From an uncultured Pseudomonadales bacterium (GTDB lineage: Bacteria > Patescibacteriota > Microgenomatia > UBA1400 > PJMF01): 64,000 nt of DNA. A program made the translations under genes and the position numbers. Below are positions 1 through 64,000 of this stretch, in pieces. The first letter of the stretch is position 1. Each line of letters begins with the position of its first letter. The stretch lies in assembly GCA_964393205.1 (NCBI GenBank), contig CAYMSV010000002.1, forward strand, positions 160,843 through 224,842. The letters are read 5' to 3'. The notes beneath the pieces are model-generated. The model did not search any database and was not told the DNA's origin. It saw nothing but the letters and a program-made list of their open reading frames with translations.

Positions 1-1
1 A

Positions 2-400
2 GCTTGTGAATTGTTTAGCTATTTTGAGACACAATGGATAAAACTAAAACCAAGTTTAGTGATTATTAATCTCTCAAGTAATGATGAACAGCTTGGATTA
101 CAATTTGCTTTTGAAGAGGCACTGGAGGATTTTATTAAAATGAGTAAAGATCATAACTTTAGATTAGTTTTTGTAGCAGAAGCAAATAGTATTGAAATAA
201 GTGCAGAATTAGCAACCCATCGGATTATGGATGATATAGCAAAAAAAAATCAGATCATATTTATTGATATGCATGATCACTTACTTAAATACACAAAAAA
301 TGGAATACTATGGTGGGATTTTGTTCACCCTACAAGTTTTGGTCACGAGATAATTGCTAATCATCTTTTCCAAACTTTAAAACCCATAATACTAGATTGA
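2..400 (+). CDS. SGNH/GDSL-type hydrolase, C-terminal fragment (5' end outside window)
   Basis: ORF track 11..400. The frame stays open back to position 2. It has 'LSSNDEQ' (GxND-like block) and a C-terminal 'DFVHPTSFGHEIIA' (DxxH block) as in SGNH hydrolases. Confidence 0.45.
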   Translation, partial: ACELFSYFETQWIKLKPSLVIINLSSNDEQLGLQFAFEEALEDFIKMSKDHNFRLVFVAEANSIEISAELATHRIMDDIAKKNQIIFIDMHDHLLKYTKNGILWWDFVHPTSFGHEIIANHLFQTLKPIILD

Positions 401-445
401 TTAAATTAATATTTAATTTAATAATAAAGAATACAGATATCAATT

Positions 446-1942
446 ATGTTCAGTAAAAAGAAATTACTAAAAAAAATAATTTCAAAATATCAAAAGAGAG
501 AGAAACTACTTAATACCTTAGTAATTCTTTCAATATTTTGTTTAGGATTTTACATTCGCTTGTATCTCTATCCAACCAACAGTGTATGGGTTGGTGATGC
601 TGCCAGAGATATGCTCATTGGCCACCTAATTACTTTCAAAAACATGAGTTCTAGATACGGACCTTGGAATACTGGCATAAGTTCTACTTATCCACCTATT
701 TATTATTATTTCATTGCAACTTTAACTGCAATTGCTAAAGGCAATCATAATTCACTAGCTGGACTAATAATATTTTATCAATCGATTGGTATTATTCTAA
801 CTTTTTTAATCATCAAAAAAGAATTTTCCAAAGTTATAGCGCTAGCTGCAAGTCTTTTTTATGCTCTCTCATCAGCATTTATATATCTTAGTATGTTACA
901 AATAAGCGTTTCAAATAGCGTGATAATCGTTCTTATATCGTTGCTTTTTCTTCAATCTGCTTTTAAAAAAGATAAAATAATACACTTAGTAATTAGCGCT
1001 GTTTTGCTTTCACTGGCAAGTAGTTTTTGGTATGGAGCTATGTTTATCTGGCCAATCTATTTGTTAATATATTTACTAAATTTTGACTCACAAAAATCAG
1101 AAGTAGGTAACCTCTTAGGTTTAATTGTTTTTGGACTTAGTGCCATTTTATCCTTTTTCATATTTTTTTCACCAGTCATAGAAGTGGTAACTTTATCAAA
1201 TATCCGTCAACAGTTATTTGGCAACGGCATTAACCAACTCAGTTTATCTAATTTTAAAATTGATAATTTTTTAAAAAGCATTGAATTAACGATCAATATA
1301 CTCCATCCTAAATTAACTACTTTTATGTATTTTATATATGGCCTAATAATCCTTGCTGGCTTAAGTAGCAAAAATAAACACTTCAAAAAACTCACGCTCA
1401 TAGCTCTTTTTGCCTTACTTTTTCATTACATTTTTTATAATATTCATGAAAGTCCTTTGGGTCATTATTTAAATAACGTTTATTTTTTCTTAGCTGCCCT
1501 ACTTATTTATGCTTTAAGAATTGTTCTAGAAAAAAACACCTTAGCTTTTTTATCACTATTTCTGATTATTTTAATCAGCAGTAAATCTTTTGAGCAAGAA
1601 AAACTAGATAGTGATATTTCTTATCAACACTATTCGCAGGTCAGTAATCAGATACATCAAAGCTTTCCAGACTCAAGTATTATTGATGGTGGCGAATTTT
1701 GTCAAAATACCACAAATCATGATTATTGGAATTCAAGAGTTTTTTGGTACTTTCAAAAGGAGAAGCCTTATTTTATATTTGATGATGTATTTACTCAAGT
1801 AGATCTAACGAATACTAATACCGTTTTGTTGTGTTGGCAAAATCTAAACTCTAATCAAATAGACAGTGATTATCTCAACAGGGAAGATGATTTATTAAAA
1901 TTTCAGTTACAAGGTATTGAATATAAAATTTTTGAAAATTGA
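446..1942 (+). CDS. polytopic membrane protein, GT-C fold (ArnT/PMT-like) glycosyltransferase candidate
   Basis: 498 aa with more than 10 predicted TM helices. An early loop 'VGDAARDM...YPPIYYY' resembles the ArnT/GT39-GT83 N-terminal region. It sits in a glycan cluster and overlaps the next gene by 4 nt. Confidence 0.4.
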   Translation: MFSKKKLLKKIISKYQKREKLLNTLVILSIFCLGFYIRLYLYPTNSVWVGDAARDMLIGHLITFKNMSSRYGPWNTGISSTYPPIYYYFIATLTAIAKGNHNSLAGLIIFYQSIGIILTFLIIKKEFSKVIALAASLFYALSSAFIYLSMLQISVSNSVIIVLISLLFLQSAFKKDKIIHLVISAVLLSLASSFWYGAMFIWPIYLLIYLLNFDSQKSEVGNLLGLIVFGLSAILSFFIFFSPVIEVVTLSNIRQQLFGNGINQLSLSNFKIDNFLKSIELTINILHPKLTTFMYFIYGLIILAGLSSKNKHFKKLTLIALFALLFHYIFYNIHESPLGHYLNNVYFFLAALLIYALRIVLEKNTLAFLSLFLIILISSKSFEQEKLDSDISYQHYSQVSNQIHQSFPDSSIIDGGEFCQNTTNHDYWNSRVFWYFQKEKPYFIFDDVFTQVDLTNTNTVLLCWQNLNSNQIDSDYLNREDDLLKFQLQGIEYKIFEN

Positions 1943-3468
1943 AGATGGAAACTAAAACAAAAAAAAATATAAAAATAGCTAAAGTATTTAATCTTCTTTT
2001 TCAAATAATTATTCTTTTGTATTTTGTCTTGTTGTTGAGATTGATTACTCCACAGCGTCAAGTTGATCCAGATTTTTTTCAGTTTTTAAGAGATAGTAAA
2101 TATTATTTAAGATTAGAATTACCACCTTTAATTCAATCTTTACCGGCGAATCCAATTTTAATTGGCGTTTTTTCAAAATTATTTTCTGATGTTTTAACAG
2201 AAATAGAAATAGCCTTACTAATAAATGCCATTTCAATGAGTACAGCAATTTATGTACTTTACTCAATTTTAAAAAGAGAAAAAGGTATATGGCACGCTGG
2301 CTTAGGCATATTGTTTCTAATAACAAACCCTATAATTTTCGACTCAGCTATTTCTAGTAACTCTGAGGTGTTGTTTACTGCGTTTAGCTTACTAATATTT
2401 TATTTAATATGGAAAAATAAAACTCTATTGGCTAGTTGCTTAAGTGCTTTGGGCATATTGATTAGATATGAATCTATCTTATTATTTTTAAGTCTTATCT
2501 TAATTGACTTTTTAGACAGGCGTGACTTAAAAGATCTATTAAAAAAAGTTTTAATATTTTTAATTCCAGCCATGATTTTATTAAGCATATTAATGACTAG
2601 AAATCCATCCAACAGTTTTTTTGGTACTCCTTTCTTAGTAGAAGTGTCTCAAAGGTCGAGTGATATTCCTGAGTTAAGATTTATAATTAATTTTCCATTC
2701 GCTTTTTTTTACAAACAAAGATTGTTGTTTAGTAGAGTAAGTTTTATAAAAATCACTGTTGCCTTTGTTTTTTATTTATTAGTCTTTTTTTTACAAAAAA
2801 ATAATAAAAAAAGCAATAATTTAATCAAAAGTTCTCTGTTATTTACCTGCCTATTCTTAATTTTTCATACTTTTTTCCCTGCCTATTTGGAGAGATATTT
2901 TGTGCCCGCTCTTTTTAGTTTCGTCTTATCAATTAGCCTGAGTATAAAAAACTCAAGCAGCAATCTTAAGAAAGTATTTATTTTTATTTTGTTAATAATT
3001 ATCACCACTAATTTTTGGAAAGGTCTTCAAAAATTTTTTATCAATGAATATAACATTTTCTACAGTCATGATTATTTCACGGCACAAAGCATTAAAAATA
3101 AAATCACAATAGACCAGCAAAAATATATTATCTTATCCCCCTATCCAGAAACACTTGAGTACTATTACAGCGACCGTCAAGATATTTCTTTAATAACTGT
3201 AGAAGAAATAGAACAAAACAATGTTTACAGTAATTTAGCAGATGCCATTGCTAAATATGAAGAAATAAATAATATTAAAATCTTAATACCCTACAACAAT
3301 ATATTTGATTGGGGAATTCATGGAAAATATGATAATTCTTTAAGAAAATGGTATGAAACAATAGGCTTATATAGGTTGGGAGATTTCATTAATTCGGATA
3401 AAAGTTGTTTGTGGTATGAAGAGGGACCATCGCACAATTTTACCAAGGTATATATACTTTGCCCTTAA
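1939..3468 (+). CDS. polytopic membrane protein (second GT-C-like candidate)
   Basis: 509 aa, many TM helices, ATGA overlap with the upstream gene. No diagnostic motif was recognised. Confidence 0.3.
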   Translation: MKMETKTKKNIKIAKVFNLLFQIIILLYFVLLLRLITPQRQVDPDFFQFLRDSKYYLRLELPPLIQSLPANPILIGVFSKLFSDVLTEIEIALLINAISMSTAIYVLYSILKREKGIWHAGLGILFLITNPIIFDSAISSNSEVLFTAFSLLIFYLIWKNKTLLASCLSALGILIRYESILLFLSLILIDFLDRRDLKDLLKKVLIFLIPAMILLSILMTRNPSNSFFGTPFLVEVSQRSSDIPELRFIINFPFAFFYKQRLLFSRVSFIKITVAFVFYLLVFFLQKNNKKSNNLIKSSLLFTCLFLIFHTFFPAYLERYFVPALFSFVLSISLSIKNSSSNLKKVFIFILLIIITTNFWKGLQKFFINEYNIFYSHDYFTAQSIKNKITIDQQKYIILSPYPETLEYYYSDRQDISLITVEEIEQNNVYSNLADAIAKYEEINNIKILIPYNNIFDWGIHGKYDNSLRKWYETIGLYRLGDFINSDKSCLWYEEGPSHNFTKVYILCP

Positions 3469-3485
3469 AAAAATTGTAAAAAATA

Positions 3486-4484
3486 TTATTTACTTCTTTC
3501 TTTTTCCTCTATCCATCTATAAGTTTTTTTCATACCCTCGTGCAAATCAACTTCTGGCTCCCAATTAAGATATTTTTTTATCAAGCTGTTATCGCTACTT
3601 CTACCACGAACCCCTTGTGGAGCATCTAAATTATACTGACGATTCAATTTAATTTCAGCAATTTTTTCTATTATTGACAGCAATTCATTGATTGTTACCA
3701 ATTCACTTCTACCTAAATTAATTGGCTCATCAATTTCACTATGCATGATTAAATCAATACCTTTAACACAATCATCAATATACATAAAAGTTCTTGTCTG
3801 TTGACCGTCACCCCAAATTTCGATATTTTTCTTTTTATTAATTTTAGCTTCTATTACTTTCCTGCATAAAGCAGCCGGTGCTTTTTCTCGACCACCTTTG
3901 TACTCACCAAAAGGTCCATAAACATTGTGAAAACGAGCCACTCTTGTTACTAAATTAAAATCTTCACTAAAATGACGACACATTCGTTCGGAAAAAAGCT
4001 TTTCCCAACCATATCCATCTTCTGGCATGGCCGGATAAGCATCGCTCTCCTTCAATTCAATAACATTACTGTTGGATTGTTTATTCAAAGGATAAATACA
4101 AGCTGAAGAAGAGTAGAAAAATCTTTTTACTCCAAATTTAGCTGCTGCCATCAACATGTGGGTATTAATTAAAACATTAAGCATACACAAGCCCTTATTG
4201 TTTTCAATAAAACCCATACCACCCATGTCAGCAGCCAAATTATAAACTTCGTCGATACCCTTGCTGACAATTTGGCAATTTTTGAAATCCTTCAGATCGG
4301 AAACTACATTTTCTGCATTTCTATTAACTTGTTGCCACTCAGCCAGAGGTTTAATATCTACCGCTCTAATTTCTGTATTTTGTTGAAGATCAAAATAATT
4401 GACTAAATGACCACCAATAAAACCACCAGCCCCAGTAATTAAAATTTTTGTTTTTTTAGCATTGTTGTTTTTATTATGTTTCAT
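3486..4484 (-). CDS. NAD-dependent sugar-nucleotide epimerase, GDP-mannose 3,5-epimerase (GME)-like
   Basis: N-terminal Rossmann 'ILITGAGGFIGGHL'. Motifs 'AADMGGMGFI', 'RFFYSSSACIYP', 'LKESDAYPA', 'RFHNVYGPFG', 'KGGREKAPAA', 'WGDGQQTRTF' and 'GVRGRSSDNSLIK' match those I remember from plant GME along almost the whole length. Confidence 0.7.
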   Translation of the reverse strand: MKHNKNNNAKKTKILITGAGGFIGGHLVNYFDLQQNTEIRAVDIKPLAEWQQVNRNAENVVSDLKDFKNCQIVSKGIDEVYNLAADMGGMGFIENNKGLCMLNVLINTHMLMAAAKFGVKRFFYSSSACIYPLNKQSNSNVIELKESDAYPAMPEDGYGWEKLFSERMCRHFSEDFNLVTRVARFHNVYGPFGEYKGGREKAPAALCRKVIEAKINKKKNIEIWGDGQQTRTFMYIDDCVKGIDLIMHSEIDEPINLGRSELVTINELLSIIEKIAEIKLNRQYNLDAPQGVRGRSSDNSLIKKYLNWEPEVDLHEGMKKTYRWIEEKERSK

Positions 4485-4492
4485 TTTATCTT

Positions 4493-5611
4493 TTAATCGA
4501 TAACAGACATTATCTCATTCAATTTATTTTCCCAAGAATTTACTAAAGCTATTTTCCTTTGCTTTTGCTGTTGTTTTTTTGACCAATCCTGATTTAGTAG
4601 CTGAAAAATCAGCTTTTGCCAATCATCTCGTGAATAAGCAATTTTAACAAAATTAGGAAATTTTTGTAGCTCCTTAATATTACTGCTGATCACCGGCTTA
4701 CCAGCATAAAAATATTCGAATAATTTCATTGGATAACAATAGCGATTAAATACTAAAGATGCATCATAAGGAATAATTGCAAGATCAAAGGTCTCAATAA
4801 AAGACAAGATTTTATTTCTCTCTTGCTTATCATAATGGAAAAAATTTGGATGAGTTAAAAGCTGATTAAATTTTTCTTTTAAAAGTAATAAATCAGAGTC
4901 TTGACTAACGTTGGGCTCATAGTGCAAAGGACCAATAAAAACAAAGCTTAAATTTGGGTTATTTTTAAGCAAATCATCTAACAATAAAAAATCTAAACGC
5001 ATACTTATCTGTCCCACAAAACCTATAATTGGCTTGTTATCAGGTACCTTAACACTCTTTTTGGCTCTTTTTTTGAAAGTTTGATAATCGAACCCTTGTT
5101 TTACCAAGTGAATTTCTTTATCAGTTTCATTTTCATATAATTTTTTTAAACTTTTCGATATAGAAAAAATATAATCAGCGCTGTCCAGTATTTTTTTCTT
5201 TTGTGTTTGTAGTTTTTGATAAGCATCAGAATCAAAAGAAAAGTGAAAATCAACAATATCAAAAACAATTGAAAAAGCAAAAAATCTCAAACTTAATAAA
5301 TCTGCCAATTGAGGAAAAAAGATCCATAGATAACGTCTCTTTAAAGGAAATTTCAAAGAAAACCAAAGTCCTAATAAGAATTTGTATAAATGCTGATTTA
5401 TTTTTTTAATAAGAGTAAATCTACTAAATGGCAAACAATTAAAAGGCTTTATCTGCCTTATGTTTTTATTTTTCTTAAACTCTTGCTGATTAAAATTAAT
5501 AATATAAACTTGATTGTTTTTAGATAAACCCAGTGCTGTTTGCCAAACAAAATCACAAACTTGTTGCCCTCCAGATAAATCAGGAATTAAGATTAAAGCA
5601 TTCTTTAGCAT
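4493..5611 (-). CDS. glycosyltransferase family 1 (GT4-like)
   Basis: C-terminal 'FVGQISMRLD...FIGP' and 'KLFEYFYAGKPVISS', the E-x7-E type GT1 motif. Confidence 0.7.
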   Translation of the reverse strand: MLKNALILIPDLSGGQQVCDFVWQTALGLSKNNQVYIINFNQQEFKKNKNIRQIKPFNCLPFSRFTLIKKINQHLYKFLLGLWFSLKFPLKRRYLWIFFPQLADLLSLRFFAFSIVFDIVDFHFSFDSDAYQKLQTQKKKILDSADYIFSISKSLKKLYENETDKEIHLVKQGFDYQTFKKRAKKSVKVPDNKPIIGFVGQISMRLDFLLLDDLLKNNPNLSFVFIGPLHYEPNVSQDSDLLLLKEKFNQLLTHPNFFHYDKQERNKILSFIETFDLAIIPYDASLVFNRYCYPMKLFEYFYAGKPVISSNIKELQKFPNFVKIAYSRDDWQKLIFQLLNQDWSKKQQQKQRKIALVNSWENKLNEIMSVID

Positions 5612-5640
5612 TGGTTTATTATATTATAATAACAATTCTA

Positions 5641-6540
5641 ATGAAAAATTCAGTCTTACCAGTCAGCATTGCTATCATAACCAAAAATAGACCAATCAAG
5701 TTAAAGAGATGTTTATTAAGCTTAAAAGAACAGAGTTTTAAATTGTTCACCATCATTATTGTGGATAATGATGATAAGCAATCTGCACTTCCAATTACCC
5801 AAGACAAATTGTTCAACAAGTTAAAAATTGAATACCATCATTTACCCAAAAAAACTGTACCTGCTTGCCGTAATCAAGCAATGAAGTTTAACCAAAATCC
5901 TTATTTGGCTTTTATTGATGATGATTGTGTAGCAGACAAAAACTGGCTTAAAAAAGCTCTAGAAACAGTCTCTGATACAAAATCAAAATATGTCTTAGGA
6001 GTTACTAAATTATTAAATACCCAAAATATTTTTGCTATTGCTCAACACGCTAGAGATAATTTTTGGAAAGAATACAATGGCCAATTATTAGATACTAAAA
6101 ATTTATTGCTTGACGCTACTTTTTTCAAAAAAAAGAAATTAAAGTTTGATGAAAAATGTCAAAGCTTATATTATGATTCAGCCGATTTTGATTTAGATTT
6201 TCAAGTTAAAAAAGAAGAGATCAAAGGAGCTTACACATCAGAAATGTTGGTTTATCATGAAGAAACTGATTCTTTTGCTAAATTTAAATGCCGAGCTTTT
6301 CACCGTGGGAAATTAGCCAAATATTTAAACGGTAAGTGGAAGCTCAACGATAACTTGGTTAATCTAAAAGACCAATTGTTCTTATTATTTTTTTTACGTG
6401 TCATTAAAAATTTTGTTAAAGATTATCAAAAATATAAAGAACACATGGAATGTAATGCTTTTTTAAAAAAAATTTTTGCTACTTGCTTGATTAAAAACTT
6501 TGAAAGACACTACTTACTAGGTTATGTGGCAAAAAATTAA
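5641..6540 (+). CDS. glycosyltransferase family 2
   Basis: 'VSIAIITKNRP...IIIVDNDD' and a 'FIDDDC' DXD motif. The ORF track starts at 5533, but the M at 5641 (MKNSV) avoids overlap with the convergent GT1 and sits just before the GT2 fold. Confidence 0.75.
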   Translation: MKNSVLPVSIAIITKNRPIKLKRCLLSLKEQSFKLFTIIIVDNDDKQSALPITQDKLFNKLKIEYHHLPKKTVPACRNQAMKFNQNPYLAFIDDDCVADKNWLKKALETVSDTKSKYVLGVTKLLNTQNIFAIAQHARDNFWKEYNGQLLDTKNLLLDATFFKKKKLKFDEKCQSLYYDSADFDLDFQVKKEEIKGAYTSEMLVYHEETDSFAKFKCRAFHRGKLAKYLNGKWKLNDNLVNLKDQLFLLFFLRVIKNFVKDYQKYKEHMECNAFLKKIFATCLIKNFERHYLLGYVAKN

Positions 6541-8005
6541 AAAATCAACTGATTTACTTGCGGTTTTATCCTGCTTGCTATTTTTATTAGTCACCAGCCT
6601 GTTGCCTAATGTAAAAAGTTTTTTTGCCCTATCTTTTGTATTTCTATTTTTTTTAACTTGGCGTTATTCTTTTAGTAAAGCAATCATTTATGTCGCCCCT
6701 ATATTAACTACTCTTTGGATAGGTCAATCCCATTCGACTCTAGTTGTCCCTGCAAAAGCCATAGTTGTTCATCAGTATTTTGAAGGTCGACACTTATCTT
6801 GGACTTTTACTCCTTATTTAATGATTGCCACTGTCGCTCTACTTCTAATTCCATTTTGGCAAAGAATATACAAAAACAAAGTGAAATTGTTAATTCATGA
6901 GAAACTAATAATTATTGTAGCTGCTAGTGGGTTTTTATCTGCTATTTATGGGGCCGTATTATTAGAAATTAGTCTTTTTTTTGTTTTTAATAGTTTTTTA
7001 TCAGTGATTTGGACCTATTATTTGATCTTATTAAAAAATAATTTAAATAAAAAAGAGTTTTATAGATTGCTCACTACTTTTTTATTTATATGGCTCATTT
7101 TAGTCAACTACGAAAGCATTCTTGTTTTAGCACAAGTATTATTTAAACGACCAATTGGCTTAATCGTAGAAACTACAAAAACAGCTCCGATTTTTGGCCT
7201 AGGAGCAGACGAAGGCTCAGGCGGATTTCGTCCTTTCGGTCTAGCTTACCACCCCAATGGCTTAGCTAACAAACATCTCATTTACATATTCTTATTGGCT
7301 TTTATTAAATTTTATTTAAAAAAGCTAACAGCTCCCTTTAAAGACTTTGTTAATTGGACAATCTTAGGTTCAATAATTGTTATATTACTTACTTTAAGTA
7401 GGGCCGCTTATTTGGCTTTAATTATCAGTGTTCTGTTTATCTATTTTAGACACTCAAAATTTTTTAATAATCAACTCTCAACTTGGAAAAAAAAGCTAAA
7501 CAAGATTAGCAGGGTTCATAAGTTTTTGTTTTTATTAATTGCACTTTTTCTATTTAGTAAATTTAGCAGTCGCCTACTTAATTCAATTTACAGTTTTAGT
7601 GGTTGGGGAGGTTTTAGCACCAGATTAATACAATATCAAGAAGCTTGGGAAATATTTAAAAAAAGTCCATTTTTAGGTATTGGTGATCAAATGTTTGTTC
7701 CTATTGCTTACCAGCTTTTCCCAAAAGGAGTTGTCACCTACTTTCCAGAAAATGTTCATCAAGGATTCTTATTATTTATGATAGAAAGGGGCATTTTTGG
7801 TTTATTAGTATATTTATTGTTTTTTTATTATTTTTTAAAACATCTAATAAAATTAGATACTATTAGCAGCATCAATAAAACAATGTTATACTCTGGAATA
7901 ATAGGAAGTTTTATAATAATGTTTTTTCATCCAGAAAGAAATTTATTGAATACTTTATTCCTAATTGGAATCTCACTAACACACTATGAAAAAAAAACTA
8001 TTTAA
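6524..8005 (+). CDS. O-antigen ligase/polymerase-like (Wzy_C) membrane protein
   Basis: About 12 TM helices. A periplasmic loop 'GFRPFGLAYHPNGLANKH' is followed by 'LTLSRAAYLALII', the Wzy_C-type SR(A/G) motif. Confidence 0.5.
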   Translation: MWQKIKKSTDLLAVLSCLLFLLVTSLLPNVKSFFALSFVFLFFLTWRYSFSKAIIYVAPILTTLWIGQSHSTLVVPAKAIVVHQYFEGRHLSWTFTPYLMIATVALLLIPFWQRIYKNKVKLLIHEKLIIIVAASGFLSAIYGAVLLEISLFFVFNSFLSVIWTYYLILLKNNLNKKEFYRLLTTFLFIWLILVNYESILVLAQVLFKRPIGLIVETTKTAPIFGLGADEGSGGFRPFGLAYHPNGLANKHLIYIFLLAFIKFYLKKLTAPFKDFVNWTILGSIIVILLTLSRAAYLALIISVLFIYFRHSKFFNNQLSTWKKKLNKISRVHKFLFLLIALFLFSKFSSRLLNSIYSFSGWGGFSTRLIQYQEAWEIFKKSPFLGIGDQMFVPIAYQLFPKGVVTYFPENVHQGFLLFMIERGIFGLLVYLLFFYYFLKHLIKLDTISSINKTMLYSGIIGSFIIMFFHPERNLLNTLFLIGISLTHYEKKTI

Positions 8006-8852
8006 GAAAACCAATAAAAATAAACATAAAGTCTTTGACTTAATAGCTTTATTTGCTATCTTTTTTATTACAGCTAGTATTTATTTTTTATTTAGTAGGA
8101 AAACAGAATATTTATATATCACCATTAGACTTTTTAATCATGAATACCCTGAAAATTACATTGATACCAACCAACCAAAGGCATGGTATGTAGAGCAAAT
8201 TGTTCCAGGAAAATCACAGAAAAATCAACTAGGTGAAACTCTAATAGAGGTTGCTGATGTTTATAGCTACCCCAGCGCTTATGTTTTTAATGATGTTTAT
8301 GTTACTTTAAAGGTTAAAGCTATTCAAAATAAAGTAACTAAACAATATCTTTACGAAGGCGTTCCACTGTTAATACATGATGTTAGATCTTTTAAAGTAA
8401 AGGATCTACTTATCAGTGGAGAAATTATTGATCTTTTTGAAAGAAAAAGAGATTTAAAAAGTTTTAAATTAGTTTTAAAAATCAAAGCAAATGAAAAAAA
8501 CATTGATTACATCAATAACAGTCAATTATTGATTAAAGGAATAGACAATCACATCGCTAATTTACTAAAAGAAGGTAACACAGTAAAAGATAGTGAAAAC
8601 ACTACTTTGGTAGAAGTCACTAAGGTAGAAAAAAAGCCTGGAGAAAGAGAGCTTGCCAGTACAAATGGCATTATAAAGATAATAGATCCGGAAAGAACTC
8701 AAGTTTATTTACATGTGAATTTATTAGCTGAAAATATTAATGACTATTATTTTTATCGCAAAAAAGAAAGCTTATTGGTTGGTGAAAACCTGTGGTTAAA
8801 TTTTGATCAGGTAACTGTTATTGGTGAAATTATATCAATTGAAGAAAATTGA
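7986..8852 (+). CDS. hypothetical N-terminally anchored protein (glycan locus)
   Basis: 288 aa. One N-terminal TM helix after a basic stretch. No known motif. Confidence 0.4.
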   Translation: MKKKLFKKTNKNKHKVFDLIALFAIFFITASIYFLFSRKTEYLYITIRLFNHEYPENYIDTNQPKAWYVEQIVPGKSQKNQLGETLIEVADVYSYPSAYVFNDVYVTLKVKAIQNKVTKQYLYEGVPLLIHDVRSFKVKDLLISGEIIDLFERKRDLKSFKLVLKIKANEKNIDYINNSQLLIKGIDNHIANLLKEGNTVKDSENTTLVEVTKVEKKPGERELASTNGIIKIIDPERTQVYLHVNLLAENINDYYFYRKKESLLVGENLWLNFDQVTVIGEIISIEEN

Positions 8853-8877
8853 TATCTGTTATTAGAAACACTTTTCT

Positions 8878-9741
8878 ATGAAGAAATTACCAAAAATTTC
8901 TATTGTTACTCCATCTTACAATCAAGGAAAATTTATTGAAGAAACGATTCAATCAGTTTTAAATCAAGACTATCCTAATTTCGAATACCTAATAATAGAC
9001 GGAGGTTCGAGTGATCAAAGTTTGGAAATTATCAAAAAATATCAAAAGAAAATTGATTATTTTGAAAGCAAAAAAGACCGAGGACAATCCCATGCCATTA
9101 ATAAAGGTTTTGCAAAAACTGATGGTGAGATTATGGCTTGGATTAATAGCGACGATATCATTAGACCAGGCACTCTTAAGCTAGTGGCTAGTATTTTTGC
9201 AAAATTTCCAGAAATAGATTGGTTGACAAGTTTACCATCTACCATAAACGAAACTGGACATCTCATATATTTAGCTAAAAAGCCTTTATATATAAGATTT
9301 CTAATTAAAAAAGGATTATATACCAGAAAATTATTAGGTTTCATTATGCAAGAAGGAACCTTTTGGCGAAGATCACTATGGGAAAAAACTGGCAGTAAAT
9401 TAGATGAGGTGCCTTATTCAATGGACATGAAGCTTTGGCAGAAATTTGCACAACATAGTCAACTCTATTGCGTTGATGCCTGTTTAGCTTCATATCGACT
9501 TAATCCTAATCGAAAAAACAATGATCAGCACCGAAAATATTACGCCGAAATAAATGATAAAACACCAATTGTCTTAGCAACAATAATCAAAGTTATATGG
9601 AGACAGATAGCAAAACTTATTCACTTATGTAAATTAAGTCCAAGCATATACTTCAATCAAGAAAAAAACACTTGGTTTTTTAGAAAAAACTTATTTAATG
9701 TAAAAGGCTTCAAGCTCTTGAGCAATAGTGCGCCAAGATAG
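8878..9741 (+). CDS. glycosyltransferase family 2
   Basis: 'ISIVTPSYNQGKFIEETIQSVLNQDYPNFEYLIIDGGSSD' and 'AWINSDD'. Confidence 0.75.
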   Translation: MKKLPKISIVTPSYNQGKFIEETIQSVLNQDYPNFEYLIIDGGSSDQSLEIIKKYQKKIDYFESKKDRGQSHAINKGFAKTDGEIMAWINSDDIIRPGTLKLVASIFAKFPEIDWLTSLPSTINETGHLIYLAKKPLYIRFLIKKGLYTRKLLGFIMQEGTFWRRSLWEKTGSKLDEVPYSMDMKLWQKFAQHSQLYCVDACLASYRLNPNRKNNDQHRKYYAEINDKTPIVLATIIKVIWRQIAKLIHLCKLSPSIYFNQEKNTWFFRKNLFNVKGFKLLSNSAPR

Positions 9742-10857
9742 TTTATCAGCTAATGACCTAGCATTTTTGCCCAGTTGTTTTAATTTATTTGTTTGTTTAA
9801 GACTTTTATCTATCGCGGAAGCAAACTTTTTGGGTGTCTCTGGTGCTAAAATGCCAACTTTTTCCTGAGTCAACAATTTCTTAACTTCGCCAGTTGGATT
9901 AGCAATTGTAGGTCTACCAACTGCCAAATAATCTCCTAGTTTATTGGGAAATTTACCCCTATTGATTTCTTTATCTGCAAAGGGTAAAAGCATTAAATCA
10001 CCAGTCGACAAATATAAACTTAACAAATCTCTATCAACAACTCCTTGATATATGACCTTATTATTTAAATTTTTATGAACCTTTATTTGCCTCTCGAAAG
10101 CTGGTATTGGAGGACCCAATAACATTAATAGCACGTCTTTCCTTAAACAATTTAATTCTATAAAGGTTTTAGCTAATAATTCTTCATCATAAGTACCAAC
10201 ATATAAATAAACCAATATTTTCTTTGTTTGACTCAAACCCAGTTTGCGTCTTGCAACGAATTTTGACATGGTTTTGATACCCTTAATATTAGCCCCAACA
10301 CCTAGAAAAAATACATTATCTTTGTTTTTTCTAATTAATTTAGCTTTTTTAACTAAATCATCACTAATTGCTGTAACAGCAAAAGCTAAACGAATAAAAA
10401 GACGCTCAGCGTAATGATCAAAATTAGCTGTTAAAAAACTAAAAGGTCCATAGCGACGATCAGCTATACCTCCTCTTCCCCAAAGGTCGGCCCAGTCCAA
10501 AAACCACTTTGTTTTTGGAAAAAAGCAAGATTTAATCAAAGCAGGAATAGTCGCTGCTGGCCGGTGATTGAAACTTTGAATAACATCACATTTTGAAAAG
10601 AAAATAGCCACACTTCTAAAACAAATATCAAAAATATCATTTCCTCCTTTTCGAAAACGATAAGGCATTAAACCTATTGATTCTACGACCTTCACACCCT
10701 TTTCATAACTTACTTTTGGTAAAAAACTAATTTTTTTGGCACTAGTCCACAAAGTTACTTGGTGCCCTAGCTCAGTTAATCCCTGCGCTAAAGATAGGGA
10801 GCGCAAATAACTTCCACCAATTTCTTTAGCCTCATAGGTTAAAAAAACTATTTTCAT
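9691..10857 (-). CDS. glycosyltransferase family 1 (GT4-like)
   Basis: 'MKIVFLTYEAKEIGGSY' N-terminus (start at the internal M; the ORF track gives 10887). C-terminal 'KLGDYLAVGRPTIANPTGE'. Confidence 0.7.
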   Translation of the reverse strand: MKIVFLTYEAKEIGGSYLRSLSLAQGLTELGHQVTLWTSAKKISFLPKVSYEKGVKVVESIGLMPYRFRKGGNDIFDICFRSVAIFFSKCDVIQSFNHRPAATIPALIKSCFFPKTKWFLDWADLWGRGGIADRRYGPFSFLTANFDHYAERLFIRLAFAVTAISDDLVKKAKLIRKNKDNVFFLGVGANIKGIKTMSKFVARRKLGLSQTKKILVYLYVGTYDEELLAKTFIELNCLRKDVLLMLLGPPIPAFERQIKVHKNLNNKVIYQGVVDRDLLSLYLSTGDLMLLPFADKEINRGKFPNKLGDYLAVGRPTIANPTGEVKKLLTQEKVGILAPETPKKFASAIDKSLKQTNKLKQLGKNARSLADKLSWRTIAQELEAFYIK

Positions 10858-10957
10858 CTGCTTGATTATAAAGCGCAATCGCAACATTGCACAACATAAA
10901 GTAAAAGAATTTCATCTAGCCAGTGACTAAATAAACAAAATCACTTATCATAAGATC

Positions 10958-11647
10958 ATGTTTGGCATTAAAACTTTTATTAAAGATTATTTGTATATTA
11001 AAGTTAGCTCAAAATTGAGTAATGATTGGTTTATTAAAAAATTGATGACAACTTTTCAAGCTGATCAACCAGGTCATAGAGCTAATATTGCCAAAGCTGA
11101 TATGGGTTATGGCTGGATTCATTACGGTTTCATACGTCAACAAAAACCAAAAAAACTTTTGTGCGTTGGATCACGACACGGTTTCATTCCCGCAATTATG
11201 GCACAAGCCTGCAAAGACAATGGTTTTGGAAAAGTGGATTTTGTTGATGCTGGCTTCGATTCAACAAGTGAAAATCACTGGACAGGAGTTGGTTATTGGC
11301 TTACTGAAAAAGGGAAAAACTGTTTTAAAGAATTTAAATTAAAAAAACATATTAAGCTTTTCGTTCAAACAACAGAAACTTTTGCTAAAAATTATCCAAA
11401 AAACAAATACGATTACATATATGTTGACGGAGATCATTCATACAAGGGGGTTAAAACTGATTTTAAATTATTTTGGCCAAAACTAAATCAAGGAGGTTTT
11501 ATGCTTTTTCATGATATTAGCGTTACTCAAACCTTAAATGAAGGAGAGTATGGTGTCTGGAAACTATTTGAAGAACTAAAAGAAAAAAATCCTTACATTG
11601 CTTTCGATTATTCCAAATCAGGACTGGGAATTATACAAAAAAAATAA
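10958..11647 (+). CDS. class I SAM-dependent methyltransferase (TylF/CmcI-like, probable sugar O-methyltransferase)
   Basis: 'YIYVDGDHSYKGVKTDFKLFWPKLNQGGFMLFHDI' is characteristic of the macrocin-O-methyltransferase/CmcI family. Confidence 0.55.
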   Translation: MFGIKTFIKDYLYIKVSSKLSNDWFIKKLMTTFQADQPGHRANIAKADMGYGWIHYGFIRQQKPKKLLCVGSRHGFIPAIMAQACKDNGFGKVDFVDAGFDSTSENHWTGVGYWLTEKGKNCFKEFKLKKHIKLFVQTTETFAKNYPKNKYDYIYVDGDHSYKGVKTDFKLFWPKLNQGGFMLFHDISVTQTLNEGEYGVWKLFEELKEKNPYIAFDYSKSGLGIIQKK

Positions 11648-11696
11648 TTATTTAACTCTATAGACAAAAATATTAAAACTTTAAAAATACATTTTT

Positions 11697-12254
11697 ATGA
11701 AAATTAATATTTTTAAATTACTTGCTTTAAAGAAACAAAAAAATCAAATCATTATTATTACTGGTCCGTCTGGTGTAGGTAAAACTACAATTTCCAAAAA
11801 GCTTTCTCAAGCTTTAGATAATAGTGTTTATATTTCTCTAGATACACTTAGGTCATTTGTTAAAAATGGATATCAAAGTCCAGCAACTTTCAAACAAACA
11901 GCGGCCGTTATTAAACAAAGCTCCTTAGCTAGAAACTGTGCTCTTTTTATTGCAAAAGCTTACTATAAAAACGGATTCAACATTATTGTTGATGATGTTT
12001 TGTATAAAAAAAGCTTCGTTTTTTGGACTAAGAAACTAAAAAACTATAATTTTAAAATTATAGTCTTGAAAGAAGAACTAAAAACAATTATTAAGAGAAA
12101 TACACTAAAAAAAACAGGACGTTTAGATGAAGAAATAATAATTTACTTAAAAAAACAATTTGATGAGTTGGGTCCAAATAAAGATTTATACTTCATAAAA
12201 AACGAAAACACAGATAAAACAGTCAAAAGTATAAAAAAAATTATAGCTAATTAA
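11697..12254 (+). CDS. P-loop NTPase/kinase (AAA_33/zeta-toxin-like small kinase)
   Basis: Walker A 'ITGPSGVGKTT'. Its 185 aa size is typical of small nucleotide/sugar kinases. Confidence 0.5.
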   Translation: MKINIFKLLALKKQKNQIIIITGPSGVGKTTISKKLSQALDNSVYISLDTLRSFVKNGYQSPATFKQTAAVIKQSSLARNCALFIAKAYYKNGFNIIVDDVLYKKSFVFWTKKLKNYNFKIIVLKEELKTIIKRNTLKKTGRLDEEIIIYLKKQFDELGPNKDLYFIKNENTDKTVKSIKKIIAN

Positions 12255-12255
12255 A

Positions 12256-13383
12256 TTAGATACGCGGAATATTTTCTAGATTCGTATTATCAGAAATTAA
12301 AACTAATCGCGCCTTTTCCTGTAATTCAGCTATATCATGAGCTCCTTGATACCACAATGATCTTCTTAGCCCACCAGTTAATTTGTTTAATATAGGCTTA
12401 ACACTTCCTTTATATTCCACTAAGGCTTCAACACCCTCCTCCAAAGCTTCATTTCCTGGTGTTAAAGATTGAGACTTGTTAGAAAATACTATGTTTTTTA
12501 CTTTACTCTTTAACAAATGAAGGTTTTTTTCTAAGAAATTCTTATTATCTGAGTCGTTAGAAGTTATAGCTTTTTTACTACACATTCCCCAAGTATTTTT
12601 ATATTTCTTCCCATCAATTTTAATTATTTCTCCAGGAGATTCTTCTGTTCCACTAAACATACCTCCTATCATTACTGCCGAAGCACCAAAGGCCAAAGCT
12701 TTAGCAAGGTCTCCGGGATACTTAATTCCACCTTCAGAAATAATTGGTATTTTATATTTTTTAGCTGCTTTAGAACATTCAAGAACAGCACTTAATTGAG
12801 GCCTACCAACCCCAGTTACTAAACGGGTAGTACAATGTGATCCTGGCCCAATTCCTACATTTAAACTATCTATTCCTGATTTTGCCAGCTCTACAACAGC
12901 CTCTTTGGTAGCAATGGGGCCAGTGCTTAATTGAGCTTTTGGATATTTTTTTCTGACTTCTTTGATAAACTTTAAAGTAGGCGTATTCAAAGAATGATAG
13001 GTATAAATGCAAATAATATCAGTGCCTAAATTTAATAAATCACCAATATGTTTGAGGCCACTTACTGACAACTCTCCAACTGTCGCCGCTACCTTAATTT
13101 TTTTGCTTTTAGCTTCAGCCACCTGTTTGAGTTGATTTTCAAAACCATCAAAACCATGGATATAACCCATACCACCCATTTCAGCCATAGCTATCGCCAT
13201 TTGCGCCTCAGTAACCCCAGGCATTGGAGAGGATAATATTGGTATATCAATTTCAATTTTCTTAGACACCTTAGTTTTCAAATTAATCTTTGTTTTTTCC
13301 TCACTCATATCAAAATCGGCTTTCTGAGCTAAAAACAAAACATCATCAAAAGTTACTTCTGGATTTGTGGAAATTATTTTCAT
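12256..13383 (-). CDS. IMP dehydrogenase/GMP reductase family protein lacking the CBS subdomain
   Basis: Catalytic loop 'GIGPGSHCTTRLVTGVGRPQLSAV', 'MAIAMAEMGGMGYIH' and 'ISEGGIKYPGD' indicate an IMPDH-family TIM barrel of about 375 aa. Confidence 0.75.
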   Translation of the reverse strand: MKIISTNPEVTFDDVLFLAQKADFDMSEEKTKINLKTKVSKKIEIDIPILSSPMPGVTEAQMAIAMAEMGGMGYIHGFDGFENQLKQVAEAKSKKIKVAATVGELSVSGLKHIGDLLNLGTDIICIYTYHSLNTPTLKFIKEVRKKYPKAQLSTGPIATKEAVVELAKSGIDSLNVGIGPGSHCTTRLVTGVGRPQLSAVLECSKAAKKYKIPIISEGGIKYPGDLAKALAFGASAVMIGGMFSGTEESPGEIIKIDGKKYKNTWGMCSKKAITSNDSDNKNFLEKNLHLLKSKVKNIVFSNKSQSLTPGNEALEEGVEALVEYKGSVKPILNKLTGGLRRSLWYQGAHDIAELQEKARLVLISDNTNLENIPRI

Positions 13384-13411
13384 AAAGCAAAATATACCAT
13401 ATCTAAAAAAT

Positions 13412-14041
13412 TTATAAAATTATTTTTTTAAACTTATCAATGTGTATGGCTTTAAAACCAAAATTAGTGGCTGGCTCTATATCACTATGAAAGGAATCAC
13501 CTATCATAAGATGTTCTGATTTTTTCAAACCAGTTAAATCAATCACTTTTTTTAGAAGATCTACAGAAGGTTTAAGTTTTCCTTCGGTATCTCTAGCTAT
13601 AATTTCTTCAAAGGGATGATACGATTCTTTTTTCTTCTTAAATCCTATCGCTTTTAAACATAAAAGAACATCTTTTTTTCTAGAATTTGTTAAAATAATG
13701 TGTTTAAAAGATGATAGCTCTTCAATTGCTTTAACTAAGCCTGGATCTTTATTTAAAAAACGATGCTTGTTTAATATGTCTTCAATTTGATCGATAATTT
13801 TAATTTCATTTTTTAAAGAGGAATTTTCTGTAATAGTCCTACTCCAACTACCATGTTTTTTGGAAAGTTCACGAAATTCTTCTATGGTAACAGTAAAACA
13901 ATGCTTGTTAAAAAATTTAAGAAATTCTTTTTCCATTGCTTCGCCAACAGAAAAATTTTGATATAAAGTCCCATCTAAATCCCAAACTAAGGCTTTAATA
14001 TCTTTGAATAGAATGTTTTTTTTTATTTTTTTAATCAACAT
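13412..14041 (-). CDS. HAD-superfamily hydrolase
   Basis: Motif I 'LVWDLDGTLY'. C-terminal 'MIGDSFHSDIE' is motif IV-like. Confidence 0.65.
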   Translation of the reverse strand: MLIKKIKKNILFKDIKALVWDLDGTLYQNFSVGEAMEKEFLKFFNKHCFTVTIEEFRELSKKHGSWSRTITENSSLKNEIKIIDQIEDILNKHRFLNKDPGLVKAIEELSSFKHIILTNSRKKDVLLCLKAIGFKKKKESYHPFEEIIARDTEGKLKPSVDLLKKVIDLTGLKKSEHLMIGDSFHSDIEPATNFGFKAIHIDKFKKIIL

Positions 14042-14177
14042 AATGTGTAACCAGTTTTAAAAATTTAAATATCAATAATTATAATAAGCAAAAGGACACA
14101 ACTAATAAATTATAACTTGCTTATAATAAATAAACAGACTATCTTTCTTATTTTTTTTAGATAAAATATCCTAGATA

Positions 14178-14837
14178 ATGTTACAGAAAAATAAAAAAGC
14201 TAAAATTTTTATTCACAGCAGTTTCTTTGGGCACTTCAAACTAATCATTGATCTCTTATTGACCATATTTATATTAATCCTGATATCACCTTTAATTATT
14301 ATTTCTTTTCCTTTTTTACTGTGGCAAATCGGCCAACCAATCATCTTTAAACAGAAAAGAACTGGTAAAGGCGCTCAAAATTTCGAGCTTTATAAGCTAC
14401 GCACTATGGTAAAAAATGCTGAACTACTTCGTTCTAAAAACCAAAAACATTTTGCTGAATTAAACTATGCTCCAGCTCCTATGTTTAAAATTAAAAATGA
14501 TCCACGTTTTTTAAAAATTGGCAAATTTCTATCCCATAGCGGCCTAGATGAATTGCCACAATTGATTAATATTTTAAAGGGTCAAATGTCTTTAGTGGGT
14601 CCAAGACCGCTACCAACTAATGAAGCTCAAACTTTAAAAAAAATTGATCCTGATTGGTATTTTTGGAGACATCAAGTAAAACCAGGCTTGTTTTCCCTAT
14701 GGGTATTAAATAACGAAAGACACAAAAACTTGGAGGCTTGGAGGGGGCTTGAAAAAAAAACACTTGCTTTAAATTTGAAACAACAATATTTCTTGATTTT
14801 TCAAATTATTTGGAGTCAATTGTTAAAAATGCTTTAA
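14178..14837 (+). CDS. polyprenyl-phosphate sugar phosphotransferase (PglC/WbaP C-terminal-domain-type 'bacterial sugar transferase')
   Basis: N-terminal re-entrant helix. 'PIIFKQKRTGKGAQNFELYKLRTM' and 'DELPQLINILKGQMSLVGPRP' are diagnostic. Confidence 0.75.
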   Translation: MLQKNKKAKIFIHSSFFGHFKLIIDLLLTIFILILISPLIIISFPFLLWQIGQPIIFKQKRTGKGAQNFELYKLRTMVKNAELLRSKNQKHFAELNYAPAPMFKIKNDPRFLKIGKFLSHSGLDELPQLINILKGQMSLVGPRPLPTNEAQTLKKIDPDWYFWRHQVKPGLFSLWVLNNERHKNLEAWRGLEKKTLALNLKQQYFLIFQIIWSQLLKML

Positions 14838-14960
14838 ATCCTTGCTTAAAAACAATCAATTAAATGTATCAAAACATAACAACAATGATTTTTCTACTTG
14901 CTAAACCTTACTTTTGTATATTAAGCTAAAAGCAACTATTTTTATTGTGTCAAACAATTT

Positions 14961-15992
14961 ATGTCTAATTTAAACAAATATTTGCCTAACAAATATCAAC
15001 AAAAATCCATTGACAATCAACTTAGTCAGCCTGAGGAAATTTTAACAAAATCTATTCCTTCTTCTGAGAATTTAAATCCAACTACTCAAATAAACTCAAC
15101 AAAAACTACTCAAACCACAAATAACAATAATAATTCTGTTAAAGTTTCCTCAAAAAACAAGACAAAACAATCTCCTAAAAAAAAGAAAGTAATTTTTTTA
15201 AGTATATTGTTATTTCTTTTACTAGCTGGAACCCTAACCTCTCTGTTTTTGATCAGAAGGGCCCAAGATATAAGACAGCAGGCTGCTTATCCAACTCCCA
15301 CTATCACTCCCAGACCTACTACGAGACCTACTACGGAACCAACTACAGAACCGACTACGGAACCTACAATCAGTCCCACTATAGGACCTACTGAAACTCC
15401 AATAATTGCTTGTGCTGACATTGGCTGTGCTGATGATAATGATTGTCAAGAAGGCTATGCTTGCATACAAGGCGCACCAGATGAAGGAGCAGCTATCACA
15501 GTTGGAATTTGTGGTCTAGCTTCATTGGCTGATGAGTGTCGCAACAATCGTGATTATGATTCTTGTTGTGTAGAACCAACTATCACTACCACTCCTTCTC
15601 CCACCTTAAGCTTAGAACCAACTACAAAACCAACTGACTCTCCAGGAGAGCCAACTGATTCCCCAGAAGAACCAACTGACTCTCCAGAAGAGCCAACTGA
15701 TTCCCCAGAAGAACCAACTCCAGTTGTAACCACAGTTATTACTACTGTTGGCTGTAATGAAAGCTGTAGTGAAAATGCTGATTGTGCCAATATTAGCCAT
15801 ATCTGTTATGAAGGATTTTGCCGTCTAGACGTTTATCCAACAGATGTTAATTGTCGTCTGCCAGATGGAAATACTATTATCGAACGAGCAGTAGAAATAC
15901 CAACCGAAACAGGATTTGCTGACTGGTTTAATTTCCTTAAAATTGGTTTAGGCGCATTAGGACTCGGCACCTTACTATTGCTTCTCTTTTAA
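14961..15992 (+). CDS. Cys-rich surface protein paralog A: N-terminal cytoplasmic low-complexity tail, TM, Pro/Thr linkers, two Cys modules, C-terminal hydrophobic tail
   Basis: A TM helix 'VIFLSILLFLLLAGTLTSLFLI' is followed by 'RRAQDIRQQA'. The linkers are PTTEPTTEPT/EPTDSPEE repeats. The Cys modules are 'CADIGCADDNDCQEGYACIQ...CRNNRDYDSCC' and 'GCNESCSENADC...CRLPDGN'. It ends '...GFADWFNFLKIGLGALGLGTLLLLLF*'. Confidence 0.6.
   Translation: MSNLNKYLPNKYQQKSIDNQLSQPEEILTKSIPSSENLNPTTQINSTKTTQTTNNNNNSVKVSSKNKTKQSPKKKKVIFLSILLFLLLAGTLTSLFLIRRAQDIRQQAAYPTPTITPRPTTRPTTEPTTEPTTEPTISPTIGPTETPIIACADIGCADDNDCQEGYACIQGAPDEGAAITVGICGLASLADECRNNRDYDSCCVEPTITTTPSPTLSLEPTTKPTDSPGEPTDSPEEPTDSPEEPTDSPEEPTPVVTTVITTVGCNESCSENADCANISHICYEGFCRLDVYPTDVNCRLPDGNTIIERAVEIPTETGFADWFNFLKIGLGALGLGTLLLLLF
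15631..15714 (+). repeat. in-frame tandem repeat, 21 nt x4 (encodes PTDSP(G/E)E)
   Basis: ccaactga(c/t)tc(t/c)cca(g/a)(g/a)aga(g/a) is repeated head-to-tail four times. Confidence 0.8.
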
Positions 15993-16082
15993 TCAGTTCT
16001 AAAAAATTACTCTTGCTAAACTTTTAAAAAATAGAGTATGCTTATTGAAGGTAGTGCCGTAATAGCGCAACTATAGCCTTTT

Positions 16083-17117
16083 ATGAGTGAAATTAATATT
16101 TCTTCTTCATCAGCTCGCAACCAAGCCATACCAAGCAAGCCTGAACAATCAGACTCTAATAATCTTTTTCTTAATAAGAATTCTAATTCTGACAAAAATT
16201 CTGGTTCTAAAAATTCACAAAGTAACTTTAGCAAAAATAAAAATAATATTTTAGCTATTGTTTTACTCTTCTTTCTATTAATCAGTAGCGCCGCTGGTTT
16301 GGTTCTAATGAAACAGCGTCAAGACACTAGACAGCAAGCTTATAGTTCTGGTTTTAGCTGTAATAGCTACCACTACGGAAGTTCTTGTCGTAATACTTCA
16401 GGTACCTGGGAAGGAAGATGTGTATTAATCAACTGTCCCAAAGGTATTTTAGTTCCCGGAAAATGTTCTGAATCCGATCCCAGTGCTTATTGGGAGTTTG
16501 GAAATTGTTCCACCCTATTAAATAAAGCTAGAAGCTCAAATTACCCTCAGTGTTGGCAAATTGATGCTGTTAATAATTCGAACACCTATTGCAATGTTGA
16601 TTCTAGCTGCCAACATTATGAAACTTCACTGAGAGAGTGTGGTAACACCCCTCAACCAACTAATACACCACGCCCTCCAACACCTACACCAACCATTGGT
16701 CCTAGCCCCACTCCCAATCCCACACCAACTACTGGTCCCACACCAACTACTGGTCCAACTCCTAGCCCAGCCCCAATGTGTCGAAAAATTGAAATTCTAG
16801 ATCAAAATAACAAAGTCTTAACAGGCGACGCAGACCAAGATCTCATTCCTGAAGTTAGCGTTGTTAGATTTAGATGTTTTGGTAAACTTGAATCTAGCGA
16901 AAATCTCGACAGCTTGATTGAACGTTTTGACTTTGCTGTCTTAGAACCAAGTGGAGAAGTAGTCTTTCTTGAAGAAAGGATGAGCGTCGCTAATACTTCT
17001 GAAGATTATTTAATCAAAGAAGGTGGGGATTTCATTGCCGAATGTCGTCTATGTACAGCTTTAGACACTTGTCAAGAATGGACTAATCCAGTAATTAAAG
17101 AAGCAAGTTTGGAATAA
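16083..17117 (+). CDS. Cys-rich secreted/anchored protein paralog B (N-terminal anchor, PT linker, no C-terminal tail)
   Basis: N-terminal N/S/K-rich tail, a TM helix 'ILAIVLLFFLLISSAAGLVLM' followed by 'KQRQDTRQQAY' (the same post-TM motif as the neighbours), a 12-Cys domain, and a linker 'PTPTPTIGPSPTPNPTPTTGPTPTTGPTPSPAP'. Confidence 0.55.
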   Translation: MSEINISSSSARNQAIPSKPEQSDSNNLFLNKNSNSDKNSGSKNSQSNFSKNKNNILAIVLLFFLLISSAAGLVLMKQRQDTRQQAYSSGFSCNSYHYGSSCRNTSGTWEGRCVLINCPKGILVPGKCSESDPSAYWEFGNCSTLLNKARSSNYPQCWQIDAVNNSNTYCNVDSSCQHYETSLRECGNTPQPTNTPRPPTPTPTIGPSPTPNPTPTTGPTPTTGPTPSPAPMCRKIEILDQNNKVLTGDADQDLIPEVSVVRFRCFGKLESSENLDSLIERFDFAVLEPSGEVVFLEERMSVANTSEDYLIKEGGDFIAECRLCTALDTCQEWTNPVIKEASLE

Positions 17118-17140
17118 AAATATAGAACTAAATTATAAAA

Positions 17141-18043
17141 ATGGCTAAAACTAATAATTATCAACCAGTTAAATATGCAAAAGCACCAAGTGCTAATAGT
17201 TTGCAGAACAAAAACAACAAAAATTCACTAAAAATATTGTATTTAGTTTTTGCTCTATTGCTTTTTATTGTGGGGTCAGCCAGCGTAGTTTTAATTAGCC
17301 GCAAACAAGAGTTAGAACCAGGACCAGTAGCCCCCAATGTTCCACAATCTAAACCAGAAGCATATATACCGGTCGAAGAATCCTGTGTTACAAGTTTTAA
17401 TGTGCCTTTAAATCTAGCTTGTTCAGATAGTGGCTGTGCTGATGATAATGATTGTCAAAAAGGCTATGTTTGCATACAAGGAGCACCAGATGAAGGAGCG
17501 GCGATCACTGTTGGAATTTGTGGTCTAGCTTCCTTAACTGATGAATGTCGCAACAATCGTGATTATGATTCTTGTTGTATAGAGCCTACCAGTACTCCCT
17601 CTCCAACACCAACAACTGAACCAACTGGAACTCCAGAGCCAACTAGTACTCCTGAACCCACTGGAACTCCAGAACCAACTAGTACTCCTTCTCCAACACC
17701 AACTCCTGAACCAACTGGAACTCTAGAGCCAACTGAAACCCCTAAATCTACTCCTACTGAAGAACCGACTCCTGTTTTAACCCAGGTAATTACTACTGTT
17801 GGTTGCAATGAAAGTTGTAAGGAAAATACTGACTGTAGCAATGTTAGTCATATTTGTTATGAGGGAGTGTGTCGCTTAGACGTTAATCCAAACGATGTTA
17901 ATTGTCGCCTACCTAATGGCAACAACATGATTGAACGACCGGCTGTTGTACCTACTGAGTCAGGTTTTGCGGATTGGTTTAATTATCTAAAAGCAGGACT
18001 CGGTATTCTAGGTTTTGGCGCGCTACTATTACTACTTTTGTAA
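17141..18043 (+). CDS. Cys-rich surface protein paralog C (close paralog of 14961..15992)
   Basis: It has the same Cys modules, about 90% identical at the nucleotide level over about 150 bp ('CADDNDCQKGYVCIQGAPDEGAAITVGICGLAS..CRNNRDYDSCC'). It has EPTGTPEPTSTP repeats and the same C-terminal tail 'GFADWFNYLKAGLGILGFGALLLLLL*'. Confidence 0.6.
   Translation: MAKTNNYQPVKYAKAPSANSLQNKNNKNSLKILYLVFALLLFIVGSASVVLISRKQELEPGPVAPNVPQSKPEAYIPVEESCVTSFNVPLNLACSDSGCADDNDCQKGYVCIQGAPDEGAAITVGICGLASLTDECRNNRDYDSCCIEPTSTPSPTPTTEPTGTPEPTSTPEPTGTPEPTSTPSPTPTPEPTGTLEPTETPKSTPTEEPTPVLTQVITTVGCNESCKENTDCSNVSHICYEGVCRLDVNPNDVNCRLPNGNNMIERPAVVPTESGFADWFNYLKAGLGILGFGALLLLLL
17618..17689 (+). repeat. in-frame tandem repeat, 36 nt x2 (EPTGTPEPTSTP) plus degenerate copies to about 17745
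   Basis: 'gaaccaactggaactccagagccaactagtactcct' is followed by a near-identical copy. Confidence 0.75.
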
Positions 18044-18064
18044 AGTTAGTTTTCCCTAGTTTTT

Positions 18065-18073
18065 TGTTATAAT
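18065..18073 (+). promoter_or_regulatory. extended -10 element TGTTATAAT upstream of the tRNA
   Basis: TGnTATAAT lies 11 nt before the tRNA 5' end. Confidence 0.3.
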
Positions 18074-18084
18074 GCATATCAAGC

Positions 18085-18161
18085 GCGTGTGTAGCTCAAT
18101 TGGTTAGAGCTCCAAGCTTATACCTTGGGGGTTCTAGGTTCAAGTCCTAGCACACGCACCA
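18085..18161 (+). tRNA. tRNA with anticodon UAU (tRNA-Ile(UAU) by standard decoding), encoded CCA
   Basis: Hand-folded cloverleaf. Acceptor GCGTGTG/CACACGC 7 bp. D-arm GCTC-AATTGGTTA-GAGC. Anticodon stem CCAAG/CTTGG with loop C-T-TAT-A-C. 5-nt variable loop. T-arm CTAGG-TTCAAGT-CCTAG. Discriminator A, then CCA. Confidence 0.75.
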
Positions 18162-18631
18162 TGATAAAACTTATTTTTAAAATAATAAAATTATTAATTT
18201 TTATTTTAATCTTATTAACTTTAAGTGTTTTTGCCTACCAAAAAGGTTGGCTTAAAAACCATCCTCTTCACGCCCAAATTGAAAATTTTCAATCAGGAGA
18301 AATTAAAAATTGGCAAGATTTTATTAGCTCTTTTCAAGATCAGGAAAAATTAAATTTACAGTTAAACGAATTGAGTAATGATGCTGGAAAACAAATTAAA
18401 ATCAGTGCACAGAAAGCCTTAGAAGCTGGAAAAGTAGCTCAAGAGTTTATGTCAGAGTCTGTTCAAACAGACGAATTCGAAGACAAAAAAATCGGTGAAA
18501 AGGCTTTCGAATATGGTCAATATATTTATTGCAAAGCAGTGGTAGATGATTGGCAAGAAAGACTTATTGAAGATAATTCAGAAAAAGAAGAAGATATTTT
18601 AGATCAAGACGAAATAAAAACTAACGAATAG
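18161..18631 (+). CDS. hypothetical N-terminally anchored acidic protein
   Basis: The ORF track starts at 18125 inside the tRNA. The start is more likely M at 18161 (MIKLIFKII...), with a TM helix then an acidic helical region. Confidence 0.35.
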   Translation: MIKLIFKIIKLLIFILILLTLSVFAYQKGWLKNHPLHAQIENFQSGEIKNWQDFISSFQDQEKLNLQLNELSNDAGKQIKISAQKALEAGKVAQEFMSESVQTDEFEDKKIGEKAFEYGQYIYCKAVVDDWQERLIEDNSEKEEDILDQDEIKTNE

Positions 18632-19421
18632 TGGTGCCAACACAATCTTGACCACTGAGCGCCCAAAACAAATTGTCTTTCATCATTCCAGAAATAATTA
18701 CTGATTCAATCCCTTTTTTTGCCAGATCCAGTGATTCCTCAATTTTTAAACCCATGCCGCCAGTTACATCAAAACCTCTGGTATGACGCAAATCTCTGCT
18801 AATTTTAGGCCAAGTACTAGCCGTAATTTCTGGTACAAGCTGACCTTGCTTGTCTAAAAAACCAGCTACCTCTGTTACATGAATGATTTTATTTACTTGC
18901 ACTTTTTTTTCTAAAAAATAATCGGCCAAAAAAGCTAAGATTTTTTCTGTTGACCAAATAGTACAACCTTGATCACTATCAACTAAAACATCACCACAGG
19001 TAACTGGTAACAAACCTTTTTGCAAATACTGATCGATGGCATCAGCACAAAAATTCAATAATTTTCTTTTTTTAGTAACAATCGTATTACTGGCATAAAA
19101 AGAGACTGCCGGTAATTCGTGTTTTAAAAACTCATGCACCACTAAACGATTAAGGGCAGCAGCACTATCTTGAACAATAGCCATACCTAAAAGACTCTCA
19201 TCGTTAATAAATCCAGCCATTGTTTTATATTTACTAGCTGGAACATGAGCAAAACTGCCCTGACCATGACCAACAATTAACAACTGATCTGGCTTCTCCT
19301 GCTTAGCACTTGCAATTTCACCAACTAAACGTTTTAGAACCGCTCCTCTCAGAGACATAGGAATTTCTTTATCAGTAATAATGGAACCACCCAATTTAAT
19401 CAAAGTAAGATTTTTTTTCAT
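18621..19421 (-). CDS. isopentenyl phosphate kinase (amino-acid-kinase fold)
   Basis: 'LIKLGGSIITDK', 'VGHGQGSFAH' (GGGxFGH-like) and 'DVTGGMGLKIE' match the IPK family of the alternative mevalonate pathway. Confidence 0.65.
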   Translation of the reverse strand: MKKNLTLIKLGGSIITDKEIPMSLRGAVLKRLVGEIASAKQEKPDQLLIVGHGQGSFAHVPASKYKTMAGFINDESLLGMAIVQDSAAALNRLVVHEFLKHELPAVSFYASNTIVTKKRKLLNFCADAIDQYLQKGLLPVTCGDVLVDSDQGCTIWSTEKILAFLADYFLEKKVQVNKIIHVTEVAGFLDKQGQLVPEITASTWPKISRDLRHTRGFDVTGGMGLKIEESLDLAKKGIESVIISGMMKDNLFWALSGQDCVGTTIR

Positions 19422-19430
19422 TTTAATTTT

Positions 19431-20327
19431 CTAATTAATTTCTACGTGTTGGGGTAATAAGCTAAGTAATTCTTCTTGGGGAATTTTGCCCTCTTCTGCT
19501 AAAAATAATAAAGCTGCTGGCAAAAAGTCTAAAACTGCTAAAGTCGCTTTACGAAACTCTTTTTGGTCAATGTTGGATAATTCTTGCGCAGAATAAAGTC
19601 GCCAACCCTCCCTCTCAATTTTTGCCAAATCTTGTTCATCAATTAAAATTGCCAAGACAAAGACAATAAAGTTATAAAGTGCCAACTCTTGATTAGAACC
19701 ATCAACTGGTCTAATTTGTTCAATCCTAAAAGATGACTTTGAAAAAAAATGCACCTTATCTTTTAAATCAGCCGATGATAAGCCCGGCACTTCTTCTTCA
19801 ATTTCGCGTAACATACTAAAAAACAGTGCATTAACAAAAGCTGGTGGTAACTCCTTAAAACTTAAAGATTCAAGTTCTTCGTTGTTGTCTAAAAAATCCA
19901 ATAATGCTTGAGTCTGATCACTTTCTACCTTACCAGTTACCGTATTAATGCCAGTTGGCCTGGTAAAAACATCTTGTCTGTTAAACAATGGTTTACTAGG
20001 AAGACCCTGGTTAATTTCAGTCTTATTCTCAGGATAAATAACTCTTTCTTTCTTTTTGCTTTCATCATCTGAATGATTGCTATCAACATCATCAAAAAAT
20101 AAAAGTTTTAAACCATTTTCTGTAGCTACAAAAGTTAAAGCTCCCACTCCCACAGCATCTGATCGAAAAACAATATTTTCTGTCATTGAAGAACTACAAT
20201 GAGTACAAACTGGCCGATTTGCTGGAAATATTTTTTCACCACACACTGGACAGACAGCTAATTTTAGCTCTCCCTCTCCATTACCATAACGAATTTTTTG
20301 CAAACGCCAATGTCTTGGAACCTCCAT
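19431..20327 (-). CDS. hypothetical protein with N-terminal C4 zinc ribbon (CPVC...CTHC), degenerate Nudix-like 'REIEEE' segment
   Basis: 'CPVCGEKIFPANRPVCTHC'. It lies between IPK and the polyprenyl synthase. Confidence 0.35.
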   Translation of the reverse strand: MEVPRHWRLQKIRYGNGEGELKLAVCPVCGEKIFPANRPVCTHCSSSMTENIVFRSDAVGVGALTFVATENGLKLLFFDDVDSNHSDDESKKKERVIYPENKTEINQGLPSKPLFNRQDVFTRPTGINTVTGKVESDQTQALLDFLDNNEELESLSFKELPPAFVNALFFSMLREIEEEVPGLSSADLKDKVHFFSKSSFRIEQIRPVDGSNQELALYNFIVFVLAILIDEQDLAKIEREGWRLYSAQELSNIDQKEFRKATLAVLDFLPAALLFLAEEGKIPQEELLSLLPQHVEIN

Positions 20328-20392
20328 AACAGTTTATTAGTCGTATTTTTTAAGAAAATCACGCAAAACTGCTTAATTAGTAATTTCATAGT

Positions 20393-21487
20393 ATGATACT
20401 TAACATGACTAAATCGATGTCCATTTTAAGCAAATATAGAACAAATATTAGTGAATATCTAAAAAAATTCTTAGATGAAGAAAAACAAGCACTTAAGAAG
20501 ATAAGTTTAGACGACGACGCCTTTGAAACTTTAAAAAATTTTGTGGTACGAGGAAAAATGGCAAGAGCCAATCTGTTCATTCTCACTTATGGAATCCTTG
20601 AGCCACAGAAAGAAAAAGAAATTTTTGAAAAAGTTTTATTACCCTTAGCAAGCACCCTCGAACTAATTCAGGCTGGTTTATTAATTCATGATGATATTAT
20701 CGATCAAGATCAGCAACGAAGAGGACAAGATTCTATTTGGCAATATTACTCAAAACAAAACCAAAGCTCAGATCAACATTATGGGGAAAGTCAGGCAATT
20801 TGCTTGGGTAATCTATGTTTTTTCTTAGCCGATCAACTAATTTTAGAAGCCGTTAATAATCTAGATTCACAATTAAATAAAAAACAACTGTTAGATGTCC
20901 AACAACTAATTAACCGAGAAATTAGCCAAGTAATCTTGGCTGAAATGCTTGATAGCCAGTTAGCCATGCAAGATAAATTACCCTCACTAGAGAAAATTTT
21001 AGAAATGAACATTTATAAAACTGCTCGCTATAGTTTTTCTCTACCACTAATGCTCGCTGGAAAACTAAGTAATAAGTCTGAAAATATTAATCTACTTAGT
21101 AAAATTGGAGAAAAAATAGGCCTTATCTTTCAGATTAGAGATGATTATCTGGGTATTTTTGGCGATAGTGAAAAAACTGGCAAACCAATCCTATCTGATG
21201 TAAAAGAAGGTAAAAAAACTATTTTTTATTATTATTTAGCTCAAAACAAATCTCTCACTGATCAAGAAAAACACTTATTAAATAGCTGTTTTGCCAAAAA
21301 AAACATCAAACAAGAGCAAATATTAGATATTCAAAATTTGTTTGAGCGCTATAGCCTTCAAACAGTTGACAGTTTACTAGACCAACTAAAACTTGAAACA
21401 CAAATAATGACAAATCAGCTAAAGAATAAAAAAATACAGAACCTGTTAATGAAAATTCTAAATTTTGCTTCTTGTCGTCAATGTTAA
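20393..21487 (+). CDS. trans-polyprenyl diphosphate synthase (FPP/GGPP synthase family)
   Basis: FARM 'LIHDDIIDQDQQRRG' and SARM 'QIRDDYLG'. Confidence 0.85.
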   Translation: MILNMTKSMSILSKYRTNISEYLKKFLDEEKQALKKISLDDDAFETLKNFVVRGKMARANLFILTYGILEPQKEKEIFEKVLLPLASTLELIQAGLLIHDDIIDQDQQRRGQDSIWQYYSKQNQSSDQHYGESQAICLGNLCFFLADQLILEAVNNLDSQLNKKQLLDVQQLINREISQVILAEMLDSQLAMQDKLPSLEKILEMNIYKTARYSFSLPLMLAGKLSNKSENINLLSKIGEKIGLIFQIRDDYLGIFGDSEKTGKPILSDVKEGKKTIFYYYLAQNKSLTDQEKHLLNSCFAKKNIKQEQILDIQNLFERYSLQTVDSLLDQLKLETQIMTNQLKNKKIQNLLMKILNFASCRQC

Positions 21488-21495
21488 CTGAAAAA

Positions 21496-22731
21496 CTAAA
21501 ACTTGGGGTCTTGATGTTCTTTAACTAGTAAAGTTAATAAAACACCAACTGCAGCTATCACAAACAAACTCGTCCAGGCATTACCAAAGAAATAAAATAA
21601 GAAAAAAACTAAAGACCAAAAGACAATCGCTGCCACACTACTAATCATTTGCCGATAAGTAAAATAAGAAAGACCCTCTCGACCCTTACCCCTCACCATC
21701 CACACTCGATCAAAAAACAACCAGTGAAAGCTGGATGCCACACGATCTAAAGTATTAACAACCACAATTGACCAAAAGCCTACCACAAAAGATCTTATTA
21801 TCCAAAAAAAGGATAAAATACTAGCCGACATCATAAAAGGCTTGCGACTCTGACGCTTATCTATTATTGCTCCAACAAAATAACTAATACCCATCGCCAT
21901 TAGCAAAGAAAAACTGTACAAAAGACCAACTTTTGCACTAGTACCCAATAAAATAAAGATATAAAGCGGCCAAAGATTCAACATCCCATCGTTAAAATAG
22001 CGACCAGCAAAAGTTAAACCTAGTCGCCGAAAACCCGGCTCACTCATCCAGGAAGCAAACTCTTCCCAAGATATTTTATCTCTAACTTTTACGTTATCTA
22101 ATAAAATTGTAAAAATTAAACCCACTCCAATTAATAATAAACCCATTAAAAATAAGTTGCCGTATCCCAAAACAGCAATCACTAAACCTCCAAGGGCTGG
22201 CGAAATCATTGTTACTAAATTAAGTAAAAAATTAATAATACCTAAATTACTACCCATTTTATGATGATTGCTATTACGACTCAGTGAATAATGATAGCTA
22301 TTCCAAAAGTAATTTATCTGTAAACCATCTATCATTACTGCTAAAAATATCCAGTAAGGATTACCTTGTGATAAAAATAGAAAAATTACAAATAAGGCAT
22401 ATAAAATATGCCCCATAACAAAGGCATGTTTTGTTCCTAACTTAATAGTTCGCTGGGCCACCCAAATAGCAGAAATAAAAGCTACCAGACGCGAGAGAAG
22501 ATGTAAAATAGCTATATTAAAAATACCTATTTGCAAAGTAGATAAAGGATCTTGTCCTCGCTGATTTAGTGCCCAGTTAATTTGATCCCAAAAAGGTAAA
22601 TGCAAATTAAAAAAATAAATTGGTAAAAAAAACATTACCAACTTATTGACCAACTCACGAAACAAACGCATCGCATAAAGATGTTTTAAATTCTGATTTT
22701 TCTGGAAAGATAACTTAGGCAGTTTCATCAA
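21496..22731 (-). CDS. MFS-type transporter (12-TM membrane protein)
   Basis: 411 aa with about 12 hydrophobic helices arranged as 6+6. Confidence 0.45.
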   Translation of the reverse strand: MMKLPKLSFQKNQNLKHLYAMRLFRELVNKLVMFFLPIYFFNLHLPFWDQINWALNQRGQDPLSTLQIGIFNIAILHLLSRLVAFISAIWVAQRTIKLGTKHAFVMGHILYALFVIFLFLSQGNPYWIFLAVMIDGLQINYFWNSYHYSLSRNSNHHKMGSNLGIINFLLNLVTMISPALGGLVIAVLGYGNLFLMGLLLIGVGLIFTILLDNVKVRDKISWEEFASWMSEPGFRRLGLTFAGRYFNDGMLNLWPLYIFILLGTSAKVGLLYSFSLLMAMGISYFVGAIIDKRQSRKPFMMSASILSFFWIIRSFVVGFWSIVVVNTLDRVASSFHWLFFDRVWMVRGKGREGLSYFTYRQMISSVAAIVFWSLVFFLFYFFGNAWTSLFVIAAVGVLLTLLVKEHQDPKF

Positions 22732-22749
22732 TAGTTTAGTATAAGCTAG

Positions 22750-23283
22750 CTAGAGCAATTCCTGCAAAAGCATTTTTATCGTTTTATGTAAAAGCTGATC
22801 TTCAGTTGGTGACATAGTCTGCAACACATAATCTGCTGGAGGAACATTTCTTGAGCCTTTTCTAGAATCTATACCCAGGCGTAAATGCCAAAAATCTTTA
22901 GTACCCAAATGTTGATAAATAGACTGTAAGCCATTGTGCTCCTTCGGCCCCACTGCTTTTTGTAATTTATAAGTACCTAATTCCAAATCTAAATCATCAT
23001 GAACCACAATTAAGTCTTCTGGACCAGACAATGAATTTTGCAAGTCAATTTTTAAGTAATCTAGAAAAGCTCTTAGTGCTTGCCCGGAATTGTTCATGAA
23101 GGTTTGAGGCTTAAGTAAGAAAAGATCATCTCTTTTGACAGCTAATTCTGAATTAAATTTTTTTTCAAATTTGAAAGATAGACCCAACTCTTCAGCAATA
23201 GCATCAATAAACATAAAACCTGCGTTATGACGTGTTTTTTGATATTTTTCTCCAGGATTACCTAGTCCCACATAAATCTTCAT
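22750..23283 (-). CDS. pth: peptidyl-tRNA hydrolase
   Basis: 'MKIYVGLGNPGEKYQKTRHNAGFMFID' is the canonical Pth N-terminus. Confidence 0.9.
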   Translation of the reverse strand: MKIYVGLGNPGEKYQKTRHNAGFMFIDAIAEELGLSFKFEKKFNSELAVKRDDLFLLKPQTFMNNSGQALRAFLDYLKIDLQNSLSGPEDLIVVHDDLDLELGTYKLQKAVGPKEHNGLQSIYQHLGTKDFWHLRLGIDSRKGSRNVPPADYVLQTMSPTEDQLLHKTIKMLLQELL

Positions 23284-23329
23284 AGTTCCTATTTTAACAT
23301 TTTATCCTTTTTAAACTTTTGCAGTTATA

Positions 23330-24454
23330 ATGCAGATGATGAAAAAAAATATCGGTATTTTTAGCACTAAACAAGGTCATCAAAGCATTGCTGAAACAAT
23401 AAAAGAAAAAATAGAAAGCCAGGCAGGAGATCGTTATCGAGTAGATATTTTTTATACTAAACAAATTTTTGAAACATTTTACGAATCTCTCTACCGATTG
23501 GCTCCCAGTGTCTTAAAAGTACCTTATGATTTAAGCGTAAAAGCAATAGAAAAAGATGCAGAACTAAGTAAACTAATTTTTAACATTTTTTTTCAATACA
23601 CCTATGAGCCAAGCAATCAATTTATTAAGGATAAAAAAATTGATTTGGCCATTAATTGTTATTTTCCATTCGTTCCTACTCTAGAAAAGATTAGAGAGAG
23701 AAAAGACATGCCTTGTCTTAACATTATTACTGATCCACGAACTATTCACCCCTGGCAAATTTTCCAAAAAGCTGAAGCTAATTTCTTTTTTGAAAATAAA
23801 AATTTAACAGATTATCAAAAAGATTGCGAAGCTAAAGTTTCGGGCTGGTTTGTTGGTAAAAGATTTGAAGAGGCATATCAAAAAGAAGAGATAAAGAAAA
23901 AATTAAAAATTACTGAAGACCTAGTTTTTTTAATTGCCTCTGGATCAGATGGCTCAGCAGCGATATTAAAAATTTTAGCCGCACTAATTAATTGTTCTAA
24001 GTCTGTAAAGGTTTTTATTGCTTGTGGCAATAATCGCAACCTTTACAACAATATTTTAGGTATTAAAAAAAGTTTAAACATGTTTAGTCAGTCAAAGGCC
24101 GTTATTACACCTTTGCCTTTTACTAAAGAGTTACATTTATACATGCAAGCCGCGGATCTAATTATTGGTAAAGCTGGCCCTAACACCCTATTTGAAAGTG
24201 TAGCAACACTTACTCCATTTTTTGCCATTACCCACATTGCTCAAGAAGCTGGCAATCTAGAAATTATTAAAGAATATAAGTTGGGATTTGTAGAGGAAAA
24301 AACTAAAGCCGCTAATCAAAAATTACTAGAAATCATCGACAAACCCCAAGCACTTGAAAAATTCCAAGTCAGTTTAAAAAAACTTAAAGAACATAATCAA
24401 GAGTCGATCAATATCTTAATTAAAGAAATTAATCAATTATTTCAACAAAAATAA
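23330..24454 (+). CDS. GT28-family glycosyltransferase (MGDG synthase/MurG-like; probable glycolipid synthase)
   Basis: C-terminal 'MQAADLIIGKAGPNTLFESVATLTPFFAI' matches the MurG/UgtP C-domain. N-terminal 'IGIFSTKQGHQSIAETI' is MGDG-synthase-like. Confidence 0.5.
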   Translation: MQMMKKNIGIFSTKQGHQSIAETIKEKIESQAGDRYRVDIFYTKQIFETFYESLYRLAPSVLKVPYDLSVKAIEKDAELSKLIFNIFFQYTYEPSNQFIKDKKIDLAINCYFPFVPTLEKIRERKDMPCLNIITDPRTIHPWQIFQKAEANFFFENKNLTDYQKDCEAKVSGWFVGKRFEEAYQKEEIKKKLKITEDLVFLIASGSDGSAAILKILAALINCSKSVKVFIACGNNRNLYNNILGIKKSLNMFSQSKAVITPLPFTKELHLYMQAADLIIGKAGPNTLFESVATLTPFFAITHIAQEAGNLEIIKEYKLGFVEEKTKAANQKLLEIIDKPQALEKFQVSLKKLKEHNQESINILIKEINQLFQQK

Positions 24455-24478
24455 GCTTAAGAAAAATATAAAGAACCA

Positions 24479-26305
24479 TTAACCTTGACTGATATTTTTT
24501 AATTCCTGAAGAGTAGTTGCTTGTTGCCAATCTTTATCAACCCTGATTTTTATCAAACGAGGGAAACGCAAAGCTACGCCAGCAGTGTGACTCGGAGATT
24601 TAGAAATTTCATCAGCTGCAATTTCCAAAACTAAATTTGGCTCAATCCACACGTCGGCCACCAACTCTTTTTTGAAATCATATTTAGAATTAGCTTGATT
24701 TTTAGAACTCTTGTGTTCATCCGCTAATTTTTTAATTTCTTTAAATTGCTTATCTGTTAAACCTGTGCCAATTTTCGAAAGAGTTTTGATGTCGCCACTT
24801 TTTTGATCTAAAACCCCAACCAATAAAGCTCCAATGCCAAAACTTTGTCTCTTACCTCTACCTCGATAGTAGCCCATCATAATGCAGTCGACAGTATCAT
24901 TTAACTTACCTCGCGTACCCTCGACTTCCTTTATTTTTACCCAACGCCAACCCTTACGACCAGCAACATAGGCTGACTCTGGCTTTTTCATTACAGCCCC
25001 CTCCAAACCGAGCTTCAATTGCTCTTCATGGTAAGCACTTAAATCAGTCGGATCACTAATAATTTGACAATCGGTTACTTTAATCACTTTTGAATCTTTA
25101 ACAGCATCATTAAGCTTTTTTTTACGATCAAGTAACTGTTCATCAATTAATGTTTCACCATCAAGATACAGCAAGTCAAAAACATAAAAGCGAATTGGTA
25201 ACTCTTCTGCTTTAGTCTTAATTTCATATTTGCGTTTGCGAGAAATAGTTTCTTGAAAAGCAACAAACTTCCCAGAATCAGGATCAATACCAACAGCCTC
25301 ACTATCTAAAATAGCTGTTTCTCCCTGAAATTCTTCCAATAATTGGTCTAATTCAGGAAACATAGCTGACACTTCTTCTAAATTACGAGTATAAGCTTTA
25401 TATTGGCTACCATCAGCAAAACCAGCTTTGTTGAGATGAATTTGGATGCGTAAACCATCATATTTTGGCTCAGCTATCACTTCACCCATTTTGTCAATAA
25501 TTTCTTGCCCACTATTAAGTCGCTGACATAAGGCTGGCACAACTGGAATACCCAACTCCATCTGATAGTTTTTAGCTAATTCTTTAGCACTTAGATTTTC
25601 TTCAAACAAATAGAGTTGTGCTAACAATCCGAAATCAGCTTTTTTTTGAAAAGCCTCCTCCAATAAGGATGACTGGCTTTTACCCCCTGTTTTTACCCAA
25701 GACAGAGCGTCTAACATGGTCATTGTAGAAAAGCCCAAACGCATTTTACCTAAAACAATTCTTGCTATAAATTTAGCCGACACAGCACTAACTTGATCTA
25801 ATAAATCGGCCAATAAATTAATTTTTCTATCCTGAGAACCTTCTCCACCCTCATAAGCAATTTCTTCTAGCTGCTGATGAACTTCTATAATGCTGAGCCT
25901 AACTTCTTGATCAGAAGAATCTGTTAAATCTGTTAAATCAGCGACAACTTGATAGAACAATTCGCCCAAATCTCCTAGCTCTTTATATTTTTTATTTAAC
26001 TCTCCAACAACTACTTCTTGATTAACATCATCAAACAAACCTTGTTTTAAAAATGATTTGTTTTCAACCGAGGCTGAATGACGATTATAAAAATTAGCTA
26101 AAGAGCGAATTAACATCTTACTAGATAACTGAAATTCTAAAGACTCATAGTTAGCCACCAGACTTCCCTGCATTAAATAGCTGGCGGGTACTATCTCATC
26201 TTTATCTAATTCTTTAAATAATTTAGCCAATAATTTAGTCATCTCTAAACGAGAGTTAAGTTCTTCCAAATCAAGTAAATATTGAGTGAATTGATTAAAA
26301 AGCAT
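24479..26305 (-). CDS. ATP-dependent DNA ligase
   Basis: Motif I 'AEPKYDGLRIQIH' (KxDG), then a nucleotidyltransferase domain and an OB domain. Confidence 0.85.
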   Translation of the reverse strand: MLFNQFTQYLLDLEELNSRLEMTKLLAKLFKELDKDEIVPASYLMQGSLVANYESLEFQLSSKMLIRSLANFYNRHSASVENKSFLKQGLFDDVNQEVVVGELNKKYKELGDLGELFYQVVADLTDLTDSSDQEVRLSIIEVHQQLEEIAYEGGEGSQDRKINLLADLLDQVSAVSAKFIARIVLGKMRLGFSTMTMLDALSWVKTGGKSQSSLLEEAFQKKADFGLLAQLYLFEENLSAKELAKNYQMELGIPVVPALCQRLNSGQEIIDKMGEVIAEPKYDGLRIQIHLNKAGFADGSQYKAYTRNLEEVSAMFPELDQLLEEFQGETAILDSEAVGIDPDSGKFVAFQETISRKRKYEIKTKAEELPIRFYVFDLLYLDGETLIDEQLLDRKKKLNDAVKDSKVIKVTDCQIISDPTDLSAYHEEQLKLGLEGAVMKKPESAYVAGRKGWRWVKIKEVEGTRGKLNDTVDCIMMGYYRGRGKRQSFGIGALLVGVLDQKSGDIKTLSKIGTGLTDKQFKEIKKLADEHKSSKNQANSKYDFKKELVADVWIEPNLVLEIAADEISKSPSHTAGVALRFPRLIKIRVDKDWQQATTLQELKNISQG

Positions 26306-26368
26306 AGAATTCCTTCAAATATATTATGTCAAATCAGCTAGAAAAACCAAGTCAAATTAATCAAGAAA

Positions 26369-27481
26369 TTAATTGAGGCTATAACTAACACCCTTGGTTA
26401 CCCCATGTTTCTTAACCACTCCCTTAGCAATTAAGTCTTTGAGATCTCGCAGAATAGTATCAACCGAAACATTAGGTAAGACTTTTTGGGCATCGTCAGA
26501 AGTCATAGTACCCTGATTTTGTAATAGCTCTAATAGAATAATTTGTCGCTCAGATAGTGCTACTTGTTGTCCAAGCTCACGTTTAAGCTTTAAATCTTGT
26601 GAAAGCTTAGCTACTTTTAGTTTAACCTTATCAATTTCTAAGGCTAAACCATAGGTAAAATATTCCAACCAATAAGTTAGGTCTTGCTTAGCATTTTGTT
26701 GAACAGATAAAAGCGCCTGATAATAAGCATCAACATCGCTATCAAAATATTCTTCAATTGAAAAAAAACGCTTAAAATCGTATCCAGACTCATAAAGAGC
26801 AAGAGTGGCAAAAGCTCGAGCACTACGACCATTTCCCTCTACATAAGGATGAATATAAACTAATTGATAATGGAGAATAGCTGCTCGTAAAATTGGGTGT
26901 AACTTTTGACTCTTTTCTCCTTTTAACCAAGCAAAAAGATCATCTAATAAAAAAGGAACTTCAGCAGCCACCGGTGGACGAAAAACTACCTGTCCATCTC
27001 TTGCACCTCTGACAATAACTTGTTTGTCACGTAAAGTGGCAATCTTTTCTTCTTCTAACAAATTATTCATGGTTAAACGATGCAATAAATTTAAAGTTGT
27101 TAGATTAAGTAAAGAGTCATCTTGGCTTTGAGTTTTTTTCAACAAGGGCTGTTGATCAATCCAAGCTAATACATTGCGATAATTAATAACCTCTTGAATG
27201 TCCCTTTCTCTAGCAATAATGCCAGTTTGGTCAAGAACTGATTGCACATTGTCAATTTTTTCTAAAGATAAAACCTGTCCGGCCTGAGCAGCGCTCAAGT
27301 CATTGCCCTCAATTCTGGTACCGTAATGAACACTGCGAGCTAAAGCTTCATCACGAAACTTAGCTTCCCAAGCAGGAACAAGTGGTGAGTTGTCAATTAC
27401 CGCCTTGGCTGATTCAATTGCAGAAATATAACTAAGTAAATTATTACTGATTTGAAATTGAGGTTCGTACATTAAAGTCAT
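26369..27481 (-). CDS. Fic-family protein (putative AMPylator), class II with N-terminal inhibitory motif and C-terminal wHTH
   Basis: Fic motif 'HPYVEGNGRSARA'. 'TRIEGN' fits the (S/T)xxxE(G/N) inhibitory helix. Confidence 0.85.
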   Translation of the reverse strand: MTLMYEPQFQISNNLLSYISAIESAKAVIDNSPLVPAWEAKFRDEALARSVHYGTRIEGNDLSAAQAGQVLSLEKIDNVQSVLDQTGIIARERDIQEVINYRNVLAWIDQQPLLKKTQSQDDSLLNLTTLNLLHRLTMNNLLEEEKIATLRDKQVIVRGARDGQVVFRPPVAAEVPFLLDDLFAWLKGEKSQKLHPILRAAILHYQLVYIHPYVEGNGRSARAFATLALYESGYDFKRFFSIEEYFDSDVDAYYQALLSVQQNAKQDLTYWLEYFTYGLALEIDKVKLKVAKLSQDLKLKRELGQQVALSERQIILLELLQNQGTMTSDDAQKVLPNVSVDTILRDLKDLIAKGVVKKHGVTKGVSYSLN

Positions 27482-27595
27482 ATTTTGGCATAGTTTGATC
27501 GCTAAAACAAGCGTTATTTTTGCAAATTATGCAAATTTATTTTAAAAACATAGTAAAAAACACAGAAAGATAAAACATAGTAAAATAAGAGCGCA

Positions 27596-28474
27596 ATGCA
27601 GAATCAAGAACAAAAGTCAAAATCTCAAAAAATAATTGAGCAAGCTTTTAAAAAGCTTAAAATTGCTAAAGAAGATTCTCATAAAGGCCAAAACGGCAAA
27701 CTACTAATTATTGGTGGTTCAGAATTATTTCATGCTGCCAGTAAATGGAGTCTTGATATTGCTAGCAAAATAGTTGATATGGTTTTTTATAGCTCTGTTC
27801 CTAGCAATAATATTCTGATTAGGCGCTGGCAAAAAAATGAGCTAGATCAAAAACTTAATCAAGAAGCAAAAGCGAATTTTTGGCAAGGAATTGTGGTTGA
27901 TCGTAAAGAAATTGAGCCTTATTTAAAAGAAGCTGACTGTATTTTATTAGGACCAGGGATGGAAAGAAGTTCTTATACTGCTCGACTGAGTGACCGATTA
28001 TTGAGCAAATATCCACAAAAAAAATGGGTAATTGACGCAGGAGCTTTACAAATGATTAACCCCAATCTTCTCAACAGTAATTGTATTATTACCCCTCACC
28101 ATCAAGAAATGGAAGTTTTACTTAAAAAAAATAATAGTTTCAACCCTAAAAACTATCAAGCTGAAGCAATTTGTTTACTGAAAGGCCCAGTCGATCAAAT
28201 TTTTCCAGGAATAAATCATCCACAACAAAAAACAATCAAAATTGAGGGTGGTAATGCAGGAATGACTAAAGGAGGCACAGGAGATGTTTTAGCTGGCCTA
28301 CTAGCTGCTCTTTATTGCAAAAATGACGCCTTAACTAGCACCATTGTTGCTAGCCATATTAATAAAAAAACTGGAGACTCTCTTTATAAAAAAGTTGGTC
28401 CTTATTTTAATGCCAGTGATTTGGTAGACGCAATTCCTCAAGTACTTTGGAATACTTTCCAAGCAAAAACTTGA
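27596..28474 (+). CDS. ADP/ATP-dependent NAD(P)H-hydrate dehydratase (YjeF C-terminal domain)
   Basis: 'NAGMTKGGTGDVLAGLLAAL' and 'LLIIGGSELFHAA'. Confidence 0.75.
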   Translation: MQNQEQKSKSQKIIEQAFKKLKIAKEDSHKGQNGKLLIIGGSELFHAASKWSLDIASKIVDMVFYSSVPSNNILIRRWQKNELDQKLNQEAKANFWQGIVVDRKEIEPYLKEADCILLGPGMERSSYTARLSDRLLSKYPQKKWVIDAGALQMINPNLLNSNCIITPHHQEMEVLLKKNNSFNPKNYQAEAICLLKGPVDQIFPGINHPQQKTIKIEGGNAGMTKGGTGDVLAGLLAALYCKNDALTSTIVASHINKKTGDSLYKKVGPYFNASDLVDAIPQVLWNTFQAKT

Positions 28475-28561
28475 AAATTCTCAAAAATTAGGTAAAATCA
28501 CCAGGTTCAGTGAAAAAATATTGGCAAACTTACCTATATTTTTACCTTTGACAGAAATAAT

Positions 28562-28945
28562 ATGACGAAAAAAGAGCATAAACCTATATCTAGTGCTGAG
28601 AATTCAGGCAAAACAGAAGAAACTCGTTTGGGAGATTTTTTAAGTGATTTAAAACTTTTCGACAATAGATATAAAAACCTATCGCTTTCTGAGTTTGAAA
28701 AAGTAGCTAATAGTGCTGATACTAAAAAAGTAGATGAGGATTTAGCAATTATTACCGATCTATTAATTGGTCTAACAGAATCAATTAACATTTGTAACAA
28801 AACTAGTCCAAAAACTGAATTTTATAATTATCATGCTTCAAGAATAAAACATTTGAGTAAAATTTTAGAAAATTTCGCTTGGTTTGAAAAATTAAGAAAA
28901 AAGCAGGACTCCCTCTTTTTTTATGATAACTTGCAATTGGATTAA
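28562..28945 (+). CDS. hypothetical protein
   Basis: 127-aa ORF with no known motif. The antisense ORF 28534..28800 is the less likely of the two. Confidence 0.3.
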   Translation: MTKKEHKPISSAENSGKTEETRLGDFLSDLKLFDNRYKNLSLSEFEKVANSADTKKVDEDLAIITDLLIGLTESINICNKTSPKTEFYNYHASRIKHLSKILENFAWFEKLRKKQDSLFFYDNLQLD

Positions 28946-28955
28946 TTGAATAAAA

Positions 28956-30077
28956 TTAGACTAATTCAATAGTTGCTGAATTTTTAAATGTTTTTTTAAG
29001 TTCCCTGGCTAAATTTCTATCGGCCGTGGTCAATATAGTTTGATAATTTTCTAATAAGCTCAAAACCATTGCCTTGCTGTCTTGATCTAATTCAGACATA
29101 ATGTCGTCCAAAAGTAAAATAGGTTGATAGTCTATTCGACTATGTAAAAATTGTAATTCAGCAATCTTAAGCCATAAAACTCCTAAACGCTGTTGACCTC
29201 GTGATCCATAAGCTAGCAAACTCAAATCTTCAATTCCTTTTTCTGGCAAAGAAAACTTAACTAAAAAATCATCCTTATGAGGACCAATAAGAGTGTGTCC
29301 AGCAGCTATTTCTCTATTTAAATATTTTTTTAAACGATCATCGCTAATTATTGAAGGCAAGTATTTAATATTTAGCTCAAAAGGAAAAATTACTTCTCTA
29401 ATAAAATCAATAAACTTAATTCTCTCTTGCTGTAAAAACTGACCATGCTTTGCTAAATTTAAATTCCAAAAAGACAAAATATTCTTTTTTTCTTCTCCTT
29501 CACGCACTTTTTGTAGTAACAGATTGCGACGTTTCAAAGTTCGTTCATACTGTTGCAGAGAGCGTTGATATTGCCAATCCAACATTGATAAGGTTTGGTC
29601 AAGAAATAAGCGGCGGCGGCGCGGGCTACCCTCCACCAAACGTAAATCTTCAGGACGAAAAACTACTACTGATAAATTTTTGACAAAATCAGCACGCCGC
29701 CGCCTAATATCATTAACAGTAAACAAACGATATTGACTCTTTTTACCACCCACCATGCCCCTGGTAAGCATTATTTCTAATTTTAGTTCTTCTGAAACCT
29801 GAGACTCTTGATTAGGTTTTTCATTTTTCCCCTCTTGAGGAGCAAAGCTCTCCATTTCAAAAAGAGCCTGCACTCTGCCCAATTCTGCTCCCAAACGAAT
29901 CATTTCCTCAATGCGATTAGCTCGAAAACTATCACTGCTAGCCAAAAGATTTATTGCCTCTACAACAGTCGTTTTGCCACTGCCATTGTCCCCAAGAATA
30001 ATTGTGGTTTTTTTAAAATCCCAATTTTTATTAGCAAAATTTCGAAAATTTTGCAAAGCTAATTTGCGCAACAACAT
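28956..30077 (-). CDS. recF: DNA replication/repair protein RecF
   Basis: 'LALQNFRNF', Walker A 'GDNGSGKTT', Walker B 'LLLDDIMSELD'. Confidence 0.85.
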   Translation of the reverse strand: MLLRKLALQNFRNFANKNWDFKKTTIILGDNGSGKTTVVEAINLLASSDSFRANRIEEMIRLGAELGRVQALFEMESFAPQEGKNEKPNQESQVSEELKLEIMLTRGMVGGKKSQYRLFTVNDIRRRRADFVKNLSVVVFRPEDLRLVEGSPRRRRLFLDQTLSMLDWQYQRSLQQYERTLKRRNLLLQKVREGEEKKNILSFWNLNLAKHGQFLQQERIKFIDFIREVIFPFELNIKYLPSIISDDRLKKYLNREIAAGHTLIGPHKDDFLVKFSLPEKGIEDLSLLAYGSRGQQRLGVLWLKIAELQFLHSRIDYQPILLLDDIMSELDQDSKAMVLSLLENYQTILTTADRNLARELKKTFKNSATIELV

Positions 30078-30098
30078 AAAGTTAAAAGCATTTTATAA

Positions 30099-30407
30099 CT
30101 ATTCACGAAAAGCACGTCTAAAACGATAAAATAAATAAATTAATAAAATCTGCCAAAAGAAAAAGAAAAAGAAAAAAGAACGATAAACTAATCTAAATAT
30201 CACTGACCCATCATAAAATAATGTTAACAACCACCAGGCAAACAAAATATAAAAAATACCTGCTAAAAGCGTGGGTAAAAACATTAGTGGAATAAAAACT
30301 TGATCGCGAACTAAATTTTGCATACTTTGATAAGGATGCAAAAATAAACCCAAAGTAATTTGACCTAATGAATAAATTATTGATTTAACAATTCCTATTT
30401 TATCCAT
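30099..30407 (-). CDS. small membrane protein (3 TM) with Phe7 run
   Basis: Overlaps the upstream ORF by 8 nt. A (GAAAAA)n tract encodes FFFFFFF. Confidence 0.35.
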   Translation of the reverse strand: MDKIGIVKSIIYSLGQITLGLFLHPYQSMQNLVRDQVFIPLMFLPTLLAGIFYILFAWWLLTLFYDGSVIFRLVYRSFFFFFFFWQILLIYLFYRFRRAFRE

Positions 30408-30609
30408 TGTTTCCTTGGTAGAGTAATAATTCCCAAAACAAAGATGTAATAAAAGCTAAAACTAATAAAATCTGCCAAGCGTGAGTGGCGATAAAATTAG
30501 CCACAACACTTAAACGGTCTGGAACAAATTTATCTTTTTCCAAAGAACTGATTAGTTTAGCTTCGTTTTTTAGTTTGATTAAAAACTCTTGACTGTCATT
30601 TTTTTTCAT
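30400..30609 (-). CDS. small single-pass membrane protein immediately downstream of the ECF sigma (anti-sigma candidate)
   Basis: 69 aa. Cytoplasmic N-terminus plus one TM helix. Its position in the sigma operon supports the call. Confidence 0.3.
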   Translation of the reverse strand: MKKNDSQEFLIKLKNEAKLISSLEKDKFVPDRLSVVANFIATHAWQILLVLAFITSLFWELLLYQGNNG

Positions 30610-30637
30610 GGATTTTTTAATTCAATCAATCATTTAA

Positions 30638-31201
30638 TTAGTCAACTGCCTGATTAATGTTTGCCCATAGTAAGCGAAATTCTTTTCTAGCTCTAAACAA
30701 TTCTGACTCAATCGCCTTTTCAGTCTTCCCTAATTCTTTAGCTAAATCTTTTATGCGCTTTTTATCCACATATTTTTGCATCAGCAGTTCTCTTGACCGC
30801 TTAGCCATTTTTTTCAAAACCAATTTGACCATAACGGCAGTTTCATGAGCATCTTTAAATTCATGTTCTAAAAAAACTTCAGAAAGAGGAATAGTTTTAA
30901 TAAATTTTTTTGCATAACGTTTACGGTAAAAATCGTTAATTTCGTGACGCATAATGCTCTGCATATATGTCAATAAAGAACTGTTTCCCTTAAAAAGATT
31001 GATTGCTCTTAGACAATTAACAAAAGTTTCTTGGACAATTTCTTCGGCCACTGAAGCATTAGGTAGTTTTTGTAAAGCCAGAGTTAATAGTTTTTTATAA
31101 TAATGCTTAAACCAATACTCAATTGCCAATTCATCACCCCTTCTTATGGCTTCAATTAAAACAAGCTCGTCTTTAAATCCAACAAAACGTTTCATGATCA
31201 A
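30638..31201 (-). CDS. ECF-type RNA polymerase sigma-70 family factor
   Basis: Region 2 'EEIVQETFVNCLRAINLF'. Region 4 HTH 'IKDLAKELGKTEKAIESELFRARKEF'. Confidence 0.75.
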   Translation of the reverse strand: MIMKRFVGFKDELVLIEAIRRGDELAIEYWFKHYYKKLLTLALQKLPNASVAEEIVQETFVNCLRAINLFKGNSSLLTYMQSIMRHEINDFYRKRYAKKFIKTIPLSEVFLEHEFKDAHETAVMVKLVLKKMAKRSRELLMQKYVDKKRIKDLAKELGKTEKAIESELFRARKEFRLLWANINQAVD

Positions 31202-31242
31202 ACTACCCTATCATATCAGAAAATTTTATTTTATAATTAGCT

Positions 31243-31659
31243 TTGATGAAAAAAATCTTGATATTAACCACACTGATTTTATCAATTTTACTTTCTCAAT
31301 TTTTTATTTTTAAGTTTTCAGCTATTGAATTAAGGGCCAGAGCCAGTACTGGGGATGTTGAAATAGATCTCTCAGAATACATGGTTCTCAGTGACGGACA
31401 AAAAGTTAGTGATGTTTTTAGCACACCAGCAGATATGGTAAATCTCCTGATAAGAGTTGTTTTTGTTCTCGTCGGTTTAATTTTATTTGCGATGATTGTT
31501 TTTTCTGGTCTAGCTATGATTTCAGGAAGTGAATCAGAAAGTAAAGAAAAAGCTAAAACGACTATGACTTCAGCCTTAATCGGGTTTCTGGTTATTTTTG
31601 CTGCTTATTGGATTATGCAAATTATTAGAACCTTTACTGGAGCAGATATTGGCTTTTAA
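31243..31659 (+). CDS. VirB2/TrbC-like small double-TM protein, paralog 1 (most divergent)
   Basis: Signal/anchor, then TM1 'LLIRVVFVLVGLILFAMIVF', a loop 'SGSESESKEKAKTT' and TM2. Confidence 0.45.
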   Translation: MMKKILILTTLILSILLSQFFIFKFSAIELRARASTGDVEIDLSEYMVLSDGQKVSDVFSTPADMVNLLIRVVFVLVGLILFAMIVFSGLAMISGSESESKEKAKTTMTSALIGFLVIFAAYWIMQIIRTFTGADIGF

Positions 31660-31688
31660 AAAAGAGCCAGGTATAATGAAAAATTGAA

Positions 31689-32126
31689 ATGAAAAAAATA
31701 ATTTTAAGCCTACTTTCCTTATTTGCCTTATCAACCCTCTTTTTAAACAATTATATTTTTGCTCAAACTCCAGTCGTACAACCAAACTCTGTCTTCGGCA
31801 ATATTGAGGCACCTCCTGGAGTAGCTGAGTTAAATCAACAATCAACCAGCGGCATTGGTCTCATTCTCTTTTTTTCCAACCTTATTAAACTGATCTCAGT
31901 TGTAGCCGGGTTATGGACCATGTTTAATTTTATCTTAGCTGGCTTTACCTATATCACTAGTGCTGACAACTCAGGAGCTATAGAAAAAATTGGCACCAAA
32001 CTCACTCTGAGCGTAGTTGGACTAGCCATTATTGTTGCTTCTTACACTATTGCGGCAATTATCGGCTTAATTATTTTTGGCGATGCTAGTTTTATCATTA
32101 ATCCGCAAATACCAAGTCCGATATAG
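31689..32126 (+). CDS. VirB2/TrbC-like pilin candidate, paralog 2
   Basis: Sec signal peptide 'LFLNNYIFA|QTP'. Two TM helices separated by the loop 'TSADNSGAIEKIGTK'. Confidence 0.5.
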   Translation: MKKIILSLLSLFALSTLFLNNYIFAQTPVVQPNSVFGNIEAPPGVAELNQQSTSGIGLILFFSNLIKLISVVAGLWTMFNFILAGFTYITSADNSGAIEKIGTKLTLSVVGLAIIVASYTIAAIIGLIIFGDASFIINPQIPSPI

Positions 32127-32149
32127 TATATAAATAAAATAATAAAATT

Positions 32150-32539
32150 ATGTCAAAAATTAATAATTTGTTAGCTCAAAGTGTCGATATTGGTTCAATA
32201 AAACCAGTGAATGATGCTCGACAGCCAAGCAATTTAAGCAATACCACCGTTTTATCAACCTTTGAATTGTGGATCAGCGACATTATTGGAGTTATTACCA
32301 TTTTAGGTACATTGTTTTTCATTGTTTATGCTTTCATCGCAGCCTTTAATTGGATTACTGCTGCTGGTGACAAAGGAAAAATTGAAAAAGCTAAAGATCG
32401 CCTAGTTTGGAGCACCCTGGGTCTTATTTTAATTGTTGCTACCTACGCAATTATTGGCCTAATTGGCGGTATTATTGGTTTGGAATTATTAGAACCAGCA
32501 AAAATGATACAAGAAATTATTCCTGGAGCCAGTCCATAA
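32150..32539 (+). CDS. VirB2/TrbC-like pilin candidate, paralog 3
   Basis: 'FNWITAAGDKGKIEKAKDRL' loop between two TM helices. Confidence 0.5.
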   Translation: MSKINNLLAQSVDIGSIKPVNDARQPSNLSNTTVLSTFELWISDIIGVITILGTLFFIVYAFIAAFNWITAAGDKGKIEKAKDRLVWSTLGLILIVATYAIIGLIGGIIGLELLEPAKMIQEIIPGASP

Positions 32540-32541
32540 CT

Positions 32542-32967
32542 ATGAAAAAAAGATTAAGCAACTTATATCAAAAATTAGGTTTTTTTTATTTATATTTATT
32601 AAACTTACTTATTCATCCTAAAATAGCCAGGGCACAAATTAATAACCCAGTTATTGGTGATCTTGGACAAAATGACCCCTCAGTGCCCAGTGGCGGTAAA
32701 TTTATTCAATATACTGTTTATTTGTGGAGAGCTTCCATAACTATTGGCTCTTTAGCAGTTATCGCCTATTTTTTACTAGGTGCATTTAGTTGGATTACCT
32801 CTGGAGGAGATAAAACTAAGGTAGAAACAGCGCGTAATCAAATGACTCACGCTATTATTGGTTTATTGCTATTAGTTAGCTCTTTTGTGTTACTTAGCTT
32901 TATGAGTAAATTACTTTTCGGGGGAGAATTTGATTTATTAAAACTTACCATACCCGGTGTAAATTAA
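32542..32967 (+). CDS. VirB2/TrbC-like pilin candidate, paralog 4
   Basis: Start at internal M 32542 (the ORF track's 32407 overlaps paralog 3). Signal peptide '...IARA|QIN'. 'FSWITSGGDKTKVETARNQM'. Confidence 0.5.
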   Translation: MKKRLSNLYQKLGFFYLYLLNLLIHPKIARAQINNPVIGDLGQNDPSVPSGGKFIQYTVYLWRASITIGSLAVIAYFLLGAFSWITSGGDKTKVETARNQMTHAIIGLLLLVSSFVLLSFMSKLLFGGEFDLLKLTIPGVN

Positions 32968-32991
32968 AATTAACAAATTAAAAAAATAAAT

Positions 32992-33333
32992 ATGAATAGA
33001 CAAATCGCACAAGTTACTTTAGACATAGCAGATGAAGCTATTAAGCAAGGCCTCTATGGCGCTGAGCAATCTCAAACACCTGATGGTGGATTTGGTGTTT
33101 GGCTTAGCAATATTTTAAGAGTAGCTATGATTCTCGGAGTTGTTGCTTGTTTGGGTTTGATTGTTTGGGGAGCTATCGAATGGATTACATCCTCTGGCGA
33201 TAAACAAAAAACTGAAGAGGCACGTAATAAAATTACTACAGCCATTATTGGTTTAATAGTTTTAGCAGCCACCATGGCTATTTTTAGTCTGGTAGCTAGT
33301 TTCTTGGGCATTACTGTTATTAAATTCGTCTAG
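32992..33333 (+). CDS. VirB2/TrbC-like pilin candidate, paralog 5
   Basis: 'IEWITSSGDKQKTEEARNKI' between two TM helices. Confidence 0.5.
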   Translation: MNRQIAQVTLDIADEAIKQGLYGAEQSQTPDGGFGVWLSNILRVAMILGVVACLGLIVWGAIEWITSSGDKQKTEEARNKITTAIIGLIVLAATMAIFSLVASFLGITVIKFV

Positions 33334-33403
33334 ATTTTTTTGCTAAAGACTAATAAACTTGATATAATAAAAATTAGATAGAAAAATTTAAAAGGAGACT
33401 TTT

Positions 33404-33808
33404 ATGAAATTAACTAAAAAAATTGCTCTGGCTAGCGGCAGCGCTTTCAGCGGGATTCTTCTTCAAGCCAAAATGGTGATGGCAGCTTTCGATGACATTG
33501 AGGTTAATCCAGGCACGGGCTATGCTACAGATTTTGGCAAAATGTTTAGTTCTATTTTAAACGTAGTAATGCTAATTGCTGCTGTTTTAGTTTTTGCTTA
33601 TCTTATCTTTGGAGGCATCCAGTGGATTACCTCTGGAGGAGATAAAGGAAAAGCTGAAGAAGCACGCAATAAAATTACAGCCGCCATTATTGGATTAATT
33701 ATTGTAGCGGCTTCCTATGCAGTAATTAACTTAATTGTGAACTTCTTGGGCTTTGGTAGCTTTAATGAAGTTTTTCAAAATGTAGGTACCATTAATAAAC
33801 CTAATTAA
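33404..33808 (+). CDS. VirB2/TrbC-like pilin candidate, paralog 6
   Basis: Strong SD AAGGAG 8 nt upstream. 'IQWITSGGDKGKAEEARNKI'. Confidence 0.55.
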   Translation: MKLTKKIALASGSAFSGILLQAKMVMAAFDDIEVNPGTGYATDFGKMFSSILNVVMLIAAVLVFAYLIFGGIQWITSGGDKGKAEEARNKITAAIIGLIIVAASYAVINLIVNFLGFGSFNEVFQNVGTINKPN

Positions 33809-33840
33809 TTTTAGATACTAAAAACTCTCTTTTCATTTGC

Positions 33841-34266
33841 TTGGAAAGAGAGTTTTTTATTGCTATAATCAGAATTATTATGATTCAAATCTTTTCGTTT
33901 TTTTCCATTGTTAAACCTGTTCAAGCACAGACTAAAAGCTGGGATCAAATAAATGACAATTGTGTTATAGAAGGAGTAGCAAGTATTCAGGGTATTGGTT
34001 GCTTGCTAGCCAACATTCTTTCTGTGGTTTTAACTTTAATTGGTATAGCGGGATTTGTGATGATTATTTATGCGGCTTTTAATTTATTATTATCAGCTGG
34101 AAAAAGCCAAGAGGTAGAAAAATCTAAAAACACTATTACTTTTGCTATTATTGGTTTAATTTTAGCTCTATCTGCTTTCATAATTATTAATCTCATTTCT
34201 AGCTTTACAGGCATTGATTTTATTAAGTCTTTTGTTATTCCAGGATCACAAAAAGACTGGTTCTAA
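33841..34266 (+). CDS. VirB2/TrbC-like pilin candidate, paralog 7
   Basis: Signal peptide '...VQA|QTK'. Two TM helices with the loop 'SAGKSQEVEKSKNT'. Confidence 0.45.
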   Translation: MEREFFIAIIRIIMIQIFSFFSIVKPVQAQTKSWDQINDNCVIEGVASIQGIGCLLANILSVVLTLIGIAGFVMIIYAAFNLLLSAGKSQEVEKSKNTITFAIIGLILALSAFIIINLISSFTGIDFIKSFVIPGSQKDWF

Positions 34267-34298
34267 AATCATTTTCAAAATAATTAAGAAATCAGCAA

Positions 34299-35015
34299 TC
34301 ATTGTCCAAAACGTCGTTGCCGACTATCAAATTCAGATAGCGCTTTCGCAAACTCTTTCTCATTGAAGTCTGGCATTAGTGTCGAACAAAAATATAATTC
34401 ACTATATACCCCCTGCCAAGGCAAATAACCGGACAAACGCTGTTCCCCACCAGGTCTAATAATTAAATCTGGATCAGGCAAATCAAGCTCAAACTTGGTA
34501 TCAAGATATTTCTCTAAAAGCTCTGGAACAATCTCTTTTTCTGTTAAGTTTTTTTCTTGAACAATCAAACGTTTAACAGCCCTTATTATTTCATCTCGAC
34601 CACCATAGTTAAGGGCAAAGGTAACAACAAGCTTCTTATTGTTAAGAGTCTCTTTCTTCCAATGCTCAACTCCCTCTCTAATATCTTGGGGAAAGCGACC
34701 CAAATCACCAATGGTGTGCACTCTCACCCCTTTTTTATGTAAACGCTCAGCAGCCGTACTAAAGGTTTCACGAAATAAACCCATTATTCCTTCTAATTCT
34801 TTGCTGTCACGCTGCCAATTTTCAGTACTAAAAGCCCAAAGAGTTAAAAACTCAATACCAACACTAATCGCATAATCGGCTAGTTTTTCTATTGTTTCCT
34901 CGGCAGTTTTGCGGTGACCTTTAATAATTGATAAACCTTGTTTTCTTGCCCATCGTCGATTGCCATCCATAATGATAGCAACGTGTTGAGGAATTTTGTC
35001 TGTTTTCATACTCAT
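34299..35015 (-). CDS. uppS: undecaprenyl diphosphate synthase (cis-isoprenyl transferase)
   Basis: 'HVAIIMDGNRRWARKQGL' and 'ALNYGGRDEI'. Confidence 0.9.
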   Translation of the reverse strand: MSMKTDKIPQHVAIIMDGNRRWARKQGLSIIKGHRKTAEETIEKLADYAISVGIEFLTLWAFSTENWQRDSKELEGIMGLFRETFSTAAERLHKKGVRVHTIGDLGRFPQDIREGVEHWKKETLNNKKLVVTFALNYGGRDEIIRAVKRLIVQEKNLTEKEIVPELLEKYLDTKFELDLPDPDLIIRPGGEQRLSGYLPWQGVYSELYFCSTLMPDFNEKEFAKALSEFDSRQRRFGQ

Positions 35016-35028
35016 ATTTCTATATTAA

Positions 35029-35640
35029 TTATATTGTTACATTTTCTAAAAAGCGATTAATAGTTTTTTCTAATTGCTCATTGTCTAAAAAGAGTTTAAA
35101 CCATGGAGTTAATTCTCCATCTTCTAATCTTTTTTGATCAATTAACTTATACCAGTCAATCCAGAGTAAATCAGCAACTTCTTGAGGATTTTTGTCTAGC
35201 TCTAAACTTTTTGCTTCCTGATCGTTTAAAAATAGGGCAAAAACGTGGTCAATTTCTTTTTCACTATAGCGCTGATTACAAAGCACTTGATAATTTAAAA
35301 TAAAAATCTCTTTCACGCTTTGGCAAAGATTCTTAGATAGGCTTATTCCTAATTCTTCTTTCAATCGCCTCAAGACACATTCCCTATGACTTTCCCCCAT
35401 CGCTACATTGCCACAAACTGTATTAGCCCACTGACTAGCTCCTACAATTTTTTTATCACTACGTTTTTGTATTAATAATTGAAAACGGCCAACTTTACTT
35501 TTTCTAAACAAAAATAAAGAAATTGCTTGATGGAGCATGGCTTCTCCCGAATGAGCCTCAAATTTATCAGCACTAGCGATAATCTCATCTTGATCATTAA
35601 CTAAATTTACCCGGCTATAATCCACTAAGGTTTTATTCAT
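35029..35640 (-). CDS. idi: isopentenyl-diphosphate delta-isomerase, type 1 (Nudix fold)
   Basis: 'LHQAISLFLF...LLIQKRSDKKIVGASQWANTVCGNVAMGESHRECVLRRLKEELGI' matches IDI-1 including the catalytic Cys in 'TVCGN'. The ORF track start 35718 would overlap the valS ATG head-on, so the internal M at 35640 (MNKTL) is preferred. Confidence 0.7.
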   Translation of the reverse strand: MNKTLVDYSRVNLVNDQDEIIASADKFEAHSGEAMLHQAISLFLFRKSKVGRFQLLIQKRSDKKIVGASQWANTVCGNVAMGESHRECVLRRLKEELGISLSKNLCQSVKEIFILNYQVLCNQRYSEKEIDHVFALFLNDQEAKSLELDKNPQEVADLLWIDWYKLIDQKRLEDGELTPWFKLFLDNEQLEKTINRFLENVTI

Positions 35641-35716
35641 CTCCGTTATTTTAACAGACAAAGAATTGAAGTTATAAACTAGAGTCAAGCCTGCTTCGGT
35701 GCTATAATTAACGGTC

Positions 35717-38044
35717 ATGGATAAACATTATCAACCACAAGATTACGAAGAAAAAATCTATCAACTTTGGGAAAAAGCTGATGCTTTCAATCCTGATAGT
35801 GAGATAAATCAACGGTTAAAAAATGAAGATTTATCAAGTTTTTCCATTATTATGCCTCCTCCAAATGCCAACGATCCACTACATTTGGGTCACGGCTGTG
35901 TTGTAACTCTAGAAGACATCATGGTTCGCTTCGCTCGAATGAGGGGTCATGACACTCTTTGGCTCCCTGGCACCGATCACGCTGGTATTGAAACACAATT
36001 TGTTTTTGAAAAGAAACTCAAAAAAGAAAAAAAGAGTCGTTTTAATTTTGATCGCCAAACTCTTTATCAAATGATCTGGGATTATGTTGAAAAAAATAGT
36101 CAAATAGCTGTTCAGCAAATTAAACAATTAGGCGCCAGCGCTGACTGGAGTCGCTTTAAGTTTACTCTAGATCCAGATATTGTTGAAGACGTCATCAAAA
36201 CTTTTGAGCAAATGGCAAAAGATGACTTAATCTATCGAGCCAACCGATTAGTAAATTACTGTCCTAAATGTGGCACTGGTTTTAGTAATTTAGAAGTTAA
36301 TCATGTTGAAGAAAAAAACCCCCTTTATTATTTAAAATATGGGCCAATTAATATTGCCACAACTAGACCAGAAACCATCTTTGCCGATGTGGCAATTGCT
36401 GTCCACCCTAAAGATAAACGTTATCGTGCTTATCATGGAAAAACTATCGAGTTTCAAGGATTATTAGGCTTGGTCAAACTTAAAGTAATTGCTGATGATT
36501 TTGTTGATCCGGAATTTGGCACCGGTGCAGTTAAAATTACCCCCTTCCATGATTTTAATGATTTTGCTTTTTGGCAAAAACATCAAGATCAATTACAAGA
36601 AGCTATTAATAATAATGAGCTTGGCTACATTGATTTAAAAGAACAATTAATAAAGGAAAAAAATCTAAGCAATGAAGAAGAAAAATTACCTGCTATAGCA
36701 GTTAATTTTGATGGTCGACTCACTAAATTTACCGGCAAATATGCTGGACTCAAAACGCATATAGCTCGAGAAAATATTGTTAAAGATTTAGAACAAAATC
36801 AATTATTAGAAAAAATTGACGAACAATATCAACATAGTTTAGCCAAATGCTATCGCTGTAATAAACCCATAGAACCCCTTCCTCTCCCCCAATTTTATGT
36901 TCGAGTTAAATCATTAACAGAAGCTGTTTTACAGAAAATTAAGAAAAAAGAACTGACAATATATGGCGCTGGTTATGACAAAATTCTTAAACATTGGTTA
37001 GAAAACTTAGAAGATTGGAATATTAGTCGACAGATTGTTTGGGGTATTCGTATGCCAGTCTGGTATGAAGTTGACAATAATCCAAATTTACGAATTACTT
37101 TTTTAGATAAAGATGGACAAAGAATTACTGATCTCATCAAAAACTTACTTAAAAAATATTCTTTTGAGGAGATAGAAAAAGGTTTACAAAACCTCGCTGC
37201 CCCCATTGACGCTCAATATTTACTTGGCACCACTAAACCAGATGATACTAAGCAATATTTACAAGAAACCGACACTTTTGACACTTGGTTTTCTTCAAGC
37301 CAGTGGCCAGTAGTTGCTCTAAAAAATAATAAACCTGGAGACTTTGAGCGTTTTTATCCGACTAGCATTATGGAAACCGCCTATGACATTTTAATGTTTT
37401 GGGTAATGCGCATGCTAATGATGGGTTTGTATAGCACTCAACAATTACCATTTAAAAAAATTTATTTGCACGGCCTTATTAGAGATGGCAAAGGCCAGAA
37501 AATGAGTAAGAGTAAGGGCAATGTTGTTAATCCACTAGAAATTGGCGAAAAATACGGTATAGATGCGCTTAGAATGGCTATTGTTATTCGCTCTAGTGCT
37601 GGATTAGACAAAAGTATTAGCGATGCTGATTTTAAAGCAATGCGCAATCTTAATAATAAGCTTTGGAATGCGACTCGTTTTATTTTGTTGCAAAGAGAAT
37701 CGCCCACTTATTCAGACAATAATAAGCAAGGACAGCTAGACAAAAAATTTGATAAAAAACTCAAACAGCTTGAGTCTGTAATCACTCGTAATCTAGAACA
37801 GCAACAACTGGGTTTAGCCGCTGAAACTTTGCATAATGAATTTTGGCATTGGTTTTGTGACGAGTGTATAGAAGAGTCAAAAAATGGATTGATAAGTCAA
37901 GAAAAAATCTTAAACGGTCTAATAATTTTTTTGAAGATGTTTCACCCATTTATCCCTTTTGTAACTGAAGCCATTTGGCAAATTTTATATCAAGAAAAAT
38001 TAGTAAAAGAAAAAATACTAATGAGTAGTCCTTGGCCAATTTAA
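35717..38044 (+). CDS. valS: valyl-tRNA synthetase (compact, lacks long C-terminal coiled coil)
   Basis: HIGH region 'PPPNANDPLHLGHG', 'DWNISRQIVWGIRMPVW' and KMSKS 'KMSKSKGNVV'. Confidence 0.8.
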   Translation: MDKHYQPQDYEEKIYQLWEKADAFNPDSEINQRLKNEDLSSFSIIMPPPNANDPLHLGHGCVVTLEDIMVRFARMRGHDTLWLPGTDHAGIETQFVFEKKLKKEKKSRFNFDRQTLYQMIWDYVEKNSQIAVQQIKQLGASADWSRFKFTLDPDIVEDVIKTFEQMAKDDLIYRANRLVNYCPKCGTGFSNLEVNHVEEKNPLYYLKYGPINIATTRPETIFADVAIAVHPKDKRYRAYHGKTIEFQGLLGLVKLKVIADDFVDPEFGTGAVKITPFHDFNDFAFWQKHQDQLQEAINNNELGYIDLKEQLIKEKNLSNEEEKLPAIAVNFDGRLTKFTGKYAGLKTHIARENIVKDLEQNQLLEKIDEQYQHSLAKCYRCNKPIEPLPLPQFYVRVKSLTEAVLQKIKKKELTIYGAGYDKILKHWLENLEDWNISRQIVWGIRMPVWYEVDNNPNLRITFLDKDGQRITDLIKNLLKKYSFEEIEKGLQNLAAPIDAQYLLGTTKPDDTKQYLQETDTFDTWFSSSQWPVVALKNNKPGDFERFYPTSIMETAYDILMFWVMRMLMMGLYSTQQLPFKKIYLHGLIRDGKGQKMSKSKGNVVNPLEIGEKYGIDALRMAIVIRSSAGLDKSISDADFKAMRNLNNKLWNATRFILLQRESPTYSDNNKQGQLDKKFDKKLKQLESVITRNLEQQQLGLAAETLHNEFWHWFCDECIEESKNGLISQEKILNGLIIFLKMFHPFIPFVTEAIWQILYQEKLVKEKILMSSPWPI

Positions 38045-38463
38045 TGTTAAAAAAAATCAGCAACTATTTATTGCTTCTTATCTTAATTATAAGACTTCTT
38101 TACAAACTCTGTATTTTCAGCATTCAATATTTATTTCTTAAACTTAAATTAAAAGGAGAAATAACTCCTGTTTTATTATTTCTTTTATTATTAATTTGGC
38201 TAATTAATTGGCAGCTATGGCAAAAAAACAAGATCCCTCAGATTGAATTAAAAGAGGCACCAAGTCAAAACCCTGGAGAAATTTTGCTTACTCTTGATCA
38301 GGTAGAAATTGAAACGCTAAAAAATTTTTATTTAAAACTGGAAACAAAACAAAAACACAGTCGAGACATATTTTTTAACCTTGCTAAGTTATTAGAACTT
38401 GAAGATTTAAAAATAGCTCAAGAAAAATTTCAACAATCTTGGGAACTAGACCCCAATTATTAA
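38032..38463 (+). CDS. hypothetical small membrane protein
   Basis: 143-aa ORF overlapping the valS end. Two hydrophobic helices. Weak support. Confidence 0.25.
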   Translation: MANLMLKKISNYLLLLILIIRLLYKLCIFSIQYLFLKLKLKGEITPVLLFLLLLIWLINWQLWQKNKIPQIELKEAPSQNPGEILLTLDQVEIETLKNFYLKLETKQKHSRDIFFNLAKLLELEDLKIAQEKFQQSWELDPNY

Positions 38464-38511
38464 ACAGCTTGTCTTAAAAATTAAAATATTGCTGTAATAA
38501 ACCCTATTGTT

Positions 38512-39234
38512 TTATTTAGAATCAGTTGGTTTTTCTTCAACTGTAGCCTGATCTTCACTGACTGTTTTTTCAGACTGAGACTCTTCACCACCCTCAGTTT
38601 TTTCAGCTTTTTCATCTTCGCCAACTAGTTCTGGCTCAACTAACTCATCAGGTGTCTCTACAACCTCCTCTTCTTCTTGAGCTTGAACAGAAATCAACAC
38701 TCTTTCGCTTGGATTTTCGTCTTCGGTCAAAACCAATTCAACCTTATCTTTGTCATAATCTAAATCAGCTAAAGTAAAAGCATCACCAATAGCTTTTAAG
38801 TTGCTAACATCAAAAACAAACTTTTCTGGAAGATTGGCTGGTAAAGCCTCAACCTCAACTTCGTCTTGAACAGTGATTAAAACTGCTTCTGCGACATCAA
38901 ACTCCCCTATCACTTCAACTGGCACATTAGCAGTAATTTTTTCCTTTAAGTTTACTCCTCTAAAAACCACATGCTCAAAATTAGCACCTAAATAATCCAT
39001 ATCGACCTGATCAATTAAGGCTGGTACGGCTTGAGATTCTCCTCCAATGTTTAAATAAATTAAGCCAGTTTCTCCTGCTTCACTATAAAGTTTAGCAAAA
39101 TCTATGGGATCAAGCTCTAGAGCTATTGAGTCTTTTTTTGGGATATAAACATTGGCTGGTAATCTACCCTCTCGGCGCAGTTGTTTAGCTTTTTTATTTG
39201 AACGCTTGTCTACTTTAAAAGTAATTTTTGTCAT
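38512..39234 (-). CDS. rplY: 50S ribosomal protein L25 (general stress protein Ctc form) with acidic C-terminal extension
   Basis: 'MTKITFKVDKRSNKKAKQLRREGRLPANVY' is the L25/Ctc N-terminal fold. The tail is E/D-rich. Confidence 0.8.
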   Translation of the reverse strand: MTKITFKVDKRSNKKAKQLRREGRLPANVYIPKKDSIALELDPIDFAKLYSEAGETGLIYLNIGGESQAVPALIDQVDMDYLGANFEHVVFRGVNLKEKITANVPVEVIGEFDVAEAVLITVQDEVEVEALPANLPEKFVFDVSNLKAIGDAFTLADLDYDKDKVELVLTEDENPSERVLISVQAQEEEEVVETPDELVEPELVGEDEKAEKTEGGEESQSEKTVSEDQATVEEKPTDSK

Positions 39235-39446
39235 AAGTAACTTTTCTATATTTTAAAAATATATATTTCTAGAAGCAAAATAGGTTCTCATTCTACCACA
39301 AAGCTCAAAAAATCTCTAAAAGAGCTTGAACCAAAATAAGGCCGAAAGAAAGTGATCATTTAAAAAAAAATAATCTAAAAAAAAGTAGCTTAAAAAGCTT
39401 AATAAATCAATATATTTTCTTAAAAAAGGCCTTTTTACACGTGAAA

Positions 39447-42400
39447 CTAAAAAGCAACCGCAAATAAAAAGTTGTCTTGATTGTCGTTCTTAAACTCAAT
39501 TACTTTATCTTGATAATTGGCTTGGGGAGCAATAAGACTGGGAGAAAAATCTTCAGCAAATAAAACTTTATAATGAGTTTGTTTGTTAAACAAACCAGCC
39601 TGTTTTTGATCTAAAAACACATAAGAAAATGGAGTCTTCAATTGATGAGGAACAAGATAAATTATCTCCAGAGTTACATTAGAAAGTATTGGAACAGTAA
39701 ATCTATGAGCCAAAACTCGCTTATTTTTTTCTTCAAACCATTTGTAGACGTTTCGATTAACAGCCTTTCCATTAAAAGTTATTCTTTCTAAACTGGCATT
39801 TTTTGGCAAATAAAATTTTAGATAAGCTTGATAGTTTCCTTCTGGCCAAAAGTTTTGGCGACCAAGATTTTCTAAACGGATTACGCGCTTATGACGAATA
39901 AACTTTTCGCTAATTCCTATACTATGATTTATTTCTTGAGTAATTAAACGATTAACTTTATTTAAGCCCACGTTGTTTTCTAACTGATAAATTCCATCCG
40001 TAAAGCATTGATCACCAACACCAGCAAATTCAGTTGGACAAGGAGTTTCTAGAATCTCTCCAGACCACAAATTGTTTTTTAAGATCTCTGATAATTCTTG
40101 ATCATCACTGTACAAAAAAGCTTCTCTTTTATCTAAAGCTAAATTTAGTTTAGTTAAAATAAAAATAACTTCTTCTTTAGAAAGTTTTGATAAACGCTCA
40201 AAAAAACTATTCAAAACAGAATTAAAATCAACATTTTCTTGGCGCAATAGTTCTTCAAAAAAGTTATTTTGATTTAATTCAAATTCATTAATCATAAGAG
40301 GGGAGAGCACTTCTAGAAAATCATAAACCTCTTTGCTGTTTAAAGTTAAAATAAGATCAGGACGCATATTTAAACTTTGCTCTATAAACCAAGTAATATC
40401 TGAGCTAGCATCGGCAAAACTAGCCGGCCAATTAGCATCTCTCAATAGCAATCTGTTGGCTACCAACATACTTCTTAATTCTTCAGGAGCCTCTCTTTCA
40501 CCATAAATCCTTTTGTCTAGATCGCTTACATCATAAACCCGCCAATTTAATAAATGACTATTCTCAAAACTTAAATTAACCACAGAAACCAAAAACCCCC
40601 CACTTGATCTCAACTCATTGCTATCTTGAATTAAAACTACAAGATTACTTCTTGCAGGACTTAACAAAAACCTACTTAGAGATTCTAAAAACATTGTTGA
40701 ACGTTGCTGAGACGCCAACTCTTTTAGGGTTTTTGCTTTATATTGAGCTAAAATTTCTGCCTGTGCTTTTGGCAAAATTTCAGGATTCAATTGATCTAAA
40801 AGGCTGCTTAACTCCTGCTTAAACTGATAAAATTCTTGATTTTTTGTCAAATAATTTGCCCAATCAACGCTCACATCACCATCTGTTTTTAATACTGCTT
40901 GATAAAGCTTAAATGTTTCATCGTCTAGCTCCTGTGCTAAAACTGCTTGTTTTTTTAAATGCTCAAAAATTTGCCAATAATTATTAGGTGTTGAGAAAAT
41001 TTCCTCACCAATTAGTTCTCCATAATTATCTAATTGCCACTTTAAAAAATGGTAATCTCTTTTACCCTGAAAATTATTCTTATCAGTTAAATTAGCCTGA
41101 ATAACAGCCAGCAAGTCTTTTTCAAAAAGTTTTTGAGTAAAATAAAAATTAGCAAACAAAACTAAAACCAAGGTGCCTATTAGAGATAAAAAAATGCCAA
41201 AGTAAAAAGAGAGGCGGCGATATTTACTCTTTTTTACAATTTTTTTTGCACCTTTTAGATTTTGTTTAAAACGCTGCTGATGCCTATTTTTTTGTTCTTT
41301 ACGAAAAATGTCTTGGAGGGTTTTATCAATATTGTTTGATTCATCAATCTTATTTTTATCTTTTACCGTTAAATCATCAGTTTTTTGTAAATTTTGTTCT
41401 AAATTATTTTCAAGCTGATTGGTTCTGCTTACATTTTTATTAAGCTCAGAGGCTCTCTCAGCATCATTTTCCAGCTTTTCATCATCGTTTGTTGTAGTTA
41501 TTTTTGACAGTGACTCTTTGGCTATTTTTTGCGCCTCAATCACTTGCAGATTGTTTTTATCTAAAAGCATTTCTTTATTAAGAGAAAGAGGAAGTTGGCG
41601 GATTTTTTCATCTAAAACTTCAAGTACCTTTTTGTCAGAGTTATAAACCCTTATAAAATCTGCTAAAAAATAATTTTCTTCTCTCGGTTGTAAAAATAGC
41701 TCTAAAACATCAAATTTTTGCAAAAAATATCGACTACATAAGTCCTTGGCTTTTAACAAAAATTTTGTACTGTGAGTTTTTTGTCCTCTTAACAAGTGTT
41801 TTTCACTTGGCTTGCTTTGAAAAAATAAAGTTTTAAAACTTCTTAAAAAACCATCTTGAGTCTGCCAGTAGCAATTATTTTGACTGTCTAAAAGAAATTG
41901 TTTTTTAAAGGGGCTAAAAAACAAATTAAATTTTAAATTAAAATCAAAATCTAAATTTAAAATATCTTCTACTAAACAAAATTGAGCTAAGGGAAAAGCC
42001 TTGAGCGCTTGATTTAAAAAGCTATTTTGTTTAGACCAAAAATTTTTAAAATTGCTTAGCTCAAAATCCATGGGTGAAATTGGGGTAGAGTAGTTTAATA
42101 AAAAGAATATTGCTATCAACCGACCATCTTCTGCAAAACCTCGTTCAAAAGCTCGTAATACCTGCAAAAGAAAATCTGGGTTTTCTATATATGTTTTTTT
42201 AAAACCGCCTACGACCAAAAATTTATAAACCTCAGTGTTTTTAATTGCTTTATATTGTTTTAGGGCCTCACTTGGATCTGTAAAAGATTCTAATAACAAT
42301 AACCTTGCATCTAAAGCACAGTGCTTAAAAAAAAGTATTAAACCATCAATAAAGAGATTATTTTCTTCAGCTAATAAAAAAACTACAGGTCTATCATCAA

Positions 42401-42494
42401 TTAGTTCGCTTGTTAAATGTTGTTTTTGACCTATCATTTCTAAACAACATTGTAAATTAAAGCCCAAGTAATTAACAAGCTCGATCCATAGCAT
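39447..42494 (-). CDS. large bitopic membrane protein: ~430-aa cytoplasmic N-domain, one TM, ~570-aa extracytoplasmic domain (unknown function)
   Basis: 1015 aa with a TM helix 'LSFYFGIFLSLIGTLVLVLFANFYF'. The start may be the internal M at 42437 (MIGQKQ), which removes the 23-nt overlap with rnhA. Confidence 0.45.
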   Translation of the reverse strand: MLWIELVNYLGFNLQCCLEMIGQKQHLTSELIDDRPVVFLLAEENNLFIDGLILFFKHCALDARLLLLESFTDPSEALKQYKAIKNTEVYKFLVVGGFKKTYIENPDFLLQVLRAFERGFAEDGRLIAIFFLLNYSTPISPMDFELSNFKNFWSKQNSFLNQALKAFPLAQFCLVEDILNLDFDFNLKFNLFFSPFKKQFLLDSQNNCYWQTQDGFLRSFKTLFFQSKPSEKHLLRGQKTHSTKFLLKAKDLCSRYFLQKFDVLELFLQPREENYFLADFIRVYNSDKKVLEVLDEKIRQLPLSLNKEMLLDKNNLQVIEAQKIAKESLSKITTTNDDEKLENDAERASELNKNVSRTNQLENNLEQNLQKTDDLTVKDKNKIDESNNIDKTLQDIFRKEQKNRHQQRFKQNLKGAKKIVKKSKYRRLSFYFGIFLSLIGTLVLVLFANFYFTQKLFEKDLLAVIQANLTDKNNFQGKRDYHFLKWQLDNYGELIGEEIFSTPNNYWQIFEHLKKQAVLAQELDDETFKLYQAVLKTDGDVSVDWANYLTKNQEFYQFKQELSSLLDQLNPEILPKAQAEILAQYKAKTLKELASQQRSTMFLESLSRFLLSPARSNLVVLIQDSNELRSSGGFLVSVVNLSFENSHLLNWRVYDVSDLDKRIYGEREAPEELRSMLVANRLLLRDANWPASFADASSDITWFIEQSLNMRPDLILTLNSKEVYDFLEVLSPLMINEFELNQNNFFEELLRQENVDFNSVLNSFFERLSKLSKEEVIFILTKLNLALDKREAFLYSDDQELSEILKNNLWSGEILETPCPTEFAGVGDQCFTDGIYQLENNVGLNKVNRLITQEINHSIGISEKFIRHKRVIRLENLGRQNFWPEGNYQAYLKFYLPKNASLERITFNGKAVNRNVYKWFEEKNKRVLAHRFTVPILSNVTLEIIYLVPHQLKTPFSYVFLDQKQAGLFNKQTHYKVLFAEDFSPSLIAPQANYQDKVIEFKNDNQDNFLFAVAF

Positions 42495-42900
42495 CGTTAG
42501 CTAGTTGATCAGCAATTTTATTTTTTTCTCTCAGCAGGTGTTTAATAAAAATCGGATAGGGTAGAGTACTTAAATTTTTCCAAGAAGCTTCTGCTAATTT
42601 TCTTAATTCCGCTTTCTTAATTTTCCAGCGTCGATTAATTTGTTCAACAAGTAGTTTAGAATCTGAATAAAGCTCAGCACTCTCTATCAAGCCAGGATTT
42701 TTAATTTCATAACGTAATAAAAAATTTAAGGCCTCTAAAAAAGCTAAATATTCAGCCTCATTATTTGTCTTAGTACCTAAAAATTTAGCCTCATGGTAAA
42801 TTTCTTTAGCACTAGAATCTTCTATATAAATTCCAGCGCCTGCTATTCCAGGGTTACCCCTCGACCCACCATCAGTATAAATTCTTATTTTTTTTCCCAT
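42472..42900 (-). CDS. rnhA: ribonuclease HI
   Basis: 'IRIYTDGGSRGNPGIAGAGIYIE' is the RNase H catalytic N-terminus. Confidence 0.85.
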   Translation of the reverse strand: MGKKIRIYTDGGSRGNPGIAGAGIYIEDSSAKEIYHEAKFLGTKTNNEAEYLAFLEALNFLLRYEIKNPGLIESAELYSDSKLLVEQINRRWKIKKAELRKLAEASWKNLSTLPYPIFIKHLLREKNKIADQLANDAMDRAC

Positions 42901-42957
42901 ACCAAAAATTTTAAAATTAAATTATTAATGCATAATTAACGCATAATTATTGCAACC

Positions 42958-43422
42958 TCAAGCGTCTTGATTCTTGACCTCAATAATTAAAACTCTTCCC
43001 AAATCTCTATCCTCAGAATGAGTGTATATTTTTTCCAAACCAACTTCTTTAGCAATTGCCTCGTGGACCAAATGTCTTTCATAGGAATTTAGGTAACGAA
43101 ACTCATAGGACCGTCCAGTTTCCAAAACTCTTTGAGCTAAATCTAAAGCTTTTTCTTTCAACCGTTCTTCTTGTCGTAACTTATAATCATTAATGTCTAG
43201 GCTTATACGCTTATCTTCATAGTCATCTTTAAAACTTAATTTAGTTAACAATTCGATAGCGCTTAGAGTTTCCCCTCTGCTACCAATTAACAAAGCAGTA
43301 TCTTTTTCATCAGTTTTAATGTTTATTTGAACTCTTTCCTCTCCCTCCTCAACTTTAATTTCAATTTCTCCTTCAACTCCCAAATATTCAATTAATTTAC
43401 TCAGGTATTCTTCGATTTTCAT
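42958..43422 (-). CDS. jag: Jag/KhpB RNA-binding protein (KH + R3H)
   Basis: 'LIGSRGETLSAIELL' is the KH GxxG-type segment. 'ERHLVHEAI' is the R3H. It sits downstream of yidC as usual. Confidence 0.7.
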   Translation of the reverse strand: MKIEEYLSKLIEYLGVEGEIEIKVEEGEERVQINIKTDEKDTALLIGSRGETLSAIELLTKLSFKDDYEDKRISLDINDYKLRQEERLKEKALDLAQRVLETGRSYEFRYLNSYERHLVHEAIAKEVGLEKIYTHSEDRDLGRVLIIEVKNQDA

Positions 43423-43432
43423 AATTAGTCTT

Positions 43433-44455
43433 TCAAGAGCGCTTCTTTTTTTTGGCTGCTCGTTTTTTTTGCTGACGACTTTTTTTAATTTTTTCTTGTT
43501 TTTTCACTTTAGTGGCCCTGGTATTTTTAGTTGGTAAAGACTCTGTACTTGCACCTCTTTTCATCAAAAGTTCAGCTAATTCTGTATTTTTTTTATTACT
43601 ATCTTTTGTTTTTAATATTTTCTTTAAAGGAGTCTCCTTAACTATTTTTTGCTTTTTATTTTCTTCTATCAAAATATTTTTACCTTGCTCTTCCGACAAA
43701 AGTTTAGCTCCAAAAAGACCTTTCTTTGCGACATGATTATTCCAAAAAACAGCAATTCCTCCTAAACCAGAAACAAAATATTGAGTAACAATACTAAAAA
43801 CTGTTCCCATAATCCAATATAAAGCTAAACCAGAGGGTAATCTTAAAGCAATTATACCAGTCATAATTGGCATTAAAAACATCATTTGTTGCTGCATGGT
43901 AGAAGCCATTTCAGCTATGTCTTCTTCTTTCTCATTAGCTTTCTTTAACAACTCGTCTTGGGTTTTATTCGGCACCACATCTCTGGTTTGAGTAGCAGGA
44001 GAGATCATTAAAGATAAAATAAATTGGCTAAGAGCTGCTAAAATTGGAAAAATATATAATCCATCTGGTTGACTAAGATCAGTCCATAAAAAATTAAAAT
44101 TTAATCCATTTGACTGATCAAATAAACCAATAATTGCTCGATACAAAATAATTAAAATCACTAATTGAATTAATTGAGGTAAACAACCAGCTAGAGGATT
44201 AATATTATAGCTTTTATAAAGTTGAGATTGAGCAAGAGCATATCCTTGTTTATCTCCCTTATATTTTTCTTTAAGTTTTTTTAATTCTGGCTGGAGTTTT
44301 TTAATTTTTTGACTCGACTTAATGCTTGGTAAGGTTAAGGGTAAAATTAATAAACGAATAATTATAGTAAAAACTATAAGAGCTAACCCAACACTACCTA
44401 AAGCACTATTAAAAAACAATAAAACTTCGCTAAAAAAAGTAATTAAAAATCCCAT
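43433..44455 (-). CDS. yidC: membrane protein insertase YidC (short monoderm type) with basic C-tail
   Basis: 'LALYWIMGTVFSIVTQYF' and a K/R-rich C-terminus. Confidence 0.85.
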   Translation of the reverse strand: MGFLITFFSEVLLFFNSALGSVGLALIVFTIIIRLLILPLTLPSIKSSQKIKKLQPELKKLKEKYKGDKQGYALAQSQLYKSYNINPLAGCLPQLIQLVILIILYRAIIGLFDQSNGLNFNFLWTDLSQPDGLYIFPILAALSQFILSLMISPATQTRDVVPNKTQDELLKKANEKEEDIAEMASTMQQQMMFLMPIMTGIIALRLPSGLALYWIMGTVFSIVTQYFVSGLGGIAVFWNNHVAKKGLFGAKLLSEEQGKNILIEENKKQKIVKETPLKKILKTKDSNKKNTELAELLMKRGASTESLPTKNTRATKVKKQEKIKKSRQQKKRAAKKKKRS

Positions 44456-44462
44456 AAATTTC

Positions 44463-44645
44463 TTAGTGGCGACAATTAAGCGCTCGCCAAATTCCTTTCG
44501 CTAACCCGATAATTGTACCATTCTTTTTTATTTCCAGAGTAGTATATTGACTACAGCTTGGCACCTGACCGCACACTGAAGAGTAACCAAAAACACTATA
44601 CATAATATTATGCCGAATCGTACTTAAAAACTTATATACTTTCAT
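44463..44645 (-). CDS. yidD: membrane protein insertion efficiency factor YidD
   Basis: 'CGQVPSCSQY' fits the YidD C-x-x-x-P-x-C-S-x-Y motif. 60 aa. Overlaps rnpA by 4 nt. Confidence 0.7.
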   Translation of the reverse strand: MKVYKFLSTIRHNIMYSVFGYSSVCGQVPSCSQYTTLEIKKNGTIIGLAKGIWRALNCRH

Positions 44646-44998
44646 ATTTGTTTTAAAAATGTATTTAAATCTTCTTCTAAACCACTCACTTTGAAATCTC
44701 GATTTTTATAAACAATAATTAAATCAAAATTTTTATTGAACAAGCTTTCTTTTTTAACCTCTAACATCTCTTTGTTTTTTTTAATAATTAGGTTATAGAG
44801 TAATCGCCTATGATGGTTGCGCTGATGGGCTTTGGGGAAAAGTCTTGAGGGGGCTAGAGCAGTAGTTTTTAATCCGCTTTTGTTTGGTCGATAATAAAAT
44901 AATAAATCCTTGCCCACATATTGTTGACTCAAACCACTCTTAAACATTTGACTATTTTCTGTCAAAGTTAAATTGAGGCGGTGTTTTTTTGCCAACAT
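44642..44998 (-). CDS. rnpA: ribonuclease P protein component
   Basis: Basic 118-aa protein. 'KAHQRNHHRRLLYNLI' matches the RnpA RNR-motif region. Its position after rpmH supports the call. Confidence 0.75.
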   Translation of the reverse strand: MLAKKHRLNLTLTENSQMFKSGLSQQYVGKDLLFYYRPNKSGLKTTALAPSRLFPKAHQRNHHRRLLYNLIIKKNKEMLEVKKESLFNKNFDLIIVYKNRDFKVSGLEEDLNTFLKQI

Positions 44999-45041
44999 TA
45001 AGTTTAATTTTACTCTAAAAAAAAGAAAAAGTGTTAAAAAT

Positions 45042-45188
45042 TTAAGCTTTTTTAATTACAGTTAGTTTTTTGCGTTTTTTCGCTCTACGTCTAGCTAAAG
45101 TTTTTCGTCCTCCTAAAGTAGACATTCTTTTTAAAAAGCCGTGCATTCTTAAGCGCTTCTTTTTTTTAGGATTCCAGGTTCTTTTCAT
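45042..45188 (-). CDS. rpmH: 50S ribosomal protein L34
   Basis: Not in the ORF track (under 60 aa). The hand translation is [48 protein letters not shown], a canonical L34. Confidence 0.8.
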
Positions 45189-45209
45189 AAGCGATTATTA
45201 TAACATGAC

Positions 45210-46349
45210 TTATTCGTTGACTCTAAAGGGCATGCTAATATATAAATAATTTTTATCACTCGGATTGGTAAACTTTGCTGGTTTCAAACTTTCATTCACA
45301 CTTAAAAATATTTTTTCTGCATCAACAGCATTAACAAAATCAATTAAATACAAAACGTTGAAGGCTATTTGTAGCTCATTTAACTCTTCTTTTGAAATTT
45401 CCGTATCTATCTCAATAGGCATTTCTCCAACATATTCTCCATAGGTTGGAGAAATAGATTTTATTATTAAATAATTATTTTTGTTTTCATTTTTAAATGA
45501 TAAACGAACAATGTTTGAACTCTCTCTTGAAAAAATTTGTGCTCTTTTAAGTTGATCTAAAAATTCTTCGCTACCAATATGTGCTTTTAATTTAAAGTTT
45601 GGTGGAATAATTTTTTGATAGGGTGGGTAGTCTCCTTCAATTAATCTAACAAAAAATTCAATACCATCAACTTTAAACAAAAGTTGTTTAAGTTCTTCAG
45701 CCACAATTATTTCCACTTCATCGCTCTGACATTGTTTGGCTATTCTCAATAGTTCACTTAGCGCTTTAGCTGGAACCATTAAATTTTTAGTAAAAGAAAA
45801 TTTAAGTTTATTAAGCTCAATATTAGCTAATCTAAATCCATCTGTTCCAACAACGGTTAATCCTTTTTCAGAAAATTTCATTAACAGTGATGTCAATACT
45901 GGTCTTGTTTGATCGGTGCTCGTAGCAAAAATTACTAACTTCTGAATCTTTTCCAAGTCTGATGTTTGTAATTTAAAAGAATCACCGCTAACTTCAGGAA
46001 ATTTAGGATATTCTTCTGTTGATTGACAACTTAATTTAATTTTTGTTTTTCCTTGAGTTATTTTTAAAACAGAATCTACTAATTCTAAAGTAATTTTCCC
46101 AGGAGAAAGAGAGAAAATTAAACTACGAAAAGTATCTCCATCTACCACTAAAGATCCTTTTTCTTTAACTTCAACAACTGTGCTCGACCTCATACCTAAA
46201 TATAAGTCTGTTGCGGCTAAAATCAACTTATTATCTTGGGCTTTAAGAAAAATAGATGACAAGATTGGCAATTGTGGCCTGCTTGGTATAATTTTTTGTA
46301 AATAAACAAGTTCTTGTTTAATGTTTTCTTGTAAGGCAATTATTTTCAT
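45210..46349 (-). CDS. dnaN: DNA polymerase III beta sliding clamp
   Basis: 379 aa. 'MKIIALQENIKQELVYLQKII' N-terminus and a three-domain length. It sits immediately downstream of dnaA. Confidence 0.9.
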   Translation of the reverse strand: MKIIALQENIKQELVYLQKIIPSRPQLPILSSIFLKAQDNKLILAATDLYLGMRSSTVVEVKEKGSLVVDGDTFRSLIFSLSPGKITLELVDSVLKITQGKTKIKLSCQSTEEYPKFPEVSGDSFKLQTSDLEKIQKLVIFATSTDQTRPVLTSLLMKFSEKGLTVVGTDGFRLANIELNKLKFSFTKNLMVPAKALSELLRIAKQCQSDEVEIIVAEELKQLLFKVDGIEFFVRLIEGDYPPYQKIIPPNFKLKAHIGSEEFLDQLKRAQIFSRESSNIVRLSFKNENKNNYLIIKSISPTYGEYVGEMPIEIDTEISKEELNELQIAFNVLYLIDFVNAVDAEKIFLSVNESLKPAKFTNPSDKNYLYISMPFRVNE

Positions 46350-46717
46350 AAACTTTATTGTAACTGATAAATTTTAATTTCTATAATTAATATATATAAA
46401 AATAGTAATAGTAGTAGTAGGCGTGGTGGAAAAGTGTAAAAGCGAAACCTACTTTAAGATTTTTACTCAAAAAAAATGTTTTTTTATAGAATATTTTTTT
46501 TGTTAATAAACGATTTAAAACGGTGAATTTTTTTGTGAATTTTTTAGAACACTTTTGTATAAGTTAGAAACTAATAAACAAAGTGATAAAAGATATTTCC
46601 TTTTTTTCACAGCTTATTCAGATTTTATCCACAGAGTTTTTCAGGTTTGTGGAAAACTCTCTGTTAATATTTGTTTTATTAACAAAAAGCAGGTATTTAT
46701 CAGCTTTTTTAATGTGC
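46350..46717. other. candidate oriC (dnaA-dnaN intergenic): DnaA boxes plus AT-rich unwinding region
   Basis: Perfect TTATCCACA at 46625..46633. TGTGGAAAA (reverse complement of TTTTCCACA) at 46648..46656. A degenerate box sits near 46424..46437. The AT-rich segment 46350..46420 carries (TA)4 and (AGT)n. 368 bp with no ORF. Confidence 0.55.
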
Positions 46718-48226
46718 CTACTTAGAAATAGCCACTAAAGACATTTTTAAGGCAGAAACATCTTGAATGGTTGTTTCGTCAACTAAAAGTTCTTTTTCAA
46801 TCTTTTTAACTGCGTGAATGACGCTGGTGTGGTCTCGACCACTAAACCACTGACCGATTTCTTCAAGAGAGCTATTTAGTTCTTGTCTTAAAAGGTACAT
46901 AGCAATATGACGAGCTCTAACTAACTCTTTATTGCGTCTACCACCCTTAATAGCACTTTGTTTGAGGTGAAAATGATTGCTAACACTTTGAATAATATCT
47001 TGAGGTTTAACTTTAAGCATTTTTTTATGATTTTGTCTAATTTCTTTTTTAAGAATTAAATCAATTAATTCAACATTGATTTCTGCTCCCTGTAATTCAA
47101 CGGCACTACGAATTTTTTTGATAATTCCTTCAATTCTTCTGGCACTGTCAACTTGAGCTGCAATTCTTTGAGCTAAATGATTGGGAATATTGATATGATT
47201 TGATTGAGCCTTGAGTAATAAAATTGCAGTGCGAAGCTCTAGGGTTGGTTGTTGAATATCAATCATTAGACCAGCTTCAAAGCGCGAGCGAATTCTGTCT
47301 TCCAGCAAACTAATTTCATGAGGAGGAAGGTCGGAGGTTAAAATAACTTGTGAGTTGTTTCCAGTTAGAGCATTAAATGTATGAAAAAATTCTTCCTGAA
47401 CACTTTTTTTACCAGCAATAAACTGAATGTCATCTAAGAGTAATAATTCAGCTCTTCGATATTTGTTGCGAAATTGAGCTGAATTTTTATTTTGAATGGA
47501 TCGAATAATTTCATTAGTGAATTGCTCGCCGGTACAAAAAACAATGTTGGTGTCTGGATCATTTTTTAATATGTAATTGGCGATAGCGTGCATAAGATGT
47601 GTTTTTCCTACACCAACACCTCCATATAGAAAGAGGGGGTTGTAGCTTGAGCCGGGACTGCTAGCGACTTTGGTAGCGGCTGCATGAGCCATTTGATTGC
47701 TAGGATCAACAGCAAAATTATTAAAGGTAAAATCATTCTTAAGACCAATTTGTTTTGCTCTTAAATTAAACCTGTCAACAGCATTATTTTCAATATTTGA
47801 ATAAGAAAAGAGCTCATCTACCGTGGGAGAAACGAGTTCTAGACCATTAGTGCTTTTATCTGTTTTTTGAGACTGCTTTTTTTTAGAATTCAAACGTTGG
47901 TCGGTTTGAACAAAACTATTATTTTGTTTTTCTGTTTTTTTACTGTTACCTACTACAAAGTTTATTTCCAGCGGTCTGTTTACGTATTTTTCTAAGGCTG
48001 TTTTGATTGGCAAATAAAGATTAGATTTTAAATTAGTTGCATGAAACGCAGTCATGCAATTAATGGTTGCTTCAGCTTTTAATTCATCAATAACTCGTAA
48101 TTGAGTGAGTGGGCTGGGGAGAATCCAGGTATTAAAAATTGCTGGACTTAAGCTACTTTCCAGATCGTTTTTAGCCATTTGCCAAATTTGTTCAATGGTT
48201 TGAGAGTCATAAGCTTGTTCTGACAT
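46718..48226 (-). CDS. dnaA: chromosomal replication initiator DnaA
   Basis: AAA+ Walker A 'LFLYGGVGVGKTHLMHAI', sensor regions, and a C-terminal domain IV 'RNKELVRARHIAMYLLRQ'. Confidence 0.95.
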   Translation of the reverse strand: MSEQAYDSQTIEQIWQMAKNDLESSLSPAIFNTWILPSPLTQLRVIDELKAEATINCMTAFHATNLKSNLYLPIKTALEKYVNRPLEINFVVGNSKKTEKQNNSFVQTDQRLNSKKKQSQKTDKSTNGLELVSPTVDELFSYSNIENNAVDRFNLRAKQIGLKNDFTFNNFAVDPSNQMAHAAATKVASSPGSSYNPLFLYGGVGVGKTHLMHAIANYILKNDPDTNIVFCTGEQFTNEIIRSIQNKNSAQFRNKYRRAELLLLDDIQFIAGKKSVQEEFFHTFNALTGNNSQVILTSDLPPHEISLLEDRIRSRFEAGLMIDIQQPTLELRTAILLLKAQSNHINIPNHLAQRIAAQVDSARRIEGIIKKIRSAVELQGAEINVELIDLILKKEIRQNHKKMLKVKPQDIIQSVSNHFHLKQSAIKGGRRNKELVRARHIAMYLLRQELNSSLEEIGQWFSGRDHTSVIHAVKKIEKELLVDETTIQDVSALKMSLVAISK

Positions 48227-48303
48227 ACTAATCCTTAAACGTCTTTCTGGGGCAGAATTTAAAATTACAAAAGAAAATTAACACCCATAGTTATACACAG
48301 TGT

Positions 48304-48312
48304 TTTCCACAT
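48304..48312 (+). promoter_or_regulatory. DnaA box TTTTCCACA in the dnaA upstream region
   Basis: Exact 9-mer, about 80 bp upstream of the dnaA start, within the 104-bp gap to the VirB4-like gene. Confidence 0.45.
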
Positions 48313-48330
48313 TTGACAAGGGGCAGTTTT

Positions 48331-50526
48331 TTATTTTGGAGCTTGGTAGTCGTCAATTGAATAAGCAAAATGTTGTTTATTGTTTGATTCTTCAGCCCGT
48401 GTATTTTCTGCTTGGTCGGAATTTTTGTTTTGATTTTCAATGTTTGTGTTTTGAGGTTTTTGTTGTTTATAATTTTCACCATCAAATATATTTTTAATCT
48501 GAGGCAATACCGGGTTTTGTTTTAACTTATTTTCTGCTTTTTGTTTTGCATTTTCTAAAACATCTTTTGTAAAATCAAGTTTTTCTCCTTGCCAAGGAAT
48601 TTTGTTTGGTTTATCAAAAGAGCCAACTTTTTCTTTTTGAGCTTCTGTTGACGAGCTTTGTTCAAGTCTTTGACGACGCAATTCTCTTTCAGCATTAGCT
48701 TGTTTTTTTTGACTTAAAATTTCTTCTGGATCAGTGGTAATTACTTGATGTTCTTTGTCAGAAGCAATTACTCGCAGCGCCACATGATTTTGTCCAGCAA
48801 AAAAGATTCCTTCACCAACATCTGATGTGACTAAAAGTTGTCTTTCACCTTCAGATAGATAAAAAGTTTGGGCTAAAAGGGGGACTGAAGATGTGGATTG
48901 TTTCATCAAAAATTGAATGGAAGAGTTCGAAACAATGGCTCGTCCATAGTCGTTACGTAAAAAGTCTTCAACGTCTTGGGTGATAGTAGTAATTCCCAAA
49001 TAATATTTACGTGCTCTTTTAACCATTGAATAAACAAAAGCTGAGCTATCTTGATGCATCATAAAATACCAGGCTTCATCAATAACCAAAATACGCCTTT
49101 TAAGATCTTTTTTAATTTTTGTCCAGATAAAATCAAGAATTACATACATTGCAATTGGTCTTAATTCTTCTTCCATTTCTTTAACACTGAATACGGTAAA
49201 AGGTGACTTAATATCTATGTTAGAAGCTTTGTCAAAAATACCACGAAAAGAACCGGTAATAAATTTTTCTAAGCGAGCAGCTAAATCAGCGCTTTCATCT
49301 TGTTCCATGCCAATTAAGGCTTTATAAAGATCTTCCATTAACGGAGGAGTGTTGGTTTGAGTATTTGGGTCTGGGGTTATGCCTTTAGCCTTATAACTAG
49401 CGACAATAGCACGATCTAATATAGCCTCTTGTTGAGGAGTCATTTCACCCAACATTACTTTTAACAAACCATGAAGTGAAAGAATTTTTTGTCCCAGTTC
49501 GTTTTCGCCCTCTTCATACAAATTAGATAGGTCAAAGGGGTTAATTTTAGCTTTCGAGCCGAAAGTAAAATTAATATATTCTCCATCAACCATTTTGCAG
49601 AGTTCTTCATATTCGTGTTCTGGATCTAAAACAATGATTTCTGTGTCAAACATTAGTTGTCGCAAAATTTCTAGCTTGACTGTATAAGATTTACCAGCTC
49701 CAGATTTAGCAAAAATAACCATGTTAGCGTTTTCCATCTTAAAGCGATCAAATATTACCAGAGAATCGTTATGTTCATTAATTCCATAAACAATGCCTGT
49801 TTCCATAGTTAATTCTGAGGAAGTAAAAGGAAAAGTTGTAGCTAAAGAGGTGGTATCCATGTTTCTGGTAACGAGTAGCCGGTCTACACCCATAGGAATG
49901 GTCGTTTTAAAGCCTTCGTCCATTTGTAGAGCTGATTTCTTAGAGACGATTAATAAAGACCCTAGGGCAGACTGAATGGCCTTGGTGGTTTTTTCCAATT
50001 GTTCTCTGCTTTCGCTCTTAATAGTGACATATAAACTAAACTGAAAAAATCTTTCTGATCCAGCAGCAAGTTGCTCACGCATCACTCGAGCGTCATTTAG
50101 TTTAATTTCGGTATTAATATTACTAATTTTACCCGCTCTAACATCAGAGGTAATTTCCGCCTCCATTTCAGTAATTTTTCTTTTTAAATTATCTAAAATT
50201 TCACTAGTATCAGAGGGAAAAATAAACATCGAGATATTGGCTTGGGTGGGAAAGTTAATTAGTGGGGATAGCCAGTTAGCGGGAACACTTCTAGGATAGC
50301 CAGCTACGAAGAGAGTTCTTGTGTAGGTGGAATTAATTTTTTGATAGGTAAAATCAACTTCAATTGCCTCTGGAGCAATAATATCTTGAATGGTAACAAG
50401 ACCTCGGGAAAAATCTCTCAATTTTTCTTGGGTATATTGTTCTGCATCGATCTGTTTTTGCTCCACAGGATCAGCGTTGGTTTTTTTCTTATTAATAAAT
50501 GGTAGGTTAAAATCTAAAATTGACAT
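48331..50526 (-). CDS. type IV secretion system ATPase VirB4/TrbE/TraE family (monoderm-type)
   Basis: Walker A 'VIFAKSGAGKSYTVK'. Walker B 'RILVIDEAWYFM'. The N-terminal region 'YTRTLFVAGYPRSVPANWLSPLIN' is typical of Gram-positive-type VirB4. 731 aa. Confidence 0.85.
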   Translation of the reverse strand: MSILDFNLPFINKKKTNADPVEQKQIDAEQYTQEKLRDFSRGLVTIQDIIAPEAIEVDFTYQKINSTYTRTLFVAGYPRSVPANWLSPLINFPTQANISMFIFPSDTSEILDNLKRKITEMEAEITSDVRAGKISNINTEIKLNDARVMREQLAAGSERFFQFSLYVTIKSESREQLEKTTKAIQSALGSLLIVSKKSALQMDEGFKTTIPMGVDRLLVTRNMDTTSLATTFPFTSSELTMETGIVYGINEHNDSLVIFDRFKMENANMVIFAKSGAGKSYTVKLEILRQLMFDTEIIVLDPEHEYEELCKMVDGEYINFTFGSKAKINPFDLSNLYEEGENELGQKILSLHGLLKVMLGEMTPQQEAILDRAIVASYKAKGITPDPNTQTNTPPLMEDLYKALIGMEQDESADLAARLEKFITGSFRGIFDKASNIDIKSPFTVFSVKEMEEELRPIAMYVILDFIWTKIKKDLKRRILVIDEAWYFMMHQDSSAFVYSMVKRARKYYLGITTITQDVEDFLRNDYGRAIVSNSSIQFLMKQSTSSVPLLAQTFYLSEGERQLLVTSDVGEGIFFAGQNHVALRVIASDKEHQVITTDPEEILSQKKQANAERELRRQRLEQSSSTEAQKEKVGSFDKPNKIPWQGEKLDFTKDVLENAKQKAENKLKQNPVLPQIKNIFDGENYKQQKPQNTNIENQNKNSDQAENTRAEESNNKQHFAYSIDDYQAPK

Positions 50527-51650
50527 TAAAGTTCCACTGGACCCGGTTCATTTTTATTTAATATTTGATTGGTTGAGTTTGGTGGCATTGTTTTTTGATT
50601 TAAAGTGTTGTCTTGGGTATTTAAATCTGTTTTTTTGGTTTCATCATTTGCTTGTAAACTCTGTTCTTGCTCGGGATTCGTTGTTTGTAAATGAACAATT
50701 TCTTCGCTAAAGTTTGGTGAAGGGTTTATTTGTAATTTTAAATCCGCTATTTTGTTTAAATCTTGAGAAACAAATTGAGTTTTTTTATTTGGCTCTTGAT
50801 TACTTGTTTGATTTTTTTTTGAGATCTCTTCATCAACAGTTATTGATTGAGGTGTTTTAGTTAAAGTGGGAGTTTCGCTTGGTTCAATATTTAGCTCTGG
50901 TGCGGGTGTTGGTGCTGGTGCTGGTGCCTGATTAACGACTTGATCCATTTCGTTAAAATTTTGATTACTTGTCAAACTAGCTCTAACCATAGGAGTCGTA
51001 TAACTCTCGCTATTGGTAACTTCTTGACCTTCTGTCGACTCTGGATTGTAATTGATGTAAAAATTTTGAATAATTTCTTGAGTGTCTAGTTGTCTAGCAA
51101 ACAAGCCAATTCTATTAAATTGAGCAATTAAATGATCTCTACGAGGATCTAATATTGTAGAGGCTTTTTCAATTAGAATGGTTTTTTCAAAATTATTAAT
51201 ATTAAATTTAGTTTTACCAGGTAAAACACTTTCCGCAGTATAAAGACCCATTTCTCCAGCATTGGTAGGAATAACTACAAAAAATTTTTTTTCTAAAACA
51301 TTTCTCTCACGAATTAGATTGGCCACGAATTCTCGGTATTCTTCAATTAATTTAGCTTTTTCTCTAGATTTGGCTTGTTTTGCTTGGTTTTCAAGTAGTC
51401 TTAGATATCTTGTTGCATCTTTAATATTAGACTGAATGTTAATTTGAATGGGAAAGTTAAGAGAATTAAGCAGGGCACCATAGGTATACATAATGGCGTC
51501 TTGTTCTTGCTCTGCTAACAGACTAAAGTTCATGGTGCCTATTTGCATAATGATGGATATTACACCATCTTTAAGAATTACCATGTCGTTGGTAATATCA
51601 TAAACATCAAGAAACTCTTGTGTGGTAGAACTAATAGTGTTGTCGCTCAT
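50526..51650 (-). CDS. T4SS-associated protein; N-terminal ~150 aa resemble the non-ATPase N-domain of VirB4/TrbE; Q/P/T-rich tail
   Basis: 'FLDVYDITNDMVILKDGVISIIMQIGTMNFSLLAEQEQDAIMYTYGALLNSLNFPIQINIQSN'. TAATG overlap with VirB4 suggests translational coupling. Confidence 0.4.
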   Translation of the reverse strand: MSDNTISSTTQEFLDVYDITNDMVILKDGVISIIMQIGTMNFSLLAEQEQDAIMYTYGALLNSLNFPIQINIQSNIKDATRYLRLLENQAKQAKSREKAKLIEEYREFVANLIRERNVLEKKFFVVIPTNAGEMGLYTAESVLPGKTKFNINNFEKTILIEKASTILDPRRDHLIAQFNRIGLFARQLDTQEIIQNFYINYNPESTEGQEVTNSESYTTPMVRASLTSNQNFNEMDQVVNQAPAPAPTPAPELNIEPSETPTLTKTPQSITVDEEISKKNQTSNQEPNKKTQFVSQDLNKIADLKLQINPSPNFSEEIVHLQTTNPEQEQSLQANDETKKTDLNTQDNTLNQKTMPPNSTNQILNKNEPGPVEL

Positions 51651-51704
51651 GAGTCTTGTTTAAGTTTACTAGATTTTGACCCTTAGTAAAAGAGTCTTAA
51701 TTTT

Positions 51705-52658
51705 CTAATCAGCAATAATTTCTATTGTTGGTACTAATTTTCCAGTCAATCTAATGCTTAGTGGGGTAAATATTAAATCCTCTGCTTCGGTTTTAATTAA
51801 ATATTCTCCGTTAGGGAGTGCTGTTTTAATATAAAATTGACCAGCAGTATTAGTTTTAATGATGCGTAAAGCTTGGTTCTGATCGGCAGCAAATACTTCG
51901 ATCAAAGCGTTTTTAACTCCTTGACCACTTGTATTCTTTACCAAGCCAACTAATTGATTAGCTTGTTGTGCTTCTAATTTATTATTACCTTCGTTTTTAT
52001 TTTCTGAAGTGACTGGTTCTTTGTTCGCTTCCACTGTGTTTTGTAAGTTGTCTTGTGCATTTTTTTCCCGAACTTCTTCTAAATTTTTTAGTTTACGAAT
52101 TCTTGTTTTTAATTGTGGTTTGTTTCTTTCTTGTTCTGGTTTAACGGAAATATTTTCAGCTCTAACTTTAACCTGATCATAGTTGGCAATAAGATCTTGA
52201 GTTTTTTGTTTGTAATGATAGTCCCAGTCATCAAGTTCTTCATCATTTTCTGGAATACTCTTTAAATATTCTTGAATGCGTTTTTTTCTAGCAGGTGAAT
52301 AATTAACCTCTGGATTAACTTCAAGATTTTGATTTAATCCTGGTTTATAGTTAAAGAAATCAGGAACCTTTGGAGTTCTTTTCCAAAAAAATTTAGTAGG
52401 TTTCCAAAGATTTTTAAAAAAAGTGACGATCCAAAAATCAAGAGGTCTCTCTTCTATGGGGACGAAGGCAATCATAATTGACAATAAAACTATAAAAATA
52501 AATAAAGGCCATCTAACTACGCCAATTAGATTACTTTTATAAACAATAAAAGCAATGAGTGCTCCAACTGCTAGTTCGGCAAATTGTTTAAGGGTCATGC
52601 TACCGATTAGATGGAATTTATAACCAGTGATGTCTTGAGGAATTGGGTGTTGTTTCAT
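51705..52658 (-). CDS. VirB3-like two-TM protein fused to a C-terminal prealbumin-like (CarboxypepD_reg-like) beta-sandwich domain
   Basis: Two N-terminal TM helices ('LAVGALIAFIVY', 'WPLFIFIVLLSIMIAFV') precede VirB4, as in Gram-positive T4SS. The C-terminal segment 'GVKNALIEVFAADQNQ...TNTAGQFYIKTALPNGEYLIKTEAEDLIF' is prealbumin-like. Confidence 0.4.
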   Translation of the reverse strand: MKQHPIPQDITGYKFHLIGSMTLKQFAELAVGALIAFIVYKSNLIGVVRWPLFIFIVLLSIMIAFVPIEERPLDFWIVTFFKNLWKPTKFFWKRTPKVPDFFNYKPGLNQNLEVNPEVNYSPARKKRIQEYLKSIPENDEELDDWDYHYKQKTQDLIANYDQVKVRAENISVKPEQERNKPQLKTRIRKLKNLEEVREKNAQDNLQNTVEANKEPVTSENKNEGNNKLEAQQANQLVGLVKNTSGQGVKNALIEVFAADQNQALRIIKTNTAGQFYIKTALPNGEYLIKTEAEDLIFTPLSIRLTGKLVPTIEIIAD

Positions 52659-53062
52659 AAGGACAGTTTGTTTGACTGATATTCAAAGCGCTCGCTTTTA
52701 ATATCACCAAAACCTTTTTCATTTAACCATATTTCTAGTGCTTTTTCTGTAGCGCTTAAACCGAGGTCTGATTTAATTATAAAGCCACCAGTTTTATATG
52801 AATACTGAATGTTGAAGTCGGGTGTGGTAACAGGAGTAATGTTTTTTAGTTCAGTTATTAGGCGTAATTGTTCTTCTTCATTTTCACTCAACATTGCTTC
52901 ATCAACGGGAAAAGCGTCTCTAAGAATTATTTCTTCTGGTTCTTTTGTTGGTGGGGGAGTTGGCACGATTACTTCCTCTGCTCTTTGTTTTGCAAACAAA
53001 ATAATTAATAAGATTATTATAAATAAAGTAATAATAAAAATGATTCTGATCTTTTTTTTCAT
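52655..53062 (-). CDS. small N-terminally anchored extracytoplasmic protein (T4SS operon)
   Basis: 135 aa. TM helix 'IIFIITLFIIILLIILF' plus a PTPPPT linker. ATGA overlap with the downstream gene. Confidence 0.35.
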   Translation of the reverse strand: MKKKIRIIFIITLFIIILLIILFAKQRAEEVIVPTPPPTKEPEEIILRDAFPVDEAMLSENEEEQLRLITELKNITPVTTPDFNIQYSYKTGGFIIKSDLGLSATEKALEIWLNEKGFGDIKSERFEYQSNKLSL

Positions 53063-53064
53063 AA

Positions 53065-56000
53065 TTAATTTTTTATTAAATATAGATGTCTAATATAGCT
53101 GTTGTCGGTACCCGAAGTTAAGCCTTCTCCAGAAGTAGACACAACTTTGTGGGTAACATTTTCTCCCCACCAAGGATCATAAGCTGTTAGATAGCCAGGC
53201 TCTTCAACACAGGTAATAACATAATAGTGGCCAAATCCACGAGTGTGGGTGAGAGCAAATAAAAGATTGCCTTCCGCCAAATAATTGGCCAATTCGTCAG
53301 TAATTTGACCAGGGCTGCCAGTGGGTGTAGGTACGGCGGTCGCGCTGACTCCATTATTACTTAGGGTGCTAATAAGGGGGGACAAGGCTGTACCGGCACA
53401 GCTAGTGGCACCACAGCCTCCTGGTACCAAATAACCTTCTCTAGTAGACATTGTTATTGGATCTTCATTGAGGATCATGGCAATGCTGACTGGTCCACAG
53501 GAAGAAGAACCAAAACTACAACCGCCATTACAAATCATAATATTGTTATAGGCTTTTTGGCTATAATAGGTGAGGTTGCCAACGACAACATCGTTACAAA
53601 AAACTGCACTGCCTCCACCACCAAGGCTTCCGCCGGTAGGAAATTGAGTTAAAAAAGCGCTGTTTAGAGTAGTCTGATAAATAAGCATGCTTCCGGCCGC
53701 TAAGCCAAAAGCGGTAAGTACTGCTTGACCAGCGGTAACCATAGCTCCAGAGCCAACTTCAGCTAAGCTAGCTCTAGCTCCAGTTAATTGAGTGCCTCTT
53801 GCTTGTATTTCGCTAGCAGAAACTCTATTTGCTAATTGACCAGCTTCTGAACTCAAGGGTTGAGTAATAGAGTTAGAAGCTTCAGCTTCTAGCGCACTAG
53901 ATAAAATATTGTTTTTTGCAAAAACACCTGTCCCTGTATTGCCAGAAAACAAATTTTTAAAAAAAGATGCAGCTTGTATTCCTAATTTTATGAGAATGCC
54001 TAAAAGTGTGCCTAAAAAAGCAAGTATTGCTAATATGCTTGCAGCTAAAATTTTTAAGAGAGGCTCCAATTTCTTTTTTATTTCACCCCAAGCTATTTTT
54101 TCAATCATTTGCTTGATTGGCTCGGGCAAAGTTTCAAAAGCTCCACCGGTAACATAATCTAACCCAGCTCGAACAGCTTTTTCTCCTAAAAAATCAATTC
54201 CTTTGTTGGCGAGATTTTTTATGCTTTCAAAACCCTCTTTAAGTTGAGATTCAACGGCACCTTCTTCATTAAATTGTCTGACAAAAGGGTATTGTCCATT
54301 CTCGTCTGGACCAAAAGCCTGATTATAATTAATAGCTCCTAAATCATAAGCAGAAAATTGGGGTAGGCTGCTTGATTGCAAATATATATTTTCAACTAAA
54401 AATTCTTCTCGTGGGAGATAGTAGTGTAGGGTGGCTGTTTGTGCCCTAGTCCCACTAATATTAATAACGTCAAGAAAAGTTTGTTGATAAACTAGTCTTA
54501 ATTGTCTGAGTTTTTGATTTTGTTCATCACTAAAAGCATTAAAATTAATCTGATTTTGAGGAAGACCAGCCAAGGTTTTAGTAACGACATCTGCATCGAT
54601 AACATTTAATTGAGATTGTTGTTTGAGTTGTTGAAAATATATGGTTTGTTTTTGTATCGATTTTTTGTCCTTGCTGACAAGCACATCTTCTGCTTCAATT
54701 TTTTCAATATCTTCTGGGCTGTAAATTTCATTAGCAATACCCTCATGAATAGATTGACTCCATTCCGCTCTTTGTGTGCGCCAATAACTAGCAAGCAAAT
54801 CTTTAATGGCTTGTTCGTTAGCTAAAAAAGTATTTTGACTGATAAATTCTTGGCCAAAATGAGCTTGAAAGCGTTGCCAATCAAAACGCTCAATATAATC
54901 GACGGGATAATTTTGTTGAATAAAGGTATCTATGATTGGCAGAATATTTTCTTGTGCAAAGAAAGATTTTTCCAGTCCTCTTTTGTCATCAGCGACAATT
55001 TTTTGCCATTCACTAAGAAAACTCTTTTTGGTAACCCTAGTAAAGCTTTTTCTTATATTTTTTAAAAAATCTTTTTTAAAATCTGCTTGAGAGTCTAATT
55101 TCTTAAAAAATAGCTCAGCCTCTTCACTAGATAAGTTCTGTAGTTGTTCTTGAAGTTCGGGTGGTAAATCTGTAGCATTGATATTTAGTTTTTGGGCTAA
55201 TTGTTCTTGAGTTAAAGCTTGATCTTGATTTTTTTCTAATTGGGCTTGAATTTCTGTTTTATCTTTGTCACTGCTAGTTAAGCTACCGAGTTCTGTGGCA
55301 AAAAGTTGCCCACCCCTGATATCAGTCATTACTTTCAGCGCTACATCTTTGGAAAAGCTGATTCTTTGGGATGGATTATTAATTAAATCTTCTAAATCAT
55401 AGCGGCCACTAGTAAAAAGATTTTCAATTTTACTAAAGCTAATTCCCAATAATTGTTGTCTAGTTTCTAGCGATAGTTGATTAAAATTAGGAATTTGCTC
55501 AAAACCCATTTCTGTCAGTTGTTCTTTCGAGAGATTGGCAAATTGAATTTGTAAGGATTGATTAATGGAAATAATAGCTAAAGAGCGAATATAAAGTTTA
55601 GAGCGATCATCGAGGCGAGCTAAATTAAATTCACTAGAAAAATCTTCGGGAAGGTTTTGTTTGATTTTTTCAGTTTTTTGTTCTTTGTCGGTGTCGTCTC
55701 CGTATTCTTCTGAAGTTTGTTGAGAACTGATGGGTTGTTTTTTATCTTGCGTAGAAGAAGTGGGAGTCTTTTTATCAATTTCCTCTTGAGAATCTTTGGT
55801 TTTTAAATTATCTTCTTGTTGTTGCTCAATGATCTTAATCATTGGTTGAGCTAAATCGGTATTAACTTTTTGCCATAGAGAGAAAGTTTGTTCCAATTTA
55901 CTTAATTCTTTGAGCAAGATTTGATCAGAACCAGGTTTGCTAGCTAGGCCGATGCGGTTAAAAAAATCTCTACCGAGTTTTGCCAAGGCTTGCTTGCCGT

Positions 56001-56412
56001 CCTGATCAATAAATTTAGCTAGTTGAAGGTTGCTTTGTTCTAAAAAAGCAATAAGGTCGCTCAAAAAAAGACTGTTTTGTAAAATTTGATCTTTTTGTCT
56101 ATTTAATTCATCAATAATCTTTTTTTTCTGTTCAGAGTTTATTGCTTTATCTTGAGTGACATCGGCTATTAGTTTTAATTGGGTTTCAATTTTGCTTGCT
56201 TTTTGTAACCTAAAAGTTTTTCCACTAAAACCCCTGACTAAAAATGGCAAATTAAAGCTTTTGCCAAACTTTTGAGGAAGATCTTGATTAAAGAAGTTTC
56301 CACAAAAAGAGATGATGATTTTTAATTCATCAAAGTTAAGATTGTTTTGACTAGCTAGCTGTTTGAGTTCAATACGCAAACTACCATGGTCTTGATCAGC
56401 CATAACACTCAT
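53065..56412 (-). CDS. large bitopic protein: ~860-aa cytoplasmic Q/E-rich domain, TM, extracytoplasmic C39-like papain-fold cysteine peptidase domain (candidate cell-wall hydrolase of the T4SS)
   Basis: TM helix 'ILAASILAILAFLGTLLGILIKL'. Cys motif 'CGPVSIAMILNE' and His motif 'GFGHYYVITCVEE', as in C39/C39-like peptidases. Confidence 0.5.
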   Translation of the reverse strand: MSVMADQDHGSLRIELKQLASQNNLNFDELKIIISFCGNFFNQDLPQKFGKSFNLPFLVRGFSGKTFRLQKASKIETQLKLIADVTQDKAINSEQKKKIIDELNRQKDQILQNSLFLSDLIAFLEQSNLQLAKFIDQDGKQALAKLGRDFFNRIGLASKPGSDQILLKELSKLEQTFSLWQKVNTDLAQPMIKIIEQQQEDNLKTKDSQEEIDKKTPTSSTQDKKQPISSQQTSEEYGDDTDKEQKTEKIKQNLPEDFSSEFNLARLDDRSKLYIRSLAIISINQSLQIQFANLSKEQLTEMGFEQIPNFNQLSLETRQQLLGISFSKIENLFTSGRYDLEDLINNPSQRISFSKDVALKVMTDIRGGQLFATELGSLTSSDKDKTEIQAQLEKNQDQALTQEQLAQKLNINATDLPPELQEQLQNLSSEEAELFFKKLDSQADFKKDFLKNIRKSFTRVTKKSFLSEWQKIVADDKRGLEKSFFAQENILPIIDTFIQQNYPVDYIERFDWQRFQAHFGQEFISQNTFLANEQAIKDLLASYWRTQRAEWSQSIHEGIANEIYSPEDIEKIEAEDVLVSKDKKSIQKQTIYFQQLKQQSQLNVIDADVVTKTLAGLPQNQINFNAFSDEQNQKLRQLRLVYQQTFLDVINISGTRAQTATLHYYLPREEFLVENIYLQSSSLPQFSAYDLGAINYNQAFGPDENGQYPFVRQFNEEGAVESQLKEGFESIKNLANKGIDFLGEKAVRAGLDYVTGGAFETLPEPIKQMIEKIAWGEIKKKLEPLLKILAASILAILAFLGTLLGILIKLGIQAASFFKNLFSGNTGTGVFAKNNILSSALEAEASNSITQPLSSEAGQLANRVSASEIQARGTQLTGARASLAEVGSGAMVTAGQAVLTAFGLAAGSMLIYQTTLNSAFLTQFPTGGSLGGGGSAVFCNDVVVGNLTYYSQKAYNNIMICNGGCSFGSSSCGPVSIAMILNEDPITMSTREGYLVPGGCGATSCAGTALSPLISTLSNNGVSATAVPTPTGSPGQITDELANYLAEGNLLFALTHTRGFGHYYVITCVEEPGYLTAYDPWWGENVTHKVVSTSGEGLTSGTDNSYIRHLYLIKN

Positions 56413-56478
56413 TATAGACAGAAATTTAGTCAGTGACTAGGCAAAAAAAAATAAAAATAGTATAATTTAACCATCAAC

Positions 56479-58725
56479 ATGAACATAAATAGTGAGTTTT
56501 CACCTAAGAAGGGTTTTTTTAGAGAAGTAGATAAAGGTGGGGGTGGTGGTGGTGGTGGTGGTGGAGGTAAAGATGATGAGGGTGAATCTAGTAGCAACAA
56601 CGAACAAGAAGATGCTAAAGGAGCAACAATGAAAACAGAAAAAGAAATCTTAGACAATGTTTTACCAATTCTAGGAGCTGACATCAAAAAAACAGCTCAG
56701 TTAATTGACGACCTTGAAGCTGAAGCAGCCATTGAGGTGCTAGAGCAATCTCGAGACTTAGCTATGTGGTATAAAACTTCTTCTCCTAAAGAAACAGCAG
56801 CATTAGCTTTTCTTAAAAAAAAGTTAGAAGAAAAAGCTGCAGAATTAGGTTATTCTTTTGAAGATGAATTGGAAGAAAGCGAGGGGAGTGTAGGGGGTGC
56901 AGAAAGTGTAGAGAGTGCAGAAGATGGAGAGAGACCTTCTTGGCAAACAAAGTTTGATCGTTTATGGGACGAGTTGCAAGATACCTATAGGGAGAGAGCT
57001 AGTTCTAATCCAGACATTCGTGATTTAACTTCACAACTCACTGAAATTGTTGAAGAACATTTTTCTGAAGAAGAAAAGAGGGCTTATAGAAGAACTCTAT
57101 TAATGAGAGATGTAGCTAACCCCAATGCAGTCTTTAGGCATTTGTGTACTGAAACACCTGAGGAAGCTCGAAAAAAATCTTATCTTAATGAAGCTCATGA
57201 ATTAAGAAAATATATGGATTTAGAAAATGTTTTTGGAGTGTCCATAAAAGAAATCGTTGACTATTTAGAAACAGATGCTTTTGATAATATTGAGCATAAA
57301 ATAACGAGGGGAGACGGAAGTATTGGTGTATTTCATTGGGATTATGCTGCTAATGGTGATCCGGAAGAAGAGCTTTATGCTCCAAGAGAAGATGATGGAA
57401 CTATTGATTTTTCGGGTTTTCCAAATGAAGGAGACGTGATTCCTGATGAGGAGTGGAAGGGGAAAAAGGCCCTAACTCTTCAAGAGTTGATTGAAAATAA
57501 ATTTCCAAAATTAAAAGAAATTCCTAAGTTTGTTTCCGATTCTTTAATAACCTTTGTTATAGTTTCTGAGCTTAGGTATCATAAATTTTATCCATATTAC
57601 AACTATTATCAAAACTCTCCTATTAATGGTATGGATGCCGGTGCTCTTTTACCCTGGGGTATACCAGGCTATTTGGGCTATAAGGCTGCTTCGATTCAAA
57701 AAATTCCTGGATATAGCTCGATTTTGATGTTAACGAGACATCCTAATGAAGAAAAGTTAAAAGAAGTTAATGACTTTGAAGGTACTGACGAGGAGATTGA
57801 AGATTCTATAAATGCCGAATACAGGACTATAAATTTTGAAGAGGACTGGGCGAGAGGGCGCTTTATTTTTAAGAAAAATGACAATGGCGTTGTTGAAAGA
57901 AATCATGGCAGACGTATTAGGGAACACGAATATGTTGAAAATCGTAATGAAAGTTTTGAAGGTGATAGTTTATATGATAAGACATCAAAAAAAAAGAGAT
58001 TTGATAAGGCTCTAGAGAACAGAGAAATAATGGTTATGGTGAGAAATGCTCTTTGCTGGATGTTTTCTCCAGACGTAGATTTTGGTTCGGTTACTCTTAA
58101 TCCTGACATGCAATTGCTACCCAGCCCTTGGAATGTGATTAAGGGTAAATGGAGAGGTGAGTCTATTAACATTACCTTAGATGATCTTTTTGAAGTTTAC
58201 GATCAATTTAATAAATTTGCTGAAGAAATAGATAACGTCCCAAGCATAACTCAGCCAATGCAGGCAATGACTCTACTCTCAGATTTAATAAGCAATACTT
58301 CTAGGTTTAAGGTTATCTTTGGTAAATTAAATAAACCCGTTTTTCAAGAATTATATGATCTCGTTGGATTAATGTATATGTTTTATCTTAAGAAATTATT
58401 TGATCAATATATGAAATTGCCAAAAATGAAGGGTTTGTCTTATGCTACAACCCCAAAACACATGGTTTTTGCTCAAGAGGTAATACATGAGGTAGAATTT
58501 GACAGAACTCTGCCGCCGTTTATCAAAGAAACCATTGTGAAAGCCATGAATCAATTAGGCGTTGTCGCAGATGGAAAATGGGGAGTTATATTCTCTCCAC
58601 CAACTGCGGAAGATGAAACCCCTCTATTTATTAGATTTCAGCAGCTCGTTGGTTCTGGTTTTGCTCAAAATTTAAATCGTTGGCTTAAACCGGCTAGACC
58701 TGAAGAAAAAGATCCAAATCAATAA
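56479..58725 (+). CDS. hypothetical acidic cytoplasmic protein with Gly11 run (embedded antisense in the T4SS-like locus)
   Basis: 748 aa, D/E-rich, no TM helix. It has the Gly run 'GGGGGGGGGGG'. No known motif. Confidence 0.45.
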   Translation: MNINSEFSPKKGFFREVDKGGGGGGGGGGGKDDEGESSSNNEQEDAKGATMKTEKEILDNVLPILGADIKKTAQLIDDLEAEAAIEVLEQSRDLAMWYKTSSPKETAALAFLKKKLEEKAAELGYSFEDELEESEGSVGGAESVESAEDGERPSWQTKFDRLWDELQDTYRERASSNPDIRDLTSQLTEIVEEHFSEEEKRAYRRTLLMRDVANPNAVFRHLCTETPEEARKKSYLNEAHELRKYMDLENVFGVSIKEIVDYLETDAFDNIEHKITRGDGSIGVFHWDYAANGDPEEELYAPREDDGTIDFSGFPNEGDVIPDEEWKGKKALTLQELIENKFPKLKEIPKFVSDSLITFVIVSELRYHKFYPYYNYYQNSPINGMDAGALLPWGIPGYLGYKAASIQKIPGYSSILMLTRHPNEEKLKEVNDFEGTDEEIEDSINAEYRTINFEEDWARGRFIFKKNDNGVVERNHGRRIREHEYVENRNESFEGDSLYDKTSKKKRFDKALENREIMVMVRNALCWMFSPDVDFGSVTLNPDMQLLPSPWNVIKGKWRGESINITLDDLFEVYDQFNKFAEEIDNVPSITQPMQAMTLLSDLISNTSRFKVIFGKLNKPVFQELYDLVGLMYMFYLKKLFDQYMKLPKMKGLSYATTPKHMVFAQEVIHEVEFDRTLPPFIKETIVKAMNQLGVVADGKWGVIFSPPTAEDETPLFIRFQQLVGSGFAQNLNRWLKPARPEEKDPNQ
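56539..56568 (+). repeat. (GGT)n trinucleotide microsatellite, ~10 units, in-frame (poly-Gly)
   Basis: ggtgggggtggtggtggtggtggtggaggt. Confidence 0.8.
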
Positions 58726-58780
58726 AAAAGATAGCAAAATGGAATGGGGTGTTTTAAAAATTTTAAAAAAACTAAAATTA

Positions 58781-60523
58781 TTATTTTTTGTTTTTACCAA
58801 GTACTCTGTTCATTAAATCAATAGAATCCTCAACTTCTTGTTTATGTGTGGCTCTTTCTCTATTTTTTCCAGTCGCAAATCCTTTACCAATTGAGAGTTT
58901 TCCTGGTTCTCCCCCCGGAGTCGTAGGTTTAGTTTTAATTGGTAATTCACCAGTATCAATAAAATGAGTTACTGGGTTGAGTATGTCTGGTTGGTTAAGT
59001 CCCGCAGAGTGTTCTACATTAATTGCTGTATTTACTCCAGTATGAGCTCCTTGTTTCACACCGGTGCCAAATCCTTGTATAATACCTTTGCCAATTGATC
59101 CAAAACCGCCTGATACATCTCCCATTCTCATTTGACCAATAGCTTTAGGTATGTTTTTAAATCCTCCGCCAATTGCGCCAATTGGTCCTCCAGCAAGGGC
59201 GCCAGTTGCACCAAGTCCAACTCTACCACCTAACGGAAAGGCTTTTTTAGTTCTTTCTATGGCCGCTCCTGCTAAGCTACCCATAATTCCTTCTTCCACT
59301 CCAAGTTTCTTTTTTGCCTCTTTCATAATTTCCGGAATAGTTAATAAAATGCCGATGGCTACCAAAGCTGGAAAAGCAGCTCCCTGTCCTTGTCCTAATA
59401 GAAATGGTGGCATAAAACCACCAACCTGTGTTCCTGTGCCAACATATTTGCCAGTTGTGAGCATACTATTAACTAGCAAGCAAATCAAAACTAGTGGCCA
59501 CATAATTAAATTGCCAGTTAGATTTTTTAACCAAGACACGAAGGTATTTTTTCCTGGAATAGCGCCGACCATTAATATGACTGGTGCAAAGACTATTTGC
59601 AAAATAATTGCAATATAAGACTTCAATAGTTCAAAAAAGATTTTAAAACTACTAAATAAAATCGCTAAACCAATGATGACGATGGCAGATAGGGAAGACA
59701 ACCAAGCAACAGCGGTAGATAGCCAACCAGTGCCCAACAAACCGCTTATTAAATTTCGCAGGGTGTTTCTAACATCATTGCCAAAATTATCAAACATCCT
59801 GCCAATCAGGTTAAAAATATTACCTGTAATTAAAGTGGTTTCGCCCCCAATTAAGGTAGTTAACATGTACATTAATAAGTACATTAGATCAATCAAAAAA
59901 CCAGCTATCGCATAGGAAAAAGTGACAGCCAACATTGCTACAATGATGCTGGGAATTGCTTGTTGAACTGTGATTGCAGCTTGACCAATTTTAGCTCTAA
60001 ACATAATCATAAAACCAATTATCAAAAAAATAACTACAAAAAATAAATAGGCAACATTGCGAAAATTTTTCCAAGTTTCAAGAATAGGGTCTAGTGCAGC
60101 AAAACCAAGTCCTTGTGCCTGGGCTTGGGGCATAATTTTAGCGTTTTGTAAAACGTCAGCTACGTAAGTTACTGAACTTGCGGGAGGGTCATACATAGCA
60201 ACAATGCCGCTGTTTACAACACTGATTAGTCCAGAACCAACAGCCTCATTAAACATGCTGGTTTCACCATCCATTTCTTCACCTCCACCCATAATATGGA
60301 GGTTAATAACGTTAAGTAGGTTGGAGGTAGTTTCTGTAACATGTTTTTCACCACTAACTCCCTCTTCAACTAAACTTGAAGCCATATTGGTAGTTGCTTC
60401 TTTAGCACTAAATTGAGTTTTTAGCCAATCCCAAACACTAGCTTGAGCTGGTTTAGTTACTAGAGACCAGGTTAAGAAAAAAGTAATGATAAATATAACA
60501 AATCGAGAAATAGCTTTTCTCAT
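58781..60523 (-). CDS. VirB6/TrbL-like polytopic membrane protein with Gly-rich C-terminal tail
   Basis: Signal peptide '...KPAQA|SV', a ~140-aa extracytoplasmic domain, at least 6 TM helices, and a Gly-rich tail 'GGPIGAIGGGF'. This is the VirB6 topology. Confidence 0.5.
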   Translation of the reverse strand: MRKAISRFVIFIITFFLTWSLVTKPAQASVWDWLKTQFSAKEATTNMASSLVEEGVSGEKHVTETTSNLLNVINLHIMGGGEEMDGETSMFNEAVGSGLISVVNSGIVAMYDPPASSVTYVADVLQNAKIMPQAQAQGLGFAALDPILETWKNFRNVAYLFFVVIFLIIGFMIMFRAKIGQAAITVQQAIPSIIVAMLAVTFSYAIAGFLIDLMYLLMYMLTTLIGGETTLITGNIFNLIGRMFDNFGNDVRNTLRNLISGLLGTGWLSTAVAWLSSLSAIVIIGLAILFSSFKIFFELLKSYIAIILQIVFAPVILMVGAIPGKNTFVSWLKNLTGNLIMWPLVLICLLVNSMLTTGKYVGTGTQVGGFMPPFLLGQGQGAAFPALVAIGILLTIPEIMKEAKKKLGVEEGIMGSLAGAAIERTKKAFPLGGRVGLGATGALAGGPIGAIGGGFKNIPKAIGQMRMGDVSGGFGSIGKGIIQGFGTGVKQGAHTGVNTAINVEHSAGLNQPDILNPVTHFIDTGELPIKTKPTTPGGEPGKLSIGKGFATGKNRERATHKQEVEDSIDLMNRVLGKNKK

Positions 60524-60616
60524 ACAAGGTATATTTTAATTGATTGTGACGCCATGTGTAAAGTGAAGTTTTTTTGCGCTTGACAATCTATCAAAGAATA
60601 TTTAACAATATCAAAG

Positions 60617-61501
60617 ATGATCGATCAAAACCAAATAGTTCGTTTATTAGAGTTTTTCTCTACGAGCGAAAGAATATTTTTTTTATTTTCTAACAGTCAA
60701 CAAAGGGATTTGTCTTTAAGCGCTTTAGCCAGTCATTTATTTTTTGAGGATTTAATTTCATTAAATAAATCAAAATTAAAACTAAAAGAAACAGTTGTTT
60801 TTTCTCCAAGTAAACTGACAGAGTCATTTAAGCAGTGGCCAGAAATTAATAACTATTTAAAACAAAATAATTTATTAGAAAAAATTCAACATGATTTGGG
60901 CAGAGAAAATTTATCAATTGTTTTTCCTTATAAAAAAAACCAAGTAGATAAAGTTTCTTATCATATTGATGACAAGGCCAAGCGCTTCTATTTAAGTATT
61001 AAACCTAAAAAAGGTGTTGCTCCATTAAGTCAAAAAGAAGTGGAATTTTCTTATACTGGTTCTAGTGCTGACTTATTAATTTTATTTGGAGTTAATGATT
61101 TAGAAGACCTCAAAGAATTATATTTTGCTCATGAAGAACTTTATCAAAACACCTCTTTAGTAACAGTTAACACTTTTTTACCAGACTTTGGTACTCTTAA
61201 TTTAGATATTAGTGGAAGCATTGGCTATGGCGAAGCAACTTTTTATTTATTAAAAAGCCTGACCAATTTCTTAGATATCGAATTAAGCTCTTTTACTCAT
61301 ATTGAGCAAATTACTACTTTGTTGTTGACGGGTATTAGTTTGAAGACAGATCAATTTAGCAGTAAACAAATGACGGCCAATAGCTTTTTAGCAGTAGCTG
61401 AATTATTGCAATTAGGCGCTCAGCGCTTAGAACTCAATAAGAACGAGATTACTAAACATAAACAGAAAAAATCTACAGCACACAAAAAATCAAAAAAGTA
61501 A
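60617..61501 (+). CDS. hypothetical cytoplasmic protein with basic C-terminus
   Basis: 294 aa, no TM helix. It ends 'KHKQKKSTAHKKSKK'. Confidence 0.35.
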   Translation: MIDQNQIVRLLEFFSTSERIFFLFSNSQQRDLSLSALASHLFFEDLISLNKSKLKLKETVVFSPSKLTESFKQWPEINNYLKQNNLLEKIQHDLGRENLSIVFPYKKNQVDKVSYHIDDKAKRFYLSIKPKKGVAPLSQKEVEFSYTGSSADLLILFGVNDLEDLKELYFAHEELYQNTSLVTVNTFLPDFGTLNLDISGSIGYGEATFYLLKSLTNFLDIELSSFTHIEQITTLLLTGISLKTDQFSSKQMTANSFLAVAELLQLGAQRLELNKNEITKHKQKKSTAHKKSKK

Positions 61502-61517
61502 AAAAATCCAAGTTTAA

Positions 61518-64000
61518 CTATTGGTTATACATAATAATAGCAGTAGTTAAGACTCCGAGCCTTTGGAAAAGTGGATATTTATTGGTGTTTCCATTAGTGT
61601 CTGTAGCATTACAGACAGTTCCTCCGCCGTCTTTAAAGCAAAGTCTAATCGCTCTCTCTACAAAATCATCAGTAGGGTAGCGACCCATAACGTCAAAATA
61701 GCGATTTCTAATTTTTTCGGCATCGTCTGTATTAGATGGTCGATTACAGGTAAATTCAACTGTATCCATGCAAAAAATTAAATCCATTTCTTGATGTCTA
61801 TCATCGATCCAGTTAACTGGATAAATATGGTCATCTCCTTCCATACTAACTGGACAATATCCAGCCAAACGCCAACGAGTTGGTCTTTCTTGGCCAGTAT
61901 AATCTGAGGTGCAGTTGCCATTACCGGGGCCGTTATAGCGGGCCAAACCCATTAACAAGGTTTCATAATCCAATTGCACCTGTTCTGGTGGTAAGCCGTT
62001 CATACCCATTTTATCTTTTAAGTGTTCCATGGCGATAGTAGCATCTTCCAATAAACTACCGCGCAGAGGACCGCCATCCAATAGTGATTGATCTGGACTC
62101 ATACCACCCTCCATCCAGTGAATTCCCGCAGCAATTTCGCAAGGTATGCCTGTAGTAGCTTCTACTTGCCCATAGACGTCTATTAACTCTGAAGTAACTT
62201 TTGGAACAACATATGCGCTGAAGTCGTTTAAAGCAATTTCTGGTATTTCTTCATAATTGGGTAGTCCTTCAACTTTGCTAAAAGCTAAACCCTCGCAAGT
62301 TGCCTCTAGTTTTCCTTGAGCTCCTTTACAGCGACCTAAAAATAAATCTTCAACTCGCTCACAGGATGCTACATATTCATAGGCATCATCGGCAGTACTG
62401 CGAATAGTTGTTTGTATTTTTCTAATAAACCAACCAAGACCAAAGTCAGGAAACAACAGGCCATGTTCTGGACGACCTGCTGTAGTGACGCCAAAGGCTT
62501 TATCATCACAAACTTGTATATAAACTGGATTGCCCAAGGCATCTACAGCTCCATCGGGATCTGGCTCTAAACGACAATTAGTTTGCCAGCTAAAACCGTC
62601 ACTATCGCTATAAGCCGCATTACTATTCTTAATAGTGTAATATTTAGGAATAGCTCCAGTTTTACCCTCCATATCTACCAAAACGTTATTTTTTATCAAT
62701 TGAAAAAGAGAATCTCTGTTCCAAAAAATACCCAGAGATTTATTAACATCTTTTACGTTTTCTCCAATTGGTAAAACCAAATATGCTTTAACCTGGACTT
62801 TTTCTCCAGCATCAACAATTGGATTACTTACGGTGATGTCCCAAGAGAAATTAGTTTCTGCTTCACTATCTAATCGATCTAATAACTCATTGTTAAGTGG
62901 ATTGTTTTTATAAGGATTACGAGCAGTATCATCAAAATATTTTGTAGCGGGAGTGAAAAGATCTCCAGCTTTTTCAAAATGTATATCATTGGTGTTGACA
63001 ATATCTTCTACGGTAATTTCAGTTTCTGGGTCTTCCAAATCTATAATGCTTACAGCTTCAACTGAACAAGAAGGTTCAGCGCCATTAATAATATCAATCA
63101 GAGCATTTTCTAACATATTGTCAGAGCTTCGTTCGCATTGAGGCATGCCAGCACACTGAATAGTTTTTTCTGATTCAGGCCAAGAATTTGCTTTAGCTGC
63201 TGCACCAATCAACAATTCTCTTTCCCAATTTTGATTATCAAGATCTTGAACATTTTGTGCATGATTTTGTAGAACAAGTTTAGTTAGTTCTAAACTATCT
63301 ACATTATTTAAAATTCGTGATTTATTAGTGGCGAATTCAGGAATTTTAAAGGCAATAAAGATTGGAGCATCTTTTTCATAAGATCCGCCATCTGTTTGTA
63401 AAAACTTTAATTTATTATTAACAGGAGTTTGTTTGGGTACGAGTACCAAAAAGGCCAAACGATAAAGATTGTCTAAATCAAAACTAACTTTTTGAATTGC
63501 TGCTCGGTTGAGAGCTAAAGTTTCAGCTAGAGCTGGACTTTCTTCCTCTGGATATAAGTCTTTACAGATGGCTGAATTTCTTTCAGATCTACTAGCACCT
63601 GCCAAATCAGGCCTCATATTATCCAAACGCTCTTTGATCCCCAAGTAATCAAAATTAGCACTGGGAATTCCTAGCGAAGCATTGGCTTCGATTTCAACTT
63701 CTTTGTTTAAAAAACAGTTGATAAAAAATTTGTCGCATAATTCTCCAATGACGTCTAAATTATTTTTTTTATAAAAACATTGCCAATAAGAACTTAAAAG
63801 GCGTCCTGTTATTCCAGTAGCATTTAAATAATCATCATCGGTGAAAGCCTCTTGTAAGTTAGCGCCAAACATACCCTCAAAAGAGTCGTTTTTATCGGTA
63901 GACTCACTATCTTCCATGCCACGTAGCAGGGGGATTCTAGCGTTTTCTAAATTAAGATATTGGGGGCTGGTGCCACTAAAATATCTAAGAGTATTAGGAA
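61518..64000 (-). CDS. Cys-rich acidic protein with SLT-like lytic transglycosylase motifs (VirB1-like candidate); 5' end beyond window
   Basis: The frame stays open from the ORF-track M (63917) to the window edge. 'IAAGIHWMEGGMSP' (ES-type catalytic Glu) and 'LMGLARYNGPGNGN' (AYNAGPG-like) are about 80 aa apart, as in SLT domains. More than 25 Cys. Confidence 0.45.
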   Translation of the reverse strand, partial: PNTLRYFSGTSPQYLNLENARIPLLRGMEDSESTDKNDSFEGMFGANLQEAFTDDDYLNATGITGRLLSSYWQCFYKKNNLDVIGELCDKFFINCFLNKEVEIEANASLGIPSANFDYLGIKERLDNMRPDLAGASRSERNSAICKDLYPEEESPALAETLALNRAAIQKVSFDLDNLYRLAFLVLVPKQTPVNNKLKFLQTDGGSYEKDAPIFIAFKIPEFATNKSRILNNVDSLELTKLVLQNHAQNVQDLDNQNWERELLIGAAAKANSWPESEKTIQCAGMPQCERSSDNMLENALIDIINGAEPSCSVEAVSIIDLEDPETEITVEDIVNTNDIHFEKAGDLFTPATKYFDDTARNPYKNNPLNNELLDRLDSEAETNFSWDITVSNPIVDAGEKVQVKAYLVLPIGENVKDVNKSLGIFWNRDSLFQLIKNNVLVDMEGKTGAIPKYYTIKNSNAAYSDSDGFSWQTNCRLEPDPDGAVDALGNPVYIQVCDDKAFGVTTAGRPEHGLLFPDFGLGWFIRKIQTTIRSTADDAYEYVASCERVEDLFLGRCKGAQGKLEATCEGLAFSKVEGLPNYEEIPEIALNDFSAYVVPKVTSELIDVYGQVEATTGIPCEIAAGIHWMEGGMSPDQSLLDGGPLRGSLLEDATIAMEHLKDKMGMNGLPPEQVQLDYETLLMGLARYNGPGNGNCTSDYTGQERPTRWRLAGYCPVSMEGDDHIYPVNWIDDRHQEMDLIFCMDTVEFTCNRPSNTDDAEKIRNRYFDVMGRYPTDDFVERAIRLCFKDGGGTVCNATDTNGNTNKYPLFQRLGVLTTAIIMYNQ

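Follow-up and report, generated by a model that had tools for sequence, protein, structure and literature searches.

Directly upstream of dnaA, at positions 48331 to 64000 of the 64,000-nucleotide stretch of DNA analyzed here (the window), lies a type IV secretion system (T4SS) locus. This raises the question of whether the encoded machine serves conjugation, DNA uptake, or contact with another cell. The initial annotation had described a monoderm-type T4SS-like locus abutting dnaA, which agrees with published descriptions of Patescibacteria T4SSs (PMC12102498, PMC10633639, PMC12857230). The best reading of the locus, with a probability of about 0.78, is a chromosomal, vertically inherited Patescibacteria-type T4SS derived from monoderm MPF_FATA conjugation machinery and carried by a Woesebacteria/Microgenomates-like CPR bacterium. 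Its nearest relatives are Woesebacteria/Microgenomates-type metagenome-assembled genomes. The system is not new, as a nonconjugative machine of this kind is already in the literature for ultra-small Patescibacteria (CPR), and only some details of its accessory proteins go beyond published work. The same annotation had called the locus minimal and had placed its C39-like fusion and two large proteins (748 and at least 799 aa) outside any recognized T4SS architecture. Neither description holds: the locus comprises at least 11 genes plus nine pilin-like genes and corresponds to the known Patescibacteria T4SS, its large proteins being conserved at related loci and having counterparts in Southlakia epibionticum.

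Genomic context and organization of the locus

The dnaA gene (46718..48226, minus strand) was assigned from its translation and from Bac_DnaA matches on syntenic genes, and is accompanied downstream by dnaN, rnpA, and yidC. DnaA-box-like 9-mers occur in both dnaA-flanking spacers (positions 46625, 46648, 48291, and 48303). Across the whole window, 24 such boxes were observed against 18 ± 4 expected, which is not above chance, and only the clustering in the two spacers is suggestive. On the minus strand, positions 48331 to 56412 hold five genes, all co-directional. They are tightly packed, with a TAATG overlap at the TrsD-like/virB4 junction, an ATGA overlap at the p135/prgI junction, and a gap of 2 bases between p1115 and p135, so that the co-directional operon with overlapping genes stands as annotated. 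The GC content of the region shows no anomaly.

The VirB4, TrsD-like, and PrgI-like core

The gene nearest to dnaA (48331..50526, minus strand) encodes a VirB4-family ATPase of the CD1110/PrgJ type. Its product scores 388.9 bits against the NCBIfam model conju_CD1110 (NF045971; cutoff, 325) and matches Pfam P-loop_TraG (PF19044; E value, 1.1e-25), and its translation contains both a Walker A (KSGAGKS) and a Walker B (ILVIDEAW) motif, in line with the annotated VirB4 ATPase. It is 25% identical to PrgJ of pCF10 (E value, 8e-41), with an alignment that starts at PrgJ residue 208; the approximately 200-amino-acid (aa) N-terminal domain of PrgJ is missing. Across relatives, VirB4 identity amounts to 83 to 94%, comparable to that of DnaA.

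A separate module resembling the VirB4 N terminus is encoded next to it (50526..51650, minus strand). This TrsD/TraC-N-like protein matches NF041427 below the cutoff (E value, 2.6e-6), and a BLASTP comparison with PrgJ was negative. A precomputed PF26593 (TraC-like) match is found on the same-length product (374 aa) at this position in L012, a contig matching the window at 100% identity from position 51518 onward (the last 12.5 kb), as well as on homologues. Together, these matches support the VirB4-N-like assignment. The tail of the protein is of low complexity and rich in Pro, Gln, and Asn.

The third gene (51705..52658, minus strand) encodes a PrgI/VirB3-like membrane protein with transmembrane (TM) segments within residues 21 to 73. 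Its PF12666 score of 27.6 bits lies above the cutoff of 27 and sustains the VirB3-like assignment. The C terminus appears as a CarboxypepD_reg-like beta-sandwich with a subcutoff PF13620 score (25.3 bits), and the L003 homologue matches both PF12666 and PF13620. Upstream of prgI lies the gene for p135 (52655..53062, minus strand), whose small product of 135 aa is bitopic, with a TM segment near the N terminus (hydrophobic residues 1 to 33) and approximately 100 aa outside. This protein is kept in all syntenic loci at 54 to 78% identity and matches no Pfam or NCBIfam family. Searches of the same databases identified no VirB8-like (PrgL/NTF2-fold) component at the locus by sequence; judged by position, p135 is the sole possible candidate for this role.

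Candidate channel protein p580 and its neighbor p294

A VirB6-like polytopic protein had been proposed nearby, and its topology is upheld. By hydropathy and alignment, p580 (58781..60523, minus strand) combines a signal peptide and about six TM segments with an approximately 120-aa external domain and a Gly-rich tail that varies between relatives. It thus has the at least five TM helices expected of a polytopic protein encoded in a T4SS locus. Its position is kept in all loci, with 49 to 91% identity across relatives. The VirB6 assignment itself found no support in any sequence or profile search: there was no Pfam or NCBIfam match to TrbL, VirB6, or PrgH at an E value of ≤1, a PDB profile search returned only noise, hhalign against PrgH of pCF10 gave a probability of 0.9%, and tblastn against 72,556 plasmids gave no match. 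Hence, p580 is a VirB6 candidate on topology only. Divergent from it is p294 (60617..61501, plus strand), a conserved soluble protein of 294 aa. It occupies the same slot in the same orientation in all loci (42 to 81% identity) and matches no Pfam or NCBIfam family.

p1115 carries a C39-like domain at its C terminus

The upstream-most of the five co-directional genes encodes p1115. Its N-terminal domain (54073..56412, minus strand) spans approximately 780 aa without a signal peptide and presumably lies in the cytoplasm. While it has no Pfam, NCBIfam, or PDB match, it shares homology with the first ~900 aa of a 1,223-aa protein ending in Peptidase_M23 in L017 (hhalign probability, 100; E value, 5.8e-82). 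It is followed by the sole strong TM segment (residues 781 to 818; 53959..54072, minus strand; Kyte-Doolittle maximum, 2.55), which is flanked by KKK on its N-terminal side. Because of this single strong TM segment and the positive-inside rule, the C-terminal domain is predicted to lie outside the membrane; a weaker conserved hydrophobic helix at residues 888 to 912 would, if spanning, reverse this topology.

The domain in question (residues 925 to 1115; 53068..53640, minus strand) had been annotated as an extracytoplasmic C39-like peptidase. Direct searches with Pfam and NCBIfam do not support this; the Pfam scan of the whole protein returned no family at an E value of ≤1 and hence did not reach PF13529. 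The assignment as a Peptidase_C39_2-like papain-fold cysteine peptidase stands on transitive homology instead. When 1.84 billion representatives were searched with a profile of the domain, 154 distant relatives emerged; 10 of these were run against PF13529, and every one exceeded its gathering score across the region that matches the domain. Moreover, four elements (Y-Y-x-Q, C-G, H, and D) do not vary within the p1115 family or in a joint alignment with PF13529 members, which gives Q952, C972, H1062, and D1079 as candidate active-site residues. The catalytic Gln/Cys/His/Asp pattern and the domain length are thus common to the PF13529 family and the p1115 C terminus, whereas among the members seen, only p1115-type proteins are fused to a T4SS-associated N-terminal region of ~900 aa. 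One relative, P0105, is fused to a lysozyme-like SLT_3 domain. A PDB profile search of p1115 yielded only weak matches of ~29 aa on the His-Asp motif (E values, 0.003 to 0.03); these matches, to CdiA and DUF4150 toxin domains, were too weak to use.

In sister genomes, the homologous protein carries a Peptidase_M23 domain in place of the C39-like domain. The p1115 family can now be read as a conserved bitopic protein of ~1,100 aa with a putatively swappable wall-peptidase module (C39-like, M23, or M15). A distant homologue that ends in M23 was also recorded (P0016), on a stretch too short for its gene context to be informative.

p931 is a secreted protein with a predicted lysozyme fold

The last gene of the window (61518..64000, minus strand) had been taken for a partial protein of at least 799 aa. 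This reading is incorrect: the 799-aa ORF begins at an internal Met, an exact look-up of it found nothing, and the full-length gene (P0017) encodes a Cys-rich secreted protein of 931 aa with a Sec signal peptide, the start of which lies outside the window, whose end removes the first 104 residues. SLT-like motifs had been suggested as well. None of the 32 p931 family members matches the SLT or lysozyme models of Pfam, there is no usable Pfam match at all, a PDB profile search was empty, NCBIfam gave no support, and hhalign of the family against an SLT_3-containing protein was negative. The lysozyme-like part of the suggestion survives at the level of fold. A fold search with the C-terminal domain (approximately 61521 to 62306, minus strand) returned lysozyme-like structures, including the Tn916-like Orf17 hydrolase and the type III secretion protein EtgA, and the modeled C terminus of p931 is accordingly predicted to be of lysozyme/lytic-transglycosylase fold. 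Within the family, E735 in an HW(M/T)EGG motif is near-invariant and is a candidate catalytic Glu.

A hypervariable slot gene

Between p1115 and p580, the slot gene p748 (56479..58725, plus strand) encodes an acidic protein with neither TM segment nor signal peptide. It consists of a conserved N-terminal module of ~115 aa, containing the motif FSPxxGFF...GGGG..KDDE, and a clade-specific body. Only seven homologues were found in 5.8 billion proteins. In L004, where its neighbors are 76 to 96% identical, p748 is 63% identical, and elsewhere it is undetectable. In hhalign comparisons of slot proteins, residues 3 to 116 alone align (probability, 99; E value, 3.5e-18), and the motif is present once per locus. 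The slot-gene products of relatives range from 729 to 1,301 aa, and no allele has a Pfam match; an NCBIfam scan of p748 likewise returned nothing usable. Since the structure model of p748 is poor (mean pLDDT, 46.6; pTM, 0.30), it was unfit for a fold search.

A long-shot proposal for this divergently transcribed gene is that its product either is exported by the Patescibacteria T4SS as a substrate or determines host specificity, with the N-terminal module docking to the machine and the body acting on the host. Candidate docking sites would be the ~780-aa cytoplasmic domain of p1115, or VirB4 and the TrsD-like protein. The body, which is fast evolving and unrelated between clades, would diversify in step with that host.

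Pilin genes and an ECF-type sigma factor

The annotated VirB2-like pilin array, 14 kb away from the other T4SS genes, is corroborated by profile searches. Seven genes (31243..34266, plus strand) make up the array; six of the seven ORFs match T4SS_pilin (PF18895) at E values of ≤3.5e-5, five of them over the gathering cutoff, and their pilin domains share a mean pairwise identity of 28%. Two larger pilin-like genes lie just past the window end in L012, abutting the locus, which brings the number of pilin-like precursors with N-terminal extensions to nine. Divergent from the array is a gene for an ECF-type sigma factor (30638..31201, minus strand; Sigma70_r2, Sigma70_r4_2, and Sigma70_ECF), which may be a regulator.

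Synteny and absence of mobility genes

Conjugative MPF_FATA systems of the pCF10, pIP501, and ICEBs1 type have a linked relaxase and a VirD4/TcpA-type coupling protein (T4CP), and neither gene is linked to this locus. As first annotated, T4CP, relaxase, and integrase genes are missing from the 16 kb of the locus. They are likewise missing from the 10.3 kb beyond position 64000 covered by L012, where a T4CP or relaxase would have told against that description, and from the 20 ORFs scanned from window positions 1 to 30,000, the largest included. Past its two pilin-like genes, L012 continues with genes for SpoIID, VanW, SBP, CofD, and RadA. Because VirD4-like genes lie far from virB4 in most Patescibacteria (PMC12102498), the absence of a coupling protein is claimed here for the locus and not for the genome.

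A synteny comparison across related genomes, proposed along with the initial annotation, shows that gene order is kept. The order dnaA-virB4-trsD-prgI-p135-p1115-slot-p580-p294-p931-pilins recurs in L001, L003, and L004. L009 keeps the order from dnaA to p931 and is missing only the terminal pilin genes, and L016 and L017, whose fetched stretches exclude the dnaA-to-p135 side, keep it from p1115 to the pilin genes and on into the housekeeping flanks. Gene order and flanks are thus conserved down to ~40% protein identity, each flank being documented in the loci that reach it.

This conservation bears on an alternative reading, in which the locus would serve an integrated conjugative element (ICE), or a degraded one, as its mating-pair-formation module, with relaxase and coupling protein elsewhere. 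The VirB4 protein does belong to the CD1110/PrgJ conjugative family, the Patescibacteria systems descend from MPF_FATA conjugation machinery (PMC12102498), and their T4CP homologues, often encoded far from virB4 (PMC12102498), may lie elsewhere in the genome. However, a mobile element is rejected because of the synteny, as the order and both housekeeping flanks persist even where the proteins of two genomes have diverged by up to ~60%. The absence of mobility genes from all of the sequence scanned, the DnaA-like conservation of VirB4, the unremarkable GC content, and the presence of relaxases in only 103 Patescibacteria genomes (PMC12102498) point the same way. An ICE is therefore largely refuted by synteny and is highly improbable.

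Proposed function and alternatives

For the vertically inherited Patescibacteria-type T4SS, the following mechanism is proposed. VirB4, together with the TrsD-like and PrgI-like proteins, would energize a membrane channel formed by polytopic p580, in a VirB6-like role, and p135. The two predicted hydrolases, C39-like and lysozyme-fold, would open peptidoglycan, be it the cell's own or the host's, and the opened wall would allow passage of the channel and a VirB2-type pilus. The resulting apparatus would serve host-cell contact and translocation to or from the host, with protein export likelier than DNA transfer, and its oriC-adjacent position could provide a high gene dosage. In Saccharibacteria, the T4SS is essential for epibiotic growth, as seen by Tn-seq of S. 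epibionticum (PMC10633639; see also PMC12857230). By extrapolation from this one Saccharibacterium, the Microgenomates-type locus may be essential and nonconjugative as well.

The initial annotation had favored DNA uptake or cell-cell contact over conjugation. Its nonconjugative part is retained, but genetic work in Saccharibacteria speaks against DNA uptake. A DNA-import machine such as ComB of Helicobacter pylori or the archaeal Ced system could feed a nucleotide-auxotrophic cell or serve competence. Like ComB, the locus is without relaxase and T4CP; its VirB4 weakly matches CedB (E value, 1.6e-14; 53.5 bits against a cutoff of 700); and T4SS loci of class ABY1 lie near comF, recG, and radA (PMC12102498), with radA here some 9 to 10 kb past the window end, ~7 kb beyond the last pilin-like gene. 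The CedB score, however, reflects generic P-loop similarity, and Pfam and NCBIfam searches recognized no DNA-binding or DNA-processing protein in the locus. In addition, competence of S. epibionticum depends on the comEC locus and, according to a review, also on type IV pili (PMC12857230), and deletion of comEC abolishes competence and not viability, whereas the T4SS is essential (PMC12857230). DNA uptake is thus disfavored because Saccharibacteria competence needs the comEC locus while T4SS essentiality is ComEC independent (PMC12857230), and we consider it improbable.

A further alternative concerns the C39-like domain alone. C39 peptidases classically cleave leader peptides, and the domain of p1115 could be a processing protease acting on VirB2-like pilins or secreted substrates rather than a peptidoglycan hydrolase, in parallel to C39 leader peptidases and TraF-type pilin maturation. 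The nine precursors with N-terminal extensions would offer substrates, and the PDB similarities are only to papain-fold toxin domains, with none to wall hydrolases. Set against this, the domain in the corresponding place is M23 in sister genomes and M15-like in the S. epibionticum counterpart. As both are peptidoglycan peptidases, the C39-like domain is argued to be functionally equivalent, and the fusion of P0105 to a lysozyme-like domain also favors action on the wall. Pilin or substrate processing is accordingly unlikely. Two wall-hydrolase-type modules are present, on p1115 and p931, with wall hydrolysis putative for the C39-like domain.

Relation to known type IV secretion systems

Among the members lately added to the T4SS superfamily, those of Patescibacteria are regarded as some of the most interesting, being essential for epibiotic growth and piliated despite a monoderm envelope, while their cargo is not known (PMC12857230). 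The window provides a clean Microgenomates-type example and no new system. It does allow a reading of three accessory proteins that published surveys had not annotated, namely, the wall-peptidase protein p1115, the lysozyme-fold protein p931, and the hypervariable p748; these offer leads for studying how ultra-small bacteria attach to their hosts and exploit them. The p748-type slot protein is a candidate cargo or specificity factor. If it is cargo, what an essential, relaxase-less T4SS transports becomes directly testable.

The prototype of MPF_FATA conjugation, Prg/Pcf of pCF10 from Enterococcus faecalis, shares with the locus a VirB4 of the CD1110 NCBIfam family, a PrgI-family gene directly upstream of virB4, and an operon-encoded large wall hydrolase, which in pCF10 is PrgK with its lysozyme and peptidase domains. 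Only pCF10 has the PcfC coupling protein, the PcfG relaxase, and the PrgB/PrgC adhesins, and it has no pilins. In contrast, the locus described here has no T4CP or relaxase, carries nine pilin-like genes, encodes the VirB4 N-terminal domain as a separate gene, splits the predicted hydrolase activities over two large proteins, and is chromosomal.

The T4SS of S. epibionticum ML1 (SEML1_0006-0019; Wang et al. 2023, Cell; PMC10633639) shares dnaA proximity, VirB4, TrsD-like, and PrgI proteins, a large polytopic VirB6-like protein, a pilin array, and the lack of a recognized relaxase or T4CP. SEML1_0007, of ~1,113 aa, likewise ends in a C-terminal wall peptidase and is probably homologous to p1115, and SEML1_0006 contains lysozyme domains, as does p931 by its predicted fold. 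However, the two loci differ in gene order and in their peptidase, which is M15/Hedgehog-like in S. epibionticum but C39-like here; lysozyme and cysteine-proteinase domains are joined there on a single 643-aa protein, and an NTF2-like (VirB8-like) gene is present there, with none recognized here.

The closest correspondence is to the Patescibacteria T4SSs surveyed by Quinonero-Coronel et al. (2025, Microb Genom; PMC12102498), class Microgenomatia included. That survey reported MPF_FATA ancestry, a missing relaxase, proximity to dnaA, dnaN, and rnpA, abundant TrsD and PrgI, pilin arrays, and a scarcity of VirB6 and VirB1 homologues in Microgenomatia. Consistent with it, the locus combines an MPF_FATA-related VirB4 with adjoining TrsD-like and PrgI/VirB3-like genes, PF18895 pilin arrays of low mutual identity (28% here, a mean of 25% in the survey), the absence of relaxase and T4CP near virB4, and a site beside dnaA, dnaN, rnpA, and rpmH. 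The large accessory genes, which carry no annotation in that survey, are assigned here to a C39_2-like peptidase, a predicted lysozyme-fold protein, and a hypervariable slot gene.

Locus organization and genomic setting

The window is AT rich (GC content, 0.29 to 0.39), and its region 48331 to 64000 contains nine substantial ORFs, five of which are tightly packed and co-directional on the minus strand (48331 to 56412). These five encode VirB4 (48331 to 50526, 731 aa), a TrsD-like protein (50526 to 51650, 374 aa), a PrgI/VirB3-like protein (51705 to 52658, 317 aa), p135 (52655 to 53062, 135 aa), and p1115 (53065 to 56412, 1,115 aa). Read directly from the sequence, the operon junctions include two overlaps (TAATG and ATGA) and a gap of 2 bases. 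The other genes alternate in strand: p748 (56479 to 58725, plus; 748 aa), the polytopic p580 (58781 to 60523, minus; 580 aa), p294 (60617 to 61501, plus; 294 aa), and p931 (61518 to 64000, minus), which continues past the window end.

Directly downstream of virB4 lie dnaA, dnaN, rnpA, yidC, and jag. Both spacers flanking dnaA (46350 to 46717 and 48227 to 48330) contain a pair of DnaA-box-like 9-mers, at 46625 and 46648 and at 48291 and 48303, respectively, the window-wide count of such 9-mers being not above chance. As the cumulative GC skew over the whole window also reaches its minimum at approximately 44 to 46 kb, oriC probably flanks dnaA. If so, transcription of the virB4-to-p1115 operon, which ends about 100 bp from the putative oriC, would be head-on to replication. 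Upstream of the jag-yidC-rnpA-dnaN-dnaA block, a gene for a 1,015-aa membrane-anchored DUF4012 protein (39447 to 42494, minus) is located between L25-like (38512 to 39234) and RNase H-like (42472 to 42900) genes.

Elsewhere, the 64 kb contain a single tRNA, a tRNA-Ile (18085 to 18161, plus) with a TAT (UAU) anticodon, an uncommon mode of reading AUA in bacteria. It follows three consecutive plus-strand ORFs (14961 to 18043; 343, 344, and 300 aa) that have no informative Pfam match, one of them showing only a subthreshold PT-repeat match; this stretch contains the GC peak of the window (0.388 at 16 to 18 kb). A DNA ligase of the ATP-dependent, archaeal/eukaryotic type, complete in its three domains (24479 to 26305, minus), adjoins a gene for a Fic/DOC protein with a DeoR-type HTH (26369 to 27481, minus).

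The core machinery is of the Patescibacteria type

We consider the identity of the locus as a Patescibacteria-type T4SS to be secure, with a probability of about 0.9. At the sequence level, the VirB4 assignment is secure: the protein matches NCBIfam conju_CD1110 (388.9 bits; cutoff, 325), Pfam P-loop_TraG (E = 1.1e-25), and the pCF10 conjugation protein PrgJ (25% identity; E = 8e-41). The PrgJ alignment starts at residue 208 of PrgJ, and the 731-aa VirB4 therefore lacks the VirB4 N-domain. The 374-aa protein, initially annotated as VirB4-N-like, shows a weak TrsD match (E = 2.6e-6, below cutoff), and a same-length product at this position in L012, a metagenome contig overlapping the window end, carries a precomputed TraC-like (PF26593) match; both support that call. 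The 317-aa protein scores just above the PrgI model cutoff (27.6 versus 27 bits) and has a CarboxypepD_reg-like C terminus. Among the seven small ORFs at 31243 to 34266, six match PF18895 (T4SS_pilin), with a mean identity of 28% between pilin domains. An ECF-type sigma factor gene (30638 to 31201, minus) is divergent from this array and may regulate it.

The 580-aa protein combines a cleavable signal peptide with some 120 aa of external segment, approximately six hydrophobic helices, and a tail that is Gly rich and variable, and it is well conserved, with 49 to 54% identity even in distant genomes (L016 and L017). Topology and position make a VirB6 role reasonable, as initially proposed, but sequence searches yielded no link to TrbL, VirB6, or PrgH, leaving family membership unproven.

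Accessory proteins carry putative wall hydrolase modules

Only 16 homologues of p1115 were detectable among 5.8 billion proteins. It contains one strong transmembrane segment (residues 781 to 818) with lysines flanking its N-terminal side; the N-terminal ~780 aa are likely intracellular and the C-terminal ~300 aa extracellular. Direct comparison of p1115 with Pfam gave no match. A profile search of 1.84 billion representatives with its last 191 residues retrieved 154 relatives (E ≤ 1e-3); in all 10 relatives tested, the matching region scored above the Peptidase_C39_2 gathering threshold, and one relative additionally contains a lysozyme-like SLT_3 domain. In addition, Y-Y-x-Q952, C972-G, H1062, and D1079, which fit the catalytic pattern, are invariant in the joint alignment and within the p1115 family. 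The C39-like call is thus supported through transitive homology.

In more distant syntenic genomes, the p1115 homologue ends instead in Peptidase_M23 (L016, 19983 to 22772; L017, 18209 to 21880), at the place of the C39_2-like module (53068 to 53640, minus). The L017 homologue aligns with p1115 in hhalign (probability, 100; E = 5.8e-82; 911 columns), and another distant homologue, P0016, is also M23 ended. SEML1_0007 of Southlakia epibionticum (~1,113 aa) has an M15/Hedgehog-type peptidase at its C terminus (PMC10633639). Given these M23 and M15 counterparts, the C39-like fusion is one outcome of a clade-specific exchange of catalytic modules, carried by a T4SS-associated scaffold (~1,100 to 1,200 aa) that is itself conserved. 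From the equivalence of the C39-like, M23, and M15 modules we infer a wall peptidase function; the C39-like domain could alternatively process pilins or substrates.

The 799-aa ORF at the window edge, initially listed as a partial, unannotatable protein of at least that length, is an artifact of truncation at that edge; the true gene product has 931 aa and a lysozyme-like C-terminal fold. Its full-length match, P0017, is 100% identical there and has a Sec signal peptide. This secreted, Cys-rich protein is conserved (at least 58 homologues). Neither Pfam searches with 32 family members nor a PDB sequence search gave a match, and whole-chain Foldseek was not significant. Within a mediocre AlphaFold model (mean pLDDT, 65.7), residues 670 to 931 are confident, and this C-terminal fold matches SltB1, Slt70, MltC, MltD, and MltE, as well as the Tn916-like CTn1-Orf17 hydrolase, T3SS EtgA, and FlgJ. 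The SLT-like designation therefore stands for the fold but not for the sequence. E735, in a conserved HW(M/T)EGG motif, is a candidate catalytic residue.

A hypervariable gene occupies a fixed slot

The acidic p748 has no transmembrane segment, signal peptide, or family match, only seven homologues, and an unusable AF2 model (pLDDT, 46.6). In syntenic loci, its position is always occupied by a large gene in constant orientation, encoding an acidic, soluble protein of 729 to 1,301 aa (minus strand of L001, 7342 to 9936; L003, 6485 to 9967; L004, 7550 to 9952; L007, 706 to 3315; L009, 7721 to 9940; L011, 6036 to 9938; L016, 15542 to 17812; and L017, 15425 to 18103). In the closest genome, p748 is 63% identical and the neighboring genes 76 to 96%; in other genomes, its similarity is undetectable while the neighbors are still 54 to 87% identical. 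All-against-all BLASTP and hhalign comparisons showed that only the first ~60 to 130 residues are common to the slot proteins. This shared N terminus (~115 aa; hhalign probability, 99; E = 3.5e-18) bears the motif FSPxxGFF...GGGG..KDDE, which occurs once per locus. The remaining bodies, none of which contains a Pfam domain, are by sequence comparison unrelated or beyond recognition between genomes. Because a conserved N-terminal module sits on a body that diverges fast or has been replaced, we hypothesize that the slot protein might be a host-facing cargo with a docking or secretion module.

The locus resembles a core system rather than an island

Contig L012 matches window positions 51518 to 64000 with 100% identity and extends 10.3 kb further, encoding in order two larger pilin-like proteins, SpoIID, VanW/PG_binding_4, a solute-binding protein, CofD, a cytidylyltransferase, and RadA. 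The pilin-like genes (L012 8400 to 9302 and 9271 to 9963, plus; 300 and 230 aa) adjoin the 931-aa gene, 0.4 to 1.9 kb past the window end. Each product combines an N-terminal, Cys-containing external domain with a C-terminal PF18895-like (VirB2-like) hairpin; both are kept in all related loci and may represent minor or tip pilins. Neither this extension nor 20 ORFs (287 to 608 aa) scanned in window positions 1 to 30,000 yielded a relaxase, coupling protein, or integrase; of these ORFs, 16 belong to ordinary cellular families and 4 had no informative match. A T4CP and relaxase just past the window, which the initial description named as the result that would overturn it, are therefore not present in the 10.3-kb extension.

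The order dnaA-virB4-trsD-prgI-p135-p1115-slot-p580-p294-p931-pilins is intact in all loci that extend far enough. Even in two contigs of 841 to 865 kb (L016 and L017), whose proteins are only 27 to 54% identical, gene order is unchanged from p1115 to the pilins and the SpoIID-VanW-SBP-CofD flank is kept, with RadA in L017. Across related syntenic loci, VirB4 is 83 to 94% identical, comparable with DnaA (77 to 96%). This conservation of order and sequence is the pattern of a core system inherited vertically and not that of an island.

The relatives of p1115 come only from uncultured-organism assemblies, the informative titles being Candidatus Woesebacteria or Paceibacterota; Woesebacteria are part of the Microgenomates group of Patescibacteria. 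Five MAG records with this CPR-type locus (L004, L006, L009, L010, and L011) are titled "uncultured Pseudomonadales bacterium," a label that conflicts with the gene content and with the Woesebacteria/Paceibacterota labels of sister assemblies.

Proposed function and comparison with known systems

Most likely, the locus would build an envelope channel powered by VirB4 and also a VirB2-type pilus, with the two wall hydrolase modules assisting assembly. The apparatus would serve host-cell contact and translocation to or from the host rather than conjugation, a function that, extrapolated from Saccharibacteria and domain content, we moderately favor.

In Saccharibacteria, SEML1_0006 to SEML1_0019 are essential for epibiotic growth and have no recognizable coupling and relaxase proteins (Wang et al. 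2023, PMC10633639), and, as a 2025 review stresses, they are essential irrespective of competence mediated by ComEC (PMC12857230). Across Patescibacteria, Quinonero-Coronel et al. (2025, PMC12102498) placed the T4SS VirB4 clade as sister to MPF_FATA and reported abundant TrsD and PrgI beside virB4, arrayed PF18895 pilins with an average identity of 25%, relaxases in just 103 genomes, and T4CP genes mostly far from virB4. They also found the T4SS often beside dnaA, dnaN, rnpA, and rpmH, notably in Microgenomatia, where VirB6 is scarce. Since the Patescibacteria T4SS had thus been described in 2023 and 2025, the headline of the initial annotation, a T4SS-like locus beside dnaA, is correct but known (PMC12102498, PMC10633639). 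What is added here to this known system is modest, namely, the assignments for the accessory proteins and the gene in the hypervariable slot.

Follow-up and report, generated by a model that had tools for sequence, protein, structure and literature searches.

A T4SS operon protein of a Woesebacteria-type CPR bacterium with a C-terminal C39-like papain-fold domain: a candidate VirB1-analogous wall hydrolase

The window, that is the whole stretch of 64,000 nucleotides analysed here, comes from an ultrasmall Woesebacteria-type (CPR/Patescibacteria) bacterium whose T4SS is chromosomal. The initial annotation had described a protein of 1115 aa encoded by the first gene of the VirB3/VirB4 operon, without giving its strand, and we indeed found an unbroken ATG-to-stop frame on the minus strand, at the head of a tightly packed minus-strand operon. 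The genes considered are the following:

53065..56412, minus strand: whole ORF (1115 aa and the stop codon) at the head of the T4SS operon, with 15 full-length homologues and synteny in L001-L006
52655..53062, minus strand: 135-aa ORF with an N-terminal TM anchor and an ectodomain of ~90 aa, possible hydrolase partner
51705..52658, minus strand: PrgI/VirB3-like protein with a C-terminal CarboxypepD_reg-like domain (PF12666, E 4.2e-6, 27.6 bits for a cutoff of 27)
50526..51650, minus strand: TrsD/TraD-like protein (NF041427, E 2.6e-6, below cutoff)
48331..50526, minus strand: VirB4-family ATPase of CD1110 type (NF045971, E 4.6e-116, 388.9 bits for a cutoff of 325; PF19044, E 1.1e-25)
58781..60523, minus strand: 580-aa protein, a candidate analogue of VirB6/PrgH, conserved at an upstream position in all loci and containing about seven hydrophobic stretches

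The 1115-aa gene is separated by 2 nt from the 135-aa ORF, which the PrgI/VirB3-like gene overlaps by 4 nt; PrgI, TrsD and VirB4 follow directly, no gap or overlap in the operon exceeding 54 nt, and the gene upstream is divergently oriented. The operon adjoins dnaA and its gene order is kept in six CPR genomes (L001-L006, 55-85% identity), where the 1115-aa gene is single-copy and vertically conserved within the machinery operon. This matches the published Patescibacteria T4SS, which adjoins dnaA, has TrsD as its commonest component and in which VirB1 is rarely detected (PMC12102498). As the full-length homologues are 43-85% identical, the 1115-aa ORF is not a chance frame; family members in Woesebacteria MAGs are annotated only as 'hypothetical protein' and the full-length protein had no match in Pfam or NCBIfam scans.

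The same scans gave no family match for the 580-aa protein and recognised no T4CP, VirB8 or VirB10 in the cluster. The T4SS is not evidently conjugative, since the scanned ORFs of the cluster contain no recognised relaxase or T4CP, and no ABC-transporter domain was matched in these ORFs (48331-63917). A VirB2-like pilin array lies within the window at 31243-34266; the 135-aa ORF was considered as a VirB2 pilin and ruled out, having one N-terminal TM only, the true pilins being those of the array.

Along the 1115-aa protein, the following parts can be distinguished:

54073..56412, minus strand: N-terminal domain, aa 1-780, rich in Q and all-alpha, with an orphan fold and a presumed cytoplasmic location (composition, AF2)
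55651-55812, minus strand: low-complexity acidic linker, aa 201-254, inside the N-terminal domain
53977..54060, minus strand: TM helix 1 (TM1), aa 785-812 (LLKILAASILAILAFLGTLLGILIKLGI), with KKK just before it, KD 2.55
53758..53976, minus strand: variable S/A/T/Q/G-rich linker, aa 813-885, of low identity and AF2 pLDDT below 30
53635..53757, minus strand: helix 2 and motif, aa 886-926 (…MVTAGQAVLTAFGLAAGSMLIYQTTLNSAFLTQFPT), containing GxxxG
53068..53613, minus strand: Peptidase_C39_2-like papain-fold domain, aa 934-1115 (PF13529, AF2, Foldseek)
53557-53559, 53497-53499, 53227-53229 and 53176-53178, minus strand: codons of the predicted catalytic residues Gln952, Cys972, His1062 and Asp1079

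The N-terminus is hydrophilic and, as stated in the initial annotation, there is no signal peptide. The N-terminal region had been read as Q/E-rich and coiled-coil-like; it is indeed rich in Q (10.8%, with 7.8% E), and the coiled coil is not established, the predicted helices being mostly 10-30 residues long. Since many aromatic residues are also invariant, the region is better described as a conserved helical domain with one acidic linker than as a demonstrated coiled coil. AF2 predicts helices only, with pLDDT 70-85 for aa ~265-550. This domain has no match in Pfam, NCBIfam, PDB sequences, PDB folds or plasmids, and the PDB and plasmid searches detected no relation to PrgK, TraG or another known T4SS part. 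Foldseek with the full-length model, which is moderate (mean pLDDT 57), gave no structural relative of it, tblastn against plasmid and phage collections no match, and PHROGs a single meaningless match of unknown function (E 0.0026). Among 1.84 billion representatives, it is confined to ~35 large proteins of its own family. The idea that it could act as a Walker-type ATPase came from reading the sequence only and was dropped, no P-loop family being matched in Pfam.

A single TM helix had been placed after ~860 residues. There is just one strongly hydrophobic helix, a TM helix found earlier in the chain at aa 785-812, with a summed Hessa-scale dG of -2.7 kcal/mol that is negative in 15 of 16 close homologues (P0010, +0.3); what had been taken for the TM is probably the weakly hydrophobic helix at aa 886-926. 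Between the two, the linker has a mean pairwise identity of 30%, against 60-74% in the flanking segments. Helix 2, directly followed by a Gly hinge (aa 927-933), is the most conserved segment (73.6% mean pairwise identity), and M891, T893, A894, Q896, A897, V898, Y912, A919-T922, F924 and P925 are invariant even in P0016, which is 25% identical. Its hydrophobicity is weak (KD 1.4, Hessa-scale dG +3.7 kcal/mol in the window protein), and with values of +2.0 to +4.3 kcal/mol in the close family it is predicted not to insert alone; in distant relatives it is clearly TM-like (dG down to -2.2). If helix 2 spanned the membrane in the 1115-aa protein, the C-terminal domain would be cytoplasmic, because helix 2 would then be a second TM.

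The C-terminal ~220 residues had been proposed to form a C39-like papain-fold domain. A folded domain is there, shorter than proposed (about 182 aa, 934-1115, in the AF2 model), and it contains, as reported, 'CGPVSIAMIL' from aa 972 and 'GHYYVITC' from aa 1061. The model has a pLDDT of ~90 and a papain-like fold, in which Cys972 opens a helix, His1062 belongs to a strand and the following strand finishes at Asp1079, the arrangement expected for this fold. Among 94 sequences, Cys972, His1062 and Asp1079 are present in 94 and Gln952 in 93, and all four are invariant in a 55-sequence alignment (A6). In the Pfam search, Peptidase_C39_2 (PF13529) was matched over profile positions 4-143 of 143, below its gathering cutoff of 24 bits (15.4-15.5 bits, E 0.026-0.028), and CHAP and NlpC/P60 were not matched; nor did Pfam or NCBIfam give an SLT, muramidase or LytM match in the window protein. 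PF13529 is also weakly matched by all 16 family C-domains (best E 2.5e-4), and the family fragment P0019 and the relative P0022 carry a precomputed PF13529 assignment. A family profile search retrieves ~90 small proteins (E 1e-10 to 5e-4), and nine of the ten nearest relatives tested pass the PF13529 cutoff (25.7-38.9 bits), so that homology to Peptidase_C39_2 follows transitively. The C39-like papain fold of the initial annotation is thus supported by family-wide PF13529 matches, the model, the fold matches and the conserved Gln/Cys/His/Asp.

Using Foldseek against the PDB, only papain-like (clan-CA-type) proteins were retrieved with the C-terminal domain (prob ~1.0), namely the C39 domains of PCAT1 and ComA, the double-glycine-motif protease of an AMS/PCAT transporter (6mpz), the pseudomurein endoisopeptidase PeiR, Alr0975, papain-like CdiA/PAAR toxins and staphopain; the top fold match is 22oc, 'P210 CD lyase', of which we found no trace in the literature. 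Papain-fold enzymes also include proteases, acyltransferases and toxins. In BFVD, the best matches come from cyanophages and bear the names lysozyme, endolysin or peptidoglycan-binding (E 1.6e-4 to 5e-3). PDB sequence searches (profiles A1, A2 and A6) returned nothing beyond a short stretch of papain-like toxins matching the GH…DP hairpin, and PHROGs no match for the domain or its relatives; tblastn of the domain against plasmid and phage collections also gave no match, so that close relatives are lacking among known plasmid T4SSs and phage lysins.

With PF13529 proteins (clan CA; the secreted CPR-type small proteins P0047 and P0052, and phage endolysin modules such as mycobacteriophage LysA domain N5), which in those compared are mostly extracytoplasmic or lytic, the domain shares the fold, the order Gln…Cys (at a helix N-terminus)…His…Asp, the YYxQ, CGP and GH…DP motifs and the Cys965/Cys1005 pair. 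It differs from them by its divergence, apparent in the sub-cutoff score, by two extra family-specific Cys pairs and by its place at the end of a giant T4SS membrane protein, theirs being in a lysin or after a signal anchor. Both members of the putative disulfide Cys965/Cys1005 occur in 88 of the 94 sequences and both are missing in five, Cys939/Cys1068 occur only as a pair, and P0015 lacks exactly C961 and C1000. Zn-binding by the CxxxC…CxxxxC cysteines was therefore discarded in favour of disulfides, cysteines being gained and lost in pairs.

Besides the C39-type proteins, ~20 distant large relatives keep the N-domain, the TM and helix 2 and end in Peptidase_M23, which was matched in all seven of those tested (five above cutoff). 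They sit in the same syntenic slot, and at their loci an unrelated 327-aa anchored protein replaces the 135-aa ORF. These positional orthologues strengthen the analogy to Gram-positive T4SS wall hydrolases that had been drawn initially.

These results bear on the side of the membrane on which the C-terminal domain acts. TM1 and helix 2 could form a hairpin, leaving the domain in the cytoplasm, where it would remove leaders from pilins or T4SS substrates ahead of their export, as C39 domains do in the PCAT and ComA exporters. We regard such a processing protease as improbable. The invariance of helix 2, with its GxxxG and its TM-like character in distant relatives, the pilin array of the window, and the presence of C39 proteases (6mpz, 7n87, 5xe8; PCAT1, ComA) among the top PDB fold matches (E ~1e-3) would suit it; true C39 (PF03412), however, gives only E 0.29 and 11.4 bits with the domain, helix 2 is unfavourable for insertion in the close family, and in the positional orthologues its place is taken by M23, which is a type of wall endopeptidase. 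In addition, C39 domains proper lie in the cytoplasm and precede an ABC transporter, whereas the domain studied here is C-terminal, no ABC partner is seen among the cluster ORFs scanned, and the six pilins examined have ordinary Sec-type signal peptides with no double-glycine leader. A location outside the membrane is favoured by the predicted energetics of helix 2, by the M23 swap, by the N-terminal signal or anchor in 72 of 84 complete small relatives (86%) and by the disulfide-like covariation of the Cys pairs; the last three together make an extracytoplasmic peptidoglycan hydrolase the preferred reading.

It could also be that the hydrolase-like domain binds peptidoglycan or partners without being an active cutter, the N-domain doing the essential work of a structural or regulatory scaffold, for example in place of missing VirB8, VirD4 or VirB10-type scaffolds. 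The N-domain accounts for 70% of the protein and shows good conservation (mean pairwise identity 58-67%), the cluster has no recognised T4CP, VirB8 or VirB10, and the LytM and CHAP domains of PrgK have been described as regulatory (PMC12857230). By contrast, the strict conservation of the catalytic residues and of the C-domain, which is among the most conserved parts of the protein (67% mean pairwise identity), argues for retained catalysis, and we consider a purely non-catalytic role to be very unlikely.

We propose, with a confidence slightly better than even, that the protein serves a chromosomal MPF-FATA-like T4SS as its cell-wall-remodelling (VirB1-analogous) subunit; judging from sequence and predicted structure, it would most likely represent the VirB1-type component in a previously unreported form, with a C39-like papain-fold domain at the C-terminus of a T4SS protein. 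The 780-aa helical N-domain would stay in the cytoplasm and dock to the T4SS base (VirB4, TrsD or PrgI), TM1 would be the membrane anchor, and the flexible linker of ~75 aa, helix 2 and the Gly hinge would hold the C39-like domain outside the membrane. There, Cys972/His1062 may act locally on peptidoglycan, cutting peptide or amide bonds in its stems or cross-links, and the gap made in the wall would let the channel and the VirB2-like pilus assemble. The C39-like module would be a lineage-specific replacement of the beta-domain and M23 metallo-endopeptidase of the more widespread relatives in the same slot. Catalytic modules of phage lysins include C39-like domains (PMC3314691, PMC8223927).

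The VirB1 proteins of Gram-positive bacteria are anchored in the membrane, their N-domain being intracellular and their LytM, SLT or CHAP domains extracellular (PMC12857230). Like PrgK (pCF10), TraG (pIP501) and Orf14 (Tn916), of the classes DELTA, ALPHA and BETA, the gene described here stands inside an MPF-FATA-type T4SS operon beside VirB3 and VirB4, and its product has the same succession of N-domain, TM anchor and (here putative) hydrolase module, with a probable C-out orientation; the LytM domain of PrgK is echoed by the M23/LytM-bearing orthologues. Unlike these proteins, it has a Peptidase_C39_2-like module without SLT, muramidase, CHAP or NlpC/P60, a ~780-aa N-domain unrelated to anything known and an extra invariant helix (aa 886-926), and its T4SS is chromosomal, near the origin region, and not evidently conjugative.

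In the one genetically tractable species of Patescibacteria the T4SS is essential for epibiotic growth, its role being described as completely unknown (PMC11665869), and a phylum-wide survey found VirB1-type hydrolases to be sporadic and, in most classes, not closely associated with virB4, its authors suggesting that other enzymes fill the VirB1 role (PMC12102498). The 1115-aa family offers a concrete candidate for this missing component, shows the exchange of a hydrolase head (M23 to C39-like) on a conserved chassis, and extends the set of T4SS-associated candidate wall enzymes by a Peptidase_C39_2 module. The orphan N-domain and the invariant helix 2 provide handles on the build of this atypical T4SS, and the bond specificity of the 182-aa domain is directly testable because the domain is small and confidently modelled.

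The wall attacked could be that of the host. A C39-like domain, tethered or released, would then act at the epibiont-host contact, for uptake or delivery by the T4SS or pilus and not for remodelling of the bacterium's own wall, and the C-terminus and the downstream gene would resemble a polymorphic toxin with its immunity or inhibitor partner. Such a host-directed lytic enzyme or effector seems to us unlikely, if worth keeping in mind. The C-terminal module swaps by lineage on a constant N-terminal chassis, the next small anchored protein differs wholly with it (135 aa in C39-type and 327 aa in M23-type loci), there is a long, flexible linker, and the Patescibacteria T4SS has been proposed to deliver effectors to hosts (PMC11665869). 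Moreover, the closest folds and motifs include the papain-like CdiA-CT (8ssk/8ssm) and PAAR/DUF4150-linked (9l5u) toxins, with which the domain shares the fold, the GH…(Y)DP(W/Y)xG His-Asp hairpin at the sequence level and a C-terminal place on a large carrier. The carrier, however, has a strong TM anchor, belongs to a T4SS operon and not to a CDI, T6SS or Rhs delivery module, and shows no known secretion, trafficking or delivery domain in the Pfam scan; the gene itself is conserved, vertically inherited and single-copy within a machinery operon, rather than part of a variable toxin cassette, and the downstream gene is 72-82% identical over its C-terminal ~90 aa across C39-type genomes.

A further view, which we advance only as a long shot, would make the protein a hitherto unrecognised trans-envelope T4SS subunit specific to Microgenomatia-type CPR, with the N-domain replacing VirD4, VirB8 and VirB10-like parts, helix 2 inserting into or gating a second membrane or translocon, an exchangeable M23/C39-like head matched to host wall chemistry, and the downstream anchored protein as a dedicated inhibitor. 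If this were true, host range in the epibiotic lifestyle would depend on the exchangeable hydrolase head. As for the small anchored protein itself, the homology of the 135-aa ORF in other genomes begins at about aa 47.

The open reading frame of 1115 aa proposed in the initial annotation at 53065..56412 is uninterrupted and lies on the minus strand. Its N-terminus (MSVMADQDHGSLRIELKQ…) is hydrophilic, and both motifs named in that annotation are present, CGPVSIAMIL from aa 972 and GHYYVITC from aa 1061. Among 5.8 billion proteins, a word-indexed search recovered only 16 relatives, 15 of which are full-length or nearly so (87-100% query coverage) with 43-85% identity; the mean column identity of their alignment is 64%. 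The matching genomes are MAGs of CPR/Patescibacteria that bear the label Woesebacteria or Paceibacterota, with some bulk submissions labelled 'Pseudomonadales', and cluster members carry the database name 'hypothetical protein [Candidatus Woesebacteria bacterium]'. The GC content of the window is 33%.

As the upstream neighbour is divergent, the gene is the first of its operon, and the minus-strand genes downstream of it are separated by gaps or overlaps of at most 54 nt. The description as first gene of a VirB3/VirB4 operon is therefore correct.

Genes of the T4SS cluster around the 1115-aa gene
61518-63917, minus strand, 799-aa gene
60617-61501, plus strand, 294-aa gene
58781-60523, minus strand, 580-aa protein
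56479-58725, plus strand, 748-aa gene, divergent
52655-53062, minus strand, 135-aa TM-anchored ORF directly after the 1115-aa gene
51705-52658, minus strand, PrgI/VirB3-like protein (PF12666, E 4.2e-6)
downstream of the PrgI/VirB3-like gene, minus strand, TrsD-like protein (NF041427, E 2.6e-6)
downstream of the TrsD-like gene, minus strand, VirB4 ATPase, CD1110-type (NF045971, E 4.6e-116)

The VirB4 gene is followed by dnaA, dnaN, rnpA, yidC and jag. This typical origin-region set at 39447-48226 (minus strand), which besides jag/KhpB further encodes RNase H and a single-TM DUF4012 protein of 1015 aa, confirms a chromosomal location of the T4SS cluster close to the origin, in agreement with the MPF-FATA-like, origin-proximal and relaxase-poor T4SS described in Patescibacteria (PMC12102498). 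In six genomes (55-85% identity) the order is 799 aa, 294 aa, a 580-aa 7-TM protein, (a variable gene), the large protein, a small anchored protein, PrgI, TrsD, VirB4, dnaA and dnaN; the whole order is visible in the 3 loci with contigs long enough upstream, and 6/6 loci share the stretch that starts with the large protein and ends with dnaN. The 799-aa and 294-aa genes are kept in all 5 loci reaching that region, and the divergent 748-aa gene is poorly conserved, no similarity being found in L003, L006, L009 and L011, four compared loci; family and PDB searches matched none of these three proteins. About seven hydrophobic segments mark the 580-aa protein, which is kept at 52-91% identity in all loci reaching there and has no match in Pfam and NCBIfam scans; it is a candidate for the VirB6/PrgH translocon subunit, said to be 'scarce' in Microgenomatia.

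We read the 1115-aa protein, with moderate confidence, as a membrane-anchored, T4SS-dedicated peptidoglycan peptidase or amidase. Its C-terminal domain (aa 934-1115), taken alone, matches PF13529 Peptidase_C39_2 end to end with 15.5 bits (E 0.026), short of the cutoff of 24, and PF03412, the true C39 family, only at E 0.29. The same weak PF13529 match is found in 16/16 family members. Searched exhaustively by HMM, 1.84 billion representatives gave 123 matches, about 90 of them small proteins of about 170-740 aa (mostly 250-420 aa) aligned at profile positions ~955-1094 only, and 9/10 of the small relatives tested lie above the PF13529 cutoff; the domain counts as a PF13529 member only below threshold and by a transitive link. 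An AlphaFold2 model of aa 880-1115 reaches a pLDDT of ~90 over aa 934-1115, and Foldseek against the PDB returned exclusively papain-like proteins (probability ~1.0, E 1e-4 to 1e-2). Among 94 aligned sequences, the universally conserved polar residues are Gln952 (93/94), Cys972, His1062 and Asp1079 (94/94 each), and no others; in the model Cys972 starts a helix, His1062 lies within a beta-strand and Asp1079 at the end of the next strand, an arrangement expected of the papain fold. The C39-like papain-fold domain initially proposed at the end of this T4SS-operon membrane protein is supported by these results.

The PDB matches include C39 domains (PCAT1, ComA, and the double-glycine-motif protease of an AMS/PCAT transporter, 6mpz), and we considered a cytoplasmic leader protease, which seems quite improbable; none of the six pilins examined in the array at 31243-34266 has a double-glycine leader. 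Further matches are the PeiR pseudomurein endoisopeptidase, Alr0975, CdiA-CT, PAAR-linked papain-like toxins and staphopain, and the best BFVD matches come from cyanophages and bear the names lysozyme, endolysin or peptidoglycan-binding; a host-directed lytic effector is an unlikely reading, if less so than a leader protease. The top PDB match, 22oc (E 1.5e-4), is a 2026 entry titled 'P210 CD lyase', on which no literature was found; this likeness between model and entry might hint at a non-hydrolytic reaction.

The reading as a T4SS-dedicated peptidoglycan peptidase or amidase is reinforced by a domain swap. About 20 large proteins (1190-1410 aa) share with the 1115-aa protein the N-domain, TM1 and the helix-2 motif …TAxQAV…YQxxLNSAFLTxFP, and past this motif have a beta-domain rich in Cys and a Peptidase_M23 domain that closes with …TCYE; PF01551 is matched by 7/7 of the large M23-type proteins tested, 5/7 above cutoff. 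The M23 forms occupy the same cluster slot at 3 metagenomic loci, with VirB4 73-74% and dnaA ~65% identical to those of the window. Since their diversity far exceeds that of the C39 forms, the simplest reading takes the C39-like head for a derived replacement specific to its lineage. Classic peptidoglycan endopeptidases are of two types, M23/LytM and papain-like peptidases. In PrgK, the VirB1 of pCF10, an intracellular N-domain and a TM anchor are joined to extracellular LytM, muramidase and CHAP domains (PMC12857230), and C39-like modules are catalogued among phage lysin catalytic domains (PMC3314691; PMC8223927). VirB1 homologues were detected only sporadically in a Patescibacteria T4SS survey, where C39 is not mentioned (PMC12102498). 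The 1115-aa protein is not by sequence a member of the known VirB1 families; it is analogous to the Gram-positive VirB1 hydrolases as a T4SS-operon membrane protein, with a papain-fold, C39-like terminal domain. The analogy drawn in the initial annotation is strengthened by the swap; the details of topology and the coiled-coil description given with it need correction.

The gene right after the large protein encodes 135 aa at C39-type loci (homology from about aa 47) and an unrelated, anchored protein of 327 aa at M23-type loci (13656-14639 in L011). It therefore co-varies with the hydrolase head and may regulate or inhibit that head or act as its partner.

Residues 1-780 are rich in Q (10.8% Q, 7.8% E, 8.7% K), as noted initially, and predicted helical throughout, mostly as helices of 10-30 residues in which Trp, Phe and Tyr are invariant at many positions; they form a conserved helical domain rather than a proven coiled coil, and its one acidic, low-complexity linker spans aa 201-254 (27% mean identity). 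No match to this domain was found among families, PDB sequences, PDB folds or plasmids, and the exhaustive HMM search of 1.84 billion representatives confines it to its own protein family. A mainly structural scaffold is, as a reading of the whole protein, rather improbable. From its position and the precedent of PrgK, the domain might dock to VirB4, TrsD or PrgI.

About 860 residues before a single TM had been proposed. There is indeed one strong transmembrane helix, placed at aa ~785-812 (TM1; Kyte-Doolittle 2.55, summed Hessa-scale dG -2.7 kcal/mol), followed by a far weaker second helix at aa 886-926 (1.4 and +3.7), which was apparently mistaken for the anchor. As there is no signal peptide and a KKK cluster precedes TM1, the N-domain should, on these sequence features, be cytoplasmic. 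A C-domain outside the membrane is favoured by four indirect observations: the M23 swap; an N-terminal signal or anchor in 72/84 complete small relatives; cysteine pairing (C965/C1005 jointly present in 88 and jointly absent in 5 sequences, C939/C1068 never one without the other, C961/C1000 both gone from the homologue P0015); and, in the close family, a helix 2 with predicted energies (+2.0 to +4.3 kcal/mol) too high for insertion on its own. Nevertheless, no segment of the protein is better conserved than helix 2 (73.6% identity), its motif being invariant even at 25% overall identity; it carries GxxxG and resembles a TM in the most distant relatives, although these have a further hydrophobic segment after TM1. 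A hairpin of TM1 and helix 2 with a cytoplasmic C-domain is therefore a possible topology. Helix 2 is weakly hydrophobic in the lineage of the window and has a pLDDT of ~25 in the full-length AF2 model; candidate roles are a second TM, a re-entrant helix, a partner-binding element or a processing site. Its motif, TAxQAV…GxxxG…YQxxLNSAFLTxFP (53635-53757, minus strand), is the most conserved element of the superfamily.

Seven small ORFs (113-186 aa) are arrayed at 31243-34266 on the plus strand, 6/7 matching PF18895 T4SS_pilin (E 1e-10 to 3.5e-5), and form a VirB2-like pilin array some 14 kb away from virB4; several have Sec-type signal peptides, and an ECF-type sigma factor gene (30638-31201, minus strand) adjoins them. 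At its C-terminus the PrgI/VirB3-like protein has in addition a CarboxypepD_reg-like beta-sandwich (aa 236-292; below cutoff at E 2e-5), which is unusual among VirB3 proteins.
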